Assembly (NCBI GenBank): GCA_903945195.1
Contig: CAJAUT010000009.1
Span: 23,231 to 87,230 of the forward strand
Source of the DNA: an uncultured bacterium
Lineage (GTDB): Bacteria > Patescibacteriota > Microgenomatia > UBA1400 > UBA12108
Direction: 5' to 3'
Length of the DNA stretch: 64,000 nt
The position numbers and the translations under genes were made by a program. Positions within the stretch are counted from its first letter, which is position 1. Every line of letters begins with the position of its first letter. Under the pieces are notes generated by a model, which saw nothing but the letters and a program-made list of their open reading frames with translations, had not been told where the DNA came from and ran no database searches. This document shows, piece after piece, positions 1-64,000 of the stretch.

Positions 1-373
1 GATCGGAAATAATAGATAAATAAGTGCCGCCAGAAATATCTTCTTGAAGCTGGAGAGTATAACCTGATGCATCAAGCTCTGAGGCAGCCAAGTTGCGAGA
101 GATAATGGTTGATGCATTTGATACTAAATTTATACTTGTTTCATAAATGCTGAGACCGTCTGTGGAGCTAGGCACTAGCTTGATTGTGTAGGCACCAGGT
201 TTCATGTTTTTGTCTGAAAAGGGAGTTTCGCCTTTGTTTACTTCATTGATAAAGACTGTAGAACCTGGAATACTTGAAATCTCTAAACCAGCTGAAGGTT
301 TCACAAAAAGATCTTTTGGAGTGCATCCACCAAGAAATAATGCAGCTAATGTGATGATTAATATCTTTTTCAT
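1..373 (-). CDS. Lipoprotein, 5' part only; the C-terminal coding continues beyond the window start. Possibly PEGA-like.
   Basis: Reverse-complement translation from the ATG at 373..371 gives MKKILIITLAALFLGGC..., a signal peptide with a lipobox-like LGGC, then an open frame to position 1. The track ORF 204..386 on the plus strand overlaps it and looks spurious. Confidence 0.5.
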   Translation of the reverse strand, partial: MKKILIITLAALFLGGCTPKDLFVKPSAGLEISSIPGSTVFINEVNKGETPFSDKNMKPGAYTIKLVPSSTDGLSIYETSINLVSNASTIISRNLAASELDASGYTLQLQEDISGGTYLSIISD

Positions 374-484
374 AGAGCTTTTATAGTATAACACTTGAAA
401 TCTTGACAACTCCCCTCTTTATTATTATAGGCCCTATCTGTCATCTGGAATACAAGAGGGCTCTGTTATAATAAATAGATTGTT

Positions 485-556
485 GGCGCAATGGCGAAGT
501 GGAAACGCCGAAGTCTGCAAAACTTCTATGCGAGGGTTCGATTCCCTCTTGCGCCT
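485..556 (+). tRNA. tRNA-Cys (anticodon GCA)
   Basis: 72-nt cloverleaf. 7-bp acceptor stem ggcgcaa/ttgcgcc; 5-bp anticodon stem gaagt/acttc with loop ctGCAaa; T-arm gaggg-ttcgatt-ccctc; D-loop with GG. Confidence 0.85.
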
Positions 557-574
557 CAATATATCATTAAAATT

Positions 575-1648
575 TTAAGCGTTGGCGATATCTATTGCGG
601 TTTCTATGAGTCTATTGGAATAACCCCATTCGTTGTCGTACCAGGCAAAGACTTTGACTAAATCACCATCTATAACCTGCGTGAGTTCTAAATCGACTAT
701 GGCTGACTCTCGCCTACCGATGATATCTGAGGAGACTATAGGTTCTTCGGTCACTGCCAAGATACCCGCCAAACTATCTGAAAGGATGGCTTGACGGAAG
801 AAATTGTTGACTTCTTCGACTGTGGTTTTGCGTTTAACGATAAAGGTAAAGTCCGTCATGGAACCAGTGATTGTGGGGACGCGTAGTGCGATGCCATCAA
901 AGAGCCCTTTTAGCTCTGGAATGGCCTCTGTGGCGGCAATGGCGGCACCAGTACTGGTTGGGACGATGTTGTGGGCAGCGGCTCTAGCCCGGCGGAGATC
1001 CTTGTGGGAACCGTCCTGCAAATTTTGGTCGTCTGTGTAGCTGTGGATAGTGGTCATGGCGGCTTTGGCTATGCCTAGTCTCTCATGGATGACAATGGCA
1101 ACTGGAGCTACACAATTTGTGGTGCAGGAAGCATTGTTTAAGACTGCGATGGTGTTGCGCCTGTCTTCTGCGACAATCTTGGCTTCGTTGACTCCTATGA
1201 CAGAAGTGGGGACTCCCCCACCCACGGACGGAGCTGAGATGACTACTTGCTTGGCACCGCCCAGGAGATGAGCTTTGGCTTTTTCCTCCGATGTAAAAGC
1301 GCCAGTGGATTCGATAACTACTTCAACATTGTGTTTGCCCCAGGGTATTTTGGCTGGATCCCTTTGGGCAAAGACTGGGATTTTGACTTGTTTGTCTAAA
1401 ATGAGGTAGCCAATGAGTGGATCTGTGTCTGTGGCCTCTTTAGAACTTTGATATTTTTCATATGAGATGTCCCCAGGAAAAATACCATAAGTGGTGTCGT
1501 ATTTTAAAAGATGGGCCCAACCATCTATGTCCATAGAGCCCGAAGTATTGATTGCTACCAAAGAGATATCTTGCCTGTGATACTGCCACCAAACCCTGGT
1601 AGAAAGCCTCCCAATACGTCCAAAACCGTTTATCGCAATGTTCTTCAT
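575..1648 (-). CDS. gap: Glyceraldehyde-3-phosphate dehydrogenase
   Basis: N-terminal INGFGRIGR Rossmann motif and active-site ASCTTNC in a 357-aa ORF. Confidence 0.95.
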   Translation of the reverse strand: MKNIAINGFGRIGRLSTRVWWQYHRQDISLVAINTSGSMDIDGWAHLLKYDTTYGIFPGDISYEKYQSSKEATDTDPLIGYLILDKQVKIPVFAQRDPAKIPWGKHNVEVVIESTGAFTSEEKAKAHLLGGAKQVVISAPSVGGGVPTSVIGVNEAKIVAEDRRNTIAVLNNASCTTNCVAPVAIVIHERLGIAKAAMTTIHSYTDDQNLQDGSHKDLRRARAAAHNIVPTSTGAAIAATEAIPELKGLFDGIALRVPTITGSMTDFTFIVKRKTTVEEVNNFFRQAILSDSLAGILAVTEEPIVSSDIIGRRESAIVDLELTQVIDGDLVKVFAWYDNEWGYSNRLIETAIDIANA

Positions 1649-1838
1649 AACTCTAGCTTACAGCATGCACATGACAACGTACAGCCCAATAATTGACGCT
1701 ATCTGATATACTTTGATATATATGACTATTTACCTCTGGTAATATTTTATTCCTGCCTGGCGGTTTACCCTATAACAGTTGACATTCCTAGGATATTTGC
1801 TAGGATCCTTCACTTCAGGGGCTAATTAAACCCCAAAT

Positions 1839-2393
1839 ATGACTAAAGCAGTGTGCAGATGGAAAATCTTTAAAAGACATGCGACTCGCCGAGTAATCGG
1901 AATGCAGTTTGCTGGACTAGCTATGGCTTTGTCACTTGTGACGATGCCTACTCATGCTTTTGATTACAACTTGGCTCAAGCCAAGCTAGACGAAGTCCCA
2001 TACGAAGTAGTTACTACTACAAACTCTGAGTATGTATTTCCTCTTGAATGGACTCTTGGTATGTCTCAAGGATATCACGGGGTCCACCCTGGGATAGATC
2101 TACGTGCTCCAGTTGGGACTAAAGTCCTATCTATGGCCGAAGGCACCATCATTGAAGTTGGAGATATGCTAATAGGCTACGGACACTTTGTCCGCATTGC
2201 ACACCGCGGTACTGTTTCTTCTCTTTATGCTCATCTAGATAAGGTCAGCGTCAAATCTGGTCAAAAAGTAAAGCGTGGTGAAGTGCTTGGCACTGTGGGA
2301 ATGACAGGATGGACCACTGGTCCTCACCTACATTTTGAAGTCCACTCTGGTGAAAGATCCTCAAATCCTTTGAACTATTTTTCTGTCCGATAA
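1839..2393 (+). CDS. M23 family metallopeptidase (LytM-like), secreted
   Basis: HxxxD-like GVHPGIDL, GYGHFVRIAH, and LHFEV motifs typical of peptidase M23. A signal-like segment follows the internal Met at about 1902, which is a possible true start. Confidence 0.8.
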   Translation: MTKAVCRWKIFKRHATRRVIGMQFAGLAMALSLVTMPTHAFDYNLAQAKLDEVPYEVVTTTNSEYVFPLEWTLGMSQGYHGVHPGIDLRAPVGTKVLSMAEGTIIEVGDMLIGYGHFVRIAHRGTVSSLYAHLDKVSVKSGQKVKRGEVLGTVGMTGWTTGPHLHFEVHSGERSSNPLNYFSVR

Positions 2394-2427
2394 TAATGCG
2401 GGAGACCGTATAGGTCGCCCCTACGAA

Positions 2428-3144
2428 TTATTTTACGATTGTGCCAATCTTCTCACCCATGACGGCTCTTTTGGAGTTGCCTTTTTCGAAGAAGTTGAAG
2501 ACCATGATAGGAAGTTTATTGTCCATACAGAGCGCAAAGGCTGAGGTGTCCATAATCTCTAAACGCTCTTTGAGGGCGTCCATGAAGCCTAACTCCTCGT
2601 ATTTTTTGGCACCGGGGAACTTGTTTGGATCTTTGTCGTAGACTCCGTCTACTTTGGTGGCTTTTAAGATGACATCGCAACCTAGCTCGAGACCACGCAA
2701 GGCAGCGCCTGTATCTGTGGTGAAGTAAGGGGCGCCTGTGCCAGCGGCTAAGATAAGTACCCTACCCTTGTCCATGTGGCGGATGGCGCGGCGACGGATA
2801 TAGGGTTCGGCTACGGCCGGCATCTCTAGGCCAGACTGAACCCGTGTATCTACACCTATCTTTTCTAGAGCATCTTGGATGGCAAGACTATTCATGACGG
2901 TGGCAAGCATGCCCATGTAGTCGGCGGTAGAGCGTTCTATACCATTGGCCGCTCCAGCGATGCCGCGGAATATATTACCTGCGCCGATGACTACTATGAC
3001 CTGAGCACCTGTGTCGTGAACGGATTTAATTTCTTGGGCTACTTCGCTAGCAGCCTTTGGGTCGATGCCGTATTCGCGTTCGCCTAGGAGAGATTCTCCG
3101 CCGAGTTTGAGAAGTACGCGTTTAAAGTGTGGGACAGCTGCCAT
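2428..3144 (-). CDS. pyrH: UMP kinase
   Basis: [10 protein letters not shown]-terminal amino-acid-kinase motif, 238 aa, typical PyrH length and sequence. Confidence 0.9.
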
Positions 3145-3187
3145 AAAAAATCCTCCGATACTGTTATGCTAGAGAATAGGATGTCAT

Positions 3188-3232
3188 AAAAAAGCCCCTT
3201 GTGCAAGGGGCTTTTTATTTTTTATACAATTA
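3188..3232. terminator. Rho-independent terminator downstream of groEL. It is palindromic and could act in both directions.
   Basis: Perfect hairpin aaaagcccc-ttgtgcaa-ggggctttt flanked by A and T runs, directly 3' of the groEL stop on the minus strand. Confidence 0.6.
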
Positions 3233-3300
3233 TCTTTTTTTACATCATACCGCCCACCCTCCTTCGCTCTATCGAGCTGCGGACGGGCACAGTGCCTGAC

Positions 3301-4995
<1,695 letters not shown>

Positions 4996-5301
4996 TTATT
5001 TATTAATAACAGCAAGGATATCTTCGAATTTGAGGAATTGGTATTCGACTCCATTTATCTTGACGTCGTTGCCACCCCATTTTTTATAGACGACATGATC
5101 CCCTACTTTAACTGGAGATTTGATAGTGGCACCGGCTTCGGTTGACCAATCGGCTCCTACTGCCAAGACCGTGCCGGCCTGAGGTTTTTCGCTTGAGTTG
5201 TCCGGGAGATAGATACCTCCTGGTGTTTGAGTCTGCTTACTTTCTGGCTCGACTAAGACATAGCCAGGCATGGGTGAGAGTTTTTTTGGATCTAGTTGCA
5301 T
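4996..5301 (-). CDS. groS: Co-chaperonin GroES (Cpn10)
   Basis: 101 aa, immediately upstream of groL on the same strand, with a GroES-like mobile loop and beta-barrel sequence. Confidence 0.93.
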   Translation of the reverse strand: MQLDPKKLSPMPGYVLVEPESKQTQTPGGIYLPDNSSEKPQAGTVLAVGADWSTEAGATIKSPVKVGDHVVYKKWGGNDVKINGVEYQFLKFEDILAVINK

Positions 5302-5327
5302 AGCTCCTCCTAAATAAAAATATATAA

Positions 5328-5354
5328 TTAGCAGTTAAATGCTTTGAGTGCTAT
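5328..5354. promoter_or_regulatory. CIRCE-like inverted repeat (HrcA operator) upstream of groES-groEL
   Basis: ttagcagtt-N9-gagtgctat against the consensus TTAGCACTC-N9-GAGTGCTAA (7/9 and 8/9 matches, exact 9-nt spacer), 27 bp upstream of the groES start. Confidence 0.55.
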
Positions 5355-5396
5355 ATTAACAAAGTTAGAGTGGAAACGTCAACTGGATCAAAGTGA

Positions 5397-5954
5397 TTAG
5401 CCTACTTGAACCTCGGAGAGCAAGACACCTTCGCAGATAAGACCGCGGTTTTGGAATTCGAGATTGAGTTCTTGTTTGAGGGTACTTTCTAGACTGGCGC
5501 GGGAGTTTTTGACTACATTTGCGTCGACTGTTGAGAAAATGGCAGAGATCTTGGATCTACTAAAAGGGCGAATCACTTTAGAGACAAAGTGCTCCCCGAT
5601 GTTTTCCCAGAGCTCAGGAGCATTTGCCTTATCAATGCGAAATAAAATAGAGCCTTCAGCTACTACCGAAACTCCATCTTTAGTGGTGGATTTGATGGGC
5701 TCATCTCCCATGATTTCTCTATTGCTTAAATCAAAACCTTTGTGGATGGTGTATTCAAGGACCTGGGCATTGAAGAGCTTGGCTACCTGCCAAAAGGGAA
5801 TTTTTAAGTGAAGTCCTGGGCCAAAAACATTTTTGAGAACACCGCGACCGCGGTCGTAGATACAAGCAATGTGGCCAGGTGGAACAGAGATAAAAAATCC
5901 CCCTACTACCTCATCAGCCAAGAAAGAAACAACTAGATTGTCGAACATATGCAA
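5397..5954 (-). CDS. SPFH/band-7 (prohibitin/HflK-like) domain protein
   Basis: SPFH-like core sequence VPPGHIACIYDRGRGVLKNVFGPGLHLKIPFWQV... in a 185-aa ORF. Confidence 0.65.
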   Translation of the reverse strand: MHMFDNLVVSFLADEVVGGFFISVPPGHIACIYDRGRGVLKNVFGPGLHLKIPFWQVAKLFNAQVLEYTIHKGFDLSNREIMGDEPIKSTTKDGVSVVAEGSILFRIDKANAPELWENIGEHFVSKVIRPFSRSKISAIFSTVDANVVKNSRASLESTLKQELNLEFQNRGLICEGVLLSEVQVG

Positions 5955-5960
5955 ATTGTA

Positions 5961-6752
5961 TCACGAAGTGTGTGGTGGAGGGGATGAGTGCCCCACTTCG
6001 CCTTCGGCTACGCTTGGGGTCTCCGCTTCGCTTCGAGGAGTGTATTTTTCAACTAACTTATTGCCCCACTCTTGAATGAGTTTGACTGCATGATAAACAG
6101 CGGAAAAAGCCAGAGAGGTGATGACAAAGATCTTTTTACCTGAAGGGAGGAACATAAAGATCACAAAGGAGCCAATTGGGAGAACTATTTGAAGAAGAGC
6201 CTTGTCTTTGCGCGAGACCGGGAATGGAGAGCGCAGGGCAACTAGTACCTCTACCACAAAAATCATGAGTGACTGGATGATGTTTAGGGTGGCGTTGGTA
6301 CGAGAGAGATCATACTTACCTAAGAACATGAGATTGATATGATCTGGGACTGGGATAAAGTCGTAAAGCAAATGGAAATCTGCACCCTCCAGACCTGTGG
6401 TAAAGATGCGATATAGCATGATAATAAGTAATAGACCAATAAAGAGATTGACGGAGGTGGCCAGAACCGAGCTAATGTTGCTGCGCATGATAGCTTTGAT
6501 CTCGGCTCTTTGACGGATGGGCTCGTGCGCGTAAGCCCTTTTGGCTATTTCGATCTTTTCTACAATTTTCTTTTTTTCTTCTTCTGATCTTTCACCTGCG
6601 AGCCTTAAAGGAAATAATAAAATTTGAATGATAATGGAAAAGATAATGACTGCAATACCCATGTCAGCTAGCTCTGGAGAGATACGTCCCAGGATTTCGT
6701 AGAGACCCACCAAGATATTAAAGAGTGGTTGGTAGATATAGGTTTCGAACAT
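5961..6752 (-). CDS. YidC/Oxa1-family membrane insertase paralog (second copy)
   Basis: N-terminus YIYQPLFNILVGLYE parallels the bona fide yidC at 37246..37983 (YIYQPILNSLLWLYQ). Multi-TM architecture with a charged loop; 7 bp upstream of the SPFH gene. Confidence 0.55.
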   Translation of the reverse strand: MFETYIYQPLFNILVGLYEILGRISPELADMGIAVIIFSIIIQILLFPLRLAGERSEEEKKKIVEKIEIAKRAYAHEPIRQRAEIKAIMRSNISSVLATSVNLFIGLLLIIMLYRIFTTGLEGADFHLLYDFIPVPDHINLMFLGKYDLSRTNATLNIIQSLMIFVVEVLVALRSPFPVSRKDKALLQIVLPIGSFVIFMFLPSGKKIFVITSLAFSAVYHAVKLIQEWGNKLVEKYTPRSEAETPSVAEGEVGHSSPPPHTS

Positions 6753-6759
6753 AGAGATA

Positions 6760-7257
6760 TTATACTTGGTTTTGTTTAATTATCTGCGTGGTTGAGATTT
6801 CTGGGTTGAAGGTGTGTACTACTTTTAGACTTCCTCCGTATTTTTCTACTAGAAAGGTTTTACTCTTGATGTGAGTGGTGTGCTCTGAAACTGCGTAGAT
6901 ATTTGGCTTGATGGCAGACATTAGCGATTCGTAGGCATCAAAGTTGTTGAAATCGTCTGGCAATGCAATTACTAGTACTCCAGTTTTCCAGTTTTCCAGT
7001 TTTCCGGCAAGATCCAATATGTGCTGACAGCGCACTGACTGAGTTTCAATTGGTCTGCCATCCCCTTTAGCCTGAAGCGCGCGCAGATCAGATTCAACAG
7101 CTACTACTAAGACATCGCCGGCTGATTTGGCTTTTTGTAAAAAATTGATGTGTTCTTTGTGAAGTAAATCAAAAAAACCTGTGGCTAGGACAAGCTTTTG
7201 ACCCTCACCTCGTAGATTGGAACAAACAGGCTCAATCGATGAAATTGTGTAAAACAT
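6760..7257 (-). CDS. Cytidylyltransferase-like nucleotidyltransferase (TagD/RfaE-domain-II-like)
   Basis: GFFDLLHKEHINFLQKAKSAGDVLVVAVESD resembles TagD GTFDLLHWGHIKLLERAK..VVAISTD, with a variant HxEH in place of HxGH. Confidence 0.55.
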   Translation of the reverse strand: MFYTISSIEPVCSNLRGEGQKLVLATGFFDLLHKEHINFLQKAKSAGDVLVVAVESDLRALQAKGDGRPIETQSVRCQHILDLAGKLENWKTGVLVIALPDDFNNFDAYESLMSAIKPNIYAVSEHTTHIKSKTFLVEKYGGSLKVVHTFNPEISTTQIIKQNQV

Positions 7258-7277
7258 AATTATGATTATAGCCCCTA

Positions 7278-7359
7278 AAGGTCTGACCTGGTCTCCCGAT
7301 TGTATTTTGAAGTCGACTAAACACTCCCTTTGGTCGTCTCCTTAGCAGGTCAGACCTTT
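7278..7359. repeat. MITE-like palindromic repeat, family A (copy A1)
   Basis: Termini aaaggtctgacctggtctcc ... caggtcagaccttt are inverted repeats of each other; the shared core gaagtcgactaaaca occurs in 6 copies in the window. Confidence 0.8.
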
Positions 7360-8318
7360 AACACGGGGGGTGAGGGATCCAGTGGGTGGAAGAAGGCGCT
7401 ATTTATAGTGATGTATTCGCGAGTGAGTTTGGGTCGCATATAAAAGTATTGGAGATGAAAAAGTAAATATTCAATAGTATCCGATAAGGTCTGACCTGGT
7501 CTCCTGATTAACCCTTTAGGGTCTGACCTTCCCGCCTTTGAGTATGCGGGTTGGGCACATCCATCAAGGTCAGACCCTGTAATCACGTTTGACAAATATT
7601 TTTTGATCCAAGGATTGGCGGCAAGGAGAACGTCACGAGTATCTGAGGGATCGTAAACTGGGACAGCTTGAATAAGTTCGTAGGCTGTATAGATAGATTG
7701 CTTATGAGTTGGGAGCAGGTAGGAATCAGGTGTGAGATAAAGATTGAGACAAAGTTTGCCAGAATTATTGATGGAATGGGGAGTGCGGCGAAGACCTAGT
7801 AGAGTGGTGAGAATTGTTAGGATGAATCTGGTAGTCCAGAGTTTACCCTCTGCTGTAATAATCATGAAGTCGATATCAGAGTCGTTTTTTGAGTTATTCA
7901 TGGCAAGGGAACCTGTGAGATAGATTGCTTTGATAAATGGAGCGTGACTTATTTTTTTGGAAAGTGTTATGGCTCTTAATAGTTGAGGATTTGAAGATTT
8001 TAAATGATTGCTGCGACGAGCTACCAATGATTTTTTGCCAGGGAGATGATAATAATCTTGCGTTTGTTGAATCATTTTACTCTTGAGCATTAGCTGCAAA
8101 GTTCCGAACACTCGTTCTAAAGAACAAGGTTCGGAACTGATTAATCGCAAGTGAATTTCTGAGGCGGTGAGGGGGAAGCCGAAGTGATCTGAGTATTTAA
8201 TGGTTTTGATTATTGAAGTTCCGATGAGGTCTGTAATACCTTTAGGGTCTGACCTTCCCGCCTTTGAGTCTGCGGGTTGGGCACTTCCTTCAAGGTTAGA
8301 CCCTTTGGGAAACTTCAT
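7350..8318 (-). CDS. Pol-beta-like nucleotidyltransferase-domain protein; both ORF ends are repeat-derived
   Basis: Central GSLAMNNSKNDSDIDFMII is a GS...DxD nucleotidyltransferase fold motif. The N-terminal GSAQPADSKAGRSDPKG and the C-proximal GCAQPAYSKAGRSDPKGLIRRPGQTL are translations of family B/A repeats, so the true start is probably internal. Confidence 0.45.
   Translation of the reverse strand: MKFPKGSNLEGSAQPADSKAGRSDPKGITDLIGTSIIKTIKYSDHFGFPLTASEIHLRLISSEPCSLERVFGTLQLMLKSKMIQQTQDYYHLPGKKSLVARRSNHLKSSNPQLLRAITLSKKISHAPFIKAIYLTGSLAMNNSKNDSDIDFMIITAEGKLWTTRFILTILTTLLGLRRTPHSINNSGKLCLNLYLTPDSYLLPTHKQSIYTAYELIQAVPVYDPSDTRDVLLAANPWIKKYLSNVITGSDLDGCAQPAYSKAGRSDPKGLIRRPGQTLSDTIEYLLFHLQYFYMRPKLTREYITINSAFFHPLDPSPPVLKV
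7486..7578. repeat. Composite MITE: left half of family A fused to family B (copy B1)
   Basis: aaggtctgacctggtctcctgatt followed by agggtctgaccttcccgcctttgagtatgcgggttgggcacatccatcaaggtcagaccct. The family B core has an internal cccgc/gcggg stem. Confidence 0.75.
8099..8138. repeat. Short palindromic repeat, family C (divergent copy C1)
   Basis: aagttccgaacactcgttctaaagaacaaggttcggaact with termini aagttccgaac/gttcggaact; related to the copies at 12954 and 34776. Confidence 0.5.
8225..8304. repeat. MITE family B (copy B2) with a degenerate A-like left arm
   Basis: ccgatgaggtctgtaatacc + agggtctgaccttcccgcctttgagtctgcgggttgggcacttccttcaaggttagaccct; near-identical to B1 and B3. Confidence 0.75.
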
Positions 8319-9799
8319 TTTGCCTCGGGATATTTGAGCAGCAACTGTTTAACTCCCTCATCGAGTGGCTTGATGACGGCCGCGATTGTAGAGCCACCAT
8401 TGATACCGTTGATCGCGTCTTCATAATATTTACTAATGCCATCGTTGATGCCGTCGTCAAAAGTACGATCTGCCATATACCAAGATTTGTAGTTTGGGCC
8501 TTGGGAAACATAAGGACCTGCCAGTGGGTCATTGGCTAAGCTACTAGCTAGGCTGGTGAGTGAGTAGGGTTCACCGAGCGCGCGTATTTGAGAAGCCCCT
8601 GCATACATTTTTTGAAGAACTTCTGGAGTGCTTAGATATTTGATAAACTTCCAGGCTTCGGTTTGATTTTTGCTAGTTAGGGGGACTGCTTCTCCCCAGT
8701 AAGTGGCCCAGGCGAAATTGGCTGAAGGCAAGACAGGAGCTGGAGCTACTTTGAAATTTAGATCTGGATTGATGGCTTTGATTTCTGAGACTTGCCAGGA
8801 CGGGGCTAGGATCATGGCGACTGTACCCGTAGCAAAAGCATAGACAGAATTTGGCTGAGTAGCGTCCCATGATTTGTCTTGGGTAGAGATGATTGTGTAG
8901 AAAGTGAGGGCATCTTGGACGGCAGTTTCGCTAGGCTTTCCTGGATCTCCTGAGTTTTGCAGGATGAGTAGACCGAGGATGTCTGACCAATTATCTACAT
9001 TGTTTGTAGTACCTAGTGCAACCCCGGCCCTTTCTATGATTTTAGTTTCTGGATTGGTTTTGGTTAGATCAAATGCTAGTTTGCGCAAAGCGTTCCAATC
9101 CGAAGGAGGAGTAGCCCCCGATTCTTTCAAGATGTCTTCGTTGTACAACAGGGCCAGCCCGTCAATTTCTAAGGGAAGGCCATAGATCTTGCCACCACTT
9201 ACGAAGTTCTTTTGGACAATTGGATAATAGGAGCTTAGATCACTAACTTTTAAAATAGTGTCAGGAGCTGGTGATAAATCTTTTTTTAACATGGGAAGCC
9301 AAGTGTTGTGAATGCGGACAATGTCTGGGGCGTCAGCTTGAGTTCCAGCTGCAAGGAAGCGAGTGCGGTAGTTTTTTGGCGCTTGCATAGTGTAGTTGAT
9401 TTTGATGTTTGGATTTTTGGCTTCATAATCGGCTATCACACCCTGCATGACTGAACTGGGTTCCCATAATCCCCAATAATTGAGGGTGGTTACTATGGTT
9501 TTTTTGTTAAACATCGGGATGACCACCATGGCAAGAACTATCAAGACTACAATAGCTCCGAGTCCTATGACTACTGGGATAAGATTGCGGAAGGGCGAGG
9601 ATGATGGCGCTGCAACTGTAGTACTGGCTAATGAAGGAGCTGGTTGAACGGGTTCCTGAGAAGTTGGCGCTACATAAAGTGGGGGCGCTTCGTTTTTAAT
9701 GTCGGCAGTTCCCATTTCTTTGCCTTGTACTGACAAATCAATCGCGCCAGTAACTGGCGTACTACCGTAATCTTTGGTTGGATCAGGAAACTTTGGCAT
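8315..9799 (-). CDS. Extracellular solute-binding protein (ABC transporter SBP, family 1-like), membrane-anchored
   Basis: 494 aa with an N-terminal TM helix (IPVVIGLGAIVVLIVLAMVVI), a Pro-rich linker and a sugar-SBP-like body. No permease or ATPase gene is adjacent. Confidence 0.65.
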   Translation of the reverse strand: MPKFPDPTKDYGSTPVTGAIDLSVQGKEMGTADIKNEAPPLYVAPTSQEPVQPAPSLASTTVAAPSSSPFRNLIPVVIGLGAIVVLIVLAMVVIPMFNKKTIVTTLNYWGLWEPSSVMQGVIADYEAKNPNIKINYTMQAPKNYRTRFLAAGTQADAPDIVRIHNTWLPMLKKDLSPAPDTILKVSDLSSYYPIVQKNFVSGGKIYGLPLEIDGLALLYNEDILKESGATPPSDWNALRKLAFDLTKTNPETKIIERAGVALGTTNNVDNWSDILGLLILQNSGDPGKPSETAVQDALTFYTIISTQDKSWDATQPNSVYAFATGTVAMILAPSWQVSEIKAINPDLNFKVAPAPVLPSANFAWATYWGEAVPLTSKNQTEAWKFIKYLSTPEVLQKMYAGASQIRALGEPYSLTSLASSLANDPLAGPYVSQGPNYKSWYMADRTFDDGINDGISKYYEDAINGINGGSTIAAVIKPLDEGVKQLLLKYPEAK

Positions 9800-9805
9800 G
9801 GTACC

Positions 9806-11584
9806 ATGATATCAGACATGAAGAAAATTAAAAATCTAGTCATTCACAAGATTGCTAAGGAGCAAAGATTTAGTCACGTATTTGGATTTTTTTTGTTGGG
9901 AATACTGACTGGTGTAGCGCTACTTGTGGGACTGGCAAGAATCACTTGGCATACAAAATTTTATCCTGGCGTTCAAATAGCTTCTATACCTGTAGCTGGT
10001 TTGACTCGTGAGCAGGCGAAAAGTTTGATAACTGAAAAAACCGATATGTATTCGGCCCAGCTCATTTTTAATGGGACCGCCTGGTATACAACTCCACAAA
10101 GCGTGACATATGAAATAGAGAGCACAATAAATGAGGCTTATACATATGGTAGAAGGATGCAAATCCAAGACTATCTGCTACTTTTGACTGGCAACAAGAC
10201 CAACTATCCACTAAAACTAGCCATGGGCAAAACTGACAAGCTAGAGCAGTTGATCCAAGACATCGCTAGCTCTATAGAGATCTCCCCTATTGAGCCTACT
10301 GTAACTCTGATAAAAGAAAAAATTGTCGTAAACAATGGGTCTGATGGGACGATAATTGACTCGGAAAAACTTGACCAAAGTATAAGAGATAACTATAGCC
10401 AGTTGAGTGATAAACCAATAGAGGTGCCTACCAAAGTGGTGAAGAGATCGATGAATAATGAGGAACTCTCGCTTTTGACCAAGAGAGCTGAGTCTCTAGT
10501 GGGCAAAAACTTAAAATTATCACTTGATGACGAAAAAATTCAACTAAGTGACAAAGAACTCGTAGCTTTTCTTTCGACTGAGGAAAGTGGAGAAAAACTC
10601 GATTCTGCCAAAATTGAGGAGTATGTAATTGGGCTGTCTGAGAGTTTAAATAAAGAGCCACAAGATGCTAAGTTTGAGTTTGCAGATGGCAAAGTCAATG
10701 AATTTTTGCCCGGAAAAGATGGAGTAGAAGTTAGCGTACAGCTTACGGCAGACGGCGTACAGCAAGGTATTGAGAAATTAATGGAGACAGAGAATAAAGG
10801 TGAAAATATAGAGATAGCAGTCACTAGGACAGCGCCAAAAGTAACTACTGAAAAAGTAAATGAACTGGGGATCCGCGAGCGAATAGGGCGAGGTGAGTCG
10901 TATTATGCTCACTCGATCCCAAACCGTATATATAATGTGGGACTGGCTTCGTCTCGTATAAATAGTGCTCTTGTGCCACCTGGTGAAGAAGTGAGTTTTA
11001 ATAAAATGGTGGGTGAGGTATCTGGCGAGACAGGATATAGACCTGCTTATATCATCTCTGGTGGACGTACGATCCTAGGGGACGGAGGTGGGTTATGCCA
11101 AGTGTCTACAACTATGTTTAGGGCTGCGATGAGTGCAGGACTTCCCATACTTGAGCGCTGGGGTCATGCCTACCGCGTATCGTACTACGAACTAAATAGT
11201 AAACCTGGAGTGGATGCGACAGTAATTGCACCATCTAAAGACTTTAGGTTTAAAAATGATACCCCAGGCCATATCCTGATCCAAACGATCAACGATCCCA
11301 AAGCTTTGCATTTGGTCATAGAAATTTATGGCACGTCGGACGGTCGCGTGGCGACTACAACAGAACCAAAGGTATGGGGTATCACCCCCCCACTACCTAC
11401 AATTTACCAAGATGATCCTTCTATGCCAGCTGGAACAATGAAACAGGTGGACTGGTCGGCACCCGGAGCTAAAGCTAGCTTTGATTATAAAGTCATGAGA
11501 AATGGTGAGACTCTACAAGAGAAAACTTTTAGCACTACTTACCGCGCTTGGGCTTCCGTGTTTATGAAGGGAACGAGAATATAA
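9806..11584 (+). CDS. VanW-family protein
   Basis: C-terminal GDGGGLCQVSTTMFRAAMSAGLPILERWGHAYRVSYY matches the VanW domain signature (GGGVCQVSTTLYNAA...R.NHS). N-terminal TM anchor. Confidence 0.7.
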   Translation: MISDMKKIKNLVIHKIAKEQRFSHVFGFFLLGILTGVALLVGLARITWHTKFYPGVQIASIPVAGLTREQAKSLITEKTDMYSAQLIFNGTAWYTTPQSVTYEIESTINEAYTYGRRMQIQDYLLLLTGNKTNYPLKLAMGKTDKLEQLIQDIASSIEISPIEPTVTLIKEKIVVNNGSDGTIIDSEKLDQSIRDNYSQLSDKPIEVPTKVVKRSMNNEELSLLTKRAESLVGKNLKLSLDDEKIQLSDKELVAFLSTEESGEKLDSAKIEEYVIGLSESLNKEPQDAKFEFADGKVNEFLPGKDGVEVSVQLTADGVQQGIEKLMETENKGENIEIAVTRTAPKVTTEKVNELGIRERIGRGESYYAHSIPNRIYNVGLASSRINSALVPPGEEVSFNKMVGEVSGETGYRPAYIISGGRTILGDGGGLCQVSTTMFRAAMSAGLPILERWGHAYRVSYYELNSKPGVDATVIAPSKDFRFKNDTPGHILIQTINDPKALHLVIEIYGTSDGRVATTTEPKVWGITPPLPTIYQDDPSMPAGTMKQVDWSAPGAKASFDYKVMRNGETLQEKTFSTTYRAWASVFMKGTRI

Positions 11585-11601
11585 TCTGGTAAAATATCTC
11601 C

Positions 11602-13956
11602 ATGGACAGCAAATTTGACCACAAGATAGTAGAAAAAGATATTTATGAGGCTTGGGAGAAGTCTGGGGCGTTCCAGCCTAGCTTACAGCCTACAGCAAAC
11701 GGCATACAGCAAAGGCCATTCACGATAGTTTTGCCCCCACCAAATGCTTCTGGCAAGATGCACATGGGTAACGTACTCATGATCGCGATTGAAGACCTGA
11801 TGATCCGCTACCACCGCATGAAAGGCGACCCTACCCTTTGGATCCCAGGTACAGACCATGCAGGATTTGAGACTCAGATCACGTACGAACGCGAACTAAA
11901 GAAACAAGGTAAATCACGCTTTGAGTTTGATAGAGAAACGCTTTACCAAAATATCTGGGAGTTCGTACAAAGTAACAAATCTCAGATCGAGGGACAGATC
12001 CGCCAAATGGGAGCATCTGTTGACTGGAGTAGATACACATTTACACTAGATCCTCATGTTGTCTCGACTGTTTATTCTACTTTTGCCAAGATGCACAAGG
12101 AAGGACTAGTGTATAGGGACAACTACATGGTGAACTACTGCCCCAAGTGTGGCACTACTTTTGCTGACCTAGAAATAATGCACGAGGATAGAGTAGACAA
12201 GCTTTATTACATCAAATACAAAATGGTGGGTAGTGAAGATGGTGTGGTCGTGGCCACCGTGCGACCTGAGACCATCATGCTAGATACCCACATGGCCGTG
12301 CACCCGGATAATAAAAAGACTAAACATTTGATTGGTAAAAAAGTAATCAATCCATTATCTCTAAAAGAGATGGAGATCATAGCCGACTCATTTGTAGACC
12401 CAGAATTTGGGACAGGTATAGTCAAACTGACCCCAGCTCATGACAAAAATGATTATGAGGCGGCGAAGAAACATAATTTACCTGTCATCATAGGGATCTC
12501 TATGGACGGCAAGATGACAAGTGAAGCCGGTAAGTGGGCTGGTAAATCGGTCTTTACAGCGCGTAAAGAAGTGGTTGAAGAACTGCAGATACTTGGTGCG
12601 ATAGATAAAATCAACGAGAAATACGAACACGCTGTGACTGTGTGTTACAAAGGCGGACATGATATAGAACCTATGATCCTACCCAACTGGTTTGTGAAAG
12701 TAGAGTCTCTAAAGAAACCGGCCCTTGAAGCGGTAGAGAGCGGCAAAGTAAAGATATATCCAGAATGGCGCAAGATCACCTACACCAAGTGGATGGAGGA
12801 GATGCATGACTGGCCGATCTCACGACAAGTTGTGTGGGGCATCCGAATACCAGTATGGTACAAGGTCGGACAATCGGAAAATTCAGAAGGTCAGAATGTC
12901 GGAAAGTCAGAAAATCAGAATATTCAGATTACTTTTTTGGCGAAAAATCACAAAAGTTCCGACCACTCGCCTAAAATCACGCAAGGGTCGGAACTGTCAC
13001 ACAAGCCGGTGGTTGTTTCAGGTCGAGTTGGTGAACTGCTACAAAATTATAGTTTTGAGGAAATAAGAGATGGACTGCAAACACTGATCGCACCAGCTGG
13101 ATGTGAGTCTATCGTGAATGAGACGTGCCCAGGGGACGGGTACCTACAAGAAACCGATACCTTTGATACTTGGTTCTCTAGTGGTCACTGGCCGCTAGTA
13201 ACTCTGAAATATCCAGAATCTGAAGACTTTAAGAAATTTTATCCAACGTCTGTACTTGAGACTGGGTGGGAGATCATCCGTTTCTGGGTGTCGCGCATGA
13301 TCATGTTTGGGATATATCTGACAGGTGAGCCTCCATTTGAATATGTCTACCTCCACGGCATGGTGCGGGCGGCTGATGGCAAAAAAATGAGCAAGTCTCT
13401 AGGCAATGTGATAAATCCTGACGAGTACATGGAGCAGTACGGGGTGGATGCCCTGCGCATGGGACTGATTGCAGGTACTGCGACAGGTAAAGATTTTTCT
13501 TTCCCTAAAGACAAGATCACGGCATATCGCAACTTTGGGAACAAGCTCTGGAATATGGCAAGATTTTTCTTGATGATGCAAGAAAAATCTGGAATCACAA
13601 ATCTTAAATTCTCCAATTCTCAAATGGAGGGATTAACTGCGCGAGATAATGAAATTATAAAAATGTTAAATGAGACGATAAATAGTGTGGACAAGTTACT
13701 TGGCGAGTTTAGATTTGCAGAAGCTGGTGACACCATCTACCACTTTATGTGGGATGAGGTGGCAGCGAAATATCTCGAAGAGGTAAAGACGCGCGAAGAC
13801 TTGGGAGTGGCACTATCTGTACTACGACACGTTATCTTAACTGGGCTAAAGCTACTACACCCCTTTATGCCGTTTGTGACTGAGGCGATATGGAAAGAAA
13901 TGCCTAGGAAGCATGATGAGATGCTAATTATTAGTAAGTGGCCTGAAGTTAAGTAA
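11602..13956 (+). CDS. valS: Valyl-tRNA synthetase, with an in-frame repeat/low-complexity insertion
   Basis: HIGH-region PPPNASGKMHMGNVL, KMSKS motif, DTWFSSGHWP typical of ValRS; 784 aa. It includes a family C palindrome plus a SENSEGQNVGKSENQ low-complexity stretch at about 12870..12995. Confidence 0.88.
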   Translation: MDSKFDHKIVEKDIYEAWEKSGAFQPSLQPTANGIQQRPFTIVLPPPNASGKMHMGNVLMIAIEDLMIRYHRMKGDPTLWIPGTDHAGFETQITYERELKKQGKSRFEFDRETLYQNIWEFVQSNKSQIEGQIRQMGASVDWSRYTFTLDPHVVSTVYSTFAKMHKEGLVYRDNYMVNYCPKCGTTFADLEIMHEDRVDKLYYIKYKMVGSEDGVVVATVRPETIMLDTHMAVHPDNKKTKHLIGKKVINPLSLKEMEIIADSFVDPEFGTGIVKLTPAHDKNDYEAAKKHNLPVIIGISMDGKMTSEAGKWAGKSVFTARKEVVEELQILGAIDKINEKYEHAVTVCYKGGHDIEPMILPNWFVKVESLKKPALEAVESGKVKIYPEWRKITYTKWMEEMHDWPISRQVVWGIRIPVWYKVGQSENSEGQNVGKSENQNIQITFLAKNHKSSDHSPKITQGSELSHKPVVVSGRVGELLQNYSFEEIRDGLQTLIAPAGCESIVNETCPGDGYLQETDTFDTWFSSGHWPLVTLKYPESEDFKKFYPTSVLETGWEIIRFWVSRMIMFGIYLTGEPPFEYVYLHGMVRAADGKKMSKSLGNVINPDEYMEQYGVDALRMGLIAGTATGKDFSFPKDKITAYRNFGNKLWNMARFFLMMQEKSGITNLKFSNSQMEGLTARDNEIIKMLNETINSVDKLLGEFRFAEAGDTIYHFMWDEVAAKYLEEVKTREDLGVALSVLRHVILTGLKLLHPFMPFVTEAIWKEMPRKHDEMLIISKWPEVK
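12954..12995. repeat. Short palindromic repeat, family C (copy C2), in-frame inside valS
   Basis: aagttccgaccactcgcctaaaatcacgcaagggtcggaact, 42 bp (14 codons); near-identical to copy C3 at 34776..34817. Confidence 0.65.
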
Positions 13957-13959
13957 TTT

Positions 13960-14171
13960 TGTAAATTTCTGGGAAAAATACTTTTAAATACATGATGCCA
14001 GGCGGCGCCAAAGGTGGATGGCTTGGATTTGAGAGTTTGCTTAATTTCTGCGACAGAGAACCATTTGAAGCCTACGGATTCGTGATTGAGGACGGGAGTG
14101 CCTTCAAAAGGAATTTGATAAACCAAGAAAAGATGATTTTCATGGCTGATGATGTCTAGTTGTTCATCCAT
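13960..14171 (-). pseudogene. Possible NUDIX-hydrolase C-terminal remnant. No Nudix box is present, and the ORF has no proper stop before running antisense into valS.
   Basis: MDEQLDIISHENHLFLVYQIPFEGTPVLNHESVGFKWFSVAEI resembles the C-terminal beta-strands of Nudix folds. It starts 3 bp after the Fic stop; the rest of the track ORF (to 13737) is antisense to valS. Confidence 0.25.
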
Positions 14172-14173
14172 AT

Positions 14174-15202
14174 CTACCTCACCTTTGCTAGGATGTAATA
14201 TGTAGAGGGACCAGAGCCTATTTTTTCTAGAATTTTTAATTTTAGTAATCTAGATATGTGAGATTGAGCTGTCCGTTTAGGAATATATAGAATGTCAGCT
14301 ACGTCAGAACTCGTGATTTTATCTAGTGTTACTACAAAGTCTATAATTTTAAGATCTCCGACAGATAGCTTGCGCTCATGTAATGAACCAGTCCCTGCAA
14401 GTAGAGAATTGATTGATTCTTGGAGATGTAGAGCTTCAACCCAAAATCCTTTTACAAAATATGATATCCAAGATGTGAGATCCTCGCGACCATTTTGAAG
14501 TGCTTCATAATATGATCTACGATCTAGGTTGTAGTATTCTTCAAGTACTAGTCCGCGACGAAAGTCCCATCCTGACTGATAAAGAGAGAGGAGTGTGAGT
14601 AGTCTGCCTGTACGACCATTACCGTCGACAAATGGGTGAATAGATTCAAACTCAAAATGGAGGATGGCGGCACGAATAACTGGGTGAATATGAGGATTGT
14701 TGTTGTGCCACTGTAGCAGTTTTGTGACTAGAGATTTAACCTGCTTGGGTTCTGGTGGAGTATAGACTATTTGGTCTGGCAATCCGGGAGCTGAATTAAC
14801 TATATATACTGGAGCTGTGCGAAACATGCCTGCTTTACTATCAGGTAGTAGTTTTTGCATAGTGATTTGATGAATTTGCAGAAGATCGGCTAAATCAAGT
14901 GTATTTTTTTTTGATAATGATTCAACTTCTGATATAGCTAAAAGATAATTTTCGACCTCTAGTCGATCTTTTGCCGGGGCGAGAAGTGACTGCTTGCTTG
15001 CAATCTTCTCAACGTCTGGCTCAGATAGAGTATTGCCCTCGATGCTAGTACTGCTATGTGCCATTTTGATAATGGCGCGGCGACGGAAAATAGTTTCGCG
15101 TACTGGTAATATCTTGGCTTGCACGATTTTACCCCTAATTTCGGCTATGTCTGATAACCAGGTTAATATTTCATCTGTAATCTGGTACTTCGGATTATAC
15201 AT
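14174..15202 (-). CDS. Fic/DOC family protein with a C-terminal winged-HTH
   Basis: Canonical Fic motif HPFVDGNGRTGRLL. C-terminal DLKIIDFVV...SHISRLLKLKILEK is wHTH-like. Contains an A9 tract in its coding sequence. Confidence 0.85.
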   Translation of the reverse strand: MYNPKYQITDEILTWLSDIAEIRGKIVQAKILPVRETIFRRRAIIKMAHSSTSIEGNTLSEPDVEKIASKQSLLAPAKDRLEVENYLLAISEVESLSKKNTLDLADLLQIHQITMQKLLPDSKAGMFRTAPVYIVNSAPGLPDQIVYTPPEPKQVKSLVTKLLQWHNNNPHIHPVIRAAILHFEFESIHPFVDGNGRTGRLLTLLSLYQSGWDFRRGLVLEEYYNLDRRSYYEALQNGREDLTSWISYFVKGFWVEALHLQESINSLLAGTGSLHERKLSVGDLKIIDFVVTLDKITSSDVADILYIPKRTAQSHISRLLKLKILEKIGSGPSTYYILAKVR

Positions 15203-15255
15203 AGGGTGATTATATCACATATCGTGCAATAATCGCGCAGGTTTATGTGCAATAA

Positions 15256-16149
15256 TTATTTGGCTATTTCCGCCAGCAAGTATTCATTTGGACCCCAAGA
15301 TGCAATCAATTCTTTGGTGATGGGGACAGCAATTTTCCAGAGAGACTGATGGATCTGCGCGATAGAGTCTGCTAGATTTTGTGATCGGATCTTAAGCCCC
15401 CAGACCTCATTACCTTTAACTGAGACTATCCAGGTGCGATTACCCTTAACCCGAATATTGAGAGATAATCCCTGCATTTCAAATGGCAGATAACGATACT
15501 GCACTCTATCTAGATAATGAGGATTGCGCTCGACCTGGTAGCTAAGCACATGCTTGCTCCAAGGAGTGATGGGGGTCAGATTGTATTCCATTGATTTGCC
15601 CTTTGACCAGAGCTTGATACCCTTGTCGATACCCTTGTTCATTGCTTTACTGCCTGTGGCGTCCATTGGAACTTGATAATCAAAAACATAAATATCCTGG
15701 TCAACATCATCATAATCAAACATGACCTTGTTGGCGCCTTCCATCCCGGGGAAAAACTGGAAGTCGGCATTTGTCTCGTCTTTTAAATATTCTTTTTTTA
15801 GATAAGGCAAAATCTCGACTATGTCTACTTCCTGCTTTACCAGGCTTTCGCGTTTTTTCCAGAGAATTTCGCGTAAAGCGCTTGGATTTCTGGCTTTTAC
15901 TTTTGTTTGCTGCTTCATGAGACCGGTGGCGGACTCTAGCTCGATGAGACCTTTGAGTGCGAGATCTGTGAGCACGGCATAGACAGTCGTGCGAGGCACC
16001 CCCGTCTCTTTGGCTATGGCAAAGGGAGAGGTTTCACCTAGACGAAGTGCGGACTGATAGACTGTTGACTCGTTTTCTGAGAGCCCAAATTCTTTGAGTA
16101 CTTGAGTAGATCTTTTGATAATATCCATCCTTCGACTCCTTGCAGTCAC
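15256..16149 (-). CDS. TrmB-like transcriptional regulator (paralog 1 of 3)
   Basis: N-terminal wHTH (ESTVYQSALRLGETSPFAIAKETGVPRTTVYAVLTDLALKGLIE) plus a C-terminal domain shared with the ORFs at 21855 and 27649 (GxEGxxK ... IHQSLWKIA). Confidence 0.6.
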   Translation of the reverse strand: MTARSRRMDIIKRSTQVLKEFGLSENESTVYQSALRLGETSPFAIAKETGVPRTTVYAVLTDLALKGLIELESATGLMKQQTKVKARNPSALREILWKKRESLVKQEVDIVEILPYLKKEYLKDETNADFQFFPGMEGANKVMFDYDDVDQDIYVFDYQVPMDATGSKAMNKGIDKGIKLWSKGKSMEYNLTPITPWSKHVLSYQVERNPHYLDRVQYRYLPFEMQGLSLNIRVKGNRTWIVSVKGNEVWGLKIRSQNLADSIAQIHQSLWKIAVPITKELIASWGPNEYLLAEIAK

Positions 16150-16260
16150 TCAGGATCTGCGATATCTGTTTATATATGACGACATTGTTCGTCACTTTTG
16201 ACAGTGTATCATAAAGTGAGTATTATTGGCAAATATATTTAAGACAGTTAGGAGAAATAT

Positions 16261-17034
16261 ATGTGTACACAAGCTGTAAAGAGAGTAAATGATACCTGGT
16301 ACCTCATGAAGACGCGCGATCCAGTGTCGTGGATGAGATACGAAGATGAAATTACTTTATTTGAATCCCCTACTGACAAATTTAAAAAGCTGATCATCCA
16401 GAATCCAGTCCCTTATGAGGATGGATATTATGGTGGAATAAATGAAAATGGAGTAGCTTTTATCTCTACATTTGTTCGCACTAGTGATGATCAGATCTCT
16501 TATATTAGAAAGCCTTATATAAGGCTGATACTTGATGCTAAAAATGCTAAAGAAGCTGTAGAGATTATCAAGTCGTTTAATCCAAAAATTGGTGGAAACA
16601 TGTTTGTGGCTGACGAAGTCCAATGTTTTGGGATTGAGGCAACGGCCAAAGAATATTTTGTAGAAGAGATAACAGAGTCTAGTGTGAAAGCGAATCACTT
16701 TAGTCATTTACCTGATCGAAACTTGAATTTTGACAAAGATCCAGAATTTGAGAAGTGGTCTAAAACACATGAGGTTAGGGCTCGAGAGCTAGTAACTGGG
16801 ATTAAAACATTAGATGATTGTGAAAAACTATTGTCAGATAGAGAAAACTGCGAGAACAAGATGGCAATCTGTACGACACCGGCAGAAGCTAAAGTGTTTA
16901 CGTATTCTGCGATGATTTTTGATACAAAAAATAAATTGATTCGTTATGCGCAAGGTTGCCCAAGTGAAGTAGGATTTAAAGAATACTCTTTCGATAAATT
17001 ACCTGGCAAGCATAATGTAAAACAAATTGACTAA
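16261..17034 (+). CDS. Putative N-terminal-nucleophile (Ntn) hydrolase with Cys2 (choloylglycine hydrolase/C45/C69-like)
   Basis: The protein starts Met-Cys-Thr (MCTQ...), the hallmark of Cys-Ntn hydrolases, and has a GGINENGVAF segment reminiscent of CBAH/AAT families. The family assignment is uncertain. Confidence 0.4.
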   Translation: MCTQAVKRVNDTWYLMKTRDPVSWMRYEDEITLFESPTDKFKKLIIQNPVPYEDGYYGGINENGVAFISTFVRTSDDQISYIRKPYIRLILDAKNAKEAVEIIKSFNPKIGGNMFVADEVQCFGIEATAKEYFVEEITESSVKANHFSHLPDRNLNFDKDPEFEKWSKTHEVRARELVTGIKTLDDCEKLLSDRENCENKMAICTTPAEAKVFTYSAMIFDTKNKLIRYAQGCPSEVGFKEYSFDKLPGKHNVKQID

Positions 17035-17584
17035 GGGATATAATAACTATATGAAAAAAGCAGTAATACTACATAGCTGGTTTAGCACTCCAAATAGTAA
17101 TTGGTACCCATGGCTAAAGAGTGAGTTTGAAAAGAAAGGTTATGAAGTATGGTCGCCTGAAATACCTACTATGCCTACTGATAGCCCGGATATGGAGACC
17201 ATGCTCGAATATATCGTTGGTAAAAAATTCGTAGACAAAGATACTGTTGTGATAGGACATAGCCTGGGCTCTGTGCTGGCTATGAGGCTTGCAGAAATAG
17301 TTAAGTTTAAAACTGCCATACTTCTATCTAACTGGGATTACAACGACCTGACGCCAGAACACCAGAGTTTTTGGAAGACACCAGTAAATCACGCCTTGAT
17401 CAAAAGCAATGTAGAAAAAATTGTTTGCCCAATATCTGACAATGACCCATACGTTACAAAAATAATTGCTCATGAAATGGCAGTAAGACTCGGAGCGACA
17501 GCGATTGATGTAGGGCCAAAGGGACACTTTTTAACAAAAGATGATGGGGTGAAAGAAGTGCCTGAAATACTAGAGTTTGTATAG
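17027..17584 (+). CDS. Alpha/beta serine hydrolase (YdeN/RBBP9-like)
   Basis: GHSLGS nucleophile elbow and a short (about 180 aa) alpha/beta fold. The likely start is the internal Met at 17054 (MKKAVILHSWF). Confidence 0.55.
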   Translation: MTKGYNNYMKKAVILHSWFSTPNSNWYPWLKSEFEKKGYEVWSPEIPTMPTDSPDMETMLEYIVGKKFVDKDTVVIGHSLGSVLAMRLAEIVKFKTAILLSNWDYNDLTPEHQSFWKTPVNHALIKSNVEKIVCPISDNDPYVTKIIAHEMAVRLGATAIDVGPKGHFLTKDDGVKEVPEILEFV

Positions 17585-17607
17585 ATTTTTCGGATACAAT
17601 AACTATC

Positions 17608-18792
17608 ATGAGTTTGCAGAAGATTTCTGAGCGAAATATTAAAACGTTTTATATCGTAGAGAGCTGCAGGTCACTGGTATTTATTATCCCAATGTGGATT
17701 GCGTTTTTACAGAATAGAATCTCAACTAGTGAGATTGCTATTTATGTGTCAATGCTACTCTTGACTCAACTGCTCCTGGAGCTACCAACTGGAGCTTTTG
17801 CGGATCTGGTAGGTAAGAGGGTCACAATAATCATTGCTTATGGAGTAGATGCCATCCAGTATCTCCTGTTTGGATTTGCTCATACGTTCGTACAGTTTAT
17901 AGTTTTGGCTGCCATATCTGGGCTTGCAGAAGCACTGAGGTCTGGGTCTCTTGAGGCTATTGTGTATGACTCGCTCAAGCAAGATGGTAAAGAAGAAAGT
18001 TTTCGCAAAGTGATGGCCAACCAAGGAACTAGGTTTCAAATTGGGTTGATCTTGGCGACTTTGATAGGTGGATATGTGGCGCCTTACTGGGCCCCCCTTC
18101 CATTTATTCTGAGTGGGATCCCACTGGTTATCGCAGCATTGATGTCGTATAGATTTATTGAACCAAAAATAGACCTAGAAATATTTACTCTCAAAAATTA
18201 CTTGTGGAAAATAAAAATGGGTTCGATGGAGGCATTTAAGACTGTGCGACATAGATATATGTCTCTATATTATATTGCGGTAGGGTCGATCTCTTGGATG
18301 TGTGCTACATATTTTAGTGATTATGTACTGATAGATTTGGGATTTGATACGAGTATGCGTGGAGTAATATCGAGTGGAATTCGAATAATAAATGTAGTTT
18401 TAATCTATAAGTTACTTAGTAATGAGAAGTTGTTTTCATTTCGAAATACCATTATATTTTTCCCGATTATTATGGTGCTTGGATTATTGCCTGGACAGTG
18501 GCTATTTGGTGTGTGGGGTATACCTTTTGTGGGGATAGTCATGATGTCTTCTACTGCCAGGTGGATACTACTTGGAAAGTATACCAATGCAGTTTTTGAG
18601 TCTAAATACCGGGCGACGGCAATATCTACCTTGTCGATGGCAATAGGGATAGTATATGTGATTGGAGTGACGATATCTGGGCCGATTATGGAGAGATACG
18701 GAGATTCTAGGCTGATATATACCCTACTAGGTATCCTGTCGCTAATTACACTGCCTCCTCTAGCTTATAAAGTGCTAAAAAATTATGAATAA
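17608..18792 (+). CDS. MFS transporter (paralog 1)
   Basis: 394 aa, about 12 TM segments, with the MFS motif-A-like LELPTGAFADLVGKR. Confidence 0.8.
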   Translation: MSLQKISERNIKTFYIVESCRSLVFIIPMWIAFLQNRISTSEIAIYVSMLLLTQLLLELPTGAFADLVGKRVTIIIAYGVDAIQYLLFGFAHTFVQFIVLAAISGLAEALRSGSLEAIVYDSLKQDGKEESFRKVMANQGTRFQIGLILATLIGGYVAPYWAPLPFILSGIPLVIAALMSYRFIEPKIDLEIFTLKNYLWKIKMGSMEAFKTVRHRYMSLYYIAVGSISWMCATYFSDYVLIDLGFDTSMRGVISSGIRIINVVLIYKLLSNEKLFSFRNTIIFFPIIMVLGLLPGQWLFGVWGIPFVGIVMMSSTARWILLGKYTNAVFESKYRATAISTLSMAIGIVYVIGVTISGPIMERYGDSRLIYTLLGILSLITLPPLAYKVLKNYE

Positions 18793-19969
18793 AAATCTTA
18801 AGCTAGCTGTCCCACTTTCTTTCATGAGTATGATATTTTTCCCGAGTGCGACGTGGATGTTTTTCATGTTGCAACACCTCAACTTCCAGCAGATTGCGAC
18901 GATTATGGGGATCGGGGCTATAGCCTCTATAGTCATGGAGATACCGACCGGGGTATTTGCGGACATGGTTGGTCGCAAATGGGCGATTGCTCTTTCGTAT
19001 TTTTTGTTTACGACTGCCATGATTTGGATGACTATGGCGACTAGCTATACGACATTTCTTTTAATAACTCTAGTTAATTGTTTGGTAAATACCCTTTATT
19101 CGGGAAGTATGGAAGCCCTGCTTTATGACACGCTAAAACAGGATAAAAAAGAAGGCGAATTTGATCACTGGACTAGTCGGATGGAGTCGGTTACGTGGCT
19201 AGGACTATTTTTAAGTACGGTGATTGGTGGATATTTGCACATGATGAATCCCAACTTTCCATACTTTGCTGAGGCCGTGGTGATGGGAATCGCCACCATA
19301 CTCTCCCTCATGCTTGTCGAGCCTAGGATAGATAGTATTAAATACAAGGCTAGTGACGTCTGGAAGAATAATTTCTTGGGTTTTAAAGAGCTTTTTGCCA
19401 CTTCAAAAATGAGATATTTGACAGCAATATTTGTGGTCATAGGGGTAGGTTATGTAGTGGCGGCTGACATCCTAGGGATCTCACAGGCAAGAGAGTATGG
19501 ACTGGATGCGCAGACCGTAGGATGGGTGTTTGGTGTAGGGTATATCATTTCTGCACTTGCCTCCCATTTTTATCCAAAGCTTAGGAAAATGACTGGCTCA
19601 ATGCGGCTAGTATGGGGATCGGCTACTTTTTTGATAATTAGTTTTGTACTAGCTAAGTATGTAGGTGCGTGGGCTGGGGTGGGACTGATAGTCTTGCGGA
19701 TTGCTAGCTCTACTACGTTTAGAAATAGTAGATCAGTGCTTATAAATAGTGAGATAGGTTCTGCAAATAGAGCTACTACCCTGTCTACTCTCACTTTACT
19801 GACAAATATCCCCTATGCCCTGTCTGCTATTTGGATAGGAGGATATATCGATCGCACTAGTCCAAATCAGTTTGCGTGGATACTGGGGGTGGGAATGATT
19901 TTCTCATTAGGTGTTCTGCAACTAATTAAAATTCTGATGAACCCTATCAACGTAATGAAAGAACACTGA
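18785..19969 (+). CDS. MFS transporter (paralog 2, tandem)
   Basis: 394 aa with EIPTGVFADMVGRK; overlaps the preceding MFS stop by 8 bp. Confidence 0.8.
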   Translation: MNKNLKLAVPLSFMSMIFFPSATWMFFMLQHLNFQQIATIMGIGAIASIVMEIPTGVFADMVGRKWAIALSYFLFTTAMIWMTMATSYTTFLLITLVNCLVNTLYSGSMEALLYDTLKQDKKEGEFDHWTSRMESVTWLGLFLSTVIGGYLHMMNPNFPYFAEAVVMGIATILSLMLVEPRIDSIKYKASDVWKNNFLGFKELFATSKMRYLTAIFVVIGVGYVVAADILGISQAREYGLDAQTVGWVFGVGYIISALASHFYPKLRKMTGSMRLVWGSATFLIISFVLAKYVGAWAGVGLIVLRIASSTTFRNSRSVLINSEIGSANRATTLSTLTLLTNIPYALSAIWIGGYIDRTSPNQFAWILGVGMIFSLGVLQLIKILMNPINVMKEH

Positions 19970-20011
19970 ATTACTTGACAACTATGGAGTGTAACGTTAT
20001 ACTTTATAGTT

Positions 20012-20992
20012 ATGAAGAGAATTGATGATTTACTATCAGAGATAGAAAAAAAGAAACAAAAGCTCAGTGAGCTGGGTAGATTGTCTAGCGTGACGAAGCA
20101 AAATCTGGATGATTGGTACAAGATAGAACTCACATACTCTAGTAATGCTATCGAGGGCAATACCCTCTCTAGAGCAGAAACCGCACTTGTAGTAGATAAA
20201 GGATTAACTGTTGCGGGCAAGTCGATTCAAGAACATCTAGAGGCTAGTAATCATGCTCAGGCATGGGAATGGATTATAAACCGAGTCTCAAAGAATAATT
20301 ATATTTTTAGAGAAAATGATTTGCTTGAGCTACATCAGATAATTTTGCGTCGAATTGATGAGACAAATGCGGGCAAATATCGAAATGTTCCAGTTAGGAT
20401 CGCTGGATCGCGAGTGATTTTGCCGAACCCTGTGAAGGTATCAAATTTAATGAAGGTGTACTTTGAGTGGCTTTTGGGAGAGCATAATAATTCTGTACTG
20501 AGAGCTTGTGATGCTCATTATAAACTTGTAAGTATTCACCCTTTTACGGACGGCAATGGACGGACTGCACGACTAGTTATGAATTTGTTGCTACTAAGCA
20601 GTGGATACCCACCCATAATTGTGAGAAAAGAAGATAGACACGAATATCTAACTAGTTTGGAGACTGCACAGCTTGGGGGGGCTCTAGATAAGTATTATCA
20701 ATTAATGTTGGAGGGTTTATCTAGATCTCTTGATATTTATCTAGAAGCTACAGGAGCAAAAATACAAGTTGACAAAAAACTACTTAAAATGGGAGAGCTT
20801 GCAAAAATCACAGGAGAGAGCGTGCCAACTATCAGATACTGGGTAAAAATGGGACTGCTGCCTGTTACTGGTGAGACTAAGGGTGGATATCAGTTGTTTA
20901 CTCGTGAGCTAGTGAAAAGAGTAGATAAAATTCGAGAACTTCAGAGAGAGAAAAGATTGAGTTTGGAAGAGATAGCGCAAGAGCTAAGTTAA
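20012..20992 (+). CDS. Fic/DOC family protein with a C-terminal MerR-like HTH
   Basis: Fic motif HPFTDGNGRTARLVMN. C-terminal MGELAKITGESVPTIRYWVKMGLLPV is a MerR-type HTH. Contains a G7 tract in its coding sequence. Confidence 0.85.
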   Translation: MKRIDDLLSEIEKKKQKLSELGRLSSVTKQNLDDWYKIELTYSSNAIEGNTLSRAETALVVDKGLTVAGKSIQEHLEASNHAQAWEWIINRVSKNNYIFRENDLLELHQIILRRIDETNAGKYRNVPVRIAGSRVILPNPVKVSNLMKVYFEWLLGEHNNSVLRACDAHYKLVSIHPFTDGNGRTARLVMNLLLLSSGYPPIIVRKEDRHEYLTSLETAQLGGALDKYYQLMLEGLSRSLDIYLEATGAKIQVDKKLLKMGELAKITGESVPTIRYWVKMGLLPVTGETKGGYQLFTRELVKRVDKIRELQREKRLSLEEIAQELS

Positions 20993-21237
20993 TTCACCGT
21001 TTTTGATTTTGACTGTAATTTATTGGCCTCCGCAAAGGCTGTCTGTAATTCCTCATAGCTTAGGTCATAGCCACGCTCTTGAGCTTTCTTCATGGCCTGG
21101 CATATGGGACAGTCGTCAAATAAATCTTCATTATTAATTTTTTTTGACTTAGGATTTTTTGTTTTTGGGAACATATTTTAAGTATAACTAATATTGAAAA
21201 AGTTGACAATAATTAGGTAACATGTTACTTTGTATTT

Positions 21238-21486
21238 ATGCTAACACAAAGAACAAATGTATTATTGTCGCCTGATGAACATGGGATGCTCTTGGCGTTA
21301 TCAAAAGAACATAGAAAAACTATGGGAGAGCTCATTCGCCAGGCTATTAAAAAAACCTACGGGACAAAAGCTAAAGATTCTTTTGAGGCGTCTTTTGCTA
21401 GAATCAGAAAGCTAACTAAGGGAGTGAATGTGACGCGCAAAGAGTTGCGAGAGTGGGTGGTAGAGGGAAGAAAGTATGAAGAATAA
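21238..21486 (+). CDS. Ribbon-helix-helix (CopG/VapB-like) antitoxin
   Basis: 82 aa; its stop overlaps the start of the downstream PIN gene by 11 bp; RHH-like N-terminus. Confidence 0.5.
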   Translation: MLTQRTNVLLSPDEHGMLLALSKEHRKTMGELIRQAIKKTYGTKAKDSFEASFARIRKLTKGVNVTRKELREWVVEGRKYEE

Positions 21487-21841
21487 GTCTGTGGTCGTGG
21501 ATGCTAGTTATGTGCTTGACCTGTTATTACCTGACGAAAAGAAGTCTGGAGCGGAACTATTGCATGCTATTTCGCCACAACTACTAGTATTTGAAGTGAC
21601 CAATGCAATAAAAATGGCGGTCGTGCGAAAGCGAATCACGGCAAAAGTTGCACATATTTTAATAAACGAGTTCTTAGGATGGAGAATTAAATTGTTAGAT
21701 GTACAACCTAACGCAGTGTTGAACTTAGCCATGGAAAAAGGTTTGGCGGTGTATGATGCGAGCTACCTGTGGCTTGCGAACGAACAAAAAGCAGAATTGC
21801 TGACGTGGGACAAAAAATTGAAGAACGCTGCTAGCGCATGA
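21476..21841 (+). CDS. PIN-domain toxin (VapC-like)
   Basis: N-terminal VVVDASYVLD (first catalytic Asp), a later DASYLWLA, 121 aa. Confidence 0.75.
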   Translation: MKNKSVVVDASYVLDLLLPDEKKSGAELLHAISPQLLVFEVTNAIKMAVVRKRITAKVAHILINEFLGWRIKLLDVQPNAVLNLAMEKGLAVYDASYLWLANEQKAELLTWDKKLKNAASA

Positions 21842-21854
21842 GTTAGATCTGAAC

Positions 21855-22661
21855 TTAGGCAAGTTGGGCGGCGCCGTGATCGTCTAGCACTTTAAACTTT
21901 TTAGCATTTGACCAGAGCTGTTCAAAAAGTTGGCGTTGCATGTCGGCGAGTTCCTGAGAATGTATTTCTACGCAAAAGATCTCCTCACCTATATAGCGAT
22001 ACATACAATAGACATCGTTGTAAATTAAAATTTCAAATTGGAATGATTTACCCAGGTGGCGAATCTCACAGTATTTGCGTACCATCTCACTTACATCTGT
22101 CCAAGGATCTAAATGAGTGATGCTAGTCAAAGTGCGGATGTGGATTTTATTTTCCACAAACCTAGTACGCAACTTCTCTGCCTCTTCCTTGTCCATAAAT
22201 TCGTTCATTGTGCCTAGCTCATAAGTTAGCAATTCTCCTTTGGCACGAAGTGAGTTATACGTAACTTGCTTTAGTCCCTCTTCGCCGTGGTAGTAGAGGA
22301 CCTCTGACCTAGGGGACGGACCCCTAGGGATGATTTCAGTGAGTTTGGACTGGAGAATTGGAAGCGAGACTCTAAGCTTGTCTAGCTCGTGCTCGCGATC
22401 AGAGAGGAGGAGATCAAGTTGATCAGGAGACAAGGCGGTAAATTTAGTTCCCCTCTCCCCCAACCTGGTAATTACGAGACCACGGGCAATAAGGCTGTCT
22501 AATATTCTGTACACTTTGGTACGAGCTATTTGTAGCCTACGAGATATGAGTAGGGCCGTATTTCCCCTACCTGACAATATCTCCAGATATATTTTGGCTT
22601 CTAACTCATTTATCCCAAACTGAGTGAGAAGTGTGATGATAGTGTCTACTTTTTCGGACAT
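21855..22661 (-). CDS. TrmB-like transcriptional regulator (paralog 2 of 3)
   Basis: wHTH ELEAKIYLEILSGRGNTALLISRRLQIARTKVYRILDSLIARGLV. The C-terminal domain is homologous to paralog 3 (GEEGLKQ ... VEIHSQELA..RQLFEQLW). Confidence 0.7.
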   Translation of the reverse strand: MSEKVDTIITLLTQFGINELEAKIYLEILSGRGNTALLISRRLQIARTKVYRILDSLIARGLVITRLGERGTKFTALSPDQLDLLLSDREHELDKLRVSLPILQSKLTEIIPRGPSPRSEVLYYHGEEGLKQVTYNSLRAKGELLTYELGTMNEFMDKEEAEKLRTRFVENKIHIRTLTSITHLDPWTDVSEMVRKYCEIRHLGKSFQFEILIYNDVYCMYRYIGEEIFCVEIHSQELADMQRQLFEQLWSNAKKFKVLDDHGAAQLA

Positions 22662-22700
22662 CAGATTGAATTGTAAAGTATATTACCTTAAAATCAAGTC

Positions 22701-23585
22701 ATGAACAAAAAGTCGTTGGGAACAAGTTACATATTAATCTCGGCTCTATTTTACGGGAGCTATGGCATATGGTCACGCCTAATGGTGGGTGCGTTTGGAG
22801 AGTTTTCGCAGGCATGGACACGCGGACTATTGCTACTTGTTGTGGTCCTATTACTAAACTGGAAACTAAAATTTATCAGGAAAATTGAGAAGAAAGACTG
22901 GAAGTGGTTTTTGGCCATTGCGATAGCTGGCGGAATAAACCAGGCACCATACTTCCTAGGCTTTGAACATTTATCCATTGGTACTGCCACACTACTTTTT
23001 TATGCATCACTGGTAGTTGGTGGGTATATCCTGGGCAAGATATTCTTTAATGAGCGCATGACAGTGGTAAAAATAGTTAGCTTACTAGTCGCAATTTTTG
23101 GCATGGTGTTGATCTACGGCTTTACACTTACCCCTAGTCAAGTGTTTCCGGCAAGTATGACTGTGCTGGCTGGGTTACTTGGTTCAAGCACGGTGATACT
23201 TTCCAAAAAATTGGTAGGTAACTATCATGAGCTCCAGATCATGCTTGGATATTTTATCTGTCAGGTATTATTTAACTACCCGATGGCCCTGATTCTAGGA
23301 GACGCACTACCAGTACTGCAGATCAGCACTCCATGGCTAGGGCAACTTGGATATGCTATTGCGATGATGCTGGCCAATATGGCAGCGATCACTGGATTTG
23401 GATATCTAGATCCTAGTATTGGCAGTTTGATCGGACTGGCCGAGATACTATTTGGAGTGATATTTGGAGTGCTAATTTTTGGAGAGGTGCTTGGGGCTGG
23501 AGTAATAGCTGGTGGGATATGCATCATTTTGGCGGCAGCACTACCTAGTTTGGTGGAAATGAAACAAAAGACTATTTGGATTTAG
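22701..23585 (+). CDS. DMT-superfamily (EamA-like) transporter
   Basis: 294 aa, 10 predicted TMs with a two-repeat architecture; divergent from TrmB paralog 2. Confidence 0.65.
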   Translation: MNKKSLGTSYILISALFYGSYGIWSRLMVGAFGEFSQAWTRGLLLLVVVLLLNWKLKFIRKIEKKDWKWFLAIAIAGGINQAPYFLGFEHLSIGTATLLFYASLVVGGYILGKIFFNERMTVVKIVSLLVAIFGMVLIYGFTLTPSQVFPASMTVLAGLLGSSTVILSKKLVGNYHELQIMLGYFICQVLFNYPMALILGDALPVLQISTPWLGQLGYAIAMMLANMAAITGFGYLDPSIGSLIGLAEILFGVIFGVLIFGEVLGAGVIAGGICIILAAALPSLVEMKQKTIWI

Positions 23586-24318
23586 CGCGGGCAAGCTCAT
23601 CGGTTAGGAGCATGGTGAGATCAGGGATGATTTGATCGACTTCGAATTTGAAGTTTTTGGGAGGGAGAAGAGGATTTAGGTCTACATAGAGATCGCTTGC
23701 TTTAAGAGTATTTTTGACAAAATCTAGCAATCTTCTTATATGCTCTTCATACGAGGTGCCCATCCGCTCCTCTACTACTGCCCTGTTTACGGGGAGGCCG
23801 GCAACCATAAATTCGCGCAAATCGAAAAAGTCTCTACCTGCCGCGCGACCTTTTTCGTCGTAACGGTTTAATGCAGCTACAAATTTATTGGCGACCATAG
23901 TGGATATGGTCTGTACGCGGCAGACAAGACCAAGCTCTTTTAGAGTAACTGTCTCGTACTCGTTTGCTGGACTGATGCGATCACTAACTTCTAGTTTTAG
24001 GGTATTTCTTTGCGAGCCAGTCGCCTCATACTTTAGAAAAAATTGTAAGTGATGCTGGCTTTCGTCTGATACGCGAAATTTTAGTTTTGTAAAAAGTAGG
24101 TGAAGTTTATCTTTGATTTTGGATTGTAAAATTGCGTCAGTCGTCAAGATATCAAAATCTAGATCTATGGAGAACCTATTTATGAGTCCCATGATTGCGG
24201 CGTAGGACCCACCTTTAAAATACAGTGAATTGGCAATAATTGGATCTTTGAGCATGGCGGTCAAGAGCTTGAACATGTTGGATTTGTGGCGCATGTCCAT
24301 AGATTTAGGTACTAGCAT
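23572..24318 (-). CDS. AbiEii-family nucleotidyltransferase toxin (type IV TA/abortive infection)
   Basis: LYFKGGSYAAIMGLINRFSIDLDFDI matches the AbiEii/DUF1814 GG..A and S.DLDF motifs; 248 aa; overlaps the upstream AbiEi gene by 14 bp. Confidence 0.7.
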   Translation of the reverse strand: MLVPKSMDMRHKSNMFKLLTAMLKDPIIANSLYFKGGSYAAIMGLINRFSIDLDFDILTTDAILQSKIKDKLHLLFTKLKFRVSDESQHHLQFFLKYEATGSQRNTLKLEVSDRISPANEYETVTLKELGLVCRVQTISTMVANKFVAALNRYDEKGRAAGRDFFDLREFMVAGLPVNRAVVEERMGTSYEEHIRRLLDFVKNTLKASDLYVDLNPLLPPKNFKFEVDQIIPDLTMLLTDELARAKSK

Positions 24319-24847
24319 AGATGTCCTCTCCTTCTACAACTTTGGCTAATTCTGGATTATCGATATATTTGCCTGGCAATATATGACGCATGTCCGATAG
24401 GGCGCGACCAGGAGAGGCTACTGAATAACGCGAGTTGTCAACGATCCCACTGCGGTTGATGAGATAATCACTGCGGAGATAGCGACAGTAGAAATCATGA
24501 TCACCTAGTGAAAATTCTTTGGTTTTTTTGCCGAATAAGGTAATTTTGGTGGGAAGTTGATTGATGGCGCCTATATTGCTCAAGATGGTTTCTGCAGAAA
24601 CATATGAGAGCGAGCCAGATACGGCACAGCCATACTCAAATATGTCTAATTTAACACTTGGGACAGTAGAGTAGAGTCCACGCGCCAACCTATGCAATAC
24701 TCCACGCTTGACCAGACGGCTAGTGGTGACAAGGAGAGTGTTTTGATTCTGCACTCCCCAGAGTACGGCGAGTTCGCTAGTGCGAAAAGTGCGCTTGTCC
24801 TGAGATAAGAGTAGTTGAATGTAGTTTGTGTTTCTGGATATGTACAT
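24305..24847 (-). CDS. AbiEi-family antitoxin/transcriptional regulator
   Basis: N-terminal wHTH-like FRTSELAVLWGVQNQNTLLVTTSRLVKRGVLHRLARGLYS is typical of AbiEi; co-directional and overlapping with AbiEii. Confidence 0.6.
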   Translation of the reverse strand: MYISRNTNYIQLLLSQDKRTFRTSELAVLWGVQNQNTLLVTTSRLVKRGVLHRLARGLYSTVPSVKLDIFEYGCAVSGSLSYVSAETILSNIGAINQLPTKITLFGKKTKEFSLGDHDFYCRYLRSDYLINRSGIVDNSRYSVASPGRALSDMRHILPGKYIDNPELAKVVEGEDIYAST

Positions 24848-24894
24848 ATAAGTACATATTAGGGAATATGTGCGGATTTGTCAAGTGAGAATTT

Positions 24895-25632
24895 TCAGGC
24901 GTGGAATTGTTCTGTAATTGGTTTATCTTTGGCAATTACAAATATTTGTCCGGTTATCTGATCTGACTCTAAAGAACAGAGTTTTACAGCAAAGCTAGCA
25001 ATTTCTGCTGGGTCTACTCCATCATCATAATACTGAGGGAAGTATTGTTTATATGGAGCTGTTGCGACGTCGTTTGGTGAGATAGCATTTACTTGGATAT
25101 CTTTATCCATCAATTCTATTGATAGGCCAATCGTCAAATCTTCAATGGCTCTTTTTGAGACAAAATATGGAGTCCATCCCTTTATAAGATCGCCAAAAAC
25201 TCCGGAAATATTTATAATTTTTGACTTAGGTGGCATGAGAGGAACAAATGCGTGAGCCAACAGGGTTGGCGCCATGAGACCAACCATCATAGTATCTGAA
25301 ACGACTGATTGTGGGAAAGTATCAAAGTCGCGACCGGCAAAGACCTCATTTTCACCGTGCCAAATGGCGGCTGCATTTACTAGAACATCAATCTGTTTTG
25401 TGTCTGTTTTGATTTCATCAATTAGTTTATTGATCCCTTCAAAAGTGTTTAGATCTGCTGTGAAAATCCTACTGCCCCCCCCTGCTGCATCAACTTTTGA
25501 TTTAATATCCTCCAACCTCTTTTGGTTGCGGCCAACTAGGGCGACAAAATATCCTGCCCTGGAGAGTTCGATAGCAATAGCTCCGCCTATTCCAGAGCTA
25601 GCACCTGTCACCACTGCGTATTTTTTAGACAT
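24895..25632 (-). CDS. SDR-family oxidoreductase
   Basis: TGASSGIGGAIA cofactor motif, 245 aa. Contains a G8 homopolymer in its coding sequence. Confidence 0.85.
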   Translation of the reverse strand: MSKKYAVVTGASSGIGGAIAIELSRAGYFVALVGRNQKRLEDIKSKVDAAGGGSRIFTADLNTFEGINKLIDEIKTDTKQIDVLVNAAAIWHGENEVFAGRDFDTFPQSVVSDTMMVGLMAPTLLAHAFVPLMPPKSKIINISGVFGDLIKGWTPYFVSKRAIEDLTIGLSIELMDKDIQVNAISPNDVATAPYKQYFPQYYDDGVDPAEIASFAVKLCSLESDQITGQIFVIAKDKPITEQFHA

Positions 25633-25683
25633 GAAGTTATTTTAACAGTTGTTCGAGCTGGCGTGGGAGAAGGCGAAGAAGAT

Positions 25684-25986
25684 TTAGGTATTTGGCACAA
25701 TAGTCTGCCCGGTGGCGTAGCGATGAAGGATGCTAGAGGCAAGAGTTTGGTATGGCATACCTAGACGAGCTGCCGACTCCCTGAGCTTGATTAGCGTAGT
25801 TGGTTGTAGACGAATGTTGATGTTTTTTGATTTGAGAAGTTGATTAGTAAGTTTTGCAGAGCGTCTAAGTTTCTCAATCTCCTTTTTTGCGTTTGGAACT
25901 GGCTTCCATTCCCCGCGGTTGACGGAATCAAGTAATTCTTGTTCGTCGGGATCTAATGGAAAAATAGGTTCTAGTATTGTTTTCAT
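25684..25986 (-). CDS. BrnA-like (RHH) antitoxin
   Basis: 100 aa with a C-terminal IRL...LIKLRESAARLGMPYQTLASSILHRY resembling BrnA; overlaps the upstream gene by 4 bp. Confidence 0.45.
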   Translation of the reverse strand: MKTILEPIFPLDPDEQELLDSVNRGEWKPVPNAKKEIEKLRRSAKLTNQLLKSKNINIRLQPTTLIKLRESAARLGMPYQTLASSILHRYATGQTIVPNT

Positions 25987-26255
25987 TTTGTCTCCTTTTC
26001 AATTTTGTTATATTTTTTATTAGCTTTGCGACTAGGGATAATGGTTTTGAGAAATATCCTTATGGCATCTTCGACGTACGGGACCATATAAATATATTCC
26101 CTAATCTTGACATAGAAGATTCTTTGATTAGGATATTTGGCCGGATTGTAATGAGGCAAGTCTTTAACATATCCCTCTTTGTCTAAGACGGCGACAATTT
26201 CTTCAAAGCCAATTTCCCTTAAAGTTATTAAAGTGCGATTTTGTCTGGATCCCAC
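25983..26255 (-). CDS. BrnT-like (DUF497) toxin
   Basis: 90 aa; C-terminal AIRIFLKTIIPSRKANKKY resembles the BrnT RIISARKA.KKE tail; toxin-first gene order as in brnTA. Confidence 0.45.
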   Translation of the reverse strand: MGSRQNRTLITLREIGFEEIVAVLDKEGYVKDLPHYNPAKYPNQRIFYVKIREYIYMVPYVEDAIRIFLKTIIPSRKANKKYNKIEKETK

Positions 26256-26361
26256 TCGATTGGTTTATCCATATTTATATATTATGACAAATGATATGGA
26301 ATGTCAATATGTTGTAAAATTTGAAGGTGTCGCAGAAGTATAAGAGGTTTGAGAGGAAGGG

Positions 26362-27573
26362 TTAGGATTCTTTACTGATCTGGCGAGAGAGATAGAGGGC
26401 GGAAGGAAGGACTAGAACTATGCCGATAAAGGAGAAATATCCCAGAGTGGAGCTGGCACCGCCGCGCTCCATGAAGTAACCGATCAGAGGACCAGCGAGT
26501 GAGATAAGGACATTTCCCAGTAGAGAGATAGCCGATAAGCTGGTGGCGCGATATTTAGACTCTAGTTCGACGTTTTGAAGTCTTGTGAGGATAGGACTCC
26601 TGATACCATCGGACATTTTGCGCAAATAAACACTACTGACTGCACCAAATTTGTTTTCGATAAATGATAATGAGGAACCAATGGCTTGGAAGAGAGTCAA
26701 AACGACTGGGATGTTTTTGTTCCCCATTTTTAGAACTAATGGAATCAACTTGGTCCCAAAGGCTCTAATTAAATAGGTCCCTGAGACCAGTAAACCAAGC
26801 CAGGAGGCCGGAAACCCGCCGGCGGCGAGTCTAGGCTCATAAAGATACCAAAGGCCTGTGTAGGCGACGAAGTTGATGAGCACAGAAAAAAGTGAAACTG
26901 CTCGGATTTTTTCGTTTCTAAAGATGTGCATGAAACCTTCCCAGTTTTGCTTGAGATAGACTTTGAGGGTGAACTTTTCTGAGTCGATTCCTGGCTCCTC
27001 GAGTCCAAAAGCTAGAACTAAAGATATAAATGCGGCCAAGGCTGTAGCGATATATGGAAGCTGTATGTGAAGACTGTACAAAAAACCACCTAGGGCGCTA
27101 GACATGGCCATACCGATAGTGCACCAGAAAAAAGTATCTGCTTCTACTTTTTGATACTCCTCCTCTCCCCTGCCGTTTTCTTTCATGGAGTCAAAAAGGA
27201 GGGCTGAAAGTGCGCCAGACTCAAATGCCCAGTTAGCCAGATAGAGAATATTGCCTAGTAAGAACATCCATAAGTTGGTCGCAAAGATAAAGATAATAAA
27301 ACCTATGACTCCAAGTACGCGGCCAAAAATGACCGTATTTTTGCGACCCCAGAGATCGGCGAGGGCTCCCGATGGCAGCTCGAGGAGGAGCTGAATAAAG
27401 AGACTGATGGAGGTGATAAGTGCGATCTCTTCCCAGGAGAGATAGCTGCGCCAGATGAGTACCCAAACACCAATTGGGACAAAGAACCACTGAAAAATAG
27501 AGGTCCAAAGGAAGTATTTGATGTTATTTTTGTAGTTGGTTTTGGACATAGTATTTAATTGTATGTTATCCAC
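26362..27573 (-). CDS. MFS transporter (paralog 3)
   Basis: 403 aa with LELPSGALADLWGRKN, homologous to the two MFS genes at 17.6-20.0 kb. The start may be the internal Met at 27549. Confidence 0.8.
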   Translation of the reverse strand: MDNIQLNTMSKTNYKNNIKYFLWTSIFQWFFVPIGVWVLIWRSYLSWEEIALITSISLFIQLLLELPSGALADLWGRKNTVIFGRVLGVIGFIIFIFATNLWMFLLGNILYLANWAFESGALSALLFDSMKENGRGEEEYQKVEADTFFWCTIGMAMSSALGGFLYSLHIQLPYIATALAAFISLVLAFGLEEPGIDSEKFTLKVYLKQNWEGFMHIFRNEKIRAVSLFSVLINFVAYTGLWYLYEPRLAAGGFPASWLGLLVSGTYLIRAFGTKLIPLVLKMGNKNIPVVLTLFQAIGSSLSFIENKFGAVSSVYLRKMSDGIRSPILTRLQNVELESKYRATSLSAISLLGNVLISLAGPLIGYFMERGGASSTLGYFSFIGIVLVLPSALYLSRQISKES

Positions 27574-27625
27574 ATGTGTTTGTGGTTATCAACATGTTTA
27601 TCCACATATTTTATCTGTTATTTTG
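27560..27625. promoter_or_regulatory. DnaA-box cluster in the divergent MFS3/TrmB3 promoter region
   Basis: ttatccaca (27566-27574), ttatcaaca (27586-27594), ttatccaca (27598-27606), all in the same orientation, plus a weaker ttatctgtt. Confidence 0.5.
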
Positions 27626-27648
27626 AATATGTTAAACTGATGTTCATA

Positions 27649-28407
27649 ATGGTGAACATGTCTTTGGCAAAAGTAATACAACAACTGAGACTTAGTGATA
27701 AACATGCTTTAGTTTATGAAGCATTAATGAAAAAACCCTATGCCACCCCACTAGAACTATCCAGAGCCACGAAGATAAATAGATCTTCTCTATATAGATA
27801 TCTGGAAGATTTACGGGAACTTGGGCTTGTCGAACTAGTGCTTGGAGATAAATCTAGTAGTTATAAAGTAAACCCAGGGGGACTCAATCACTACCTGCTA
27901 AGTGAAGAGTCTAGGGTAGAGAAACTGAAAAAGAGTATCCCCAAACTTGTCGAAGAACTAGTTGCCGTGAAGGCTGAAAATAGATCTGAAGTAAAGTACT
28001 TTGATGGGAGAGAGGGGCTCAAACAGATGCTATGGAATGTCGTAAATCAGAAAGATGAATTTTTAGGGCTTGGATACCAGAGCTGGAATGCCACGGTTGG
28101 GAAAAACTATGCCGACAAATTGAGACAAAAAATGCTGGATAACAAGTTGAGGTCACGGGAGATACTAAATGAAGTGGATGATAGCTTTGCTTTTACAGAT
28201 CTAGGCAAGGGCTACAGCCAGGTCTATGAACATAGGGCGATTGATCCAAAAATACTTCTGATCAACCATGACACATATATCTACGGCGATGTGTTTGCTT
28301 ACTACTATCACTATGAGGGTGAATATTTTGGGGTAGAGATCCACAATAAGGAGATTGCGCGGACAGAAAGACAGATGTTTGAAGTGTTGTGGGGGATGGC
28401 TAAGTAG
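27649..28407 (+). CDS. TrmB-like transcriptional regulator (paralog 3 of 3)
   Basis: wHTH VYEALMKKPYATPLELSRATKINRSSLYRYLEDLRELGLVE. C-terminal VEIHNKEIARTERQMFEVLWGMAK is homologous to paralog 2. Start taken as the in-frame ATG at 27649 (the track ORF begins at 27559, inside the DnaA-box cluster). Confidence 0.65.
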   Translation: MVNMSLAKVIQQLRLSDKHALVYEALMKKPYATPLELSRATKINRSSLYRYLEDLRELGLVELVLGDKSSSYKVNPGGLNHYLLSEESRVEKLKKSIPKLVEELVAVKAENRSEVKYFDGREGLKQMLWNVVNQKDEFLGLGYQSWNATVGKNYADKLRQKMLDNKLRSREILNEVDDSFAFTDLGKGYSQVYEHRAIDPKILLINHDTYIYGDVFAYYYHYEGEYFGVEIHNKEIARTERQMFEVLWGMAK

Positions 28408-28470
28408 TGCGTTGTCCAATCATGATTTAGTATAATGTTCTAAGTATATTTATAAAACTGTGGAGATATT

Positions 28471-29397
28471 ATGAAGATTGTAATACCAGATAAAATTGCT
28501 TTGGATGAAAAAAGCAGAGGAAAACTTGAATCTATCCCTGGAATTAAAATTTTTGACGATATTGTTAATGATCCGAAAATTATTATTGAGAGAATAAAAG
28601 ATGCCGAATTGGTTAGTGCAAATTATATCGACTTAACGGCTGAAATCATAAATTCTTCGCCAAATCTTAAATATATAATTTCCCCTGCTGTGGGATTTGA
28701 TTGGATAGATGTTGAAGCAGCAAATAAGAATGGAGTTAAAATTTTAAATTGCCCCACTTTTAATACTAGGGCCGTGGCTGAACATGCCATAGCGTTAATG
28801 TTTGCTGTAAGCCGCCAAATAGTTTTGGCCAACAATTCTATACTTGAGGGAAAATTTGATTCTACAGCATTCTTAGGAACTGAAGTTTATGGGAAAACCT
28901 TGGTGTGTGTTGGATACGGAAATATTGGTTCAAAAATTATAACTTTGGCTCAGGGATTGGGAATGATTACTGATTTTATAGATAGTACAACAAGTGATGA
29001 AGATTTTGATAAAAAAATATCAACGGCTGATGTTTTGGTTATTTCTGTCCCCCTAAACGAGAAGACCAAAGGATTGATCAATAAACATCGAATTTCGTTA
29101 TTGAAACCTAAATCTATTGTAATAAATGTAGCCAGGGGCTTGATCATAGACCAAGATGCTTTATATCAAGCTCTCGAACAAAAATTGATATATGGTGCTG
29201 GTATAGACACTTTTCCAGATGACCAAACAATTAAAATTGCAAATGAAAACATATCAAAATTTGCAAGGTTGCCTAATGTTGTATCAACACCACACATGGC
29301 CTTCAATACCGTTGAATCAATTGATAGGTTGGGTGATGAATTCCTCGCAGACATTGAGTCTTGCGTGTCGGGTAAACCCATAAACATAGTTAATTAA
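28471..29397 (+). CDS. D-isomer-specific 2-hydroxyacid dehydrogenase family protein
   Basis: NAD-binding VGYGNIGSKI and the overall 2-Hacid_dh architecture; 308 aa. Confidence 0.8.
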   Translation: MKIVIPDKIALDEKSRGKLESIPGIKIFDDIVNDPKIIIERIKDAELVSANYIDLTAEIINSSPNLKYIISPAVGFDWIDVEAANKNGVKILNCPTFNTRAVAEHAIALMFAVSRQIVLANNSILEGKFDSTAFLGTEVYGKTLVCVGYGNIGSKIITLAQGLGMITDFIDSTTSDEDFDKKISTADVLVISVPLNEKTKGLINKHRISLLKPKSIVINVARGLIIDQDALYQALEQKLIYGAGIDTFPDDQTIKIANENISKFARLPNVVSTPHMAFNTVESIDRLGDEFLADIESCVSGKPINIVN

Positions 29398-29414
29398 GAC
29401 TGTATACTCAAGAG

Positions 29415-29888
29415 ATGAAGAAGAATTTGGGATTTGGGGAGGCAATAGAGTTATATTTGCGCAAAGTGGTAGGTAGGTCTCCCCTCCCCCGCCTGCAGAA
29501 GCTATGCTTCAAGCATTGCGGGCAGGCCTGGCCGGTTATCGGGATAAGTCTAATCATCATAGTGTTTGGAGTTTCTTTAAAGTACTCAAAAGATTCGGTG
29601 GTGGGAGCTAGAAATATCAAAGATGTGGTCGAAGTGGCGGCGAGGCGTGGCGATTATGCTACTGCCAGATTTTTGTGGGATGATTCGATGAGTGATCTAG
29701 AAGACATGGTATATCCTGAAAGAAAGATCACCAAGAGAATTGAGGAACTCACACAAAATCTAGAAATGTACCCTGAAAGCAGAGAGATATACCAAACAAT
29801 AGCGGAGCTATATAAACAGATTGGGAATGAAGAAAAAGTTCAAGAATATAGAGAAAGAGCGAGGATTTTGGATCCGAATGAACTTTAG
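29415..29888 (+). CDS. Hypothetical membrane protein
   Basis: 157-aa ORF with one hydrophobic helix and a TPR-like C-terminus; no recognisable motif. Confidence 0.3.
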   Translation: MKKNLGFGEAIELYLRKVVGRSPLPRLQKLCFKHCGQAWPVIGISLIIIVFGVSLKYSKDSVVGARNIKDVVEVAARRGDYATARFLWDDSMSDLEDMVYPERKITKRIEELTQNLEMYPESREIYQTIAELYKQIGNEEKVQEYRERARILDPNEL

Positions 29889-29895
29889 TACCAAT

Positions 29896-29982
29896 AAGGT
29901 CTGACCTGGTCTCCTGATTGTGTTTTGAAGTCGACTAAACATCCTTCGGCAAGCTCAGGATTTCCTTAGCAGGTCAGACCTT
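29896..29982. repeat. MITE-like palindromic repeat, family A (copy A2), intergenic
   Basis: aaggtctgacctggtctcctgattgtgttttgaagtcgactaaacatcc...ttagcaggtcagacctt, about 87 bp. Confidence 0.8.
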
Positions 29983-30019
29983 CAGGACAATTACTCTTTT
30001 CCTTCGACAAGCTCAGGAT

Positions 30020-30679
30020 CTATGATTTGGCTTCAGGAGCAGCGGCTTCTGGTTTGGCTTCACCTTCTGCAGGAGCAGCCTCACCTTCAGCAACTGGAGC
30101 GGCTTCGACAACCTCTTCTTTGGCTGGCTCTTGGACGGTGGCGATGAGTTCTTCATCTTCGATCATGAGAGTCACCTTGGAGCGATCTATCTTTAGATCT
30201 TTAGCGTGGATGCCGTCGCCTAGGGCTTTGAGGACTGAGATGTCGACTTCGATAGAGTCTGGGAGATCGGTTGGGAGAGCTTCGACTTCGACTTCGTTCT
30301 TCATCATGGCTAGGATGAGGCCGCCAGACACAGCTTCGGATTCACCCACGGCGTGTAGAGGTACGGTCGCGGTGGTCTTTTGCTTCAAGTCAACTTCGTG
30401 AAAATCAACGTGGAGCATTTTGCCAAAGACTGGGTCTTGAGCGTAACCAGAAACTAGAACTGGATGAGCTTTGTCGTCACCTTTGACTTTGAGGTGGATG
30501 AGACCAGTTTCACCAGCTTTGCGCATGGTGTCTAGGAGGATATTGCTCTCGAGTTCGATGGCAATGGAGTCCATTTTTTTGCCGAAGATATTGGCTGGGA
30601 CTAGACCTTTATTTCTGAGCTGTTTGGTCTTGCGGCCAAATAAGGTTCTTTTTGCTGCGTTTAGTTCAAAAGTTGTCAT
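30020..30679 (-). CDS. rplY: Ribosomal protein L25/general stress protein Ctc
   Basis: L25/Ctc N-terminal and beta-barrel domains with a low-complexity Ala/Glu/Pro C-terminal tail; 219 aa. Confidence 0.8.
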   Translation of the reverse strand: MTTFELNAAKRTLFGRKTKQLRNKGLVPANIFGKKMDSIAIELESNILLDTMRKAGETGLIHLKVKGDDKAHPVLVSGYAQDPVFGKMLHVDFHEVDLKQKTTATVPLHAVGESEAVSGGLILAMMKNEVEVEALPTDLPDSIEVDISVLKALGDGIHAKDLKIDRSKVTLMIEDEELIATVQEPAKEEVVEAAPVAEGEAAPAEGEAKPEAAAPEAKS

Positions 30680-30725
30680 AGGTCCTCCAAGTTATGTATT
30701 GTGGCGTGATTATACCAGATTCGAG

Positions 30726-33512
30726 TTATTTGGTGAATTTCACGGTTATTCTATGATCTGTGTCGTTTTTCATGTCAAATTTGAGCTGCTGGGTGGAGAT
30801 GTCGCTTGCGGGTGAGACTACGGCAGGACTTAGATACATAGGATAGTTTAGATAAACGGTGAGACCGTCTTTGCTAGAAGTGCCAGACTGCTTTTGGTAA
30901 TACCACGTATAAAGAGGTGCGTCTCCACCTGGGATTTGGGGGGTCGTATAGGCAACTTCAACTAAGGATTTACTAGAGATGGGGACAGTGAAGAGATAGG
31001 CTACGACTGTTTTATTGTGTTCGACACTTAATGTGTAGTCTTTGTTTTCGAGAGTTTTGCCGTCTATTTTGATTGTGGCAATACTTGATCCCTCTGGGAG
31101 GTAGAGTCTCTGGTAGTTTTTGTAGGCACCAGCTGGCCAGGCAGTAGAAGTAGAGGAGTTTTCGTAGGCGATACGTAAGGTGTGGGAAACGGTTAAGTTT
31201 TTCTCTAGAGTGATGACGGCTTCGATATTTCTTTTGATAAAGAAGTTGGCTTTGTTGACTCCAAAATTGCTGTCTACGACCATGGCATAGTCTTTGTAGC
31301 ATCCTAAAGTACTTGGACACGGGAGATCATTGATCTTGCCGTTCCAACCTAAGGTTTCAAAGATCTGATCGGAAGAGGGATTGACTAGGGAAATGAGCGT
31401 GTTTTTTTCTTCAACTGAGGTGGTGAGGGCGTTTAACAATTGCATCCCCTGCCCTCCTTCTAGCTCTGGCAGTTTGGCAAAGAGAGTGTTGGCTACGGTG
31501 CTTAAGAATTCTTTTTTCTGGGTGCTGCCTGGGAAGAAATTGACCTCGGCGTGGAACTGAGCTCTTTCGTAGAGATTGTCGGCCGTAATCGTCTCGTCGT
31601 AGTCGGCAATTTTTAGCGGCCCGGTGGCGCTAAGCAAACTAGAGAGTGTGTTTACGTTTACGGCGATGGTGCCATCTAGATCTAGATTCAGAGTCTTTTT
31701 CATGAACCATTCTGCACGACGGGCGCTTGTGGGAAAATCGGGATCAAAGTTACTATCTCTTAGATACCAATTAGCTTCACCCAAGATGTCTTTGATGGGC
31801 TTTGGGGGTTCTACGTGCCCTTTTAGTTGGCCGTCGGCATCATAAACGTCGTAGATAGGCATGTCATAAAGCTTGCCGTTTTCGAAGCTCAAGACAGCAA
31901 AGGAACCGATGAAACCGCCCGTGGCGCGAAGTTCCATGTTGTTTTGGAATAGAACTGCATATTTGCGCCGACCTCCCAACCCGATAATGTCTGGAGTAGA
32001 AGCCAAGACGGCACGCGAGGTAGTGATGGTGCGCTTGAGAGTAGAGATTTTTGCTTTGGTATTTTTGTAGGAATCTGCATATTTTGTGGGAATAATACTG
32101 GGCATAGTTTGTGGCATAGAACCATCTAGAAGTGAGAGTTTTTGATAAAGCTCTTCGGCTTGTAGGCGTGAAAGGCTAATGACTTGGGCTATGTCTGTTT
32201 CGCCGCTGCCAAAAATATATTTTGATAAACGAGAAGTTGTGCCACTCAATTTGCGCGCTGTATCAAACACTTCTAGTGATTGGACATAAACATCTAAAAG
32301 TAGACCAACCTCCCCTACTTTGGTGTTTTTGGACAAACTCGCGGCAGAAGTGAATGCAATCCAGTTGGCTCTCGTATACGATACGCAAAAACTATTTAGC
32401 TTGCTAGGAGAAGGGAGTTCTTTTTTGATTATCACTTGGTAAATGTTTTTTAGAGACAACATTGATATCGTAGTGGTAAAAGCTATGGTTCCCAAATAAA
32501 GCCCAATTGCAATAAATAGACCCCTGGTAATTATGGTTTTAATACTTGGAGGGCCGGTTTTTGTGGTCTTTTTGGGGAAATGAATACCTAGAGATATTTT
32601 TGGTAATTTGCGCCTATTTTGAAGTGGTACAAAGACGGCGCTTGGGGCTTTTAATGGAGTTAGTTTTTTTAATGGTGCAAAGACCTCTTTTGGAACTTCT
32701 AGTTTTGGCAATGGTGAACTAGAAGCTGGCACTGATTCTTTGACCACTGTGGGTGTTGGGTTAGCTTGTGCCACTATGGGTGTGAGTGATTTGAAAAAAT
32801 TCTTTATATATACTTCTGGATTTTCGACAAGTGTATATTTTAAGTTTTTTATAGTCTCTTCGTAGACCTTGCCATCAAACTCCCCTCCCCCATCTCCACC
32901 ATTTATAAATTTGAGATCAATTTTGAATGAGAGACTGGTTCGCACTAAATACGCCAAATTCAAGATCGAAGTACCTGATGGATTGCCTAGTAAAAAGGTG
33001 CTTTCTTCTCTAGAAGGCAATAGTATTGCCTGTACAATAAGTTGTCCTAGATCCTTGATCCCAAGTAGACTAATCTCGTCTAACCCATCTCCCATTATCT
33101 CTATCGTTTTGTTTTTGGTGACGCTTGAAATCCAAGACTCTAACAAACTAGACTCGTACTCCCCTTCTCCCACATAGTCGCTATAGACAATCTTTGTTGA
33201 AGTTGGAGACAGCGCGGAGTCCGAAATTTTTTCTGAGTGATGCCTAATGCGGATTAATTTTGACTCACCAGACGTAACTAAAGTATTTATAGTACTTTCG
33301 AAAATTTTTTTTTCATAACCTTCAAAAACTAGGATAAAGTCCAGATCATGAGAGTCTCTTAAAGTTTCTACCTGTTCGTGTGAAACTGGAGAAATAGCCG
33401 TGATTCCATGAGCTTTTAAAACATTGATAATCCCCTCTTTTAGATCTGAAGGTCCACCAAAAATCAAGGTCCCCTGTTCCCTAGTTTCTACTGTAAATGA
33501 ACGAGATGTCAT
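30726..33512 (-). CDS. Large membrane-anchored hypothetical protein (N-terminal Rossmann-like domain, one TM, about 600-aa extracytoplasmic domain)
   Basis: 928-aa ORF; N-terminal region is epimerase/Rossmann-like; central TM helix (LFIAIGLYLGTIAFTTTISML); no catalytic motif recognised. Confidence 0.45.
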   Translation of the reverse strand: MTSRSFTVETREQGTLIFGGPSDLKEGIINVLKAHGITAISPVSHEQVETLRDSHDLDFILVFEGYEKKIFESTINTLVTSGESKLIRIRHHSEKISDSALSPTSTKIVYSDYVGEGEYESSLLESWISSVTKNKTIEIMGDGLDEISLLGIKDLGQLIVQAILLPSREESTFLLGNPSGTSILNLAYLVRTSLSFKIDLKFINGGDGGGEFDGKVYEETIKNLKYTLVENPEVYIKNFFKSLTPIVAQANPTPTVVKESVPASSSPLPKLEVPKEVFAPLKKLTPLKAPSAVFVPLQNRRKLPKISLGIHFPKKTTKTGPPSIKTIITRGLFIAIGLYLGTIAFTTTISMLSLKNIYQVIIKKELPSPSKLNSFCVSYTRANWIAFTSAASLSKNTKVGEVGLLLDVYVQSLEVFDTARKLSGTTSRLSKYIFGSGETDIAQVISLSRLQAEELYQKLSLLDGSMPQTMPSIIPTKYADSYKNTKAKISTLKRTITTSRAVLASTPDIIGLGGRRKYAVLFQNNMELRATGGFIGSFAVLSFENGKLYDMPIYDVYDADGQLKGHVEPPKPIKDILGEANWYLRDSNFDPDFPTSARRAEWFMKKTLNLDLDGTIAVNVNTLSSLLSATGPLKIADYDETITADNLYERAQFHAEVNFFPGSTQKKEFLSTVANTLFAKLPELEGGQGMQLLNALTTSVEEKNTLISLVNPSSDQIFETLGWNGKINDLPCPSTLGCYKDYAMVVDSNFGVNKANFFIKRNIEAVITLEKNLTVSHTLRIAYENSSTSTAWPAGAYKNYQRLYLPEGSSIATIKIDGKTLENKDYTLSVEHNKTVVAYLFTVPISSKSLVEVAYTTPQIPGGDAPLYTWYYQKQSGTSSKDGLTVYLNYPMYLSPAVVSPASDISTQQLKFDMKNDTDHRITVKFTK

Positions 33513-33731
33513 ACATCAATCCTAACACGTTAAGACATCTAGAATGAAGACAAATACTAATGTTTTTACGTTTTTATTGTGCGTTTCTTCCAGGCCTGTA
33601 TATATGTTTTTCCCTCTGTTTGTGTTCTTACGTTTTTTTGCACGTTATTGTTTGATACGAAAAATCCACGATTTAAGCCTTAAAAATGCCATATTTGTTT
33701 AGCTGGAAATCAAATTAAAAATTTGGGAAAT

Positions 33732-34187
33732 TTACTGTTGTGCATCTAACGCTTCGTTTACAAGTCCGTCGGCAACTGAGTTACCCTCTCTATAGGTATG
33801 GGAAATCTCATATTTTTTTAGCGTGGCCAGAAGCTTTTTTACTTCTAGATATTTTGGCAACAAACCAGGGTTTTTCACTTTAAACAGCCCTTTTATTTGG
33901 TTTACGATGAGGAGTGAGTCCATTTTTATGACCAGTTCGGCTTCTGGCTCGTTGTCTACCACCCATTTCACTCCGTGCAATAGTGCTTCGTACTCTGCAA
34001 TATTATTGGTGGTAATGCCGATATATTTACCGCATTTTTCCAGAATCATTCCTGCACCAGAGGTCGCTGAGGCTCCCACTGTGGCAGGCAGGCCCGCACC
34101 AGAGGTAATATCTTGGATAACATAACCATAAGCGGCAGGGCCTGGATTGCCGCGTGAGCCCCCGTCAGTGTTTAAGAGTAGTTTCAT
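33732..34187 (-). CDS. rnhA: Ribonuclease HI
   Basis: TDGGSRGNPGPAAYGYV and the DEDD catalytic pattern; 151 aa. Confidence 0.85.
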   Translation of the reverse strand: MKLLLNTDGGSRGNPGPAAYGYVIQDITSGAGLPATVGASATSGAGMILEKCGKYIGITTNNIAEYEALLHGVKWVVDNEPEAELVIKMDSLLIVNQIKGLFKVKNPGLLPKYLEVKKLLATLKKYEISHTYREGNSVADGLVNEALDAQQ

Positions 34188-35397
34188 GGGAAAAGTATAA
34201 CAGAGCGAGGACTAGAAATCCCTCGGTTAGTCCGGTATTTATGGCTGCGGCAATGGCTCCATAAGAGGGGATTAATAGCAGATTGAGGTTGGCGTTGAGA
34301 ACTGCTCCAGAGATATAGATCCCTAAAACTAGCTTGTCTTTTTTTTGACCGATGAGATTCCACATCAGTGGGGCGGTGATGTAGAAGAGGGGAAGGGAGA
34401 GAGATAAAATGCGCAGAACATTTGAGGAGAGATCCATGCCGGGTCGGACTAGATTGACCAGGGGAGAGGAGATCCAAAGTAGAGCAGCAACAAAAATACC
34501 AATTATGGCGAGAGTTTTAGTTGTTTGAGAGATTAGTTTTGCGCGGTATTTTTGCTGAGACTCCTGCATAGAGATGGGATATATCACGTTCATGACAAAC
34601 ACAGGAAGAACTAAGATGACATCAAAAATGCGATATGCAAAGCCATACTGACCAACTTCGCTCGAGAGGCGATAGACTCCTAGGATTATGGTGTCGATTT
34701 TGCTGGCTATCACACTGGCGATAATGATTAGGCCCAGAGTGAGAGAGCGACGAATAAGTAATAGAATGGGCTGCAAAGTTCCGATCACTCGCCTAAAATC
34801 GCGCAAGGATCGGAACTCAAGCGACAAAAGACAAATTGAACAAATAGCCATGGTGAGGTAGCCCAAGGTGTTGGCTAAAACCAGATAGGGGAGAGTGGGG
34901 GAGTAGCGCAAATAATATAGCGTCAGACCTGTCCCAACCAGAGAACCTATTACCACTGAGATTGTGGATTTCCAGTATGAGAGCTTGTATTGAAACCAAG
35001 AGTTGCCAGAGGTATAAAGACCCTGAAAAATGATGGCTAAGCTGCCCAACCAAAAGACTGACTTTACCTCCGAGGAATAACCTCCTGGCAAAGCTAAAAT
35101 AACCAAATTCAAAACCCCAATAACCAAGAGGGAAAGGAATATCCTGGCTAAGATAATTTTATAAACATGCTGCTGCATTTCTGAGTCGTTTTTGGAGGAG
35201 CGAATGCCTTCTGCATTTAAGCCAAAATCGATAGCTGTAAAGCCAACCGCCACCAAGACTAAAATTCTAGTTAAATCCCCATAAAGCTCGAGCCCTGCCA
35301 GGCGGATAGTGAAGTAGGTGGTAATGAGGGTGAGGCCAGCGCCAAAGAACTTGGCTACTAGCTGAGCGAAAGTGTTGCTAGCGATTTTTTTGAGCAT
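34165..35397 (-). CDS. MOP-superfamily polysaccharide flippase (Wzx/MurJ-like)
   Basis: 410 aa, about 12 TMs, polysaccharide-biosynthesis-protein-like N-terminus; contains family C palindrome copy C3 in-frame. Confidence 0.6.
   Translation of the reverse strand: MLKKIASNTFAQLVAKFFGAGLTLITTYFTIRLAGLELYGDLTRILVLVAVGFTAIDFGLNAEGIRSSKNDSEMQQHVYKIILARIFLSLLVIGVLNLVILALPGGYSSEVKSVFWLGSLAIIFQGLYTSGNSWFQYKLSYWKSTISVVIGSLVGTGLTLYYLRYSPTLPYLVLANTLGYLTMAICSICLLSLEFRSLRDFRRVIGTLQPILLLIRRSLTLGLIIIASVIASKIDTIILGVYRLSSEVGQYGFAYRIFDVILVLPVFVMNVIYPISMQESQQKYRAKLISQTTKTLAIIGIFVAALLWISSPLVNLVRPGMDLSSNVLRILSLSLPLFYITAPLMWNLIGQKKDKLVLGIYISGAVLNANLNLLLIPSYGAIAAAINTGLTEGFLVLALLYFSHETTLKH
34776..34817. repeat. Short palindromic repeat, family C (copy C3), in-frame inside the flippase gene
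   Basis: aagttccgatcactcgcctaaaatcgcgcaaggatcggaact, 42 bp; differs from C2 at about 3 positions. Confidence 0.65.
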
Positions 35398-36865
35398 GAA
35401 TGTAGTTTAGCACTGGGGATGACGTTGATAGATATAGCATAAGAATAAACATCCCCTGGGGGGAGGTGAGGAGGTAATGGTCGAAGAGGAGAAGGGGAAG
35501 GATGGGGAAGAATACTTTGAGGGTCTGACCCGGTCTCCAGATTGTATTTTGAAGTCGACTAAACATCTTGGCTGATAGCCAGGATTTCCTTAGCGGGTCA
35601 GACCCTGAGAGCAGGGCGAAAACTCCAAAAATGCCAAACCAAGATAAGAATAATGTGAAAGAGTTGTGGTCGGGCTGTAGTAGGCGGACTGAGGAATCGA
35701 CGCTGGGATAGGTAGAAATACTACTTTGGGCTCCGGTGCCAAAGACTGGAAATGAGCGAGCTACAGAAAAGGAGAGATTCTGCAAAGTGATGCGTCCTGA
35801 GCTTGAGAGATCACTGCGGGGAGGAATGATTAGAGATGGTAGATAGTAGGTCGTAGATAAAATGACTACGAAGTATATGAGTGAATATTTAATATTTTTA
35901 ATTAAATAGAAGGGAATGATGATCCCAAATAGAGAGATGGCGGCTGAGCGAGACTGAGTAAGGATGACAAGTAACACCACTGGAATCAGGAGTACCCATA
36001 GGGTCTGACCCGGTCTCCAGATTGTATTTTGAAGTCGACTAAACATCTTGGCTATTGGCCATGATTTCCTTAGCGGGTCAGACCCTTTGGCTGCAGGGTA
36101 CAACTGTAGAATTATTAGCAAACTAATTACGGCGTAACCTGCGAGAACGTTGGGGTGGGAAAAGGTGCCATAGGCTCTAAGTACGACTTGATCCATAAAT
36201 GAGCCTAGGGCGATGCCAGGAGAGCCCACAGATACCATCCGCTCGCCTAGGTAGTACATAATCCCGCCGACATAGTGACCTAGGTAGACTTGGGCCACTG
36301 CGAGGGTGGTTTGGAAGAAAAGGGAGAGGGTGAAGGCGAGAGGAATCACATAGGTTGCAACTGTAGGGTCTGACCCGGTCTCACGGCTTGTTTTTGAGGT
36401 TCGACTAAACATCTTGGCCGTTGGCCAGGATCTCCTTAGCGGGTCAGACCCTTGGGGCGAGAACGTGGCTGCAAAGAACAAAAAATACAAAAGGAAGTGG
36501 AGAGACCAGGAGAGAGTGGCGAGGGGATTCTGAGAGTAGAGGAGGTTGACTAATAATATGGGAGAAATCGCACCTATAGGGTCTGACCTTCCCGCCTTTG
36601 AGTCTGCGGGTTGGGCTCTTCCTTTAAGGTCAGACCCTTTAATCGCAAAGAACAAGATAATTAACAAGTCTAGGAAGTAAAGGGTGGGGGAGAGATAGTC
36701 GATGCGAATGCCGTAGACCAGGGTAGAACTAGGCCAGAAATGGAGACCAAACTGAGTGGCACCAAAAAAGATGATAAGGACGGCTAAATACTTAGACAGT
36801 TTTGAGAGAGATGAAGAGCCTTCTGTCTTGACCGTGGCCGTCTGAGTAACTCGTGAATTCTGCAT
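35378..36865 (-). CDS. O-antigen ligase-like (Wzy_C/WaaL family) membrane protein carrying four in-frame MITE insertions
   Basis: Polytopic membrane ORF of 495 aa. The repeat-derived segments GRAQPADSKAGRSDPIG (family B) and 3x GSDPLRKSW..AKMFSR..RPGQTL (family A) interrupt otherwise hydrophobic helices. Ligase call is by architecture and the AQVYLGHYVGG...SHPN region; the start overlaps jag, so the true start is probably downstream. Confidence 0.45.
   Translation of the reverse strand: MQNSRVTQTATVKTEGSSSLSKLSKYLAVLIIFFGATQFGLHFWPSSTLVYGIRIDYLSPTLYFLDLLIILFFAIKGSDLKGRAQPADSKAGRSDPIGAISPILLVNLLYSQNPLATLSWSLHFLLYFLFFAATFSPQGSDPLRRSWPTAKMFSRTSKTSRETGSDPTVATYVIPLAFTLSLFFQTTLAVAQVYLGHYVGGIMYYLGERMVSVGSPGIALGSFMDQVVLRAYGTFSHPNVLAGYAVISLLIILQLYPAAKGSDPLRKSWPIAKMFSRLQNTIWRPGQTLWVLLIPVVLLVILTQSRSAAISLFGIIIPFYLIKNIKYSLIYFVVILSTTYYLPSLIIPPRSDLSSSGRITLQNLSFSVARSFPVFGTGAQSSISTYPSVDSSVRLLQPDHNSFTLFLSWFGIFGVFALLSGSDPLRKSWLSAKMFSRLQNTIWRPGQTLKVFFPILPLLLFDHYLLTSPQGMFILMLYLSTSSPVLNYIHAQKNR
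35520..35606. repeat. MITE family A (copy A3), inside the ligase ORF
   Basis: gggtctgacccggtctccagattgtattttgaagtcgactaaacatcttggctgatagccaggatttccttagcgggtcagaccct. Confidence 0.8.
36000..36086. repeat. MITE family A (copy A4), inside the ligase ORF
   Basis: Near-identical to A3 (about 95 percent identity). Confidence 0.8.
36365..36452. repeat. MITE family A (copy A5, divergent left arm), inside the ligase ORF
   Basis: agggtctgacccggtctcacggcttgtttttgaggttcgactaaacatcttggccgttggccaggatctccttagcgggtcagaccct. Confidence 0.75.
36578..36638. repeat. MITE family B (copy B3), inside the ligase ORF
   Basis: agggtctgaccttcccgcctttgagtctgcgggttgggctcttcctttaaggtcagaccct. Confidence 0.8.
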
Positions 36866-37244
36866 CGTCTTGAATCATCAAGTGAACTTGACGACGCTCG
36901 GTCGAAGATAGAGGAGGGAGGACACAAGGAGCACCGGTTGATTTAACTTGGTTTTTAGCATTTTCGACCATGGTCTCTAGGGTCCCCATGCGACGCTGCC
37001 TATAACCAGCTACATCTAAGAGAACATGTTTGTGGACTTCACCGCGGTTTAGCATGAGAGAAATGATCAGCTGAAGTGAGTCTAGGGTAGAGGCAAAACG
37101 ACCGATCAGGCGTCCAGCATCTAGTTCGTCCATTTGGACGGTGATTTTGACTAGTTCGTCGGTTTCTTCGATCTTGATTTGGTCGCTTGTTATATCAAAA
37201 AGAGCTAGTAGCTCTTCTATTTTTTTCATGTCTTCTGGATTCAT
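36792..37244 (-). CDS. khpB: Jag/KhpB RNA-binding protein (KH + R3H)
   Basis: 150 aa with a KH-like core and C-terminal R3H (STERRQVHLMIQDD); immediately downstream of yidC as in the conserved rnpA-yidC-jag cluster. Confidence 0.8.
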   Translation of the reverse strand: MNPEDMKKIEELLALFDITSDQIKIEETDELVKITVQMDELDAGRLIGRFASTLDSLQLIISLMLNRGEVHKHVLLDVAGYRQRRMGTLETMVENAKNQVKSTGAPCVLPPLSSTERRQVHLMIQDDAEFTSYSDGHGQDRRLFISLKTV

Positions 37245-37245
37245 A

Positions 37246-37983
37246 TTATTTTCCCTTCTTCAAAATTTTAAATTTATAAGCATAGGTAAGTAGGGCGCCA
37301 GGGCCAGAAACTAGGAGTTGTTGGACTAGGGAGAACGCAGTGGTGATAACCCAGTAGAGAGCGAGACCTGAAGGGAATTGAATTGAGAAAATGATGGTCA
37401 TAATAGGCATCATAAAGACCATCTGTTGCTGCATGGTGGTGGCCATCTCGGCTACATCTTCTTTTTGCTCTTTGGTACCAGGTCTTTTTTCTGGTTCGTT
37501 TTCGACAGCTGGGAGAATGGTCAAAGACATTACAAACTGTAAGATGCCGGCTAGGACTGGGAGGATGTAGGTAGTATCTTTTGATTTGAGATCCCAGAGG
37601 AAAAAGGCGGAGTTTATGTCGCCCATGCCATTGCCATTTAGAGTGGCCATAAATACCTGGTAAAGGGCAATCAAAACAACAAACTGAGCAATAAATGGCA
37701 AACAGCCGGCGGCTGGGTTTACATTGTGAGTCTTATAAAACTCTAACTGTTTTTGCTGGAAGAGCTTGGCATCATGGCCATGCTTTTTCTTTAAGGAATC
37801 TAACTCTGGCTTGAGTTGAGCCATTTTTTTGGCTGATTTAAGCTGGGGGAGAGTGAAGGGGATCAAAATGCCGCGGACTACGAGGGTAAGCAAGATGATT
37901 GCAAAGCCTAGGTTGTGCCCGGTGATTTGGTACAGCCACAGCAGAGAATTTAAGATGGGTTGATAAATATAGTTGTGATACAT
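37246..37983 (-). CDS. yidC: Membrane protein insertase YidC (short Gram-positive-type)
   Basis: YIYQPILNSLLWLYQ, conserved AAGCLP and the 5-TM core; 245 aa. Confidence 0.9.
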   Translation of the reverse strand: MYHNYIYQPILNSLLWLYQITGHNLGFAIILLTLVVRGILIPFTLPQLKSAKKMAQLKPELDSLKKKHGHDAKLFQQKQLEFYKTHNVNPAAGCLPFIAQFVVLIALYQVFMATLNGNGMGDINSAFFLWDLKSKDTTYILPVLAGILQFVMSLTILPAVENEPEKRPGTKEQKEDVAEMATTMQQQMVFMMPIMTIIFSIQFPSGLALYWVITTAFSLVQQLLVSGPGALLTYAYKFKILKKGK

Positions 37984-38025
37984 ATATTGAGTTAAAAGTT
38001 TTTCAAGCTCGTCAAGTTTATAAAG

Positions 38026-38235
38026 TTATGGAATAGGGTCAAATCCGCCCTGAGACCATGGATGACATTTTAACAGTCTTTTGATAGATAACCAAGCGCC
38101 ATAGAAGAGGCCGTGCTTGGTGAGGGCTTGTTTGGCGTACAAGGAACAGGTAGGGGAGTAGCGACAACGACCCGCGGAAAGGCCCATGTTGCTGGCAATA
38201 GCTTTAAAATAAACCAGGATTTTGTGATAGTTCAT
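38026..38235 (-). CDS. yidD: Membrane protein insertion efficiency factor YidD
   Basis: [15 protein letters not shown]...[13 protein letters not shown], the signature YidD/hemolytic-domain motifs; 69 aa. Confidence 0.85.
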
Positions 38236-38557
38236 TTTTGATTAGATCCTCTGAAATTTTACCTTTTATTAACGCCATTGGTTTAAACATCACAATGCAA
38301 TCTAGATTCTTATCTTTGATCATTTTCCAGACTTGGTCATAAACTAGTCTTTTAAAAGAGTTACGAGCCACGGCGCGTTTATTTACCTTGACTGGGACTA
38401 TTACCGAGAGGCGAGAATCAAACTCCCGGAGTTTGATGTTGCCTGAACTCCGGGAGTTGAAGAGAATCCGGAGATGGGGGGTAGTAAATTGTTTTGCTTT
38501 TGCACGAAATTCTAGAAACTGAGTGCGCGTTGGAAATTTGTTGGATTTGGAAATCAT
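38204..38557 (-). CDS. rnpA: RNase P protein component, with a probable short in-frame palindrome-derived insertion
   Basis: 117 aa; RnpA-like RNR motif region ([15 protein letters not shown]). The family D palindrome tcaaactcccggagtttga plus a second aactccgggagtt half encode [15 protein letters not shown] inside the protein. Confidence 0.75.
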
Positions 38558-38586
38558 TTAGATATTATACGATGGAATATGATTTT

Positions 38587-39213
38587 TTATGCTGGAAGAC
38601 TGTTAAATGCTTGGTGGATTGCGGTCCCCACGTATTTTGCAGCAGAATTTTCGAGTTGTCCCGTCACGGAGTTGGGCCAGCTGGAGGGGGCCGAAAGGTG
38701 AATATTGCGCGGGCGAAGTAATCCTGGGACATTATTTTTATCGGTTTTCTTTCTAGGTTCATCTGAACATTCTATGTCCATGGTTAATCCAGTTTTTTCA
38801 TTGATTACCACAGTTAGTATTATTGAGCCGCCCGGGGATCTTTCTTTTGCGGCTTGTGCCAAAAATTGGAATTTCTCTGGACCACCCATCAACTGAATTG
38901 CTATGCCAAGCATTGATTGTTCATCTTGGGCCGTTTCGTCACTAACCTCCTGAGTGAGGATTGTGTAGCCCCATTCTTTTTTTTCTCGAGTGACTTTTTG
39001 CGTAAGATCTCCATACTCAGATGTATTACCAACATGTTTCAGGAGTTCCTCGTCCGAAACGGGCGCTCCAGATTCTTGACCGGCCCTCAATATGTCTCCG
39101 ATTTTAGACCTAGCGTCTGATGATGCAAATACATCTACCCAATGTGAATTTAATGCTTGCGTAAACGCAAGGGTTGCCCCATTTTGCAAATCTTCTGTCT
39201 TTTTTTCCATCAT
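38587..39213 (-). CDS. Hypothetical protein inserted between rpmH and rnpA
   Basis: 208-aa ORF with no recognisable motif or TM; co-directional, 30 bp upstream of rnpA and 48 bp downstream of rpmH. Confidence 0.4.
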   Translation of the reverse strand: MMEKKTEDLQNGATLAFTQALNSHWVDVFASSDARSKIGDILRAGQESGAPVSDEELLKHVGNTSEYGDLTQKVTREKKEWGYTILTQEVSDETAQDEQSMLGIAIQLMGGPEKFQFLAQAAKERSPGGSIILTVVINEKTGLTMDIECSDEPRKKTDKNNVPGLLRPRNIHLSAPSSWPNSVTGQLENSAAKYVGTAIHQAFNSLPA

Positions 39214-39261
39214 TATGAATTATTTATAGCACAATTTGAGCTTCGACCACTTGGAAAATAT

Positions 39262-39399
39262 TTAGACGGTCAATTTGGCGCGACCTTGAGCGCGGCGGCG
39301 AGAGATGACAAGGCGACCCTTATGGGAAGCCATGCGGATACGGAATCCATGGGTATTGCGGCGCTTGATTTTTTTAGGTTGATAAGTTCTTTTTGACAT
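39262..39399 (-). CDS. rpmH: Ribosomal protein L34 (not in the supplied ORF track)
   Basis: Manual reverse-complement translation gives [45 protein letters not shown], a canonical L34 sequence; 45 codons. Confidence 0.85.
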
Positions 39400-39477
39400 T
39401 TCTGGATTTTAACACAAGAAGAGTGGATTTGTCACGGTGGGAGATAGTTTAGATATATTGTCTAGTGTGGAAAAGTT

Positions 39478-40845
39478 GTGGATAATGAGCTCATGGACAT
39501 CATATCAACTTGGAAGGCTGTACTTGGAGAACTAGAGGTTTCTATCTCCCCTGTATATTTTCCCACTTGGATCAAGCCACTATCAATTGCTTCGATAGAA
39601 AAATTGAGCGAAGAATCTCAGCTAGTAACTCTCCTTTGCCCGTCGGCTTACCACCAGACAATGGCTACTCAAAGATACCAGGGCCAAATCCAACGAAGTC
39701 TAGAGAGAATTACAAATTTAAAAACTGAACTGGCATATATTGTGGGGAAGGATGCTTCCACAAGTTTAGCGGCAGCACCTTCACCACTTTTTGATCCCAC
39801 TCCGCCTGCGGCTACGCTTGGGACAAGTGGACACCACAACCTAAACCCCAAGCTGACTTTTGAGACATACGTGGTTGGAGGATCCAATAATTTTGCTTAT
39901 GCGGCAGCACAGGGAGCGGCCAAGTCTCCGGGCACGAGACACAACCCACTCTTTATATACGGGGGAGTGGGACTTGGGAAAACCCACCTGATGCAGGCGA
40001 TAGGGCATGCAATATACAAAGACCATCCCGACTGGAATATCATGTATATCTCGGCAGAGACTTTTGGAAGCGATTTAATCGCGAGCTTACAAAATAAAAA
40101 GACTGCAGCTTTTAAAAAGAAGTATCGAGCTCCTAATGTGCTTTTAATTGATGATATCCAGTTTATCGCGGGCAAAGAATATACCCAAGAAGAGTTTTTT
40201 CACACATTTAATGAGTTGTATATGTCTGAGAGACAGATTGTGCTTACATCCGATCGTCCTCCACAAGAGATCCCAAAGATCGAGGAGAGACTGTCGTCTA
40301 GGTTTATGGGCGGACTTATGGTGGATATACAATCTCCCGATTTTGAGACTCGGGTGGCCATCCTTACACAAAAATGTAAGGCCTTAAATATTGAGGTACC
40401 CAGCGAAGTGATTGGTCTTATGGCTGAGAAAACTACTACCAACGTCAGAGAGCTAGAGGGGGCTCTACAGGGGATATTGACCAAGTCACTACCTAGTGGA
40501 GGCGAAATAAACAGCGATATGGTGCGCGAGTATTTTGGGGCTGAACATGAAAGGCGGAGCCAGAGAATCAAGCCAAATACGGTGATAAACAAGACAGCTT
40601 CATATTTTTCCTTCAAGCCAGCCGAACTTGTGAGCTCGAGTCGCAAGGCCCCGCTTACCAATGCCAGGCACACTGCCATGTATTTGCTTTATAAAGAACT
40701 GCATCTGCCATATGAGCAGGTAGGTAGACTATTTGGTGGACGAGACCATACAACTATTATCCATGCCGTTGAGAAAATTGAGGAAAAAATAAAGACCGAC
40801 CCAGAAATGGCAAAGATTATAGCGGATATAAAGCACGATTTATGA
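39478..40845 (+). CDS. dnaA: Chromosomal replication initiator DnaA
   Basis: AAA+ Walker A GGVGLGKTHL, sensor motifs and a C-terminal DNA-binding domain; 455 aa. The GTG start lies within a tgtggataa DnaA box, and an in-frame ATG at 39493 is an alternative start. Confidence 0.95.
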   Translation: MDNELMDIISTWKAVLGELEVSISPVYFPTWIKPLSIASIEKLSEESQLVTLLCPSAYHQTMATQRYQGQIQRSLERITNLKTELAYIVGKDASTSLAAAPSPLFDPTPPAATLGTSGHHNLNPKLTFETYVVGGSNNFAYAAAQGAAKSPGTRHNPLFIYGGVGLGKTHLMQAIGHAIYKDHPDWNIMYISAETFGSDLIASLQNKKTAAFKKKYRAPNVLLIDDIQFIAGKEYTQEEFFHTFNELYMSERQIVLTSDRPPQEIPKIEERLSSRFMGGLMVDIQSPDFETRVAILTQKCKALNIEVPSEVIGLMAEKTTTNVRELEGALQGILTKSLPSGGEINSDMVREYFGAEHERRSQRIKPNTVINKTASYFSFKPAELVSSSRKAPLTNARHTAMYLLYKELHLPYEQVGRLFGGRDHTTIIHAVEKIEEKIKTDPEMAKIIADIKHDL

Positions 40846-41087
40846 AAAATATAGTTATCAACATATCTTGTGGGAAACTCAGTGGAAAGGTGAGGGGATG
40901 CGAATGTGGAGAACTTACACAATTGAGGATAACTAGAGTTGTCCACAAAGCAGGTGAGTTATTCACAAAGTTATCCACAAGGTTTTGCACGCGATTTACA
41001 GAGAGCTTTCCACGAATCCACCGGCTCTACTACTACAACTAGTTTATTTAATATATATTAGTGATAGCTATAAATAAGGGACAAATT
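40846..41087. other. oriC: DnaA-box cluster and AT-rich unwinding element between dnaA and dnaN
   Basis: ttgtccaca (40939), ttattcaca (40959), ttatccaca (40971), tttccacga (about 41007), then the AT-rich stretch agtttatttaatatatattagtgatagctataaataa at 41041-41077. Confidence 0.7.
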
Positions 41088-42185
41088 ATGAAAATAGAAG
41101 TTTTGCAAGAACAGCTCGTAGCCGGATTTAATATAGTGGGGAGAGCTGTGGCAAGTAGAGCTCAGCTACCCGTACTTTCTCACATCCTGATAGAGGCTAA
41201 AAATGAAGGGTTAGTATTGTCTGCGACAGACCTAGAGATAGGAATCAAAATAAAGGTGTCTGCAAAAGTGATAGAGCCAGGAGTGGTAGCGGTACCAGCC
41301 AAGATGTTTGGGGAGTTTTTGGCATCACTTAATCCTGGAAAGATAGAACTTAAGTCTGAAGGAGAATCTCTATCTTTGAAGGCACCTGGGTATAACGGGA
41401 AATTCCAGACTATAAATGCAGAAGAATTTCCTTTGATCCCAGAACTTTCCACAGAAGCCGAGATTTGTACTTTAGAAGCCAAGGCCTTGTCCACTGCCGT
41501 ATCTCAAGTCGTGTTTGCCAGCGCCAAAGATAGTTTACGCCCAGTGCTGACGGGCGTGCTCTGGGAGTTTTTGAAGAAAAAGGTGAGACTGGTAGCGACT
41601 GATGGGTTTAGACTGGCAGTGGAAGAGATCTCTGTCGACACGAAGACTGAGCTGACAAGTCTACTTGTCCCATCTAGAGTGGTGATGGAAGTGGTGAGAC
41701 TGGCTGGGGAAGAAAAAATCATAGTTGGACACTTACCAGCGACTAATCAGATTTATTTTGTGGTGGGTGAGACTCAGATAGTGTCTCAGCTATTGTCTGG
41801 TAATTTCCCGGACTATAACAAGATTTTGCCAAAGGAATTTACGACTGAAATCAAAGTGAATAAAGACGAGCTTTTGCAGGCTATAAAGGCGACTCATATC
41901 TTTGCTAGAGATAACTCTAATATGGTGAAGTGGCAAGTAGCTGAAGAAAAGCTAGTACTCTTGTCGAGTTCTCCAGAGCGAGGGGAATGTAGAGTAGAGG
42001 TGCCAATTACTCTGACTGGAGATGATATTGAGATAATATTCAACGCCAAGTATGTCCTTGATTTTTTGGGAATTGTCGGAGGGGATACACTGTGGATAGG
42101 ACTAGGAGGGAAGCTGTCTCCTGGAATGATTAAAGATGTCGCGCGTGAAAACGGGCAGTATGTGGTAATGCCGATAAATGCGTAA
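41088..42185 (+). CDS. dnaN: DNA polymerase III beta sliding clamp
   Basis: 365 aa from MKIEVLQEQL, typical three-domain beta clamp (the track start at 41061 gives 374 aa). Confidence 0.9.
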   Translation: MKIEVLQEQLVAGFNIVGRAVASRAQLPVLSHILIEAKNEGLVLSATDLEIGIKIKVSAKVIEPGVVAVPAKMFGEFLASLNPGKIELKSEGESLSLKAPGYNGKFQTINAEEFPLIPELSTEAEICTLEAKALSTAVSQVVFASAKDSLRPVLTGVLWEFLKKKVRLVATDGFRLAVEEISVDTKTELTSLLVPSRVVMEVVRLAGEEKIIVGHLPATNQIYFVVGETQIVSQLLSGNFPDYNKILPKEFTTEIKVNKDELLQAIKATHIFARDNSNMVKWQVAEEKLVLLSSSPERGECRVEVPITLTGDDIEIIFNAKYVLDFLGIVGGDTLWIGLGGKLSPGMIKDVARENGQYVVMPINA

Positions 42186-42194
42186 ATCTCCATT

Positions 42195-42281
42195 AAGATC
42201 TGACCCGGTCTCCTGATTGTGTTTTGAAGTCGACTAAACATCTTGGCCTTTGGCCAGGATTTCCTTAGCGGGTCAGACCTT
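42195..42281. repeat. MITE family A (copy A6), intergenic between dnaN and virB4
   Basis: agatctgacccggtctcctgattgtgttttgaagtcgactaaacatcttggcctttggccaggatttccttagcgggtcagacctt. The track ORF 41894..42298 is its translation. Confidence 0.8.
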
Positions 42282-44210
42282 GGGGGTTGGTTGTTCAAAG
42301 ATCGGAGATGATTCTTCTTTAGCTTTGGGTTCGACTGGCTGCGGTTCGACAGTCGGGGTGGATGCTACTGGTGCGGCCGGAGAATTGGTTTTGGTGGAGA
42401 GGAGTTTGTCGGCAAAAGCTTTTTGACGATCTAGAGTTTCTTGAGGATTGGTGGTGATCAAAATGTGTTCTTCGGGAGAAGCAACGACCTTCATAGCCAC
42501 GTGATTTTGGCCGGCAAAAAATAGAGCCTCTCCAACTTCGGCGGTGAGGAGTAGATGTCTTTCTCCTTGTGAGAGGAAGAAGGTTGTGGCCAACTTTTCT
42601 ATAGCGCTACTAGATTGCTTCATGAGCACCTGTAGGGAGGAGTTTGAGACGATAGCCTTGCCATGGTCGCTCTTTAGGAAGTCCTCGACGTCCTGGGTGA
42701 TTGTAGTGAGTCCCAGGAAGTATTTGCGGGCGCGCTTGGCTATGCCATAAAGGAAAGTGGCGGAATCTTCGGATTTCATGAGATACCACGCCTCATCGAC
42801 CACAAGTAGTCTTTTCTTGAGATCTCTTTTAACCTTGGTCCAAATATAATCGAGAATGATGAAAATGGCAGTTGGGCGGAGCTCGTCTGTTAGATTTTTA
42901 ATACCAAAAACAGTGAGCTGATTGCCAAAGTTGACGTTGGATTTTTGGGAGAAAATCCCTTGGAAAGAGCCCTTAACATATTTTTCGAGACGATCGGCGA
43001 GTCCACGAGCTACGGCTTCTTCCATGCCATTTAGGACTTTGTATAAATCTTCCATAAGCGGAGGTTCGTTTTTGTGGGTGGCAGGGTCCCGATTTATTCC
43101 CTTCATCTGATAGGTCATAACGAGTGCTCGATCAAGTAATGCTTCTTCTTGTGGACTCATAGTACCCATCATGATTTTGAGGAGTGAATGAAGCGAAATG
43201 ATTTTCATGGCTAGTTCGTTTTCGTCTGGCTCGTCCATCTGGGGAAGCTCAAAAGGATTAATACGGTTGGGGGAGCCAAAGGAAAAGTCGATATAGGTGC
43301 CCTTGATGGCGTCGGATAATTTGCGATATTCATCTTCTGGGTCGATGACAATGACCTCGGTATCAAAAAGGAGGGAGCGAAGGATTTCTAGTTTGACCAT
43401 ATAGGACTTACCAGAACCAGATTTGGCAAAAACCACCATGTTGGCATTTTCGAGAGTGAAGCGATCAAAGACGACGAGCGAGTCATTGTGTTCGTTAATG
43501 CCGTACATTAGTCCTTCGTTGGCTGTGAGTTCTGAGGAGGTGAAAGGGAAGGTTGTGGCGAGACTGGTGGTGTCCATATTGCGATTCATTTTTAGTTTGT
43601 CTAGGCCCGTGGGGAGCGTGGTTTTAAAGCCATCTTCTATTTGAAGGCTTGCGGTTTTGGCGACAATGAGGAGCGCTCCGAGAGCGGACTTAATGTGATT
43701 GGTGACCCGGTCTAGGACGTCCTTTTTATCATCGCGGATGGTGATGTAGAGCCCAAACTGGAAGAATCTCTCGGCACCTTTGGCTAGTTGTTCCTGAAGT
43801 GAGCGAGCATCTTCTAGCTTGACTTGAGTGTCGATATTGATGATGCGACCTCTTTGAATGTCTCCCTGAAGCTCTGCTTCCATTTCGGCGATCTTGCGGC
43901 GCAGATCTTCGATGACGCCTTTACCATCAATAGGATAGATAAACATGGAGATGGAGAGGGAGTGAGGGAAATTGATGAGGGGGGAGAGCCAATTGGCGTT
44001 GACGAAACGGGGATAGCCAGCGACAAAGAGTGTGCGATAGTAAGTGTCGTTGATTTTGATGTCGCTCCAGTCGACCTCGATGGCTTCTGGAGCAATGACA
44101 TCTTTGACATTGGTGGTGCCCTGAGAAAGTACTGTGACTGCAGTAGAGACGGCCGGTCCAGAGTTTTTTGAGTCGTCTTTTTTGCCACCAAGGGAGAAGG
44201 GCAGTTTCAT
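42273..44210 (-). CDS. virB4: Type IV secretion system ATPase VirB4/TrbE/CagE family
   Basis: Walker A VFAKSGSGKSYMVK, Walker B LLVVDEAWYLMK, 645 aa, CagE/TrbE-like C-terminal ATPase domain. Confidence 0.85.
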   Translation of the reverse strand: MKLPFSLGGKKDDSKNSGPAVSTAVTVLSQGTTNVKDVIAPEAIEVDWSDIKINDTYYRTLFVAGYPRFVNANWLSPLINFPHSLSISMFIYPIDGKGVIEDLRRKIAEMEAELQGDIQRGRIINIDTQVKLEDARSLQEQLAKGAERFFQFGLYITIRDDKKDVLDRVTNHIKSALGALLIVAKTASLQIEDGFKTTLPTGLDKLKMNRNMDTTSLATTFPFTSSELTANEGLMYGINEHNDSLVVFDRFTLENANMVVFAKSGSGKSYMVKLEILRSLLFDTEVIVIDPEDEYRKLSDAIKGTYIDFSFGSPNRINPFELPQMDEPDENELAMKIISLHSLLKIMMGTMSPQEEALLDRALVMTYQMKGINRDPATHKNEPPLMEDLYKVLNGMEEAVARGLADRLEKYVKGSFQGIFSQKSNVNFGNQLTVFGIKNLTDELRPTAIFIILDYIWTKVKRDLKKRLLVVDEAWYLMKSEDSATFLYGIAKRARKYFLGLTTITQDVEDFLKSDHGKAIVSNSSLQVLMKQSSSAIEKLATTFFLSQGERHLLLTAEVGEALFFAGQNHVAMKVVASPEEHILITTNPQETLDRQKAFADKLLSTKTNSPAAPVASTPTVEPQPVEPKAKEESSPIFEQPTPKV

Positions 44211-44256
44211 ATATTCAAAGTATACAGTACTGCCCTTAGTACCAAAAGGGCTTGGG

Positions 44257-44895
44257 TTATTTGGTAATATTGGGGGCGACTATGGCTTGTTCGTAGTCGG
44301 AGGCTGTCGTGAACTTTTGACCTTTGACCGTCGAGTTATAAAGTGAGTGGAATAGCTTCATGAGATTCTGAGAGTTTACCTGTTCGGCAGCCAGTCCGAT
44401 TCTACTCAACTGTTTAATGATGTGGTCCCTTTTTGGTTCTAGATCGGCCTTGGCTTTTTGAATTAAGTCTTCAGTTATTTCTACTTTTCCAGAAAGGGTG
44501 ATGATTTGGTATGAAACTATCAAATAGAACTTTTTATCCAAAACATTTTGCTCTGTGATTGTAGTATCTATAAACTGGCGATAATTGTGCATGCGCTCTT
44601 TGAGAATTTCATCTTTAAGCTTTTTTTCTTGTGTGGCTAGTAGTTCTAGATAGGCGCTAATATCTTTTTTTTCAGATTTGATGACTATTTGAACCGGGAA
44701 AGAAAGGGAGTTGAGTAGTCCGGCATAGGCATAAATAGTCGCGTCTTGCTCTTCTTCAGATAGTAAGCCAAAATTGATTGCGGAAGTCTTTATGACAACA
44801 CTACAGATGCCGTTCTTTAGAATAACTAGATCATCTCGAATTGTTTCGATGTCTAAATGATCTTGGGTTGTTGCGACAATGATTGAGTCAGACAT
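44257..44895 (-). CDS. Hypothetical soluble protein in the T4SS operon
   Basis: 212 aa, no TM and no motif recognised; position between the PrgI-like gene and virB4. Confidence 0.35.
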   Translation of the reverse strand: MSDSIIVATTQDHLDIETIRDDLVILKNGICSVVIKTSAINFGLLSEEEQDATIYAYAGLLNSLSFPVQIVIKSEKKDISAYLELLATQEKKLKDEILKERMHNYRQFIDTTITEQNVLDKKFYLIVSYQIITLSGKVEITEDLIQKAKADLEPKRDHIIKQLSRIGLAAEQVNSQNLMKLFHSLYNSTVKGQKFTTASDYEQAIVAPNITK

Positions 44896-44951
44896 AAATA
44901 TTAGTATAACCTAAAATCACAAATCCTAAATTCTCCAATTCTCAAATTATT

Positions 44952-45953
44952 TTAAACTGTAACTCTTAACTCTACGGGTGAGAGGATAGTGTTATTTACG
45001 ACTATTTGTTGTGGAGCAAAAGTGAGGCCCATCTTATCTACCTCTATCACATAGGTGGCTGGGGAAAGAGGCGTGGAAGTATAAAATTGGCCCAAGGAAT
45101 TGGTTTTCATTGCCCGCTGGGGGATTCCGTCGCTACTGACTATTTGGACAATGGCATTTTCTATCAATTTCCCGCTTTGATCTACCACAGCGCCAGTAAT
45201 TAAATTGGGATCTTTGGGGGAGGCGGGAAGAGATATATTTTTTGGGGCAGTTCTTTCTGGGGCGGCACGTGATTGGGGGGCTGACGGGGCTGTAAAGATG
45301 GTGTTTGTAACCTGTTTGACTAGTCCTGGCGTCACAATGACCGCTTCTTTGGGAATGGGGGTGGAATCTGGAAGTGGTGTATGTAAGACAATTCCTGCGA
45401 CCTCTGTGGCAGGATTCAATTTTCTAACCAAGATTGAAGGTTTGGTAATTATTTCTTCTACTTTTTTTAGCGTCGAATCTGTCTGAGTGATTTGAGGCAC
45501 AGAACTAAATAAGCCATCTAGAGATTTTACGATACTAGCCTCCTTCTCGGTTAAGTCTGAGATGGATGACTGATTACTAGCGGCTACTGGAGCTTTGATG
45601 GTTTTTGTAATGGTGGTGATGACTTCTGGAGCGTGGGCCTCAAATAAAAACAGTCTAGGGATTTTGTTGGTTTTTTGCCAGGTGAATCTTGTGGGAGCAT
45701 AGATGGATTTGATAAAGTTGATGATCCACTGATCGAGGGGGCGATCTTCTAGAGGGAAAAATGCGAGTCCGGCTCCAAAGAGGAGAGAGAGGATAACTAG
45801 TGGCCATTTGACTATAAAAATAAGATTACTGGCAAAGAAAAGATAGGCCAATACCATACCGCTGGCTAATTCTAAGAACTGTTTAAGGGTCATGTCTCCT
45901 ACCAGGCGAAACTGGTATTGAGTGACATTTTGTGGGATTGGATGTTGTTGCAT
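44952..45953 (-). CDS. PrgI/VirB3-like two-TM protein with a C-terminal Pro-rich linker and beta-sandwich-like domain
   Basis: N-terminal GDMTLKQFLELASGMVLAYLFF...WPLVILSLLFGAGLAFF resembles the PrgI-family FGLTxRQ + 2 TM pattern; C-terminal carboxypeptidase-regulatory-like fold guess. Confidence 0.4.
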   Translation of the reverse strand: MQQHPIPQNVTQYQFRLVGDMTLKQFLELASGMVLAYLFFASNLIFIVKWPLVILSLLFGAGLAFFPLEDRPLDQWIINFIKSIYAPTRFTWQKTNKIPRLFLFEAHAPEVITTITKTIKAPVAASNQSSISDLTEKEASIVKSLDGLFSSVPQITQTDSTLKKVEEIITKPSILVRKLNPATEVAGIVLHTPLPDSTPIPKEAVIVTPGLVKQVTNTIFTAPSAPQSRAAPERTAPKNISLPASPKDPNLITGAVVDQSGKLIENAIVQIVSSDGIPQRAMKTNSLGQFYTSTPLSPATYVIEVDKMGLTFAPQQIVVNNTILSPVELRVTV

Positions 45954-46011
45954 ATATTAACAGTTTATCAGAGAATCATTACGCTACGCACGCGCAACAC
46001 TAGACAAAGAT

Positions 46012-46635
46012 TTATTTTTTTGTAGCTGGTTGAGCAATTTTGTATTGATGAGAGTCTGGAGCGAGTCCATTTTGGGTCACCCAAGCCTTGGCTTGTAGAA
46101 TAATGTCTGAGGGGGTAATTTTTGAGTCCAAAATGGTGATCTCTAAAGTAAGGGGGGCACTATAAACCAGTGAATATCCCTGTGTAAAGCGTGGAGTTTC
46201 CCCCATTAATGGATATTGAGCATCCATTTTGTCTTGGACTTGTTGGAGAAATCTGGGATCTGTTTGTCCCGGAGCTGTACTAAAAGTATAGATTGAAACT
46301 ACCTGGTCTAAATACTTGATAGTTAAGACGTATTTTGTGTTTAAGTATAAATATTTTTTGTGACTTAGGGATATGGTTTGTTTGTCGACTTGATTGATGG
46401 TCCAATTCTCATCTGGACTAGATGCAATAGAAATATCTGAGGCCAATATAGATTTATTAAATTGTATTTGAGGATTTATCATTACACTATTTTGCGTAGA
46501 TTTATCGAGAGGAGTTGTGGCCTCAATTGTTATTGGAATGGGCCTGTATGACATAGGCAATAAGATTAAGGTACCCAGAAGAATAATTCCTATAGAGAAA
46601 ATTATTAGGTTTTTTCTTGATAAATATTTATTCAT
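46012..46635 (-). CDS. Hypothetical secreted/membrane-anchored protein
   Basis: 207 aa, N-terminal signal/TM (LIIFSIGIILLGTLILLP), no motif. Confidence 0.35.
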   Translation of the reverse strand: MNKYLSRKNLIIFSIGIILLGTLILLPMSYRPIPITIEATTPLDKSTQNSVMINPQIQFNKSILASDISIASSPDENWTINQVDKQTISLSHKKYLYLNTKYVLTIKYLDQVVSIYTFSTAPGQTDPRFLQQVQDKMDAQYPLMGETPRFTQGYSLVYSAPLTLEITILDSKITPSDIILQAKAWVTQNGLAPDSHQYKIAQPATKK

Positions 46636-46644
46636 AGTTTTATT

Positions 46645-49512
46645 TTACTTCTTTCTAAGGCATCCACTAATAAGAGATTTTGCGTAAAAACAACCCGATG
46701 TCCCAGAATCTGGGCGTACTATACCAGGGCCTGTGGCGTTGGCATCTACACAAGTAAATTTTTGACCTCCAGCATCTGGATTGATTACAACCCCTATGTG
46801 ACCGACAGTTTTATCACCACACTCATCTACTCCCATGATAAAAAGATCTCCTGACTGCATATTTGGACAACCAACCAAATATTTATATCCTTCTACTTTA
46901 TATGAGGCGTACATACAGGCATTTACTTGCGGAAAACCTGGTCCGGCGCTAGCGGCCGCCAATCCAACACACTGAAGATGTTTTTCGGTTGTTGGCCAAC
47001 CATCTGTAAATTGTGAAGTTTCTAGTTGAGAGACTGCGCCTTCAAATGGCTTCAGAGCAGCAATAACACACTGCCATTTTGGGCTAGATATGCCGCCTAT
47101 CATGAGGGGATTTAACTTACAGTCGGTAAGAGCTTTGTAGATACATTGGGCTGCGTTTGCGACTGGATTGTTTGTAGTAGTGCCGCTTATGTCACAAACA
47201 ACGGAGGCACCAATAGTTCCAGTTTCTATTTTTGAGGTGATGATGGCGTCGTTGCCAAGAGACATGGAAAGAGTGATGCCTCCAACTGCAACAACAATAG
47301 AGGTTGTGGCTATAGAGCTAATAGTGGCGCCTACACTGTTTACAAATCCAGCCCACCAAGCGCTAACTAGTGCTCCTGCAGAGCCAAGCGCCGTAGAAGC
47401 CCAACCAGCGATTGCTCCTGCTTGAGAATATAAATATCCTAGTAATGCTCCAAGTGCAGTCCCTATCATAAGTACTCCCCATAGTGGTAAGGAAAACCCA
47501 ATGAGGAAAAATGAAACTAGGGCCACACTAAAGCCAATGATTGCACCGAGGATTGTGGGACCAGCTATCCCCATGAGCATGGCTAGTCCAGCAATGTTTT
47601 TGAGTACCCAACCCGCAATGACGTCTGCATTTTTTATCGCTTCTGGTGCTCTTTTGGCTTGTTGCATGACCCAGAGTCCAGCCTGGATGGCAAAAGATGC
47701 CCCTCCAGAAAGAGATCCAGCAACTAACCCAGCGCCCACCCAAGCTAAAAACTTCCCGGCAAGTTTTTCTCCACCAATTTTGGCGCCTTGTTTGACTAGC
47801 CAGTTGCCAAATTTGATGCGGAAGTGGGTTTTTGCTGAACCAATAAATCCTTCATACGAATACCCACCATTTTTGTACCAAGTGAGTCCTGTTTTGAGCC
47901 ATTGCGGCAGGTTTTTATTTGTGGCAATTTTTGAAATCCATCCACCCCATGATGCCAGTCGATGATCTGAAGAAAGAAAAAAAGCGATAGTTCTATGATT
48001 GTTTAAAAAACCATTATATGCTGTAGAAATACTTTCTCGAACACTGGTAACGGCGCCATAAACATTTCTGATAATAGGGATGTTTTGTGGGGACAGGGCG
48101 GTTTTGATTTTAAGAACGGCTTGATCGTAGGCGAGCCTAGATTTGTAGACACTGTCAATTAGGCCATGGTTTTCGCCGAGATATTTTTGAAGGTTGTCTA
48201 ATTGAGATTTGATGTCAGACGGGCTATATCCAGATTTTAATAATTGACTGGCAAGCTGTTCTCCCGAATAACCACTTCTGGTTAAAGTGACGATTAGCGG
48301 ATCTACGCCAGAATTTTTGGCAATGTGTGAGACTAGGCTGGCTGGCCTTAATCCTAAAATATCTGGTAAATCTCCAGCACTTGGTTCTAGGCCATTGGTA
48401 ATGCGGGCAAAATAAGTCCCAGTAGAGGGGTGATTGAGAGCCGCTTCTATAAGTCGATCTTGATCAACTTGTGTTAAATTGTATTTTTTGATTAATTCTG
48501 GGGTGATGGCGTTGCGCAGAGCCCTAACTTCGAAAGGGTCTTTTTTGATAAATCTATCGCTAAGCGAGGGCGATTCTAATGCATCAATAGTTGCTGAATG
48601 TAGTGATTTAACTAGATCATTACCCAAAGAATTTGGGTTGTCTCTACCCACGCCAGTCTCTTTTTGCCAGGAATTGATGGTGTTTTGAAGCTCATCTTTG
48701 GCCTGCGTGGGAGTGAGACCATGTTGTTTGTTGATATTTGCAAGACTTTCGAGATTTTCGTCTGTGTCTGATTTACTGAACCTCTCATTGTTGAGGAGAG
48801 TTGAGAGGTTTGTGGTGATATGGTCTACGTCCTGCCCTTCGGCAACGAGCGTGTTTTGGAGGGCTCTCCAGGTTGGAGAATTGGCTACGGCTTGATCTAG
48901 GAGGGCCTTGGTTTGGGCCTGGGCTTTAACTGGATCTGTAGTATCTATATTGTGAAGGGCGGGTGATAGTTCGGCTATCAAACTATTTTGCATTTGTCTG
49001 ATGTAGCCTGAAGAGGCCGAGCCAGATCTAGTCAGTGGCTCTAGAGCCTGTGCGACACGAGAATCTAGGAGATTTTTTGTTTGCCAGTACTTTTGAGCCC
49101 GCCTAACGGATTCGTTGTAGGCATTGATCTCGACCTTTGGATTTGTGGTTTTTTGGTCAACTTCTTCTAGGTGTGTTTGGTAGGCCCGGAGGATGTTTTC
49201 TCTGGTTTCTCTATCTGGGATGGAAGACTCTTTTTGTTTGTTGGCAAAAAGCAAAATACTATTGTATAGAGGGCGATAATTGGAGGGATTTTCCAGATCT
49301 AAAATCTTATCGCCAAGGAGGTTGTTGCGCTGGAAATCATCGACCAATGCTTTGACTTCACGATTGGTAAAGACGACTTTGGAGTCGCCGCTACCCAGCT
49401 CATAATCGTCTTTGGGGTGGCGGATGAGCTGAGAGACTAGTTCTAGCACTCCAAAAGGGGTACCAAAATTGCGAACTAGCTCTGATTTGGTAAGGTTGGC
49501 CATATACTCCAT
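46645..49512 (-). CDS. Large T4SS-associated protein: N-terminal soluble region, VirB6-like polytopic membrane segment, C-terminal CHAP (NlpC/P60-like) peptidoglycan hydrolase domain
   Basis: 955 aa; Gly/Ala-rich TM cluster in the middle (GLAMLMGIAGPTILGAIIGFSVALVSFFLIGFSLPLWGVLMIG...); C-terminal Cys...His arrangement (LQCVGLAAASAG...GCPNMQSGDLFIMG...GHIGVV) typical of CHAP domains. Confidence 0.55.
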   Translation of the reverse strand: MEYMANLTKSELVRNFGTPFGVLELVSQLIRHPKDDYELGSGDSKVVFTNREVKALVDDFQRNNLLGDKILDLENPSNYRPLYNSILLFANKQKESSIPDRETRENILRAYQTHLEEVDQKTTNPKVEINAYNESVRRAQKYWQTKNLLDSRVAQALEPLTRSGSASSGYIRQMQNSLIAELSPALHNIDTTDPVKAQAQTKALLDQAVANSPTWRALQNTLVAEGQDVDHITTNLSTLLNNERFSKSDTDENLESLANINKQHGLTPTQAKDELQNTINSWQKETGVGRDNPNSLGNDLVKSLHSATIDALESPSLSDRFIKKDPFEVRALRNAITPELIKKYNLTQVDQDRLIEAALNHPSTGTYFARITNGLEPSAGDLPDILGLRPASLVSHIAKNSGVDPLIVTLTRSGYSGEQLASQLLKSGYSPSDIKSQLDNLQKYLGENHGLIDSVYKSRLAYDQAVLKIKTALSPQNIPIIRNVYGAVTSVRESISTAYNGFLNNHRTIAFFLSSDHRLASWGGWISKIATNKNLPQWLKTGLTWYKNGGYSYEGFIGSAKTHFRIKFGNWLVKQGAKIGGEKLAGKFLAWVGAGLVAGSLSGGASFAIQAGLWVMQQAKRAPEAIKNADVIAGWVLKNIAGLAMLMGIAGPTILGAIIGFSVALVSFFLIGFSLPLWGVLMIGTALGALLGYLYSQAGAIAGWASTALGSAGALVSAWWAGFVNSVGATISSIATTSIVVAVGGITLSMSLGNDAIITSKIETGTIGASVVCDISGTTTNNPVANAAQCIYKALTDCKLNPLMIGGISSPKWQCVIAALKPFEGAVSQLETSQFTDGWPTTEKHLQCVGLAAASAGPGFPQVNACMYASYKVEGYKYLVGCPNMQSGDLFIMGVDECGDKTVGHIGVVINPDAGGQKFTCVDANATGPGIVRPDSGTSGCFYAKSLISGCLRKK

Positions 49513-49536
49513 TCTATCATCTGAGAATGGTATAAT

Positions 49537-52500
49537 TTGGGCATGGCAGAAAAGGAAAAATTAAGCGAGGTTAAAGAACTAGAGAGAATGGTGCGCTCTG
49601 GTGAGACGGATGCTAGTGGCGAAGATAAGGACGGACTTAAATTCCTAGAGCAACTCATGGTGTTTATGAAGTTGAAGTTGCTGAGAAAAACAACTGAAAC
49701 GGGTGGGGTAAAAAAAGAAACAATAGACAATCTAGAAAAAGATTTACTTGGGTCAGATAAAGATAAAAAAGAAAAAGCAAATCTTAACCTTGAAAGTCTT
49801 TTAAAGAAGATGGTGGGAATTGAGACTGGCATAGAGAATCAATCGATTGACGTATTAATTGCTAAGGCAAAAATGCCTGAAGATCAGAGAGATCATGCTA
49901 CCGCTCTCGAGATGAGAGTCATTGAGCTGAAAAATGGTGAATATACTGGCGATAAAAAGGCGGAAGCCGAATCTATAACAAAAGGATTTTTACAAATCAG
50001 CGAGAGTGTTGGTATCTTAAAGACGGGTGAGAAGACTAAAGAGCAAATAGTGACAAAATTAAATGCAGAACTATCTGAGGTTAATGAAATTAAGCGAAAA
50101 CTAGAAGTAGTAAAAGTAAAAGAAGAAGTAAAGACTGAAAAGGGCGCAAAAGAAAGAGTAAATGTGGCAAAGAGTAAAACACTTGAGTTCGTAAACAAGG
50201 AATTGAAAGACGGTAAAGACAGAGTTACTAAAGTTCGCGTGGGGAAATCTGATGATAGGCGGGGTAGATTGTTGCAAAAAGATATAGACGATTTTTTGAA
50301 AGTTGTCCAAACAGAGGTAAATGATCCTAGGCAAATGGAAGACCTTAAGTCTGATGATTGTATAGATAGAATATACAAAATCAACCAGCTAGCTAGGTTG
50401 GCTTCAAAAATGCAATCTCCTAGCTTGGCCACTGACAACTTTTTTGAGATGCAAATTCCATATATGGACCAACTAAAGAATAAGTTAAAGGATGACAAAA
50501 TACAAAATGGGGAAGAGGTGTATAAATTTGTTCAAGAGGTCTGGTACAGCAAAAAGCTACCCAATCCAGAAGAGCTTGGAAAGAAACTTCTAAATATTAC
50601 TAGTGGTAAGAGGGGTGAAGAGACTGCTAGGACCACAACCCGTCGAGATGGATCTAAAAAAGATGGGGCGGATTTGTTGTATGAGAACGGAGAGGATCCA
50701 CTACAGTTTATTCAAGATGCTTTGGGATTTGAACAAAAAAGCAGGAGGGCCCCCGGATCGATCATGCTAGAACAGATTAAGGACTTACTAGAAAACAATG
50801 GCCTTGATGTTATTAAATTAGAAGGCACCTTTAAAGGGCGTAGCAGGGAAGAATTTGCTCAAGCAATGCAAATGAAATATGGTTTTGAACCTAATCAAGC
50901 TGGCTTACTCTATGATTCTATCTTCAAGAACAGAACAGCATTTAGAAATGAAGCCTTTACGAAATATTTGGAATCAAAAGACTATAAGGGTTATACGGGC
51001 GCCCTGATATCATATCTGTCCAAGGTGGGCTTGCGCGAGGGAATGAATGATTTACAACTAATGAGTCTCATGAATGATGCTCGATTTACTCTGGCTGAGG
51101 CAGGTCCAGAAGGAGAGAAGCTACTAAAGGTGTTTAAGTCGTTTGAGAGCATAGCATTTTTCCATGACAAATACTTTAACTTGGGCGCAAAAGAGTATTC
51201 TGAGATATTGAACCATTTGGGTGATGGGCCTTTGTGGGTTTGGTTGCAGGAGCATGCAGATGTACTAAGGGAAGAAATCACCTTTACAGAGGGGCCAAAA
51301 AGAGGAGAGAAGGCTAGCGTGTCAGTTCTTGAAATACATGACATGATGCAATCACAATATTGGTCTAAACGACTTGTCTATACTCCGCCAATTCGAGAAG
51401 GAGAGTTGTTTGACGAAATGATGCTGAGTCATTTGCTGAACGGGGACGAGCCAATTGTCATAAAAGAAAACGGTGATATTTTTGATATGAACAAAAAATT
51501 ATTGGGAAACAAAAATCATGATCTCATGGTGGATGGTCAGCCCAAATCTTTGGCAGCATTAATTACTGATTCTAGGTGGAAGGTGGGAACTGCACAGGAC
51601 ATATGGCGTTTTACTGGTCGTAATTTAAATATCTTGGATGACGTCGATATCGCTAAAGCACTAGGAGTTAACAAAGCCCTGCTTGGGATAAGTAAAATAT
51701 GTAGATATAGCGAGCAATATGAATTCATCAGTTCTTATCAACACGAAATAATGGGTGCTGATACATTCCTTTATGATTTTGATTGGTACAAAAATACCTT
51801 TGGAAAGGGGTTGAAAAAACTATTTGGAGAAGCGGGGATAGAGGCAAAACAAGCTGAGCTGATACAAAAGCTAATTTCAAAACACATCATGAGTAAAAGG
51901 CGCGTCGGAACTGAGGTCTTTGATGGAAGTAATCTGGCAATAGAGGATGTAAAGCTCTTGGCGAGTGGGTCGAAGCGAATGACTTTTGATGAAGCTAAAA
52001 CAGAATATTTGGGTAGACTTGCCAAGAGGGGAGAAGATATTTCTAAAATAAGGATAGATCCAAACGATGCCAGTGATAAATATGCGATGCAAGTTAATTT
52101 ACTCATGGAAAAATGGAATGACAATGCATTTAGTGAGGATGAAATGGCACAAATTAATGCACTTCCTTGGGACAAAATTAACAAAATTTATGCAAAAAGA
52201 CTAGGAAAAGAAAGTAGCGCAGTGGGCAATGACTTTAAAGGGTTTATAGATAACTTCTCGTACGCCAGGCTATCTGAATACGTAGAGAGTTTACGTGGTA
52301 CAGACATGAAGGACTATGGCGGATACTACGCTATCGCGGCTGAGGCAGTGGCTGGCGCTATTAAAGCTGGACTAGCAAATGGGTCTTCTGAGGCACTAGC
52401 TAAGATGATTGGAGCTATGGAAACTTATCATCCTTATGATGCAAATGGGCTTAATAGACTAGGGCTTGCGATGTGGAGAGAGGTACTGACATGGAGAACT

Positions 52501-52887
52501 CATAAGCTAACTAGACGCGTACCAAAACAATCTGGTGGATATGTCCTGCCAAATGGTGACCTAATGGTGAACAAATATGGTAGGTGGGAAAAAGAGATGA
52601 AGACTGAAATTTTACTCCCTGGAGAAAGTTTGATGAGTAAGTATAAATATCTTGTGACTTGGGGGTTTGAAGATGTAGAGATGTCAATGAGGTTTTTGGT
52701 TGGTAGTGGGATATTTACAAGAAAAGATGGCGATGCAGAGCTGTTTAATCGGTTTGGACCAGCGGCATGGAGATGGTTGCGTAGAGCTATACAGCTAAAT
52801 GACTGGGAATATTTCTGGATCCAACTAGAGAAGGATGGGAACGAAGAAATGAAAAGCGTCTTTAAATATATATTTTCAACAAAATAA
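49537..52887 (+). CDS. Very large hypothetical protein (1116 aa), divergent from the CHAP gene within the T4SS locus
   Basis: Long open frame with a Lys/Glu-rich coiled-coil-like N-terminal 300 aa; no Walker, HUH or other motif recognised; the only plus-strand gene in the 42-59 kb locus. Confidence 0.5.
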   Translation: MGMAEKEKLSEVKELERMVRSGETDASGEDKDGLKFLEQLMVFMKLKLLRKTTETGGVKKETIDNLEKDLLGSDKDKKEKANLNLESLLKKMVGIETGIENQSIDVLIAKAKMPEDQRDHATALEMRVIELKNGEYTGDKKAEAESITKGFLQISESVGILKTGEKTKEQIVTKLNAELSEVNEIKRKLEVVKVKEEVKTEKGAKERVNVAKSKTLEFVNKELKDGKDRVTKVRVGKSDDRRGRLLQKDIDDFLKVVQTEVNDPRQMEDLKSDDCIDRIYKINQLARLASKMQSPSLATDNFFEMQIPYMDQLKNKLKDDKIQNGEEVYKFVQEVWYSKKLPNPEELGKKLLNITSGKRGEETARTTTRRDGSKKDGADLLYENGEDPLQFIQDALGFEQKSRRAPGSIMLEQIKDLLENNGLDVIKLEGTFKGRSREEFAQAMQMKYGFEPNQAGLLYDSIFKNRTAFRNEAFTKYLESKDYKGYTGALISYLSKVGLREGMNDLQLMSLMNDARFTLAEAGPEGEKLLKVFKSFESIAFFHDKYFNLGAKEYSEILNHLGDGPLWVWLQEHADVLREEITFTEGPKRGEKASVSVLEIHDMMQSQYWSKRLVYTPPIREGELFDEMMLSHLLNGDEPIVIKENGDIFDMNKKLLGNKNHDLMVDGQPKSLAALITDSRWKVGTAQDIWRFTGRNLNILDDVDIAKALGVNKALLGISKICRYSEQYEFISSYQHEIMGADTFLYDFDWYKNTFGKGLKKLFGEAGIEAKQAELIQKLISKHIMSKRRVGTEVFDGSNLAIEDVKLLASGSKRMTFDEAKTEYLGRLAKRGEDISKIRIDPNDASDKYAMQVNLLMEKWNDNAFSEDEMAQINALPWDKINKIYAKRLGKESSAVGNDFKGFIDNFSYARLSEYVESLRGTDMKDYGGYYAIAAEAVAGAIKAGLANGSSEALAKMIGAMETYHPYDANGLNRLGLAMWREVLTWRTHKLTRRVPKQSGGYVLPNGDLMVNKYGRWEKEMKTEILLPGESLMSKYKYLVTWGFEDVEMSMRFLVGSGIFTRKDGDAELFNRFGPAAWRWLRRAIQLNDWEYFWIQLEKDGNEEMKSVFKYIFSTK

Positions 52888-52902
52888 TTTAAGTTAAAAA
52901 GT

Positions 52903-54417
52903 TTATTTGGCTTTTCCGCCTGGTTCTTGTGGAGCACTACTGAGACCTGTGTTGCGGATTTGATTTCCAAGCATTTTGGATTGGAGGCGGGCTGCGCGCT
53001 CTTGCTGGAGACTGGAGATGTAGGCTTTGGGTAGGTATGAGGCTGCGCCATAGCCCTGTCCAATACCAGCCATGATCTCTGAGGTGTATTTGCTCTGCTC
53101 GACCTTTAGCGTGTCTCTGGTCATTTGGGCAGCTGCTGGGACCATCATAATGATAAAGATACCCAGGAGTGCCATAAAGGTTTCTTGGATACTAACTGGC
53201 GTGGTTACTTCAGAATTGTCGACAAAAGATAAAAATGGTGGAACCCATCTGGTAGAATCGGTCTCTCCACCCTGTAGATATCCCGTATTTACCTCGAATG
53301 GATTTACTTGATTACCTTCAATGACTAGTTTTTCTGTACCAGGTCCCATCAGTATGGCTCCAAATAATAACATGGCTAGCACTGTGGGGAAAACGGCTGC
53401 ATTGGCTAGTAGATTTCTAGCCCAGTTGGAAAAAGATTTTGATCCAGGTATACCGTTCATTAGTAGTTGAAGGGGAGACACCACAGTTAGGACGATGATC
53501 ATAAAGTATGACTGCATCAATTGCCAGAGAGTCTTGAACATGCCAATAAGTACTCCTAGTCCTATCACGGCAAATGCTAGTCCTTGAGTGACTCCACCTA
53601 GTTTGGCTAAGCCACTAGAAGCAGTGATTTGGTCTGTAAAAGAACCAATGGCTAGGGCTGCGATTGTGTGGATTCTATCTCTACCAGATAACATCATATA
53701 CATGATGTTGTTGTTTAACACTTTATCCATCACTCCACCCGCATCTTTGATGAGACTTCCAGCTTCGGCGATATAAACTATTAAATACATAGATAAGTAA
53801 ATGAGGTCAACAATAAATCCCGCAATGGCGTACGAGAAGGTAATGAGTAGAAGAGTGACTAGTAAGTTGGGGAGACTATTTTGGATGGAAATGATGGTTT
53901 GAGCATTTATCTTTGTCCTGAGCATGATCATGACCCCGATAACTAAGAAGATTATGATGTAAAGAGAATAGGCTACATTTCTAAAAGCTTTCCAGATTTG
54001 TAAGACTGGAGATAGTGCTTTGTAACCAATTCCTTGAGCTTGGACTTTGGTAAATCCAGGAAGCCCAATATTGTTGCCTAGATCGGCGAGATATTCGCCC
54101 GTATTGATTGGTGGCACCATAAGCGCAGTTGTAACGTACTTGGTAATTCTAGGTGTGATGCCAGAAACTGCTTGAGATCCGTCGGCAGAAGGGGAGTAAC
54201 CAACAATATATTTTTCTTGCGACATTTCTTCTGAACTGACAGTGGCACCAATGTCTGAATCTGGTGAGCAGCCGCTGACGTTGCATCCTACGGCAAAAGT
54301 ATAGGTTTCAAAAAGTCCACGACTAGGGGCGACTTGTCCATCTGCGGCGCGCGCCATTGTGACAAAAGAAAATGCGGACACGAGAAGGAGTGTAAAGATA
54401 GATAGTATTTTACGCAT
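52903..54417 (-). CDS. VirB6/TrbL-like polytopic membrane protein with a signal peptide
   Basis: 504 aa; signal peptide MRKILSIFTLLLVSAFSFVTMARA; at least 6 TM helices with Gly-rich segments; no enzymatic motif. Confidence 0.5.
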   Translation of the reverse strand: MRKILSIFTLLLVSAFSFVTMARAADGQVAPSRGLFETYTFAVGCNVSGCSPDSDIGATVSSEEMSQEKYIVGYSPSADGSQAVSGITPRITKYVTTALMVPPINTGEYLADLGNNIGLPGFTKVQAQGIGYKALSPVLQIWKAFRNVAYSLYIIIFLVIGVMIMLRTKINAQTIISIQNSLPNLLVTLLLITFSYAIAGFIVDLIYLSMYLIVYIAEAGSLIKDAGGVMDKVLNNNIMYMMLSGRDRIHTIAALAIGSFTDQITASSGLAKLGGVTQGLAFAVIGLGVLIGMFKTLWQLMQSYFMIIVLTVVSPLQLLMNGIPGSKSFSNWARNLLANAAVFPTVLAMLLFGAILMGPGTEKLVIEGNQVNPFEVNTGYLQGGETDSTRWVPPFLSFVDNSEVTTPVSIQETFMALLGIFIIMMVPAAAQMTRDTLKVEQSKYTSEIMAGIGQGYGAASYLPKAYISSLQQERAARLQSKMLGNQIRNTGLSSAPQEPGGKAK

Positions 54418-54443
54418 AGTGGTATTGTACTAGATTTTACATT

Positions 54444-56990
54444 TTACTTACAGCTATAACTTTCATAATAATCAAATGCCCGTTTCCAGTGATTGTTGTC
54501 TGCTGTTTGAGCTCCTGATGATCCTCCAGGTCCTGAGTAAGCAGCTTCTGTACAGTACCCAGTATATTGACGCATAGAAGTGGATATTCTTTCTGGTGTC
54601 CACTCGCACGAGTTGGCTGGACCAGTAGCACTAAGATAGAAAGGATGTCCCCAACATGATGCTGGAGCAGGATACGCTCCTGACCCACCACTTTCTTTGG
54701 CTAGCTTGGCGGCTGCGGCAAAGGTGGCATCAATCACGTTGCATGGTGAGAACTCTACTCTTCCAGAGTCAATGGCTTTTGATGATTCACTATAATCTGG
54801 AGACCAATCATATTTACCACCACCCTTTGGGGTAGACAAGAAAGCAAATGGACCTCTTGCTCCTGTCCCAGATGCTAGTGAATCACAATTTGGTACTTCG
54901 CCTCCGCAAACGCTCCAAGCCTTTACGTTTGCCTCAGTCCAATCCCAACGATAATCACCGCCCTCAGAAATAAATGCACTATATAAAATAGATGCGGGAA
55001 CCTTGTAAGTGGTGGCAGCCAAATTAAATATTTTTACTAGAGTTGGGGGAAGTCCCGAATCACACAACGAACAACTGAGATCTGAGCCACTTAAATCTGG
55101 AAGTTCGGTGGAGCTACAGGTATTGATTAATTTGGAAGGTTGGCCGCAGGAATTGACGGCAGTGCCATCTGCGATCATGCGCGGGGTATAAATGTAATCT
55201 GATCTATCTGTACCTTTGCAAGGCATGAAAGCGGAGTTGTTTACTTTTATGGTTTTAGACAATCTTTCATTCATGCCAAACAACTCTCCTTCTTTTGAAA
55301 CCACAACATTGATATCATTATTTGTTTTCAAATATTCCTTAGATAGTTCGGTGGATGGCATGAGATTTGCTAGAGATGGGAGCTCGAGAAATCTACTGGC
55401 CTGAGACCAGGATTCGCCGATCATATAGGTGCGTCTTTTGTTGGGGATTACTTTTAATAATATCTTCATTGAGATATCAAATAAGTTGGTCATGGAGGGC
55501 TCACCGTGCACCGCATTAGCATCTTGCTTGTTATAGTCTTCTTCGGAGGCTTTTGGCCTTCGAGGCGGTGGATTTTTCTCTGGATTATATAATCTATTTG
55601 GATAATCTAGTATAGAGCCAAGCTTCTTAACTGTTAGTGGTCCATATCTAGTCACAGTGTTTTCGGGAGTGGCTGATTCGGCCTCGGCGTCTGTGTTGTT
55701 ATTGCCAAAAACCAAGGCAGTTGGCATGTGAGTGACGTCTGCTCTTGGCTCTGCAAAATAATTTGCAACTAGAGGAATCTTTTTCCCCATATCTGCCAAT
55801 AGGGCCTTACCAATTGCTCGCGGATTAGTAAGTGATGCTTCGATAATCATTCCCTCTGTTGCGGCTCTAGCAGAATAATTGTCTACCAAGGTACCTTTGT
55901 GAAGAGCGAAGTTGTATTTGCCAGACGTATCACTTTTACTGCCAAGTGCTAAAACTAGCGACCCGATTGATAAGGCAGGAGCATTTGTGTCTTTAGGGTA
56001 GAGGGGGGTACATTTGAAATATTTTACCCAATCCTCGTCATTTTTTTCGGCAAGTTTAAAGTTGTATAACCACTTTGCATACCAAGTGCTGTTTTGGAGA
56101 TAGCTGGGAACAGGGCGAAGCGAGGGATTTTCTGCGGCTCTAAACTCTGCATCTATTTGTTCTTGACTGAAGCCTTCTGGTAGTGGGGCGGAAAGATCGT
56201 ATTCTGTTTGCCAAATTTGTCGATAGTTTTCTGGCTTCATGTCTCCTGGTATTTTATCGTTGTAAATATCGATAAATTCGAGAGTTTCTCCATCTATTGT
56301 TACTTTTTCTTTCCAGTTGATTCCTCCTACAGGGAGCTCTTTGTGAGGATTGTTACTTTTTTGATAATTGATCCAGGTGGAAAATGCTCTCCATAGCAAA
56401 CTAAGCCTTAGTTGATTTTGATAATCAGAGGGCAATATCATGTCGTGTGAGCCCATGGTAAGTACGTTTGATGACTGAGAGCACTGATTGGCGGTGAACA
56501 TGTGATTGTAGCTTTGCCAACCTGGGACCGCGAGCCCATCAGTCCCACTTGAGTCGGTGCCTATAAATTTTTTTGAGTATGCTGGACTTTGATTAAATTT
56601 ACATTTTCCCTTTGTAGAGAGTGGATTTTGCTTGTTTACCATTCTTTGACATTGACCAGTGATGGGCCTGTCTTCCTGTCGATCATTTTGTTGTGGATAT
56701 ATAACATTGGCAATTTTGTCACACGAAGTTGGGTCTGTCGTATCACAGGTGACGTTTTTTAACTCGTCTTCGTTTAATACAATCATGGTTTCGGGGATCC
56801 CTTTTTCTCCTTCTAGAATGATTTCTAGGTTTTGATCTGCAATATATCCTGTAATCATTTGAGAATATATATCTACATCATATTTTGTTTTTGGTTGTTC
56901 TGCATTGACTCCTCGATCTATTTTTGGGAATATAACAAATAATCCCAAAAATATTAGGATAGATATTGAAATCTTTTTTAGAATAATCAT
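54444..56990 (-). CDS. Large secreted Cys-rich hypothetical protein
   Basis: Start taken at the internal Met (MIILKKISISILIFLGLFVIF, signal/TM) to avoid a 70-bp overlap with the upstream paralog; about 848 aa; many Cys in the C-terminal 250 aa. Confidence 0.45.
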   Translation of the reverse strand: MIILKKISISILIFLGLFVIFPKIDRGVNAEQPKTKYDVDIYSQMITGYIADQNLEIILEGEKGIPETMIVLNEDELKNVTCDTTDPTSCDKIANVIYPQQNDRQEDRPITGQCQRMVNKQNPLSTKGKCKFNQSPAYSKKFIGTDSSGTDGLAVPGWQSYNHMFTANQCSQSSNVLTMGSHDMILPSDYQNQLRLSLLWRAFSTWINYQKSNNPHKELPVGGINWKEKVTIDGETLEFIDIYNDKIPGDMKPENYRQIWQTEYDLSAPLPEGFSQEQIDAEFRAAENPSLRPVPSYLQNSTWYAKWLYNFKLAEKNDEDWVKYFKCTPLYPKDTNAPALSIGSLVLALGSKSDTSGKYNFALHKGTLVDNYSARAATEGMIIEASLTNPRAIGKALLADMGKKIPLVANYFAEPRADVTHMPTALVFGNNNTDAEAESATPENTVTRYGPLTVKKLGSILDYPNRLYNPEKNPPPRRPKASEEDYNKQDANAVHGEPSMTNLFDISMKILLKVIPNKRRTYMIGESWSQASRFLELPSLANLMPSTELSKEYLKTNNDINVVVSKEGELFGMNERLSKTIKVNNSAFMPCKGTDRSDYIYTPRMIADGTAVNSCGQPSKLINTCSSTELPDLSGSDLSCSLCDSGLPPTLVKIFNLAATTYKVPASILYSAFISEGGDYRWDWTEANVKAWSVCGGEVPNCDSLASGTGARGPFAFLSTPKGGGKYDWSPDYSESSKAIDSGRVEFSPCNVIDATFAAAAKLAKESGGSGAYPAPASCWGHPFYLSATGPANSCEWTPERISTSMRQYTGYCTEAAYSGPGGSSGAQTADNNHWKRAFDYYESYSCK

Positions 56991-56992
56991 AT

Positions 56993-57274
56993 TTACAGAC
57001 CGAGCTTGAACTGAGTGACTCTGGCACCAGTTAAGTTCTCTATGAGAAGTAAAATGAGCCAACTGCCAATAGCCAATGCTATGCCGGCGATTGCGCCTCC
57101 CATGATACCTTTACCTTTTTTCATAGAATCTGGATTTCCGGCGCCAGTTAGAAAAGTAAAGCCTCCTACGAGGATCATGATGAAAGAAATAAGACCGATT
57201 AGGGGAATAATAGCCAAAAGAACATTCCCAATATATAGAGATAGATCTGAGAGTTGAGCCGCTTCTTCTTCCAT
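56993..57274 (-). CDS. Small two-helix pilin-like protein, paralog P7 (most divergent)
   Basis: 93 aa: TM1 ...ILVGGFTFLTGAGNPDSMKKGKG..., TM2 IAGIALAIGSWLILLLI; same architecture as P1-P6. Confidence 0.55.
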   Translation of the reverse strand: MEEEAAQLSDLSLYIGNVLLAIIPLIGLISFIMILVGGFTFLTGAGNPDSMKKGKGIMGGAIAGIALAIGSWLILLLIENLTGARVTQFKLGL

Positions 57275-57288
57275 GAAATCATTATAGC

Positions 57289-57315
57289 AAAAAGTCCCCT
57301 CGCGGGGACTTTTTG
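57289..57315 (-). terminator. Intra-operon rho-independent terminator between pilin-like paralogs P6 and P7
   Basis: Perfect hairpin agtcccc-tcgc-ggggact with T/A runs on both sides (aaaagtcccctcgcggggacttttt). Confidence 0.55.
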
Positions 57316-57335
57316 AATAAATTTAACTAAAGATC

Positions 57336-57686
57336 TTAGTAGGCTTTTGGTGGAGTAATGTTGCCACCCAAGATATCGATACCAAAGAAATATTGGATGA
57401 TAAGCATGACAGCCCAAGCTGAGGCTACGACTGCTAGACCAACTAGAGCAGCGGTGATACGATCGCGAGCTTCTTGAGTTTTGCCTTTGTCACCACCTGA
57501 ACTAATCCACTGAATACCACCCCAGATAAGGAACATAAAGACCATAAGAGCTGAGACAAGGAGTGCTCCTTGGACCGCGCCTTTGATGAGGGTGCCGATA
57601 TTTGTGATAGCAACTCCTTCTGGTTTGCTAATGGATAAATCTGGAGCAGCGGGGGCTGCTTGCGCTAACTTGACTAGAAATGACAT
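57336..57686 (-). CDS. Small two-helix pilin-like protein, paralog P6
   Basis: 116 aa: ...LIWGGIQWISSGGDKGKTQEARDRITAALVGLAVVASAWAV... Confidence 0.6.
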   Translation of the reverse strand: MSFLVKLAQAAPAAPDLSISKPEGVAITNIGTLIKGAVQGALLVSALMVFMFLIWGGIQWISSGGDKGKTQEARDRITAALVGLAVVASAWAVMLIIQYFFGIDILGGNITPPKAY

Positions 57687-57724
57687 ATTATTTTCTCCTT
57701 TTCTTAATATTAGTTTTTATTTTA

Positions 57725-58024
57725 TCATTTAGCAAGACCAATGCCGAGGAAGTAATCGATGAGTAGGTATACAGCCCAGGCCGAAGCCACTATAGTTAGC
57801 CCGATAATGCCGTTGGTAATTTTACCTTTTGCTTCTTCTAGCTTTCCCTTGTCTCCGCCACTCATGATCCATTGAACTCCACCATAAACTAAATACAAGA
57901 AAGTGGACAAGCCGGCTACCAATAAAATAGCTCCAAATGATTTTTGAACAAAAACTCCAAGAGATTCGTTGATTGCTATCCTTGATTTAGCTTCGGTGCC
58001 GATATTTACATTAAATGATCCCAT
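57725..58024 (-). CDS. Small two-helix pilin-like protein, paralog P5
   Basis: 99 aa: ...LVYGGVQWIMSGGDKGKLEEAKGKITNGIIGLTIVASAWAV... Confidence 0.6.
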   Translation of the reverse strand: MGSFNVNIGTEAKSRIAINESLGVFVQKSFGAILLVAGLSTFLYLVYGGVQWIMSGGDKGKLEEAKGKITNGIIGLTIVASAWAVYLLIDYFLGIGLAK

Positions 58025-58028
58025 AAAT

Positions 58029-58367
58029 TTATCCTGCTGTAGGCCAACTAAAGTTTAGTATATCCATATTGATGGCGGATTCAATGAATTTGATGATTAC
58101 ATAAGAGGCCGCTAGGATCACTAGGCCTACTAGACCTTGAGTGATCTTGCCTCTTGCTTCTTCAATTTTACCCTTGTCTCCACCAGCTGTGATCCAGGTC
58201 ACCCCGCCAAGAAGGAGATAGAGTAAAAATGCTAGCCCTCCCACCAAGATGATTGTTTGCCAAAGGGTGGCGATGGTGATAGCAAACTGACCAGCCTGGG
58301 TTTCGTTGGCAGCTCCTCCTCCTGGTACAGCTAGATTTGTGATTTGGGCAAGTGCTTTTTTAATCAT
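58029..58367 (-). CDS. Small two-helix pilin-like protein, paralog P4
   Basis: 112 aa: ...LLLGGVTWITAGGDKGKIEEARGKITQGLVGLVILAASYVI... Confidence 0.6.
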   Translation of the reverse strand: MIKKALAQITNLAVPGGGAANETQAGQFAITIATLWQTIILVGGLAFLLYLLLGGVTWITAGGDKGKIEEARGKITQGLVGLVILAASYVIIKFIESAINMDILNFSWPTAG

Positions 58368-58371
58368 ATGT

Positions 58372-58743
58372 TTATTGGAACTTTATGACTCCCGGTGAAA
58401 TCAATGATGCGGGATTTAATATGTTGATACCAAGTGCTTGTCCTACGATCCAGACTATTGAGTAGGAGAGGGTGATGACGATCATGCCGATAGCGCCATT
58501 TGTCATCATGCCCTTGGCTTTGTCGATTTTACCTTTGTCACCGCCGGCCGTGATCCAGTTGAGACCGCCTAGAAGGAAATATAAAACAAAAGCTATACCC
58601 GCTACGACTGTAAGGATGACTAGTACGTTGCTGACGAGCTTTTCTACGGCTCCCGTTGCGCCTGCTACGCCATCTCCTGGCTGATAACCTCCTGGAGTGG
58701 TAATCTTGGAAAAATCTATACCCTGAGCAAGTAGTTTTGTCAT
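58372..58743 (-). CDS. Small two-helix pilin-like protein, paralog P3
   Basis: 123 aa: ...FLLGGLNWITAGGDKGKIDKAKGMMTNGAIGMIVITLSYSI... Confidence 0.6.
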   Translation of the reverse strand: MTKLLAQGIDFSKITTPGGYQPGDGVAGATGAVEKLVSNVLVILTVVAGIAFVLYFLLGGLNWITAGGDKGKIDKAKGMMTNGAIGMIVITLSYSIVWIVGQALGINILNPASLISPGVIKFQ

Positions 58744-59099
58744 GGTGTTGCGCTCCCTGGTCCAATAATTTTGGGTGTCAATATAGCCCCTGCATTACCA
58801 AATAACACAAAGGAGATGATGCCTGTGATGGCCGCCGCTGCAACCATGATAACTAGCCCAATGAGAGAAGTGGTAATAGATTGCTGGGCAGCCTCGATCT
58901 TTTTTTGGTCACCCGCTGCAGTTATATAGCTGAATCCGGCAATCATGAGGTTAAAAAATGTCCAAAGTCCACCCACTACAAAGATGATGGTAACGACATT
59001 GGTAATAAATGCAGGCAGCCCTGTGCTGACGTCTGTATAGCCGTTTGAACCTACTTTTGTGAGTGGATTTATGATGTCTGTGCCTAGTAATCCTGCCAT
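58740..59099 (-). CDS. Small two-helix pilin-like protein, paralog P2
   Basis: 119 aa: ...LMIAGFSYITAAGDQKKIEAAQQSITTSLIGLVIMVAAAAI... Confidence 0.55.
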   Translation of the reverse strand: MAGLLGTDIINPLTKVGSNGYTDVSTGLPAFITNVVTIIFVVGGLWTFFNLMIAGFSYITAAGDQKKIEAAQQSITTSLIGLVIMVAAAAITGIISFVLFGNAGAILTPKIIGPGSATP

Positions 59100-59101
59100 A
59101 T

Positions 59102-59437
59102 TTATAAACTCGAATTAAGTATCTGTACCCCTGTAACTACCTGGATAATTTGGATAATCCAGTAGGAAGCAAAAAGTACTAATAATCCTATTATAGCAGA
59201 GGTGATAGTTTTGGTGCCTTCTTCGATCTTGTGAGGGTCACCCGCATTGGCGATGATAGTAAATCCTCCAAAAATTATCATAAAAAAGATAACTAGACCT
59301 CCGGCGACATATATGTTTGGGACGATGTTGTTGATTAAATCTCCCACGCCGGTATAGGCAGTTGTTGCACTATCTTTTTGAAATCTTAAACAGTCACCTA
59401 AATTTGTAGGACATTCCATGTTTTGAGTATAGCGCAA
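59102..59437 (-). CDS. Small two-helix pilin-like protein, paralog P1 (operon-proximal)
   Basis: 111 aa: ...IIFGGFTIIANAGDPHKIEEGTKTITSAIIGLLVLFASYWI...; starts 19 bp from the divergent sigma-factor gene. Confidence 0.55.
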   Translation of the reverse strand: MRYTQNMECPTNLGDCLRFQKDSATTAYTGVGDLINNIVPNIYVAGGLVIFFMIIFGGFTIIANAGDPHKIEEGTKTITSAIIGLLVLFASYWIIQIIQVVTGVQILNSSL

Positions 59438-59456
59438 GTTGTATAATCCATAAAGT

Positions 59457-59990
59457 ATGAATGAACTGATAAGTCTAGTGTTATCTGGAGAAAAAGGAGC
59501 AGCAACTAGGTTTTACAAAGAGTTTGCGCCCAAACTACGCAGATATCTAAACATAAAACTGCCAGAGGGAGAGGTGGAGGAAGTGCTGCAAGATACTTTT
59601 CTTTCGGCTTTTGACTCGCTCCCACTTTATAGAGGAGAATCGAGTGTATCTACTTGGCTCATTTCTATAGCTAGGCATGAGGTGGCTGATTTTTACCGGA
59701 AAAAATATGTCAGGAGCGCAATAGAGCACACAGCGCCACTTTTTGAAAACATGGTGTCGGAACTGCTATCACCAGAGTTTGAATCGGAAAAGAAGAAAAT
59801 AGAGAAGAAGTTTTTTGCTACATACCGCAAACTATCTAGTCAGTATCAAGACGTGTTGTCTTATAGATTTGAACTGTCGATGTCTGTAAAAGAGATAGCG
59901 CAGCGAATGGATTTGTCTTTTAAGGCGACAGAGTCACTATTATATAGAGCGAGACTAGCGTTTAGAGAAGAATATGAAAGCGGAAAATAG
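59457..59990 (+). CDS. ECF-type sigma-70 family RNA polymerase sigma factor
   Basis: Region 2 (LQDTFLSAFDSLPLYRGESSVSTWLISIARHEVADFYRKK) and region 4 (VLSYRFELSMSVKEIAQRMDLSFKATESLLYRARLAFR); 177 aa. Confidence 0.75.
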   Translation: MNELISLVLSGEKGAATRFYKEFAPKLRRYLNIKLPEGEVEEVLQDTFLSAFDSLPLYRGESSVSTWLISIARHEVADFYRKKYVRSAIEHTAPLFENMVSELLSPEFESEKKKIEKKFFATYRKLSSQYQDVLSYRFELSMSVKEIAQRMDLSFKATESLLYRARLAFREEYESGK

Positions 59991-60207
59991 TTTTATTTTG
60001 CAGCTAGAGCAGAAAGCTAAAGAGCAAAAACTTCTAGTAAAAACAGAGATAATGCCAGAGTGGGCAAAGGGAATAGGCGGGTGGCTTACAGTGAACCCGT
60101 GGAGAGTGATAATACCCATTAGTGCACTAGCATACTGCATACTGCGTACGGCATACGGCTACGGTTTTAGAGAATTTGTGCTTGGGCTATTTGGGGGATT
60201 TGCATGA
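59974..60207 (+). CDS. Small single-TM protein downstream of the sigma factor (possible anti-sigma component)
   Basis: 77 aa, one hydrophobic helix (VIIPISALAYCIL); overlaps the sigma gene by 17 bp. Confidence 0.35.
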   Translation: MKAENSFILQLEQKAKEQKLLVKTEIMPEWAKGIGGWLTVNPWRVIIPISALAYCILRTAYGYGFREFVLGLFGGFA

Positions 60208-60509
60208 GGAAGATAGTTTTGTGGATGACTTATGTGTGGGCGACAACGCTGGCTGGGCTTGCCATGCATCCATACCAATCGATTAAGAGGATGGTACTAA
60301 ATAAACCGATTTTGCTGCCAGTATCTTTGTCGCCGGTTATTGGACTGATAGGACTATTTGTAGTTGGAAGGGTGGGGTCGTATATTTTTACGCTTGGAGT
60401 TATTGGCAGAGAATTGATGGCGATGATGCTTGGAGCGACTTTGATAGGACTCTTGCTCTGGCAAGGATTGCTTTTGGCACTCGTGATTAGGTTTTGGCGA
60501 GCTCGTTAG
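60204..60509 (+). CDS. Small 3-TM membrane protein (possible anti-sigma component)
   Basis: 101 aa, three hydrophobic helices, start overlaps the previous stop by 4 bp. Confidence 0.4.
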   Translation: MRKIVLWMTYVWATTLAGLAMHPYQSIKRMVLNKPILLPVSLSPVIGLIGLFVVGRVGSYIFTLGVIGRELMAMMLGATLIGLLLWQGLLLALVIRFWRAR

Positions 60510-60868
60510 AGACCTTCGACGATTTCTACTTCACCAAAATATTTCATTTTGAGGAGTTGTTTGTCGCTAGTTAGGAAATAATCACAGTGAGAAGAAGATG
60601 CTGAGTGAAGCTGAATGTTGTCTTCAAGATCTGAGGTGGGATTATGAAGACTTTTAGTAAGTATTTCAGTTGATAAATCAACAAAAGAAAGGTCTCTGAG
60701 TGAATTGAGTAGTAGTTGGTTGGGAATTTTTTTCTTGGAGATATATGAATAAATATGATATGAAAGTGGAGAAACAAACACTTCATTATTTAGTAAAAAT
60801 GAACGCTTGGACCTATCTCTTTCCAAGATATCAATGAAGTAGTTGGTATCAAGATAGACCTTGGCCAT
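60506..60868 (-). CDS. PIN-domain toxin (VapC-like)
   Basis: N-terminal VYLDTNYFIDIL (catalytic Asp) and a later FLTSDKQLL; 120 aa. Confidence 0.6.
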   Translation of the reverse strand: MAKVYLDTNYFIDILERDRSKRSFLLNNEVFVSPLSYHIYSYISKKKIPNQLLLNSLRDLSFVDLSTEILTKSLHNPTSDLEDNIQLHSASSSHCDYFLTSDKQLLKMKYFGEVEIVEGL

Positions 60869-61121
60869 ATTTATCCATTAGATGTTTACGATATATTTTC
60901 TCTCTTTGAGCATGTGTAGTTTTGGGTAGGTTTAGCTCATCTAGGAGCTTGCCAAATCTTTCAGCGTTGAACTTTTTGGGTTGTTTGTTGATGGTGGGTG
61001 AAATAGTTGCCACAATTTTGGAACGATGAATTAACTGAATTGACTTTCCCGCCATTAAATTGGCTATTAAATCTGAAGATTGAGTTCTGAGCTGAGTGGT
61101 AGTGATGTAGTTCATATACAT
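60849..61121 (-). CDS. Phd/YefM-type antitoxin
   Basis: 90 aa; N-terminal ITTTQLRTQSSDLIANLMAGKSIQLIHRSKIVATISP fits the Phd/YefM fold pattern; overlaps the PIN gene by 20 bp. Confidence 0.5.
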   Translation of the reverse strand: MYMNYITTTQLRTQSSDLIANLMAGKSIQLIHRSKIVATISPTINKQPKKFNAERFGKLLDELNLPKTTHAQREKIYRKHLMDKYGQGLS

Positions 61122-61429
61122 TTAAATATACACTTGAATGTATATTTGTCAACTTCAATATATCAAACTCCGGGAGTTTGATATGAATGATTTCTTTGTG
61201 ATGGGCGACTAAGTGGGTATGGAGATACCGCGGATCAGACTATTGATGCAGGGATTACATGCCCTAGAATCTGGGATGGTTAGTCCGCGGAGAGTTTCTG
61301 AAATTGGATTTGCCCATGCAGTGAGTGAGGCTAGATCAAAGAGAATTGGCTTAACCGCTGAAGAAGTAGCTGAAAAATTTATGAAATATTCGAACCAGAG
61401 AGATGCGGAAAGAGAGGGGATATTAGTGA

Positions 61430-62059
61430 TTGGACTTATTACGTCAGTCAAAATGGAACATGTGGGATAATAGCCAAATGAATTTGCGAAAAACCGTGGA
61501 AGAAGTCGACCAGAAATATCACGAGAGAAAAGTGGTGCTCGTGGACGAAAATGATAATGAACTGGGTATAGGTGGTTTGGTAGAAGCTCATAGAGAGAAA
61601 GGGTTGAAACATAGAGCCTTTTCTTTGCAGTTATATAGGCAAGTGGGGGATAAATTTGAACTTTTATTACAGCAAAGAGCAGAGATCAAACCAGTTTTTC
61701 CTAAATACTGGGCAAATACTTGTTGCTACAACATGGCACCAGGAGAGAAATATCTAGAAAGAGCAGTAAGTAGGGTCAAAGAGGAGGTGGGAGTGGAAGT
61801 AGGAGTAGAAAACTTACGAGAACTATATAAATTTAGCTATGAAGCGGATGATATTGAGGGGTGGTGTGAGAATGAGCTAGACAATGTGGTAGTGGGGGAG
61901 TGGTCAGGTGATCTGCAGCTGAATCTAGAGGAAGCGATGGATGCTAAATGGGTGGAGTGGGATGAATTAAACAATGATATTAAAGAAGGTCCAGAGAAAT
62001 ATGCTCCGTGGTTCAAGATGATAGTTTCTGACTCCCGATTCTGCAGCGTTTTCGAATGA
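61430..62059 (+). CDS. idi: Isopentenyl-diphosphate delta-isomerase, type 1 (Nudix fold)
   Basis: HRAFSLQLY..ELLLQQRA..K..FPKYWANTCCYNMAPGE with the conserved TNTCCSHP-like Cys motif and a Glu-rich Nudix-like segment. Confidence 0.8.
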   Translation: MDLLRQSKWNMWDNSQMNLRKTVEEVDQKYHERKVVLVDENDNELGIGGLVEAHREKGLKHRAFSLQLYRQVGDKFELLLQQRAEIKPVFPKYWANTCCYNMAPGEKYLERAVSRVKEEVGVEVGVENLRELYKFSYEADDIEGWCENELDNVVVGEWSGDLQLNLEEAMDAKWVEWDELNNDIKEGPEKYAPWFKMIVSDSRFCSVFE

Positions 62060-62088
62060 TTTTGAGATAATTTGCGACTTTATTATTC

Positions 62089-62322
62089 ATGGACTTGGAT
62101 AAAATAAAAATTGTATTAGCAGAGGAGCCTTGGTCGCTTAAAATGGTGGATGATGCCGCTCGAGGAATGGTGCAGGGAACTTGTGCGTATGATCCTCCCG
62201 AGATGCAGTTAAAGTCTTGGATTGAAATTGCTAGGCATAACTTTAGAAATGATGCTCACGGCTTTGAAATAGAAGTTCAGTCTTTGATAGCTCAGGCTTT
62301 AGCGGGGAAATTTGATGTATAA
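62089..62322 (+). CDS. Hypothetical small protein
   Basis: 77-aa ORF between idi and the first GHMP kinase; no motif. Confidence 0.3.
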   Translation: MDLDKIKIVLAEEPWSLKMVDDAARGMVQGTCAYDPPEMQLKSWIEIARHNFRNDAHGFEIEVQSLIAQALAGKFDV

Positions 62323-63154
62323 ATCAAACTTTGTTACTGGAAAGGTGATTTTGGCGGGGGAACATGCGGCGGTTTATGGCAAGATGGCGCTGGCAGCTAG
62401 TATTTCACTAGGAGCAACGATAAAAGTAGTTGATGAAGTTTTTGAAAAAACAGACTTGGTAAAGAAGGCAATAGAAGTGGCCGGGGGTAATGAAAGTATC
62501 CAAGTGAAGATCGAGAGTGACTTGCCCATTGGATCTGGACTAGGATCGTCGGCAGTAGTCGCGGCAGCAACCATAAATGCCGTTCGAGAATATTTAGGAA
62601 AGCCCATAAATAAAGATGAATTGTTTAAATTGACGATGGAGTGTGAAAGGCTGGCGCATGGCAATCCTTCAGGTCTAGATCCTACTACCGTCATTTACGG
62701 CGGACTAATAGCTTTTACAAAGGGCCAACCATTTGAAAGATTAAATATTTTGAAATCTATAAAATTACTTTTAGTAAACTCGGGTAAACCAGAAGAATCA
62801 ACAAAAGAAATGATTGAGCTTGTAGCTAATAATATAAATAAAGATGAAATTATAGATCGAATCGGAGATCTGACAATCGAATTTAAAAAGATGCTAGAGA
62901 GTGGGCAGGATATCTCAGCTATATTGAATCAGAATGGACTAATGCTGGAAGAGCTAGGAGTGGTGGGAGCTAAAGCAGTAATGCTAAGCAAAGAAATCAG
63001 GAATTTGGGAGGAAGCGTAAAAATAGTGGGGGCTGGAGGGGCAAGAACTGGATCGGGGATGATGATAGTAATGGCTCCAGATTATACAAAAATCATGAAA
63101 TTGTTGGACAATAAACAAATTGATTATTTTGAGACAACAATAGGAGCGAAATGA
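62312..63154 (+). CDS. GHMP-kinase family protein (mevalonate-pathway kinase, short form)
   Basis: N-terminal KVILAGEHAAVYG and the GHMP motif PIGSGLGSSAVVAAA; 280 aa. Confidence 0.65.
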   Translation: MMYKSNFVTGKVILAGEHAAVYGKMALAASISLGATIKVVDEVFEKTDLVKKAIEVAGGNESIQVKIESDLPIGSGLGSSAVVAAATINAVREYLGKPINKDELFKLTMECERLAHGNPSGLDPTTVIYGGLIAFTKGQPFERLNILKSIKLLLVNSGKPEESTKEMIELVANNINKDEIIDRIGDLTIEFKKMLESGQDISAILNQNGLMLEELGVVGAKAVMLSKEIRNLGGSVKIVGAGGARTGSGMMIVMAPDYTKIMKLLDNKQIDYFETTIGAK

Positions 63155-64000
63155 AAGTAACTGCATCGGCGCCGGGGAAGCTAATGTTATATGGTGAACA
63201 TGCTGTTGTGTATGGATCACCATGTATCGTGACGGCGGTAGACCAGAGGGTGAGGGTGACAGTTGAGCCAAATGGCGAGGGAGAGATCCATGTGTGCTCA
63301 CCAAACGTAGGACTAGATGAGTATCACAAAAAGATCTCAAAACTAGGGAAGGATGATCTACCAAAGTCTATGGCATTTGTCGAGATGCTAGTGAAGAGAG
63401 TGTATGAAAAATTTGGGTTAAAAACTGGAATACGTATCTCGACAGAATCGGATTTTTCGACTCAGTTTGGATTTGGATCATCGGCCGCGGTTGTAGCCGC
63501 ACTGGCGAAAGCACTGGACTTATATTTTGATTTGAAGATGACACAAAAGGATATTTTTCAGATAGCGTATCAGGCAGTACTTGATGTACAGGGAGTGGGG
63601 AGTGGATTTGATGTAGCTGCCTCAGTCTATGGAGGCACCATTTATTATGTAACTCCAGGTGACATAATTGAGAGTGTTTGGGAGGGAAATCTACCTATGG
63701 TAGTAGGTTATACAGGAGTTAAGGCCGACACCCCAACTTTGATACGACAAGTGGCAGAACTAAAGCGAAATGAAGGGTGGGTTGAGTCTGTTTTTGCGGA
63801 TATAATAAACTTGGTGAATAAAGCAAAAACATTGTTTGAGAAAAAAGATTTTGTACAGCTAGGAAAGCTAATGAACAAAAATCAGAAACTACTTGCGACA
63901 CTTAACGTGAGCTCAGTAGAACTAGACAAAATGATTAAAGGAGCCAAGGATGCTAAAGCATATGGCGCTAAACTGTCTGGGGCTGGTGGAGGTGATTGTA
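63151..64000 (+). CDS. GHMP-kinase family protein (mevalonate/phosphomevalonate kinase-like), 3' end beyond the window
   Basis: GKLMLYGEHAVVYG N-terminus, FGFGSSAAVVAALAKAL GHMP motif, C-terminal KLSGAGGGDC; ATGA start/stop overlap with the previous gene. Confidence 0.65.
   Translation, partial: MKVTASAPGKLMLYGEHAVVYGSPCIVTAVDQRVRVTVEPNGEGEIHVCSPNVGLDEYHKKISKLGKDDLPKSMAFVEMLVKRVYEKFGLKTGIRISTESDFSTQFGFGSSAAVVAALAKALDLYFDLKMTQKDIFQIAYQAVLDVQGVGSGFDVAASVYGGTIYYVTPGDIIESVWEGNLPMVVGYTGVKADTPTLIRQVAELKRNEGWVESVFADIINLVNKAKTLFEKKDFVQLGKLMNKNQKLLATLNVSSVELDKMIKGAKDAKAYGAKLSGAGGGDC

Follow-up and report, generated by a model that had tools for sequence, protein, structure and literature searches.

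The window, the 64-kb stretch of DNA analysed here, derives from a Microgenomatia bacterium, not a member of the Saccharibacteria, and contains a T4SS-type gene cluster on the minus strand, from 59437 to 42273, that is chromosomal and lies beside dnaA-dnaN. In transcriptional order the cluster encodes seven VirB2-like pilins, an 848/872-aa protein, a 504-aa protein, a 955-aa protein, a 207-aa protein, a PrgI/VirB3-like protein, a 212-aa TrsD-like protein and a 645-aa VirB4. All of the ORFs listed in the original prediction are present at the coordinates reported below, and the gene calls are the same in a public contig encoding identical proteins. Together with profile matches for VirB4, PrgI and the pilins, these data bear out the prediction of a ∼17-kb T4SS-like locus. 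The cluster was, however, wrongly described as transcribed away from dnaN; transcription proceeds towards dnaN, the VirB4 gene and dnaN being convergent with stop codons 87 bp apart. Both flanks consist of housekeeping genes (rnpA, yidC, dnaA, dnaN, GroEL and LeuRS).

The dnaA and dnaN genes (plus strand; 39466..42185 with the associated DnaA boxes) were identified through Pfam DnaA and beta-clamp matches. Six DnaA boxes (at most 1 mismatch) are clustered in a 125-bp stretch (40855-40979) inside the dnaA-dnaN spacer, and two further boxes occur just upstream of dnaA (39466-39485). The proposal that the locus abuts the replication origin is consistent with this gene adjacency and box cluster but not with the GC skew, which displays no switch at the presumed oriC: on the plus strand the skew, third codon positions included, is positive for every gene on either side of dnaA. 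This is a caution for the term ‘near the origin’, which has so far been inferred from dnaA alone. The position itself is conserved in one relative only 76–81% identical, where the cluster has the same placement with respect to dnaN-dnaA.

The VirB4 ATPase (645 aa, 42273..44210, minus strand) matches NF045971 (conju_CD1110) at 402 bits, above the cut-off of 325, with further matches to P-loop_TraG (PF19044, 96 bits) and AAA_10. As predicted, Walker A (GSGKS) and Walker B (LLVVDEAW) motifs are readable in the protein. Scores against other VirB4 classes are lower (Mycoplasma ICE VirB4_plasma 273 bits, TraC-F 180, VirB4_CagE 122 and TrbE 31), and the best plasmid matches, 30–38% identical, are from Bacillota and Actinomycetota. 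These profile scores and plasmid matches, rather than a phylogeny, suggest that the enzyme is closer to monoderm (CD1110/FATA) than to diderm VirB4 classes. The adjacent 212-aa protein (44257..44895, minus strand) can be aligned with conju_CD1110 over positions 9-173 and with VirB4_plasma over 106-290, and weakly with TrsD (NF041427, 23.7 bits; cut-off 200). As it covers the N-terminal ∼170 positions of VirB4 models, the ATPase is split into two polypeptides. The 212-aa protein is 76–90% identical among relatives, and its length is retained in 25 loci. The PrgI/VirB3-like assignment of the 333-aa membrane protein (44952..45953, minus strand) is confirmed by PF12666 (30.8 bits, cut-off 27) over residues 5-89; its C-terminus matches a CarboxypepD_reg-type beta-sandwich (PF13620, 29 bits), and it is 50–69% identical in relatives. 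Profile support at the locus thus extends beyond VirB4 to PrgI, the 212-aa protein (as a VirB4 N-domain), the pilins and, via orthologues, the CHAP domain discussed below, but not to the 504-aa protein as VirB6.

Six tandem genes (57336..59437, minus strand) encode VirB2-like pilins of 111/105, 119, 123, 112, 99 and 116 aa, which match PF18895 (T4SS_pilin) with 26–44 bits, at or near the gathering score. Alignment showed that each contains two hydrophobic helices and a GGDxGK loop. A seventh, shorter paralogue of 93 aa (56993..57274, minus strand) scores slightly under the PF18895 cut-off (24.3 bits) but is alignable with the other six, and in most relatives position 7 of the array is likewise a gene of 93–95 aa. 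About 70 loci retain the array. Across 31 genomes, 92.6% of between-genome best matches are to the pilin at the same array position, defining seven position-specific orthogroups. The pilins are also the best-conserved genes of the locus, displaying 56–99% identity between genomes whose three giant proteins (848, 955 and 1116 aa), the fastest evolving products of the locus, share 20–32%. The seven pilins are ancient, position-specific orthologues, and the comparison points to a constant set of subunits, not to a cassette for variation.

The 848-aa giant (872 aa from a TTG start; 54444..57062, minus strand) is exported and rich in Cys (19 residues); it carries a signal or anchor at its N-terminus, where its one TM segment lies at residues 26-44. 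The window copy has no match in Pfam, NCBIfam or PDB. In the family alignment, where relatives are 25–45% identical, indicative of rapid evolution, one member matches SLT (E=6e-4), position E700 hardly varies and two Cys are fully conserved; the C-terminus may possibly be lysozyme- or lytic-transglycosylase-like.

The second giant (955 aa, 952 as called; 46645..49512, minus strand) comprises, as judged by a TM scan and the family alignment, a ∼630-aa N-terminal region lacking TM segments, a Gly/Ala-rich TM cluster at ∼630-780 and a CHAP-type peptidoglycan hydrolase at ∼800-955. The hydrolase is weakly matched in the window copy (Amidase_5, E=0.027), but CHAP Pfam matches were obtained for 6 of 14 family members, the sequence LQCVG...GHIG...DAN is conserved and the Cys/His/Asn motif aligns in the window copy. 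In some orthologues M23 or Amidase_2 replaces CHAP in the same slot; one peptidoglycan hydrolase module has been exchanged for another within the family. The protein was predicted to be a VirB6-like/CHAP fusion; the orthologues and the conserved motif uphold the CHAP portion, while no test supported the VirB6-like part. The co-occurrence of CHAP, a PrgI-like protein and VirB4, previously read as typical of Gram-positive or monoderm systems, supports an MPF_FATA-like assignment.

The third giant (1116 aa; 49537..52887, plus strand) is Lys- and Glu-rich, lacks TM segments and is encoded opposite to the rest of the cluster. It displayed no match in Pfam, NCBIfam, PDB or BFVD, and just 11 relatives were found among 1.84 billion representatives. 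The gene had been regarded as a divergent insertion in the middle of the locus. This is not the case: a large antisense ORF follows the 504-aa homologue in 66 of 74 related loci (∼90%), so the slot is conserved by position even though its ∼1100-aa occupants diverge beyond recognition between subclades. It is conceivable, if doubtful, that the protein is a cytoplasmic partner dedicated to the machine, acting either as a translocated substrate or effector and host-range determinant, or as a non-ATPase replacement for the absent coupling protein. If so, such a partner, in combination with conserved pilins and variable giants, would reverse the idea, put forward in the literature, that variability comes from the pilin array. 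In the available portions of Wang 2023, Quinonero-Coronel 2025 and the 2025 FEMS review we found no description of the position-specific orthology and high conservation of the pilins, the fast evolution of the giants, the swapping of hydrolase modules, the conservation of a divergent ECF sigma cassette or the possible VirB6 identity of the 504-aa protein.

The 504-aa protein (52903..54417, minus strand) contains a signal peptide and ∼7 TM segments (TM scan). It has no match in Pfam or NCBIfam, nor in PDB with a 44-sequence profile, and none of its 262 homologues contains a Pfam domain. Its AF2 model (pLDDT 70.7), however, retrieved TrwI/VirB6 of R388 as the top four Foldseek PDB matches (E=0.12-0.41, best probability 0.96, TM-scores 0.22-0.42), the best at E ∼0.1 with TM-scores of 0.26/0.42. 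The predicted VirB6/TrbL-like identity thus gains fold support that is weak but specific, and none from sequence profiles. This candidate divergent VirB6 may be the component that has been reported to be scarce in Microgenomatia. The 207-aa protein (46012..46635, minus strand) is bitopic and exported, with one N-terminal TM segment, and is conserved in at least 16 loci; its profile found no match in PDB, and Pfam yielded just a weak Big_5 match. No VirB8-like component was identified at the locus, and the 207-aa protein, which sits where a VirB8/PrgL analogue would be expected, is an unproven candidate.

A three-gene cassette (59457..60509, plus strand) diverges from the pilin array and is a candidate dedicated regulator. 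It encodes an ECF sigma factor (59457-59990; Sigma70_r2, Sigma70_r4_2 and sigma70-ECF matches), a 77-aa single-TM protein whose ORF overlaps the sigma stop (59974-60207) and a 101-aa polytopic membrane protein (60204-60509). The sigma gene is found beside the pilin array in 38 loci, and both small ORFs recur in about 18–20. Neither the cassette nor the antisense ∼1100-aa gene is mentioned in the available text of Wang 2023 or Quinonero-Coronel 2025, in which the word ‘sigma’ has 0 occurrences.

A search for related loci identified 327, of which 80 were examined. The recurrent order is sigma, seven pilins, p872, p504, antisense giant, p955, p207, PrgI, TrsD and VirB4, and is shared by Woesebacteria, Beckwithbacteria, Collierbacteria, Chisholmbacteria, Gottesmanbacteria and others. 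Retention of this order across the whole class is consistent with vertical inheritance. A Pfam scan of every window ORF of at least 100 aa revealed no T4CP, relaxase or VirB11/T2SSE family member, in agreement with the original prediction, and a tblastn search of the window with a Microgenomatia T4CP recovered only the VirB4 P-loop (E=0.26). The 64 kb also contain no integrase or tRNA-flanked boundary, and no oriT was found in the locus. To our knowledge VirB11 is generally absent from Gram-positive-type T4SSs, and thus its absence is uninformative; the local lack of relaxase and coupling protein, however, supports the earlier view of a secretion or contact system rather than a conjugative element.

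That the cluster is instead the transfer module of an intact or decayed ICE, with relaxase, T4CP and integrase outside the window, is highly improbable. Such an origin would be in keeping with the CD1110 family of its VirB4, typical of conjugative transposons, with the 2461 conjugative plasmids among 3686 plasmid records with a VirB4 match, and with T4CP-like genes that adjoin the cluster in three Microgenomatia relatives (L068, L072 and L075). It is difficult to reconcile with the housekeeping genes on both flanks, the position shared with the relative noted above, the class-wide gene order and the missing integrase, relaxase and boundary. In the portion of the published survey available, relaxases occur in only 103 of 3,035 genomes, which also speaks against an ICE. 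T4CP homologues are reported there from most Patescibacteria genomes, far from virB4 (PMC12102498). A T4CP may likewise be encoded elsewhere in this genome, outside the 64 kb. As T4CP genes adjoin the cluster in some relatives, DNA transfer or T4CP-dependent protein transfer remains compatible with the locus.

The cluster is a typical member of the chromosomal, pilus-encoding, relaxase-free T4SS class already published for ultra-small Patescibacteria. It is very probably a vertically inherited system of this clade, derived from MPF_FATA, that most likely mediates pilus-dependent host contact or transfer rather than conjugation. From the gene content, homologies, synteny and conservation described above, we infer a scheme for assembly, pilus formation, substrate and regulation. 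VirB4, in its two parts of 212 and 645 aa, would sit on the PrgI/VirB3-like protein and power assembly at the cytoplasmic membrane, where the 504-aa candidate VirB6 together with the membrane-spanning part of the 955-aa protein would provide the channel or platform. The CHAP hydrolase at the C-terminus of the 955-aa protein would open the cell wall locally, possibly aided by the C-terminus of the 848-aa protein. By homology, the seven distinct pilins would assemble into a fibre outside the cell, with a composition that is fixed and either heteromeric or functionally differentiated, and expression is probably controlled by the adjacent ECF sigma cassette. By analogy with Southlakia epibionticum, in which the T4SS is essential, the outcome would most likely be pilus-dependent contact with a host cell, or the passage of protein or other material in either direction between the two cells.

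The seven pilins, as the best-conserved genes of the locus, and the lack of a coupling protein for substrate recruitment would also fit an adhesive pilus for host attachment with no translocation function, and the FEMS review, in the part available, stresses the potential for conjugative-type pili (PMC12857230). This is unlikely, as type IV pili already serve adhesion in Patescibacteria according to the same text, and three fast-evolving giants, one of them cytoplasmic, have been kept that would be superfluous for a simple pilus. Import of DNA, RNA or nutrients from the host, in the manner of archaeal Ced or Helicobacter ComB, is quite improbable. VirB4 displays weak similarity to CedB (NF041017, 51.6 bits, far under cut-off), T4CP and relaxase, required for DNA export, are absent from the window, and the available literature reports that T4SS genes co-localise with comF, recG and radA in ABY1 (PMC12102498) and that Patescibacteria lack nucleotide biosynthesis (PMC10633639). 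Against this, CedA, CedA1 and ComB-specific components were not detected, and in Southlakia deletion of comEC abolished competence but not viability, whereas the T4SS is essential (PMC12857230, in the part available); transport direction itself is unreadable from sequence.

The preferred assignment, a host contact or transfer system, coincides with the published view, as available, of Patescibacteria T4SSs as monoderm-type and non-conjugative (PMC10633639, PMC12102498, PMC12857230), and the locus does not represent a new type of system. Among T4SSs, that of Patescibacteria is reportedly the first found to be indispensable to the cell that carries it. For the large, uncultivated class Microgenomatia, the data point to a likely VirB6 gene, to the ECF sigma cassette as a likely regulator, to three rapidly evolving giants, including the antisense-encoded cytoplasmic one, as candidates for host interaction, and to the seven pilins as fixed subunits, not a variation cassette.

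The closest known systems are those of the Patescibacteria clade. According to the accessible text, the essential Southlakia epibionticum T4SS (SEML1_0006-0019) includes an array of pilins, and neither a coupling protein nor a relaxase is recognisable in it (PMC10633639, Wang 2023 Cell), and the 3,035-genome survey describes the same architecture, with TrsD, pilin arrays and dnaA proximity (PMC12102498, Quinonero-Coronel 2025 Microb Genom). Shared features are a VirB4 nested in MPF_FATA, a separate TrsD-like protein, PrgI/VirB3, a polytopic protein (here a candidate VirB6), cell-wall hydrolases, tandem divergent VirB2-like pilins, the lack of a relaxase or adjacent T4CP, and a chromosomal location next to dnaA/dnaN. 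The Microgenomatia locus differs in its seven pilins instead of six, a polytopic protein unrecognised by VirB6/PrgH profiles, the fusion of the hydrolase to the 955-aa membrane protein, the positionally conserved antisense ∼1100-aa gene and the divergent ECF sigma cassette. With the Gram-positive MPF_FATA systems compared (pCF10 Prg/Pcf, pIP501 Tra, CTn2 CD4xx, pGO1 Trs and ICEBs1) it shares a CD1110-type VirB4, PrgI/VirB3, a TrsD-like protein, which pGO1 also has, a peptidoglycan hydrolase (of CHAP or another type) that is an analogue of PrgK, TraG and CwlT, and the absence of VirB7, VirB9, VirB10 and VirB11. In contrast to these systems, it lacks a relaxase, T4CP (PcfC/TraJ/ConQ) and oriT, contains VirB2-like pilins, and is chromosomal, conserved class-wide and apparently not mobile. 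A link to the Mbov_0395-family clusters of Mycoplasma ICEs and Bacillota megaplasmids is suggested by the VirB4_plasma score of 273 bits and a weak match of the first pilin to NF045849 (25.6 bits), although both are under the family cut-offs, the arrays in those clusters are not seven genes long and Mycoplasma ICEs are mobile elements. The best PLSDB relative, from Pontibacillus (38.5% identity), brings together genes for a pilin-like protein, VirB4 and an M23 protein of 1050 aa.

The minus strand of the window from 59437 to 42273 carries an unbroken series of open reading frames, at the coordinates originally given, and the same gene calls were obtained on a public Logan contig that encodes identical proteins. 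The pilin array, the PrgI/VirB3-like protein and the VirB4 ATPase proposed from the sequence are all backed by profile matches. Six tandem small genes match the Pfam family PF18895 (T4SS_pilin) at 26-44 bits and a seventh, encoding a 93-aa protein (56993-57274), does so at 24 bits; in the alignment, all seven pilins show a GGDxGK loop and a pair of hydrophobic helices. The 333-aa protein matches PrgI at 30.8 bits, above the gathering score of 27, and has a CarboxypepD_reg-like Pfam domain at its C-terminus. The 645-aa protein, p645, belongs to the CD1110 family of VirB4 proteins (402 bits against a cut-off of 325) with legible Walker A and B motifs. A 212-aa protein (p212), left unnamed in the original prediction, matches the first ∼170 positions of the VirB4 models that p645 also matches and, weakly, TrsD. 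On the basis of this alignment to the N-terminal part of the models, VirB4 is split over two genes (212 and 645 aa), as in pGO1-type systems. The cluster had been described as transcribed away from dnaN; it in fact runs towards dnaN, VirB4 and dnaN being convergent with their stops 87 bp apart. Scanning the locus for promoters and terminators gave results at chance level.

A Pfam scan of every window ORF of at least 100 aa identified dnaA and dnaN adjoining the cluster but no coupling-protein, relaxase, VirB11/T2SSE or integrase families. When the window was searched by tblastn with a genuine Microgenomatia coupling protein (T4CP), only the VirB4 P-loop was matched (E=0.26). These data agree with the earlier statement that VirD4, relaxase and VirB11 are missing from the window. 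Monoderm-type systems generally do without VirB11. This organism may well encode a T4CP outside the window. In three relatives a T4CP/VirD4-like ATPase adjoins the T4SS cluster and is encoded on the other strand (L068:16358-18544, L072:16716-18893 and L075:16684-18879); one of these is the closed Gottesmanbacteria chromosome OY970230.1. Of the three, L068 and L072 were scanned, and both exceed the TrwB_AAD_bind and TraG-D_C gathering scores. In OY970230.1 the cluster lies at ∼0.61 of 1.09 Mb, and dnaA and dnaN are absent within 10 kb of it. The remaining genes of the window are housekeeping (GroEL/ES, LeuRS, GAPDH, PyrH, YidC, RnpA and transporters). The proposal that the cluster is the remnant of an ICE was rejected on the flanks and the synteny, and is considered highly improbable. 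The chromosomal flanks also contain toxin-antitoxin or defence-type genes (14174-15202, 20012-20992, 23572-24847 and 60506-61121), comprising a pair of Fic-domain proteins, an AbiEii nucleotidyltransferase toxin and the gene beside it, and a PIN-domain protein preceded by a 90-aa ORF.

A search for relatives of the 504-aa protein p504, using one genome per species, returned 327 loci, of which 80 were examined with 10-kb flanks. These 80 derive from Woesebacteria, Beckwithbacteria, Collierbacteria, Chisholmbacteria, Shapirobacteria, Gottesmanbacteria, Curtissbacteria and unnamed Microgenomates. The relatives bear names such as Microgenomates and Woesebacteria, and on this ground the organism is assigned to Microgenomatia and an origin in Saccharibacteria is rejected. 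The recurring gene order is a divergent ECF sigma factor, about seven pilins, the exported protein p872, p504, a large antisense gene, a p955-type protein, p207, PrgI, TrsD and VirB4. In the nearest relative, GCA_049286965.1, VirB4 is convergent with dnaN-dnaA-rpmH-rnpA-yidD-yidC-jag. When pilins were compared between the 31 genomes that have seven-gene arrays, 92.6% of best matches fell at the same array position, compared with 14% expected by chance, and the seven pilins are therefore judged to be ancient orthogroups in fixed order and not recent duplicates. Identity over the same genome pairs is bimodal across the cluster: pilins 56-99%, the TrsD-like p212 76-90%, PrgI 50-69% and sigma 61-78%, against 35-40% for p504 and 20-32%, over partial length, for p872, p955 and p1116. 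The exception is L003, the locus of the closest relative, where identity reaches 76-81% for p504, p955 and p1116 and 45% for p872. By these comparisons the cluster has a stable core in its pilins and a variable part in its giant proteins, which argues against the proposal, in a recent survey (PMC12102498), that the pilin array is a source of antigenic or host-range variability. One Microgenomatia subclade (L047, L056, L064, L066, L069, L074, L076 and L077) has two large pilin-domain proteins (200-330 aa) in place of the seven small pilins. In some relatives (L010:8350-9774 and L016:8230-9366) a gene for an AAA ATPase, with the domains ATPase_2+DUF234 or AAA_14+DUF4143, lies between the p872 and p504 homologues, so that insertions are evidently tolerated at this point of the cluster.

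The designation of p504 as VirB6-like draws weak support from structure but none from Pfam or PDB profile searches. The protein begins with a signal peptide and spans the membrane about seven times, none of its 262 homologues contains a Pfam domain, and a 44-sequence profile found nothing in the PDB. When its AlphaFold model (pLDDT 70.7) was compared by Foldseek with 350,542 chains, the best four matches were all TrwI/VirB6 of plasmid R388 (E=0.12-0.41, TM-scores 0.22-0.42), a weak but specific indication that p504 may have a VirB6-like role. The survey describes VirB6 as ‘scarce' in Microgenomatia and suspects divergence (PMC12102498).

The 955-aa protein p955 comprises ∼630 N-terminal residues without TM segments, a Gly/Ala-rich TM cluster and a Cys-rich C-terminus. 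It had been viewed as a VirB6-like/CHAP fusion. The CHAP portion of this proposal is upheld by the family: although the window copy matches only Amidase_5 (E=0.027), Pfam CHAP is found in 6 of 14 family members (best E=1.8e-6), and the alignment of the 14 displays a C-terminal motif, LQCVG...GHIG...DAN. No test, however, backs the VirB6-like TM part. The two closest orthologues, 76-79% identical across the first 80%, have Peptidase_M23 or Amidase_2 at the C-terminus instead, and positional equivalents in other subclades carry M23 (10/21) or CHAP (2/21). As CHAP, M23 and Amidase_2 alternate in this way, the slot encodes a large membrane protein with an exchangeable peptidoglycan hydrolase. The exported p872, of 848 or 872 aa, contains 19 Cys; in its family Glu E700 is nearly invariant and two Cys are invariant, and one member matches SLT (E=6e-4), so that a lysozyme-like C-terminus is possible. 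Eight p872 family members match T4SS_pilin, and one relative contains a GDSL lipase domain. The conserved, bitopic p207 had no match by sequence. Searches of the PDB gave nothing usable with the p955, p872 and p1116 sequences, and no significant match with the family profiles of p504, p872, p207 and p955.

The opposite-strand gene at 49537-52887, encoding the 1116-aa protein p1116, had been interpreted as an insertion. Positional analysis ruled out a clade-specific insertion, which at first appeared to be present in five loci: an antisense ORF of 500-1400 aa is found at the p504 stop in 66 of 74 loci, mostly within ∼60 bp, and 60 of these 66 ORFs lack a TM-like segment. The ORFs in this slot form 27 BLAST clusters, and profile-profile comparison makes links solely within the near clade of the window (probability 61-97%). 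Among 1.84 billion proteins, the family of p1116 numbers 11 representatives, and it has no Pfam domain. The model of p1116 is reasonably confident (pLDDT 73.8, ∼85 in the C-terminal half), and Foldseek against the PDB and BFVD retrieved only generic helical and tape-measure proteins (probability ≤0.28). Weak PDB matches of the p1116 sequence to 14-3-3 proteins (E ∼0.01-0.1) were judged to be helical-repeat noise. It is conceivable, if doubtful, that this giant antisense protein, which is hypervariable, acts as a dedicated substrate or stands in for the coupling protein.

In 38 loci the pilin array is bordered by a divergent ECF sigma gene. Downstream of this gene in the window (59974-60509) are a 77-aa ORF with a single TM segment, which overlaps the stop of the sigma gene, and a polytopic membrane ORF of 101 aa, both kept beside the T4SS in ∼18-20 Microgenomatia loci. 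A sigma/anti-sigma module in which these small ORFs are the candidate partners is plausible; the searched text of the survey makes no mention of ‘sigma' (PMC12102498).

The dnaA-dnaN spacer contains six DnaA boxes with at most one mismatch within 125 bp, and two more lie directly upstream of dnaA. Such a cluster of boxes is typical of oriC. Plus-strand GC skew stays positive throughout the 64 kb, for each gene of either strand and at third codon positions as well (+0.1 to +0.5, especially at 30000-46000). No reversal occurs at dnaA-dnaN within the window, and a relative likewise lacks one at dnaA. The predicted adjacency to the origin thus rests on the marker genes and boxes, not on skew. By the skew criterion the whole window would lie on one replichore and, because there is no reversal, the T4SS operon would be head-on to replication. 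Three further DnaA-box matches, two of them perfect (TTATCCACA), occur in 41 bp at 27566-27606, far from dnaA, between genes for a divergent MFS transporter (26362-27573, minus strand) and a TrmB-like regulator (27559-28407, plus strand).

The cluster is very likely a non-mobile, vertically inherited, pilus-forming T4SS for contact with a host cell or for transfer to or from it. That it is solely an adhesive pilus is unlikely, and a machine dedicated to import is rather improbable. The original interpretation as a secretion or contact system was correct but is already published, given its agreement with Wang et al. 2023 (PMC10633639), Quinonero-Coronel et al. 2025 (PMC12102498) and a 2025 FEMS review that gives the same picture (PMC12857230). 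According to Wang et al., the Southlakia T4SS (SEML1_0006-0019) is essential, resembles Gram-positive conjugative systems, includes a pilin series that is itself essential, has no recognisable coupling or relaxase proteins, and was proposed by its authors to export protein or to serve an alternative role (PMC10633639). The survey of 3,035 genomes places a Patescibacteria VirB4 clade inside MPF_FATA and reports abundant TrsD, PrgI/VirB3, pilin arrays of 2-11 genes particularly in Microgenomatia and Saccharimonadia, a relaxase in no more than 103 of the genomes, T4CP homologues that most genomes possess but at a distance from virB4, and enrichment of dnaA, dnaN, rnpA and rpmH near virB4 (PMC12102498). 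What the present analysis adds are Microgenomatia details, namely the pilin orthogroups, the bimodal conservation, the conserved antisense slot and the ECF sigma cassette. The best VirB4 match in PLSDB (38.5% identity) is from a locus of Pontibacillus sp. ALD_SL1 (L084; NZ_CP062975.1, 341316-373064) on an 898-kb, non-mobilizable replicon, where no relaxase or T4CP is annotated nearby. Comprising an Mbov_0395-family pilin-like gene, a 779-aa hypothetical protein, VirB4 and a 1050-aa M23 protein, this locus from outside Patescibacteria displays a minimal architecture similar to that of the window cluster.

Follow-up and report, generated by a model that had tools for sequence, protein, structure and literature searches.

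What does a large soluble protein do when it is encoded on the opposite strand in the middle of a T4SS locus? The T4SSs of Patescibacteria are accompanied by neither a relaxase nor a coupling protein and their substrates are unknown (PMC10633639, PMC12102498, PMC12857230). In one genetically tractable species, the saccharibacterial T4SS is essential for epibiotic growth (PMC10633639, PMC12102498). The window analysed here is a stretch of 64,000 nucleotides from the genome of an ultra-small bacterium of the Microgenomates (Patescibacteria/CPR). Its gene ORF1114 sits between two minus-strand T4SS operons, beside dnaA/dnaN. An earlier note on this DNA had described it as the only plus-strand gene in 42-59 kb, and it is indeed the sole long plus-strand ORF in 42.2-59.4 kb, the remaining ones being short and nested in minus-strand genes.

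The surrounding genes on the minus strand define the locus. Profile matches identify a conserved T4SS engine (42273..45953) composed of the VirB4 ATPase part (42273-44210), a TrsD-like VirB4 N-terminal homologue (44257-44895) and a PrgI/VirB3-like protein (44952-45953), and an array of seven VirB2-like pilin genes, p93 and six others, occupies 56993..59437. The divergent neighbour p955 (46645..49503, minus strand) is the first gene of the operon p955-p207-PrgI-TrsD-VirB4. It comprises a signal-less N-terminal region of ~630 aa, hydrophobic segments at 631-752 and a peptidoglycan-hydrolase-like C-terminal end with a weak Amidase_5 match (E 0.027); its orthologues bear M23, Amidase_2 or CHAP domains, and it is the most variable gene of the T4SS locus. 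The convergent neighbour p504 (52903..54417, minus strand) is a polytopic membrane protein with 7-9 hydrophobic segments and no large hydrophilic extension. It gave no VirB6 match in Pfam and is termed VirB6-like by topology and position only. ORF1114 itself was rejected as VirB6 or TrbL, as it has zero TM segments against the at least five required, the topology found in p504. The close spacing reported earlier holds, with 15 nt to p504 (52888-52902) and 24 nt to p955 when the longest-ORF starts are used (49512 / 49537), or 39 nt with the preferred starts (49503 / 49543).

The longest-ORF reading of the gene runs from TTG 49537 (49537-52887, plus strand) and has the 1116 codons from which the earlier length of 1116 aa was taken. 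However, ATG 49543 is the likelier start, because it is the start of the database protein P0001, 100% identical over 1114 aa, and because a conserved TGgTATAAT box is located 6 nt upstream of it. The coding sequence (49543..52887, plus strand, ATG 49543 to stop 52887) then specifies a protein of 1114 aa and 127 kDa with a pI of 6.2. Its homologues, which are 1090-1255 aa long, can be aligned over their full length with 17-77% identity, and comparison with the 77%-identical orthologue yields a pN of 0.14, a pS of 0.72 and a nominal dN/dS of ~0.07 with dS saturated. Since the homologues are full length and collinear and the nominal dN/dS is this low, the alignments indicate that ORF1114 is a true gene under purifying selection and not a chance ORF. 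They show no sign of frameshifts or fused fragments, so the alternative of a pseudogene fusion was not borne out.

An AF2 model calculated with 3 sequences was unusable (pLDDT 41), whereas 11 sequences gave a usable one (pLDDT 73.7, pTM 0.57). It suggests a compact multi-domain body of three parts, namely a charged helical N-terminal region, a disordered linker and an alpha-rich C-terminal region of ~700 residues. The charged N-terminus, residues 1-28 (49543..49626; this and the following regions on the plus strand), has a pLDDT below 50. Residues 33-48 (49639..49686) carry the amphipathic helix motif FLEQLMxFxKLKLLRK in 12 of 13 family members, the exception being P0013, of which the N-terminus is missing. 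By composition and model, residues 29-353 (49627..50601) form an all-helical Lys/Glu-rich region. The first ~400 residues contain ~20% K+R and 20% D+E and are helical by prediction, in line with the Lys/Glu-rich, coiled-coil-like character noted before; however, the modelled helices are of 12-31 residues each (longest 25-31) with loops between them, and apparently not a single long coiled coil. A probable disordered linker, residues 355-406 (50605..50760), has a pLDDT below 50 and is gapped or variable in alignments. The stretch from residue 200 to 500 is the least conserved, with a dN of 0.29-0.41 for residues 201-500.

Nearly all invariant residues of the family are located in residues 407-1114 (50761..52884), a conserved globular region that is rich in alpha-helices and includes four small beta elements. 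Residues 484-506 (50992..51060) hold the signature motif Y-x3-L-x2-Y-x3-VG-[LP]-RE-x3-D, in which 13 sequences show no or almost no variation at Y484, L488, Y491, V495, G496, E499 and D503. Residues 904-928 (52252..52326) hold the motif NF-x-[YF] ... [ST]-D-x2-[DN]-[YF]-x2-Y with F905, D921 and Y928 invariant. The conserved C-terminal helices WRWxKRxxxLDDP...KYIFS, residues 1076-1114 (52768..52884) with R1077 and K1108 invariant, are possibly a docking or recognition element or a lineage-specific signal. The family is thus characterised by a length of ~1090-1255 aa, the p955-like/p504-like slot and the four motifs Y-x3-L-x2-Y-x3-VG[LP]RE-x3-D, NK-x-[LI], [ST]D-x2-[DN][YF]-x2-Y and WRWxKR-x3-[LF]D[DSE]P, all of which are found for ORF1114. 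E499, D503, N710, K711, K750 and D921 are among the invariant polar residues and Y307, Y722 and Y928 are the invariant tyrosines, whereas no His or Cys is invariant among 11-13 family members. The many invariant polar residues together with the purifying selection indicate a specific activity or interface.

Searches for known relatives were negative. The ORF1114 protein and 11 family members gave no match in Pfam, NCBIfam, PHROG or PADLOC, and in the PDB no sequence was retrieved with the family profile up to an E of 10. A weak 14-3-3 match of the single sequence in the PDB (E ~0.01) was judged to be helical noise. In PDB and BFVD, Foldseek found nothing significantly similar to the AF2 model; the best PDB matches were the alpha-solenoids Kap123, Pds5, STAG2 and separase (E at least 0.3, TM ~0.1), and the best BFVD matches were tape-measure, minor tail and internal virion proteins (best E 0.012, TM ~0.1). 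Homology to a housekeeping family, which the earlier note had named as a refutation, was not detected. Profile self-comparison revealed no internal repeats, and an alpha-solenoid (ARM/HEAT) identity was rejected for want of both repeats and a significant structural match. ORF1114 contains no Sec signal peptide, TM helix, hydrophobic segment, LPXTG or wall anchor, or adhesin domain, and Walker A, HUH and HExxH motifs are absent, as the earlier reading without an ATPase, relaxase or peptidase motif had it.

These results bear on the proposal of a non-canonical relaxase or coupling factor, with a role for ORF1114 in processing or recruiting DNA that is to be transferred. In its favour, a large soluble protein is encoded in a T4SS locus, and such loci have no recognisable relaxase or T4CP genes (PMC12102498). 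However, ORF1114 has no HUH or three-His motif, invariant His, P-loop or N-terminal TM helix and gave no AAA_10, TraG or T4SS-DNA_transf match, and relaxase and T4CP models of Pfam and NCBIfam matched none of 11 family members. The pI and composition suggest no basic surface, and the locus is chromosomal and in a housekeeping context, with mobile-element features not found. In addition, the hypervariability described below is incompatible with a conserved nucleic-acid enzyme, and a core DNA-processing protein would not be expected to give way to an unrelated sequence between genomes with 97% identical VirB4. We consider this proposal highly improbable.

A word-index search gave just 3 close homologues even from the family alignment, probably because K/E low-complexity words swamp the candidates. 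The exhaustive HMMER search of 1.84 billion representatives gave only 11 relatives and found the family nowhere besides the T4SS slot. All family members with readable context, down to 17-22% identity, lie in the p955-like/p504-like slot on the opposite strand, the presence in related genomes with the same T4SS that the earlier note had proposed to check. The tight linkage of ORF1114 to the T4SS is therefore strongly supported. Beyond the family, the polytopic VirB6-like (p504-like) gene is followed in 21 of 21 loci by a convergent opposite-strand ORF of 399-1255 aa, with zero TM helices or at most one C-terminal hydrophobic segment. Each locus has one slot gene, which is always present, and the 21 proteins fall into 9 families with undetectable similarity among them. 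Their length is clade-typical even across unrelated-looking families: slot proteins of the window's clade have 1084-1255 aa, and those of most sister-clade loci have 545-771 aa.

The slot is thus conserved, and its occupant is hypervariable. Between the window and locus L006, VirB4 is 86%, TrsD 82%, the pilins 60-82% and dnaA 71% identical, as against 30% for ORF1114. Between L061 and L066, dnaA and dnaN are 98%, VirB4 97% and PrgI 92% identical, and the slot proteins are without similarity. Identity in the slot does not follow that of the core genes (Spearman 0.02-0.24). As the slot is always filled and its occupant is swapped or diverged beyond recognition between near-identical genomes, ORF1114 is a candidate substrate or specificity determinant.

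The same data weigh on whether ORF1114 is merely a passenger, for example cytoskeletal or regulatory, held near the replication origin by rigid synteny and unrelated to secretion. The neighbourhood from dnaA to the sigma factor is wholly syntenic in related genomes, and the protein has no detectable domain. However, in the sister clade the locus is rearranged, with the p955-like gene downstream of VirB4, and the opposite-strand soluble gene is still convergent with the VirB6-like gene. Unrelated replacement between genomes with 98% identical DnaA would also be unexpected of a housekeeping gene, and so would the restriction of the family to this slot. A passenger therefore appears quite improbable.

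The Southlakia epibionticum T4SS (SEML1_0006-0019) and the systems surveyed by Quinonero-Coronel et al. 2025 are of the same machine type as that of the window (PMC10633639, PMC12102498). They share VirB4 with a TrsD-like protein, PrgI/VirB3, a pilin array, a TM-bearing peptidoglycan hydrolase, adjoining dnaA/dnaN and a cluster with no relaxase or T4CP. The Southlakia cluster has no opposite-strand soluble gene, and there SEML1_0011 and SEML1_0013 instead carry ARM-repeat-like soluble domains fused to membrane parts. SEML1_0007, of similar length (1113 aa), was rejected as an orthologue of ORF1114, since it has a C-terminal peptidase and corresponds to p955. The opposite-strand soluble gene and its hypervariability are described in neither paper (PMC10633639, PMC12102498); new here is a fixed, separately transcribed slot in Microgenomates-type loci that always encodes one large soluble orphan protein.

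We tentatively take ORF1114 as a candidate substrate that would be dedicated to the T4SS and exported by it as an effector or a translocator, which is the most likely of the readings considered. In characterised T4SS loci, large soluble proteins that carry no signal and are not ATPases are generally translocated substrates, such as relaxases, the Sog and TraC primases, VirE2 and CagA. ORF1114 is soluble, has no Sec signal, TM anchor or NTPase motif and is linked to the T4SS, which supports export indirectly. The hypervariability of the slot beside conserved VirB4, TrsD and pilins may lend further indirect support, and the purifying selection within the family with its many invariant polar residues would fit as well. 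Among the three roles named in the earlier note, the secreted effector thus stays the best option, while the classical adhesin and the relaxase or coupling factor found no support. Against export, no known T4SS signal (BID, XVIPCD, E-block) was matched by Pfam in 11 members. The C-terminal signal that the earlier note had proposed to look for was not recognised either; the last 30 residues are a predicted helix of net charge ~0, and there is no positively charged or disordered tail. None of the 9 slot families appears to contain an effector-like enzymatic domain, a T4CP gene was found neither in the locus nor in the ten largest ORFs elsewhere in the window, and the Southlakia cluster is without an equivalent gene (PMC10633639). 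The hypervariability is also not specific to the slot, as p955, p504, p872 and p207, the membrane and hydrolase genes, are as variable or more so.

In the main rival reading, ORF1114 would stay in the cytoplasm as part of the machine and serve as a scaffold, adaptor or gate, docked to the VirB6-like protein, the p955 N-terminal region or VirB4/TrsD. Such a subunit would functionally stand in for the missing coupling protein and form a specificity module that co-evolves with the remaining variable parts. A single, always-present slot gene of clade-typical length resembles an obligatory machine part more than accessory cargo, and ORF1114 lies next to the two other most variable machine genes and has a promoter region in common with one of them. 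In addition, the ORF1114 family and the second slot family (L009) give a weak collinear match (hhalign E 0.017 over 190 columns), in which residues 904-928 align weakly with NLSYE...EGDWLNKYSKY. This match fits one ancestral, structurally constrained, quickly diverging component; all remaining profile-profile tests among slot families were negative. The weak alpha-solenoid scaffold matches and the fused domains of SEML1_0011 and SEML1_0013 point in the same direction, although those matches are not significant. However, VirB4 and TrsD are 82-97% conserved, and conservation would likewise be expected of a protein that partners either of them. In addition, the slot does not co-vary in identity with p955 or p504 (Spearman -0.02 and 0.20). 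We know of no large non-ATPase cytoplasmic subunit in any T4SS. A subunit is accordingly possible but held with less confidence than export.

An exported protein could also act outside the cell. It might form part of the pilus tip or be an adhesin, resemble a ruler or tape-measure protein, or be a host-envelope translocator, and would set which host is engaged. The seven VirB2-like pilin genes imply a pilus that needs a host-binding end (PMC12102498). Receptor-binding, ruler and ejected proteins are typically hypervariable in sequence but conserved in length, and the weak BFVD matches are to proteins of this kind, although non-significant. Both the pilus-tip proteins known from T4SSs (VirB5 family) and the adhesins of Gram-positive bacteria carry Sec signals, whereas ORF1114 has none; the lack of a TM helix or wall anchor also speaks against a classical adhesin, and its model is compact and not an extended fibre. 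An extracellular role is therefore unlikely.

For the preferred reading, an exported substrate, the closest parallel is CagA of the Helicobacter pylori cag T4SS. Similar to ORF1114, CagA is large (~120-145 kDa), mostly helical and signal-less, has no homologues outside its lineage, is a single gene within its secretion locus and varies between strains; VirE2 and the Sog/TraC primases are more general in-locus parallels. However, no sequence or fold similarity to CagA was detected, and cag has the chaperone cagF and the coupling protein Cag-beta, of which no counterparts lie near ORF1114. CagA is at the island edge, whereas ORF1114 has an internal fixed position convergent with the VirB6-like gene, and its translocation is putative. 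Extended VirB6 proteins of Rickettsiales and others likewise tie a large hydrophilic polypeptide to a VirB6-type channel subunit, and the function of these domains is unknown (PMC12857230); ORF1114, in contrast, is a separate opposite-strand gene with its own predicted promoter and no TM segment. Ruler, tape-measure and ejection proteins of the T3SS YscP/FliK, phage TMP and T7 gp16 types are an analogy only. They are single-copy, in-locus and signal-less, are exported by their own machine and have highly divergent sequences of clade-typical length. However, there is no significant structural match, and ORF1114 has a large conserved globular C-terminal region with invariant polar residues and is not a low-complexity helical rod.

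We propose that ORF1114, a soluble protein encoded in single copy, may be dedicated to the T4SS of the origin-proximal locus in Microgenomates-type Patescibacteria. It would be transcribed alone from a promoter back to back with that of the p955...VirB4 operon, made in the cytoplasm and recruited at the VirB4 / VirB6-like base. We infer that it would then be exported to the surface or interior of the host cell as an effector or translocator, and that the rapid turnover of slot families might reflect adaptation to differing hosts or host defences. ORF1114 is thus a concrete candidate for the cargo or specificity part of a T4SS without relaxase or coupling protein. A broader view, which we put forward as a doubtful one, is that the slot beside the VirB6-like gene is a cargo or host-specificity cassette of the Patescibacterial T4SS with one obligatory exported protein. 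If so, the slot protein would be swapped or diversified between close epibionts like phage receptor-binding or ejection proteins, the slot family of a genome would predict its host range, and there would be at least 9 such families, one of them with ORF1114 as its first member.

Separate expression from a conserved predicted promoter would also be consistent with export. The shared divergent promoter region suggested by the earlier note is supported and can be refined to two back-to-back extended -10 boxes. A TGgTATAAT box (49528..49536, plus strand) 6 nt upstream of ATG 49543 is the probable promoter of ORF1114, and a TGaTAGAAT box (49511..49519, minus strand) 7 nt upstream of the minus-strand ATG at 49503 would serve the p955 operon. 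The former is conserved as TGnTA(T/A)AAT-N6-8-ATG in 7 loci whose slot proteins are merely 17-77% identical, and the latter is conserved in the same 7 loci. Because only 6-8 nt separate each box from its ATG, leaderless transcription is probable for both genes, and the ORF1114 mRNA is probably monocistronic as well. The position of the p955 box also places the start of p955 at the second Met, which gives 952 aa and agrees with the call on contig L003. A 7-bp inverted repeat (49509-49530) was rejected as an operator, being conserved in the closest relatives only and largely a by-product of the two -10 boxes. In the window as a whole the extended -10 motif is 6.5-fold enriched, and 7 of its 9 copies open long ORFs, compared with 0.05 expected. 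Extended -10 promoters with leaderless transcription may thus be a common gene-start design in this genome.

[quoted passage not shown] The source genome is that of a Microgenomates-group (Patescibacteria/CPR) bacterium. Next to dnaA (39478-40845, +) and dnaN (41061-42185, +), the minus strand encodes the VirB4 ATPase part (42273-44210), a TrsD-like VirB4 N-terminal homologue (44257-44895), a PrgI/VirB3-like protein (44952-45953), p207, with TM and Ig-like domain, and p955 (46645-49503), in which an N-terminal region of 630 aa lacking a signal is joined to TM segments and a weakly recognisable peptidoglycan-hydrolase end. Beyond ORF1114 (49543-52887, +) follow the polytopic p504, VirB6-like by topology and position, then p872 and seven VirB2-like pilin genes, all on the minus strand, with a sigma factor gene (+) past the pilin array. 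The seventh pilin, p93 (56993-57274, -; T4SS_pilin E 3e-5), is preceded by an extended -10 box of its own; it overlaps the region annotated as the start of p872 and is kept in all loci. Every other credible gene at 42.2-59.4 kb lies on the minus strand, in agreement with the earlier note, which described ORF1114 as the sole plus-strand gene at 42-59 kb. The GC skew over 1-64000 is positive in every 2-kb bin but one, so that the cumulative skew climbs almost unbroken, and its sign is unchanged at dnaA/dnaN (39.5-42.2 kb), although the origin is presumed to lie there. A replication fork moving rightwards from dnaA would meet the T4SS operons head-on and be co-directional with ORF1114.

The longest frame runs from a TTG over 49537-52887 on the plus strand (1116 codons). 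We place the start at ATG 49543, because the identical database protein P0001 begins there and a conserved promoter box lies 6 nt upstream. The shared promoter region proposed earlier stands, while the proposed 25 bp to the divergent gene becomes 24-39 nt to p955, set by the choice of start; the p504 end is 15 nt away, close to the 16 bp claimed. The charged N-terminus was likewise borne out, the initial ~400 residues containing ~20% K+R and ~20% D+E. Judged from its sequence, ORF1114 is a gene, since homologues (1090-1255 aa) align over the full length and the nominal dN/dS is ~0.07 (pN 0.14, pS 0.72, the latter saturated, against a 77%-identical orthologue, from which residues 200-500 differ most). 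Fused pseudogene fragments, a possibility raised earlier, left no sign in ORF1114.

ORF1114 carries its own conserved predicted promoter. The 39-nt divergent gap to p955 holds two extended -10 boxes, TGgTATAAT 6 nt before ATG 49543 (+) and TGaTAGAAT 7 nt before the p955 ATG at 49503 (-), and both recur, spaced 6-8 nt from the ATG, in seven loci despite protein identities of just 17-77%. The pattern TGnTAnAAT-N5-8-ATG occurs nine times in the window versus 1.4 in shuffles, and seven of the nine copies open long ORFs versus 0.05 expected, at 5948(-), 11602(+, leucyl-tRNA synthetase), 15202(-), 25632(-), 49503(-), 49543(+) and 57274(-, p93). From the sequence we infer leaderless transcripts at ORF1114 and p955 and a division of the locus into three transcription units, one running from p93 to p504, one with ORF1114 by itself and one from p955 to VirB4. 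Genes of the source genome seem often to be transcribed without a leader from extended -10 promoters. A perfect 7-bp inverted repeat, CCATTCT-N8-AGAATGG (49509-49530), covers both -10 boxes; its conservation is confined to the closest relatives (L001 and L002), which makes a general operator unlikely.

The protein (127 kDa, pI 6.2) lacks both TM segments and a signal peptide. Neither ORF1114 nor its 11 relatives matched Pfam, NCBIfam, PHROGs or PADLOC, the family profile found nothing among PDB sequences at E up to 10, and an exhaustive HMMER search of 1.84 billion representatives returned only 11 proteins at E <= 1e-3. Given 11 sequences, AlphaFold yielded a usable model (pLDDT 73.7, pTM 0.57), consisting of a poorly modelled N-terminus (residues 1-28), a charged helical region (29-353), a low-confidence linker (355-406) and a conserved alpha-rich body with four small beta elements (407-1114). 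Internal repeats were not found, and Foldseek gave nothing significant (best E 0.3 for the PDB and 0.012 for BFVD, both with TM ~0.1). Invariant or near-invariant positions are Tyr, Glu, Asp, Asn, Lys, Arg, Gly and Trp, with no invariant His or Cys. The collinear family motifs Y-x3-L-x2-Y-x3-VG[LP]RE-x3-D, NK-x-[LI], YK, [ST]D-x2-[DN][YF]-x2-Y and WRWxKR-x3-[LF]D[DSE]P could not be assigned to any known active site. A non-canonical relaxase or coupling factor, suggested earlier, is highly improbable, as ORF1114 was checked for the defining motifs and carries none of them. No T4CP or relaxase occurs among the ten largest remaining ORFs of the window, all of them housekeeping or envelope genes (e.g. 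LeuRS, GroEL, MFS transporters).

All ORF1114-family members with readable surroundings occupy the same slot, opposite in strand to and convergent with the p504-like gene: L001/L004 (77% identical to ORF1114), L002 (58%), L005 and L006 (~30%), L008 (22%), L007 (17%) and the metagenome loci L035, L036, L037 and L043. Conservation of the slot extends beyond the family. Among 80 loci retrieved by scanning metagenomes with TrsD, all 21 that include a p504-like gene and sequence beyond it have a convergent gene of 399-1255 aa directly after it on the opposite strand. That ORF1114 is a mere passenger gene is quite unlikely. The slot proteins are free of TM helices, with a single C-terminal hydrophobic segment at most, and the slot persists in a sister clade (TrsD ~50% identical) despite the relocation of its p955-like gene to a site downstream of VirB4. 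One sister-clade family (L048, L060, L061, L068) bears a tail-anchor-like C-terminal hydrophobic stretch, GGFLGGILFFIFAPILEF, absent from other slot families. Three close relatives on short contigs (TrsD 81-88%) have rearranged loci: at the place expected for a divergent slot gene, ahead of the p955-like gene, L028 (3-4468) has a 468-aa ORF on the same strand that faintly matches a glycosyltransferase, and L018 and L022 hold several extra genes between PrgI and the p207/p955-like genes. In the sister-clade locus L088 (10647-14660) the VirB4 frame is 1325 aa, ~2x usual, possibly a downstream-gene fusion or an assembly artefact. The T4SS locus on the L005 contig CAYGFS010000002.1 is complete and of the Microgenomates type, its TrsD being 89% identical to that of the window, and the contig's public label 'uncultured Pseudomonadales bacterium' is probably wrong.

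Compared between the window and L006, the genes inside the locus fall into two rate classes by identity: VirB4 (86%), TrsD (82%) and pilins (60-82%), with dnaA at 71%, against p504 (37%), ORF1114 (30%), p207 (30%) and the only partly alignable p955 and p872. The 21 slot proteins form nine families, all lacking Pfam domains, with no mutual similarity detectable by iterative searches and profile-profile comparisons. L061 and L066 are 98% identical in DnaA and DnaN, 97% in VirB4 and 92% in PrgI, yet no similarity is seen between their slot proteins (769 and 696 aa). Their p504-like gene is 33% identical, the partly aligned p955-like gene 40% and the next gene (~350-400 aa) 23%, as if a block of T4SS envelope genes had been exchanged or had diversified. 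In L009, TrsD shares 90% identity with that of the window, but the 1088-aa slot protein falls outside the ORF1114 family. It belongs to a family of 12 clusters without Pfam domains (11 at 1084-1118 aa and one 648-aa entry covering 58% of the query), which occupies the identical slot and locus in both members with read surroundings (L089, L090). The ORF1114 and L009 profiles align weakly (hhalign probability 2.7%, E 0.017) but collinearly over 190 C-terminal columns, including the NFSY, D...Y and W-W...LD motifs; extreme divergence of one ancestral slot protein therefore seems as possible as replacement. Slot identity tracks neither core-gene identity nor that of p955 or p504. The most variable gene of the locus is p955 (0-62% identity), whose C-terminal cell-wall hydrolase module differs among orthologous loci: Peptidase_M23 in L001 (7118-9961), Amidase_2 in L002 (362-3313), CHAP in L008 (984-4289) and, in the window (46645-49503, -), no more than a weak Amidase_5 match (E 0.027).

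Large soluble signal-less non-ATPase proteins in characterised T4SS loci are generally translocated substrates (for example relaxases, primases, VirE2 and CagA). Because of this precedent, and because family-level turnover against a conserved engine is typical of host-interaction proteins, we tentatively favour the reading that ORF1114 may be an exported substrate, either an effector or a translocator. However, we recognise neither a secretion signal nor a coupling protein nor an effector domain, the machine genes p955 and p504 are equally variable, and the strict one gene per locus with clade-typical length suits an obligatory machine part. These points make a fast-evolving cytoplasmic subunit of the machine the main rival, itself somewhat doubtful. 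An extracellular tip, ruler or translocator protein is unlikely.

The machine itself is the known Patescibacterial T4SS of Wang et al. 2023 (PMC10633639) and Quinonero-Coronel et al. 2025 (PMC12102498), which is related to monoderm conjugation machines, has a pilin array, adjoins the origin and lacks a neighbouring relaxase or coupling protein. The opposite-strand soluble gene and its hypervariability are absent from the open-access text of both papers and of a 2025 review (PMC12857230); the machine type is thus known, and what is new is the uncharacterised ORF1114 family in a newly recognised variable slot. SEML1_0007, a Southlakia epibionticum T4SS gene equal in length, was rejected as the ORF1114 counterpart, as it matches p955 instead; in Southlakia, soluble ARM-like domains are fused to membrane subunits. 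The scarcity of VirB6 homologues in Microgenomatia, put down to extreme divergence in a survey (PMC12102498), agrees with the variability of p504 in the present loci.

Follow-up and report, generated by a model that had tools for sequence, protein, structure and literature searches.

Seven tandem PF18895 pilin paralogs in a chromosomal type IV secretion locus of a Microgenomates-type bacterium keep their order across related loci

Seven minus-strand ORFs follow one another between positions 59437 and 56993 of a 64,000-nt stretch of DNA (referred to as the window, meaning the whole stretch that was analysed). They very probably constitute the VirB2-like pilin module (PF18895) of the origin-proximal chromosomal type IV secretion system (T4SS) that is typical of Patescibacteria, in a genome of the Microgenomates/Woesebacteria type. 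The positions of the array are ancient, ordered and individually constrained, and therefore most likely represent non-interchangeable parts of one heteromeric structure. We named the genes W1 to W7 in the order of transcription, based on the ORF listing:

59102..59437, minus strand: W1, first pilin paralog; 111 aa from TTG 59437, loop AGDPHK
58740..59099, minus strand: W2, pilin paralog; 119 aa, loop AGDQKK
58372..58743, minus strand: W3, pilin paralog; 123 aa, GGDKGK loop, short N-terminal MTKLLAQ
58029..58367, minus strand: W4, pilin paralog; 112 aa, GGDKGK loop, N-terminal MIKKALAQ
57725..58024, minus strand: W5, pilin paralog; 99 aa, GGDKGK loop
57336..57686, minus strand: W6, pilin paralog; 116 aa, GGDKGK loop
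56993..57274, minus strand: W7, most divergent pilin paralog; 93 aa, loop AGNPDSMKKGK

For W1, the ATG at 59419 is more likely to be the start than the TTG at 59437. It yields a protein of 105 aa, the length of the public gene call, and a TATACT lies 7 nt ahead of it. The intergenic gaps from W1 to W7 measure 2, -4, 4, 4, 38 and 61 nt, with the 3' end of W2 and the start of W3 overlapping by 4 nt (ATGA). The 61-nt W6-W7 spacer, which contains a terminator hairpin and a -10 box, is longer than the 0–38 bp of the original prediction. Pairwise identities among the seven paralogs range from 17 to 45% (mean 33%); W4 is 40–44% identical to W3, W5 and W6, and W7 shares only 17–30% with the other six. 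Each protein has two hydrophobic segments and, between them, a short K-rich loop with 2–4 K/R residues. ORFs, identities and hydrophobic segments thus confirm the predicted row of seven paralogous two-helix genes on the minus strand. The GGDKGK motif described as conserved is exact in W3–W6, but differs in W1, W2 and W7 as listed. Only three columns of the alignment are invariant, all of them Gly, and variation is greatest in the N-terminal and C-terminal (outside) parts.

We found no hydrophobic segment ahead of helix 1 in any of the seven proteins, and thus no Sec leader in this genome. The window copies retain only a 7–10 residue 'M..LAQ' remnant; some orthologs, both distant and close ones, have a complete signal peptide with LAQ or AQA at its end. 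W5 itself has no signal peptide, while its orthologs in three related loci (L006, L007 and L014) carry one at the N-terminus; the W5 start corresponds to the would-be cleavage point of close orthologs. The leader that had been predicted as part of a conjugative-pilin layout is therefore vestigial here.

All seven paralogs match PF18895 (T4SS_pilin), five of them above the curated cut-off, with membership defined as a score at or above the gathering threshold of 26.6 bits against the family HMM. W1 scored 44.1 bits (E=2.2e-11), W2 33.5 bits (E=4.3e-8), W3 28.8 bits, W5 38.9 bits and W6 33.4 bits. W4 is slightly below the cut-off (26.3 bits, E=8e-6) and W7 is below it as well (24.3 bits, E=3.4e-5); both align throughout with the remaining paralogs. 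More than 2200 homologs, nearly all already annotated as PF18895, came from Microgenomates, Woesebacteria and Collierbacteria, and the array relatives are MAGs of Microgenomates, Woesebacteria and other Patescibacteria. W1–W7 are almost certainly a T4SS component of the PF18895 pilin family. The predicted pilin identity was thus borne out by the very family that had been proposed for searching, and the T4SS context agrees. The accompanying remark that the motif was not recognised from described pilin families is not supported: it is the PF18895 loop, and such arrays have already been published. Patescibacteria VirB2-like pilin arrays are defined by at least two tandem PF18895 genes with a Patescibacteria-type T4SS; here there are seven.

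A direct link to VirB2/TrbC was not detected. None of the seven paralogs matched PF04956 (TrbC/VirB2) at E<=1 in a Pfam search, and hhalign of a 67-sequence family alignment against an alignment of 9 verified VirB2/TrbC proteins gave a probability of 0.7% over 11 columns. VirB2/TrbC homology of the array is not demonstrated here, by sequence or by fold. AF2 models W6 as two helices folded into a hairpin (H30-62 and H67-101; pLDDT above 90 in the core) with a predicted basic turn, GG-D-K-G-K. Conjugative pilins of diderm T4SSs, namely VirB2/TrbC (PF04956) and TraA, are helical hairpins of ~70–90 residues with a short basic turn between the helices, a layout to which the predicted hairpin may correspond. 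They are also encoded together with VirB4 and VirB6, and a working mode of membrane pool, extraction and polymerisation may be shared. They differ in that the array has no detectable sequence or profile similarity to them and no long Sec leader, VirB5, VirB7, VirB9 and VirB10 are absent here, the host is monoderm, and there are seven paralogs instead of one. W1, W2, W5 and W6 gave sub-threshold matches to NCBIfam NF045849, the Mycoplasma ICE pilin-like conjugal transfer protein (Mbov_0395 / MMCAP2_0565), with E=1e-6 to 3e-5 (W2, E=1.2e-6) and ~70 of 80 profile positions covered. Their 12–28 bits fall below the 40-bit cut-off, and W1–W7 are therefore not members of that family. The Mycoplasma protein is also a small two-helix protein of an MPF-FATA-type element, but its gene is single-copy and located on a mobile element.

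The array is part of a chromosomal T4SS locus beside dnaA/dnaN, in which VirB6-like, PrgI/VirB3-like and VirB4 genes are present. Its neighbours are T4SS and housekeeping genes, including the following:

59974..60509, plus strand: two small membrane proteins of 77 and 101 aa, downstream of the sigma gene (ORFs)
59457..59990, plus strand: ECF-type sigma-70 factor (TIGR02937, 67.4 bits; cut-off 42.9)
54444..56990, minus strand: 848-aa protein, secreted or membrane-anchored, its C-terminus rich in Cys; start 2 nt past the W7 stop
52903..54417, minus strand: 504-aa polytopic membrane protein, divergent VirB6-like candidate (AF2 model and Foldseek)
42273..49512, minus strand: second T4SS block (Pfam, PHROG)
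46645-49512, minus strand: 955-aa protein with a weak C-terminal peptidoglycan-hydrolase signal
44952-45953, minus strand: 333-aa PrgI/VirB3-like protein (Pfam PrgI, 30.8 bits)
42273-44210, minus strand: 645-aa VirB4 ATPase (P-loop_TraG E=2e-27, AAA_10, CagE_TrbE_VirB)
second T4SS block, minus strand: 207-aa Ig-like protein
second T4SS block, minus strand: 212-aa TraC-N-like protein

The 848 aa follow the public call (the listed ORF has 872 aa from a TTG). This protein has no match in Pfam, PDB or PHROG and evolves fast: of 80 related loci, only 5 have a recognisable homolog. The 504-aa protein has no Pfam match. Its AF2 model (pLDDT 75) has TrwI/VirB6 of R388 as top Foldseek PDB matches (7o3v_F, 8rtd_L, 8rt9_F and 7o3v_G; E=0.049 and prob 0.96 for 7o3v_F), a weak VirB6 match with a TM of 0.23–0.37. 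The gene lies two genes downstream of the array and is linked to it in 55 of the 80 related loci; judging from the model, a role as pilin assembly platform is possible. W7 is followed by the 848-aa gene, the 504-aa gene, a 1116-aa gene on the opposite strand and then the second minus-strand block. Contrary to the prediction, the array thus does not head a single operon that includes VirB4, which belongs to the other block, ~13 kb from the array and beyond the opposite-strand gene. A CHAP gene could not be confirmed either: the 955-aa protein gives only sub-threshold matches to Amidase_5 (E=0.027) and a PHROG endolysin (E=0.023).

The ECF sigma gene is divergent from W1, with a spacer of 19–37 bp, and occupies the same divergent position in 53 of the 80 related loci (31–83% identity). 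The sigma factor is probably the controller of the locus and thus a candidate array regulator. The genes for the 77-aa and 101-aa proteins, neither of which has a Pfam match, are co-conserved with it in 22 and 19 of the 80 loci, respectively; the 77-aa protein is possibly an anti-sigma factor.

Tandem PF18895 arrays are a published hallmark of ultra-small Patescibacteria, and the finding, though correct, is therefore not new. Quinonero-Coronel et al. 2025 surveyed 441 arrays of 2–11 VirB2-like pilin genes in Patescibacteria, which are abundant in Microgenomatia, lie near dnaA and have a mean paralog identity of 25% (PMC12102498). In Southlakia epibionticum, 6 of the 6 PF18895 genes SEML1_0014-0019 were scored essential (Wang et al. 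2023, PMC10633639), although the Tn-seq essentiality of upstream array genes could partly result from polar effects. Two of these paralogs also match PF04956 TrbC/VirB2 at about 1e-6 (PMC10633639), so that the family as a whole does have a distant link to TrbC/VirB2. The published arrays (Southlakia, Nanosynbacter lyticus TM7x and the 441 surveyed) have in common with the present one the PF18895 family and tandem diverged paralogs (33% identity here). They share a chromosomal T4SS with VirB4, PrgI and VirB6-like genes adjoining dnaA/dnaN, and, as in these arrays, no relaxase or coupling protein was seen in the window. Compared with Southlakia, there are seven genes instead of six, in Microgenomatia instead of Saccharimonadia. 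The array here has the same direction as the VirB6-like gene and precedes it, whereas the two are divergent there; PF04956 matches none of the seven paralogs here and two there, and the leaders are truncated here. The Wang 2023 and Quinonero-Coronel 2025 papers make no mention of positional orthology, of a terminator after W6 or of a link to an ECF sigma gene.

Our comparison set comprised the 80 related loci, with gene order analysed in 73 arrays. The modal array size is 7 (range 5 to 10 among relatives), so that copy number, which the original prediction had suggested comparing, proved stable. The W1 to W7 order is collinear in 55 of the 73 arrays, as opposed to 0.08 expected by shuffling, and 26 arrays are exactly 1-7. 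Positions are orthologous between genomes down to 35–50% identity. All are under purifying selection (dN/dS 0.011–0.18 over array positions), and W1–W7 are therefore real genes. W2-, W4- or W6-type genes have been duplicated in some lineages; the window, whose paralogs are at most 45% identical, shows no sign of recent lineage-specific duplication. W7 is the least conserved position (dN 0.318), and W7 and W2 evolve ~2–3 times faster than W6.

W6 is the most conserved position, with a mean ortholog identity of 86% versus 63–75% at the others and a dN of 0.110 versus 0.19–0.32. Against the nearest relative (L008), its dN is 0.009, compared with 0.095–0.169 for the other positions. Three sequence signals lie around this gene:

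57695..57700, minus strand: AAGGAG Shine-Dalgarno, 8 nt upstream of the W6 ATG
57288..57315, minus strand: intrinsic-terminator-like hairpin CAAAAAGUCCCC-GCGA-GGGGACUUUUUG, ~20 nt past the W6 stop codon
57281..57289, minus strand: TGCTATAAT, an extended -10 box whose end is 6 nt from the W7 ATG

The Shine-Dalgarno is the sole strong ribosome-binding site of the array. It shares the 38-nt AT-rich W5-W6 spacer with a TG-extended TAAAAT -10-like box, and a promoter-like site lies at 57747-57719. The hairpin has an RNA folding energy of -20.4 kcal/mol (z=-4.09). By simple criteria, which scored only about a third of the W6-type genes as positive, a hairpin with T-run follows 36 of 113 such genes versus 2 of 467 genes elsewhere in the arrays; the stem sequences of equivalent hairpins are unrelated. 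The terminator could be a mere operon-end mark. A TATAAT with an ATG 4–12 nt later was counted behind 23 of 111 W6-type genes, versus 0–7 at each other position. W7 has no Shine-Dalgarno and its -10 box is close to the ATG, so a leaderless W7 transcript is likely from the sequence, and a second transcription unit, comprising also the 848-aa and 504-aa genes, probably begins with W7. W6 combines the highest conservation in the array with its sole strong Shine-Dalgarno and a conserved terminator behind the gene. On these grounds it is our first choice for the major subunit, a role to which we would give an even chance.

It has been proposed, also in the original prediction, that such paralogs form a diverged repertoire. 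In this view they are alternative major pilins, able to replace one another, and vary the surface of the filament to suit different host strains or to escape recognition. PMC12102498 suggests this by analogy with the VirB2 paralogs of Bartonella and Anaplasma. Those genes also stand several in a row in host-interaction T4SSs, where antigenic or host variation is their presumed role. It is consistent with the high divergence within the array, the variability of the outside parts, the spread in array size with its duplications and the faster evolution of W7 and W2. However, the array here consists of fixed positional orthologs that are collinear in most relatives, with a stable mode of 7, purifying selection everywhere (dN/dS <=0.18) and no trace of recent duplication. 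Redundancy would not predict that all six Southlakia genes score as essential. We therefore consider a variable repertoire a poor fit and quite improbable. Still less credible, to the point of being very improbable, is the suggestion that these are unrelated small membrane proteins (holins, bacteriocin-immunity or c-ring-like proteins) that merely lie beside a T4SS. F1F0 subunit c does appear as a domain-level match of one Southlakia paralog (Wang 2023 table, PMC10633639). But searches of Pfam, NCBIfam and PHROGs at permissive thresholds returned no holin, immunity or ATP-synthase family, leaving the predicted holin and immunity alternatives unsupported, and homologs are absent from phage and plasmid collections. 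Furthermore, the linkage to the VirB6-like gene is kept, and the Southlakia array was lost from the Tn-seq pool along with T4SS genes (PMC10633639).

The hairpins might also be membrane-resident T4SS parts that form or line a channel for translocation, or a short stalk across the thin envelope, in place of the VirB5, VirB8 and VirB10-type parts absent from this system. We regard this as unlikely, but as a serious option. The monoderm MPF-FATA systems, which are ancestral to the Patescibacteria T4SS, are without pili (PMC12102498); the proteins have no Sec leader and the locus no cleavage machinery; the NF045849 similarity (E about 1e-6) leads to Mycoplasma, a wall-less monoderm with no known pilus; and seven conserved, non-identical parts fit a defined complex. 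On the other hand, the basic turn and the hairpin size agree with pilus subunits, and the likely high expression of W6, as judged from its sequence signals, suggests a polymer. Reviews treat pilus formation as an open possibility and favour a pilus-like structure (PMC12857230). We would put an extracellular pilus, as opposed to a short envelope conduit, at somewhat less than an even chance.

A non-redundant heteromeric assembly of the seven paralogs seems to us more likely than not. Each protein would form a hairpin in the cytoplasmic membrane, its K-rich turn facing inwards and its two termini outwards; in this genome, insertion would proceed without a functional Sec leader, possibly via YidC. 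The VirB4 ATPase would then extract the subunits from the membrane for polymerisation on the VirB6-like 504-aa protein. The product would be an envelope-spanning filament or conduit in which, as in conjugative pili, the basic turn lines the lumen. W1–W5 and W7 may be minor or specialised subunits with initiation, tip or adaptor roles, and W7 would open the second unit, followed by the genes for the rapidly evolving secreted protein of 848 aa and for the VirB6-like protein. As an analogy only, type IV pili and type II secretion pseudopili combine one abundant and several conserved low-abundance subunits that are encoded together, but their fold and machinery are unrelated and the array has no prepilin peptidase motif. 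More tentatively, all of this may add up to an ancient, fixed seven-subunit heteromeric filament or conduit, its order kept across Microgenomatia. W6 would be the major subunit, the six others minor or adaptor subunits replacing VirB5-type parts, W7 leaderless with the hypervariable secreted protein and VirB6, and the whole under ECF sigma control.

The window holds no new kind of element, as such arrays are already known. Patescibacteria, which live attached to the cells of their hosts, account for a large part of the diversity of bacteria, and their T4SS, including the pilin array, is essential for epibiotic growth in the one tractable species. The fixed seven-position order, the outstanding W6 with its ribosome-binding site and terminator, and the ECF sigma partner argue for a defined multi-subunit machine over a variable surface repertoire, and the comparative results single out W6 as the gene for first study. 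If true, the seven-subunit reading would describe the first multi-subunit VirB2-type assembly and would bear on how epibionts tap their hosts.

The array consists of seven consecutive minus-strand ORFs, named W1 to W7 in transcription order. The ORF listing and the alignment bear out the seven-gene layout of the original prediction, with small corrections. For W1, a start at the ATG at 59419 (105 aa, in agreement with the public gene call) is more likely than the 111-aa version. The array and its main neighbors are:

59457-59990 (+), ECF sigma gene, divergent from W1 and 19-37 bp apart from it
59457-60509 (+), sigma cluster: the ECF sigma factor, then two small membrane proteins (77 and 101 aa)
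59437-56993 (-), W1 to W7, of 111, 119, 123, 112, 99, 116 and 93 aa in transcription order
59102-59437 (-), W1, sub-threshold similarity to NF045849
58740-59099 (-), W2, sub-threshold similarity to NF045849
57725-58024 (-), W5, sub-threshold similarity to NF045849
57336-57686 (-), W6, sub-threshold similarity to NF045849
54444-56990 (-), 848-aa secreted-type protein with a Cys-rich C-terminus
52903-54417 (-), 504-aa VirB6-like candidate
46645-49512 (-), 955-aa protein
42273-44895 (-), 645-aa VirB4 ATPase, with a distinct 212-aa ORF before it

W1-W7 can be aligned end to end (pairwise identity 17–45%, mean 33%), with three invariant columns, all Gly. Each has two hydrophobic segments and, between them, a short loop with 2–4 Lys/Arg. 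The exact GGDKGK turn, predicted for the whole array, was found in W3-W6 only; W1, W2 and W7 carry AGDPHK, AGDQKK and AGNPDSMKKGK instead. The intergenic spacers from W1 to W7 are 2, -4, 4, 4, 38 and 61 nt, so that the predicted range holds except between W6 and W7, where the spacer is longer.

The identification as pilins was right: PF18895 (T4SS_pilin), a family that had been proposed for checking, matches five paralogs above its gathering score of 26.6 bits, with W4 (26.3 bits) and W7 (24.3 bits) just under. A family profile search returned over 2200 relatives, and almost all of the matches listed were already annotated as PF18895, so the loop motif, not recognized at first from any pilin family, is that of a described one. 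The few listed relatives that bear an organism name are from genomes of the Microgenomates group or of Collierbacteria. Sequence comparison failed to establish that W1-W7 belong to the VirB2/TrbC family. PF04956 gave no match to W1-W7 at E<=1, hhalign of the family alignment against nine VirB2/TrbC proteins from annotated plasmids was negative (probability 0.7%), and an hmmsearch of PDB sequences with the family profile returned a chance match to an efflux pump alone (E=6.7). W1, W2, W5 and W6 have sub-threshold matches (E=1e-6 to 3e-5) to NF045849, an NCBIfam family of pilin-like conjugal transfer proteins from Mycoplasma ICEs. The matches are a hint of related hairpin proteins in MPF-FATA-type elements of monoderms and bear on whether Patescibacteria took their pilins over from diderm systems.

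An AlphaFold2 model of W6 (67-sequence alignment, core pLDDT >90) shows a disordered N-terminus, a helix at 30–62, the four-residue turn GGDK and a second helix at 67–101. The basic turn and the neutral or acidic ends fit a predicted hairpin with its loop inside and its termini outside, the topology of VirB2/TraA. We found no functional Sec leaders on the window paralogs; W3, W4 and W6 have only a short M..LAQ remnant of 7–10 residues. Three W5 orthologs (L006:10328-10696, L007:9209-9598 and L014:10329-10697, in loci from other genomes; 72–79% identical) have a typical signal peptide at the N-terminus. W5 lacks it and starts exactly at their predicted cleavage point. In distant W6 orthologs (L035, L060, L024) the leader is complete and ends in LAQ or AQA. 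The pilin leader seems dispensable.

The window is chromosomal (GAPDH, GroEL, LeuRS, YidC, dnaA and dnaN are present). W7 is followed after a 2-nt gap by the 848-aa gene, the 504-aa gene, a 1116-aa gene on the opposite strand and a second minus-strand block, which encodes the 955-aa protein, an Ig-like protein, a PrgI/VirB3-like protein, the 212-aa TraC-N-like protein and the 645-aa VirB4 ATPase and is directly adjoined by dnaN and dnaA. With the VirB6-like, PrgI/VirB3-like and VirB4 genes nearby, the array sits in a T4SS locus. It does not head a single operon reaching VirB4, as had been predicted, since the 1116-aa gene separates the two blocks. The 504-aa polytopic membrane protein (AlphaFold pLDDT 75) is best matched in the PDB by TrwI/VirB6 chains of R388 (7o3v_F, E=0.049, probability 0.96), a weak but specific structural match that suggests a VirB6-like protein. 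The 955-aa protein, adjoining the PrgI-like gene, is probably the gene that had been termed CHAP. That domain was confirmed for no gene; the C-terminus of the 955-aa protein has sub-threshold matches to Amidase_5 (E=0.027) and a PHROG endolysin (E=0.023). In Southlakia epibionticum, SEML1_0011 holds the equivalent position. The 212-aa ORF has weak TraC N-terminal similarity, and its separation from VirB4 is probably not a frameshift, because Southlakia shares the two-gene layout (SEML1_0009 and SEML1_0008).

The 848-aa protein, whole or split, had no match in Pfam, PDB sequences or PHROGs; a lytic-transglycosylase-like C-terminus was considered and dropped, as no database match supports it. 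Only 5 of the 80 related loci showed a homolog, and the VirB6-like gene directly follows the array in L063, L066, L050, L082 and L041. The protein is a candidate for a hypervariable host-contact or effector component. Just past the sigma cluster, 60506-61121 (-) encodes a 120-aa PIN-domain protein (PF01850, 23.6 bits, exactly at threshold) and an overlapping 90-aa upstream ORF, a probable VapBC-type toxin-antitoxin pair.

The 80 related loci came from species-representative genomes in a search seeded with the four central paralogs. Their ORFs were scanned with an HMM built from all seven, and array members were labeled by their best BLASTP match among W1-W7. Array size ranged from 5 to 10 genes and was most often 7 (39 of 73 arrays). 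The order W1 to W7 was collinear in 55 of 73 arrays (21/21 close relatives and 34/52 distant ones, at 35–55% identity), and 26 read exactly 1-7, whereas shuffling labels within arrays gave a mean of 0.08 collinear arrays and, over 2000 trials, never more than 2. Therefore, the seven positions are, by this sequence comparison, old orthologous groups. All of them are under purifying selection relative to nine close relatives (dN/dS 0.011–0.18 where dS was estimable; the values cover only part of the gene pairs, because dS was often saturated). Constraint is by far the strongest on W6, which has a mean identity of 86% versus 63–75% at the other positions and a mean dN of 0.110 versus 0.19–0.32; against the nearest relative, L008, its dN is 0.009 versus 0.095–0.169.

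Many close relatives (L004:4205-~5000; L005, L009, L010, L014, L017, L020, L049) carry two extra pilin-like genes about 4 kb upstream, past the sigma cluster, which are absent across the whole 64-kb window. L004, L006, L010-L015 and many others are TPA MAG contigs with a Patescibacteria-type locus titled 'uncultured Pseudomonadales/Gammaproteobacteria bacterium', and L040 is titled 'Bathyarchaeia archaeon' despite such a locus; these records look mislabeled or mis-binned.

W6 alone in the array has a strong Shine-Dalgarno sequence (AAGGAG, 8 nt from its ATG), and the 38-nt AT-rich spacer before it also holds a TG-extended -10-like box. The W6 stop is followed, at a distance of about 20 nt, by a GC-rich hairpin (57288-57315, -20.4 kcal/mol, z=-4.09) that has both an A-tract and a U-tract. 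The standard terminator scan missed it, because the A/U-extended stem takes up the T-run; it was noticed by eye. In a subsequent custom scan, 36 of 113 W6-type genes were followed by such a hairpin and a T-run, versus 2 of 467 genes at other positions; the stem sequences are unrelated between lineages. Directly past the hairpin, TGCTATAAT ends 6 nt before the W7 ATG, and no Shine-Dalgarno sequence is present. TATAAT with an ATG 4–12 nt on recurs after 23 of 111 W6-type genes versus 0–7 at each other position. These signals point to a second, possibly leaderless unit made up of W7, the 848-aa gene and the VirB6-like gene. Similar boxes lie 6–9 nt before an ATG lacking a Shine-Dalgarno sequence at four places:

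57281-57289, TGCTATAAT, before W7
59420-59432, TATACT, before W1
54418-54430, TACAAT, before the 504-aa gene
59436-59456, TGTATAAT, before the sigma gene

Boxes so near the ATG suggest that leaderless transcripts are frequent in this genome. The ECF sigma gene occupies the same divergent position in 53 of the 80 related loci (31–83% identity). Inspection by eye gave no convincing ECF-type promoter upstream of W1, and no Rfam families were found in 52000-61000.

We infer that W1-W7 would reside in the membrane as hairpins, from which VirB4 would pull them out, and that the VirB6-like protein would serve as the platform for their assembly into a filament or envelope conduit, whose lumen the basic turn would face. 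W6 would be the major subunit, and W1-W5 and W7 conserved minor or adaptor subunits. A membrane-resident complex that forms no filament is the less probable outcome, though one to be taken seriously. The variable repertoire put forward originally is unlikely: the positions are fixed and orthologous, copy number is stable, selection is purifying and the Southlakia array genes are scored as essential, all of which contradicts it. In the tables of Wang et al. (2023, PMC10633639), the six PF18895 proteins SEML1_0014-0019, two of which match PF04956 too, are all scored GD/ES/ES; Table S2 of that study also gives DUF4134 as a match for these Southlakia paralogs. That the genes encode unrelated small membrane proteins is very improbable; the holin and immunity readings found no family match in Pfam, NCBIfam or PHROGs, and tblastn searches of plasmids with W1 and of phages with W6 found nothing.

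Quinonero-Coronel et al. (2025, PMC12102498) used PF18895 and PF04956 to survey 3,035 Patescibacteria genomes and reported 441 arrays of 2–11 VirB2-like pilin genes in 383 assemblies. They remarked on the proximity of dnaA and, drawing a parallel with Bartonella and Anaplasma, proposed adaptation to host strains. According to a 2025 review (PMC12857230), Gram-positive-type systems lack VirB2, with this array as the sole exception. The window array is an instance of this published class, so this kind of feature is already known, Microgenomatia included, and the claim of novelty does not hold. Orthology, terminators and sigma factors are not mentioned in the survey paper. The new details are modest: seven fixed orthogroups in conserved order, a ribosome-binding site before W6 and a conserved terminator after it, a -10 box right next to the W7 start codon, an ECF sigma partner that is likewise conserved, and the hypervariable 848-aa neighbor. 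They lead to testable hypotheses on what the essential T4SS builds.
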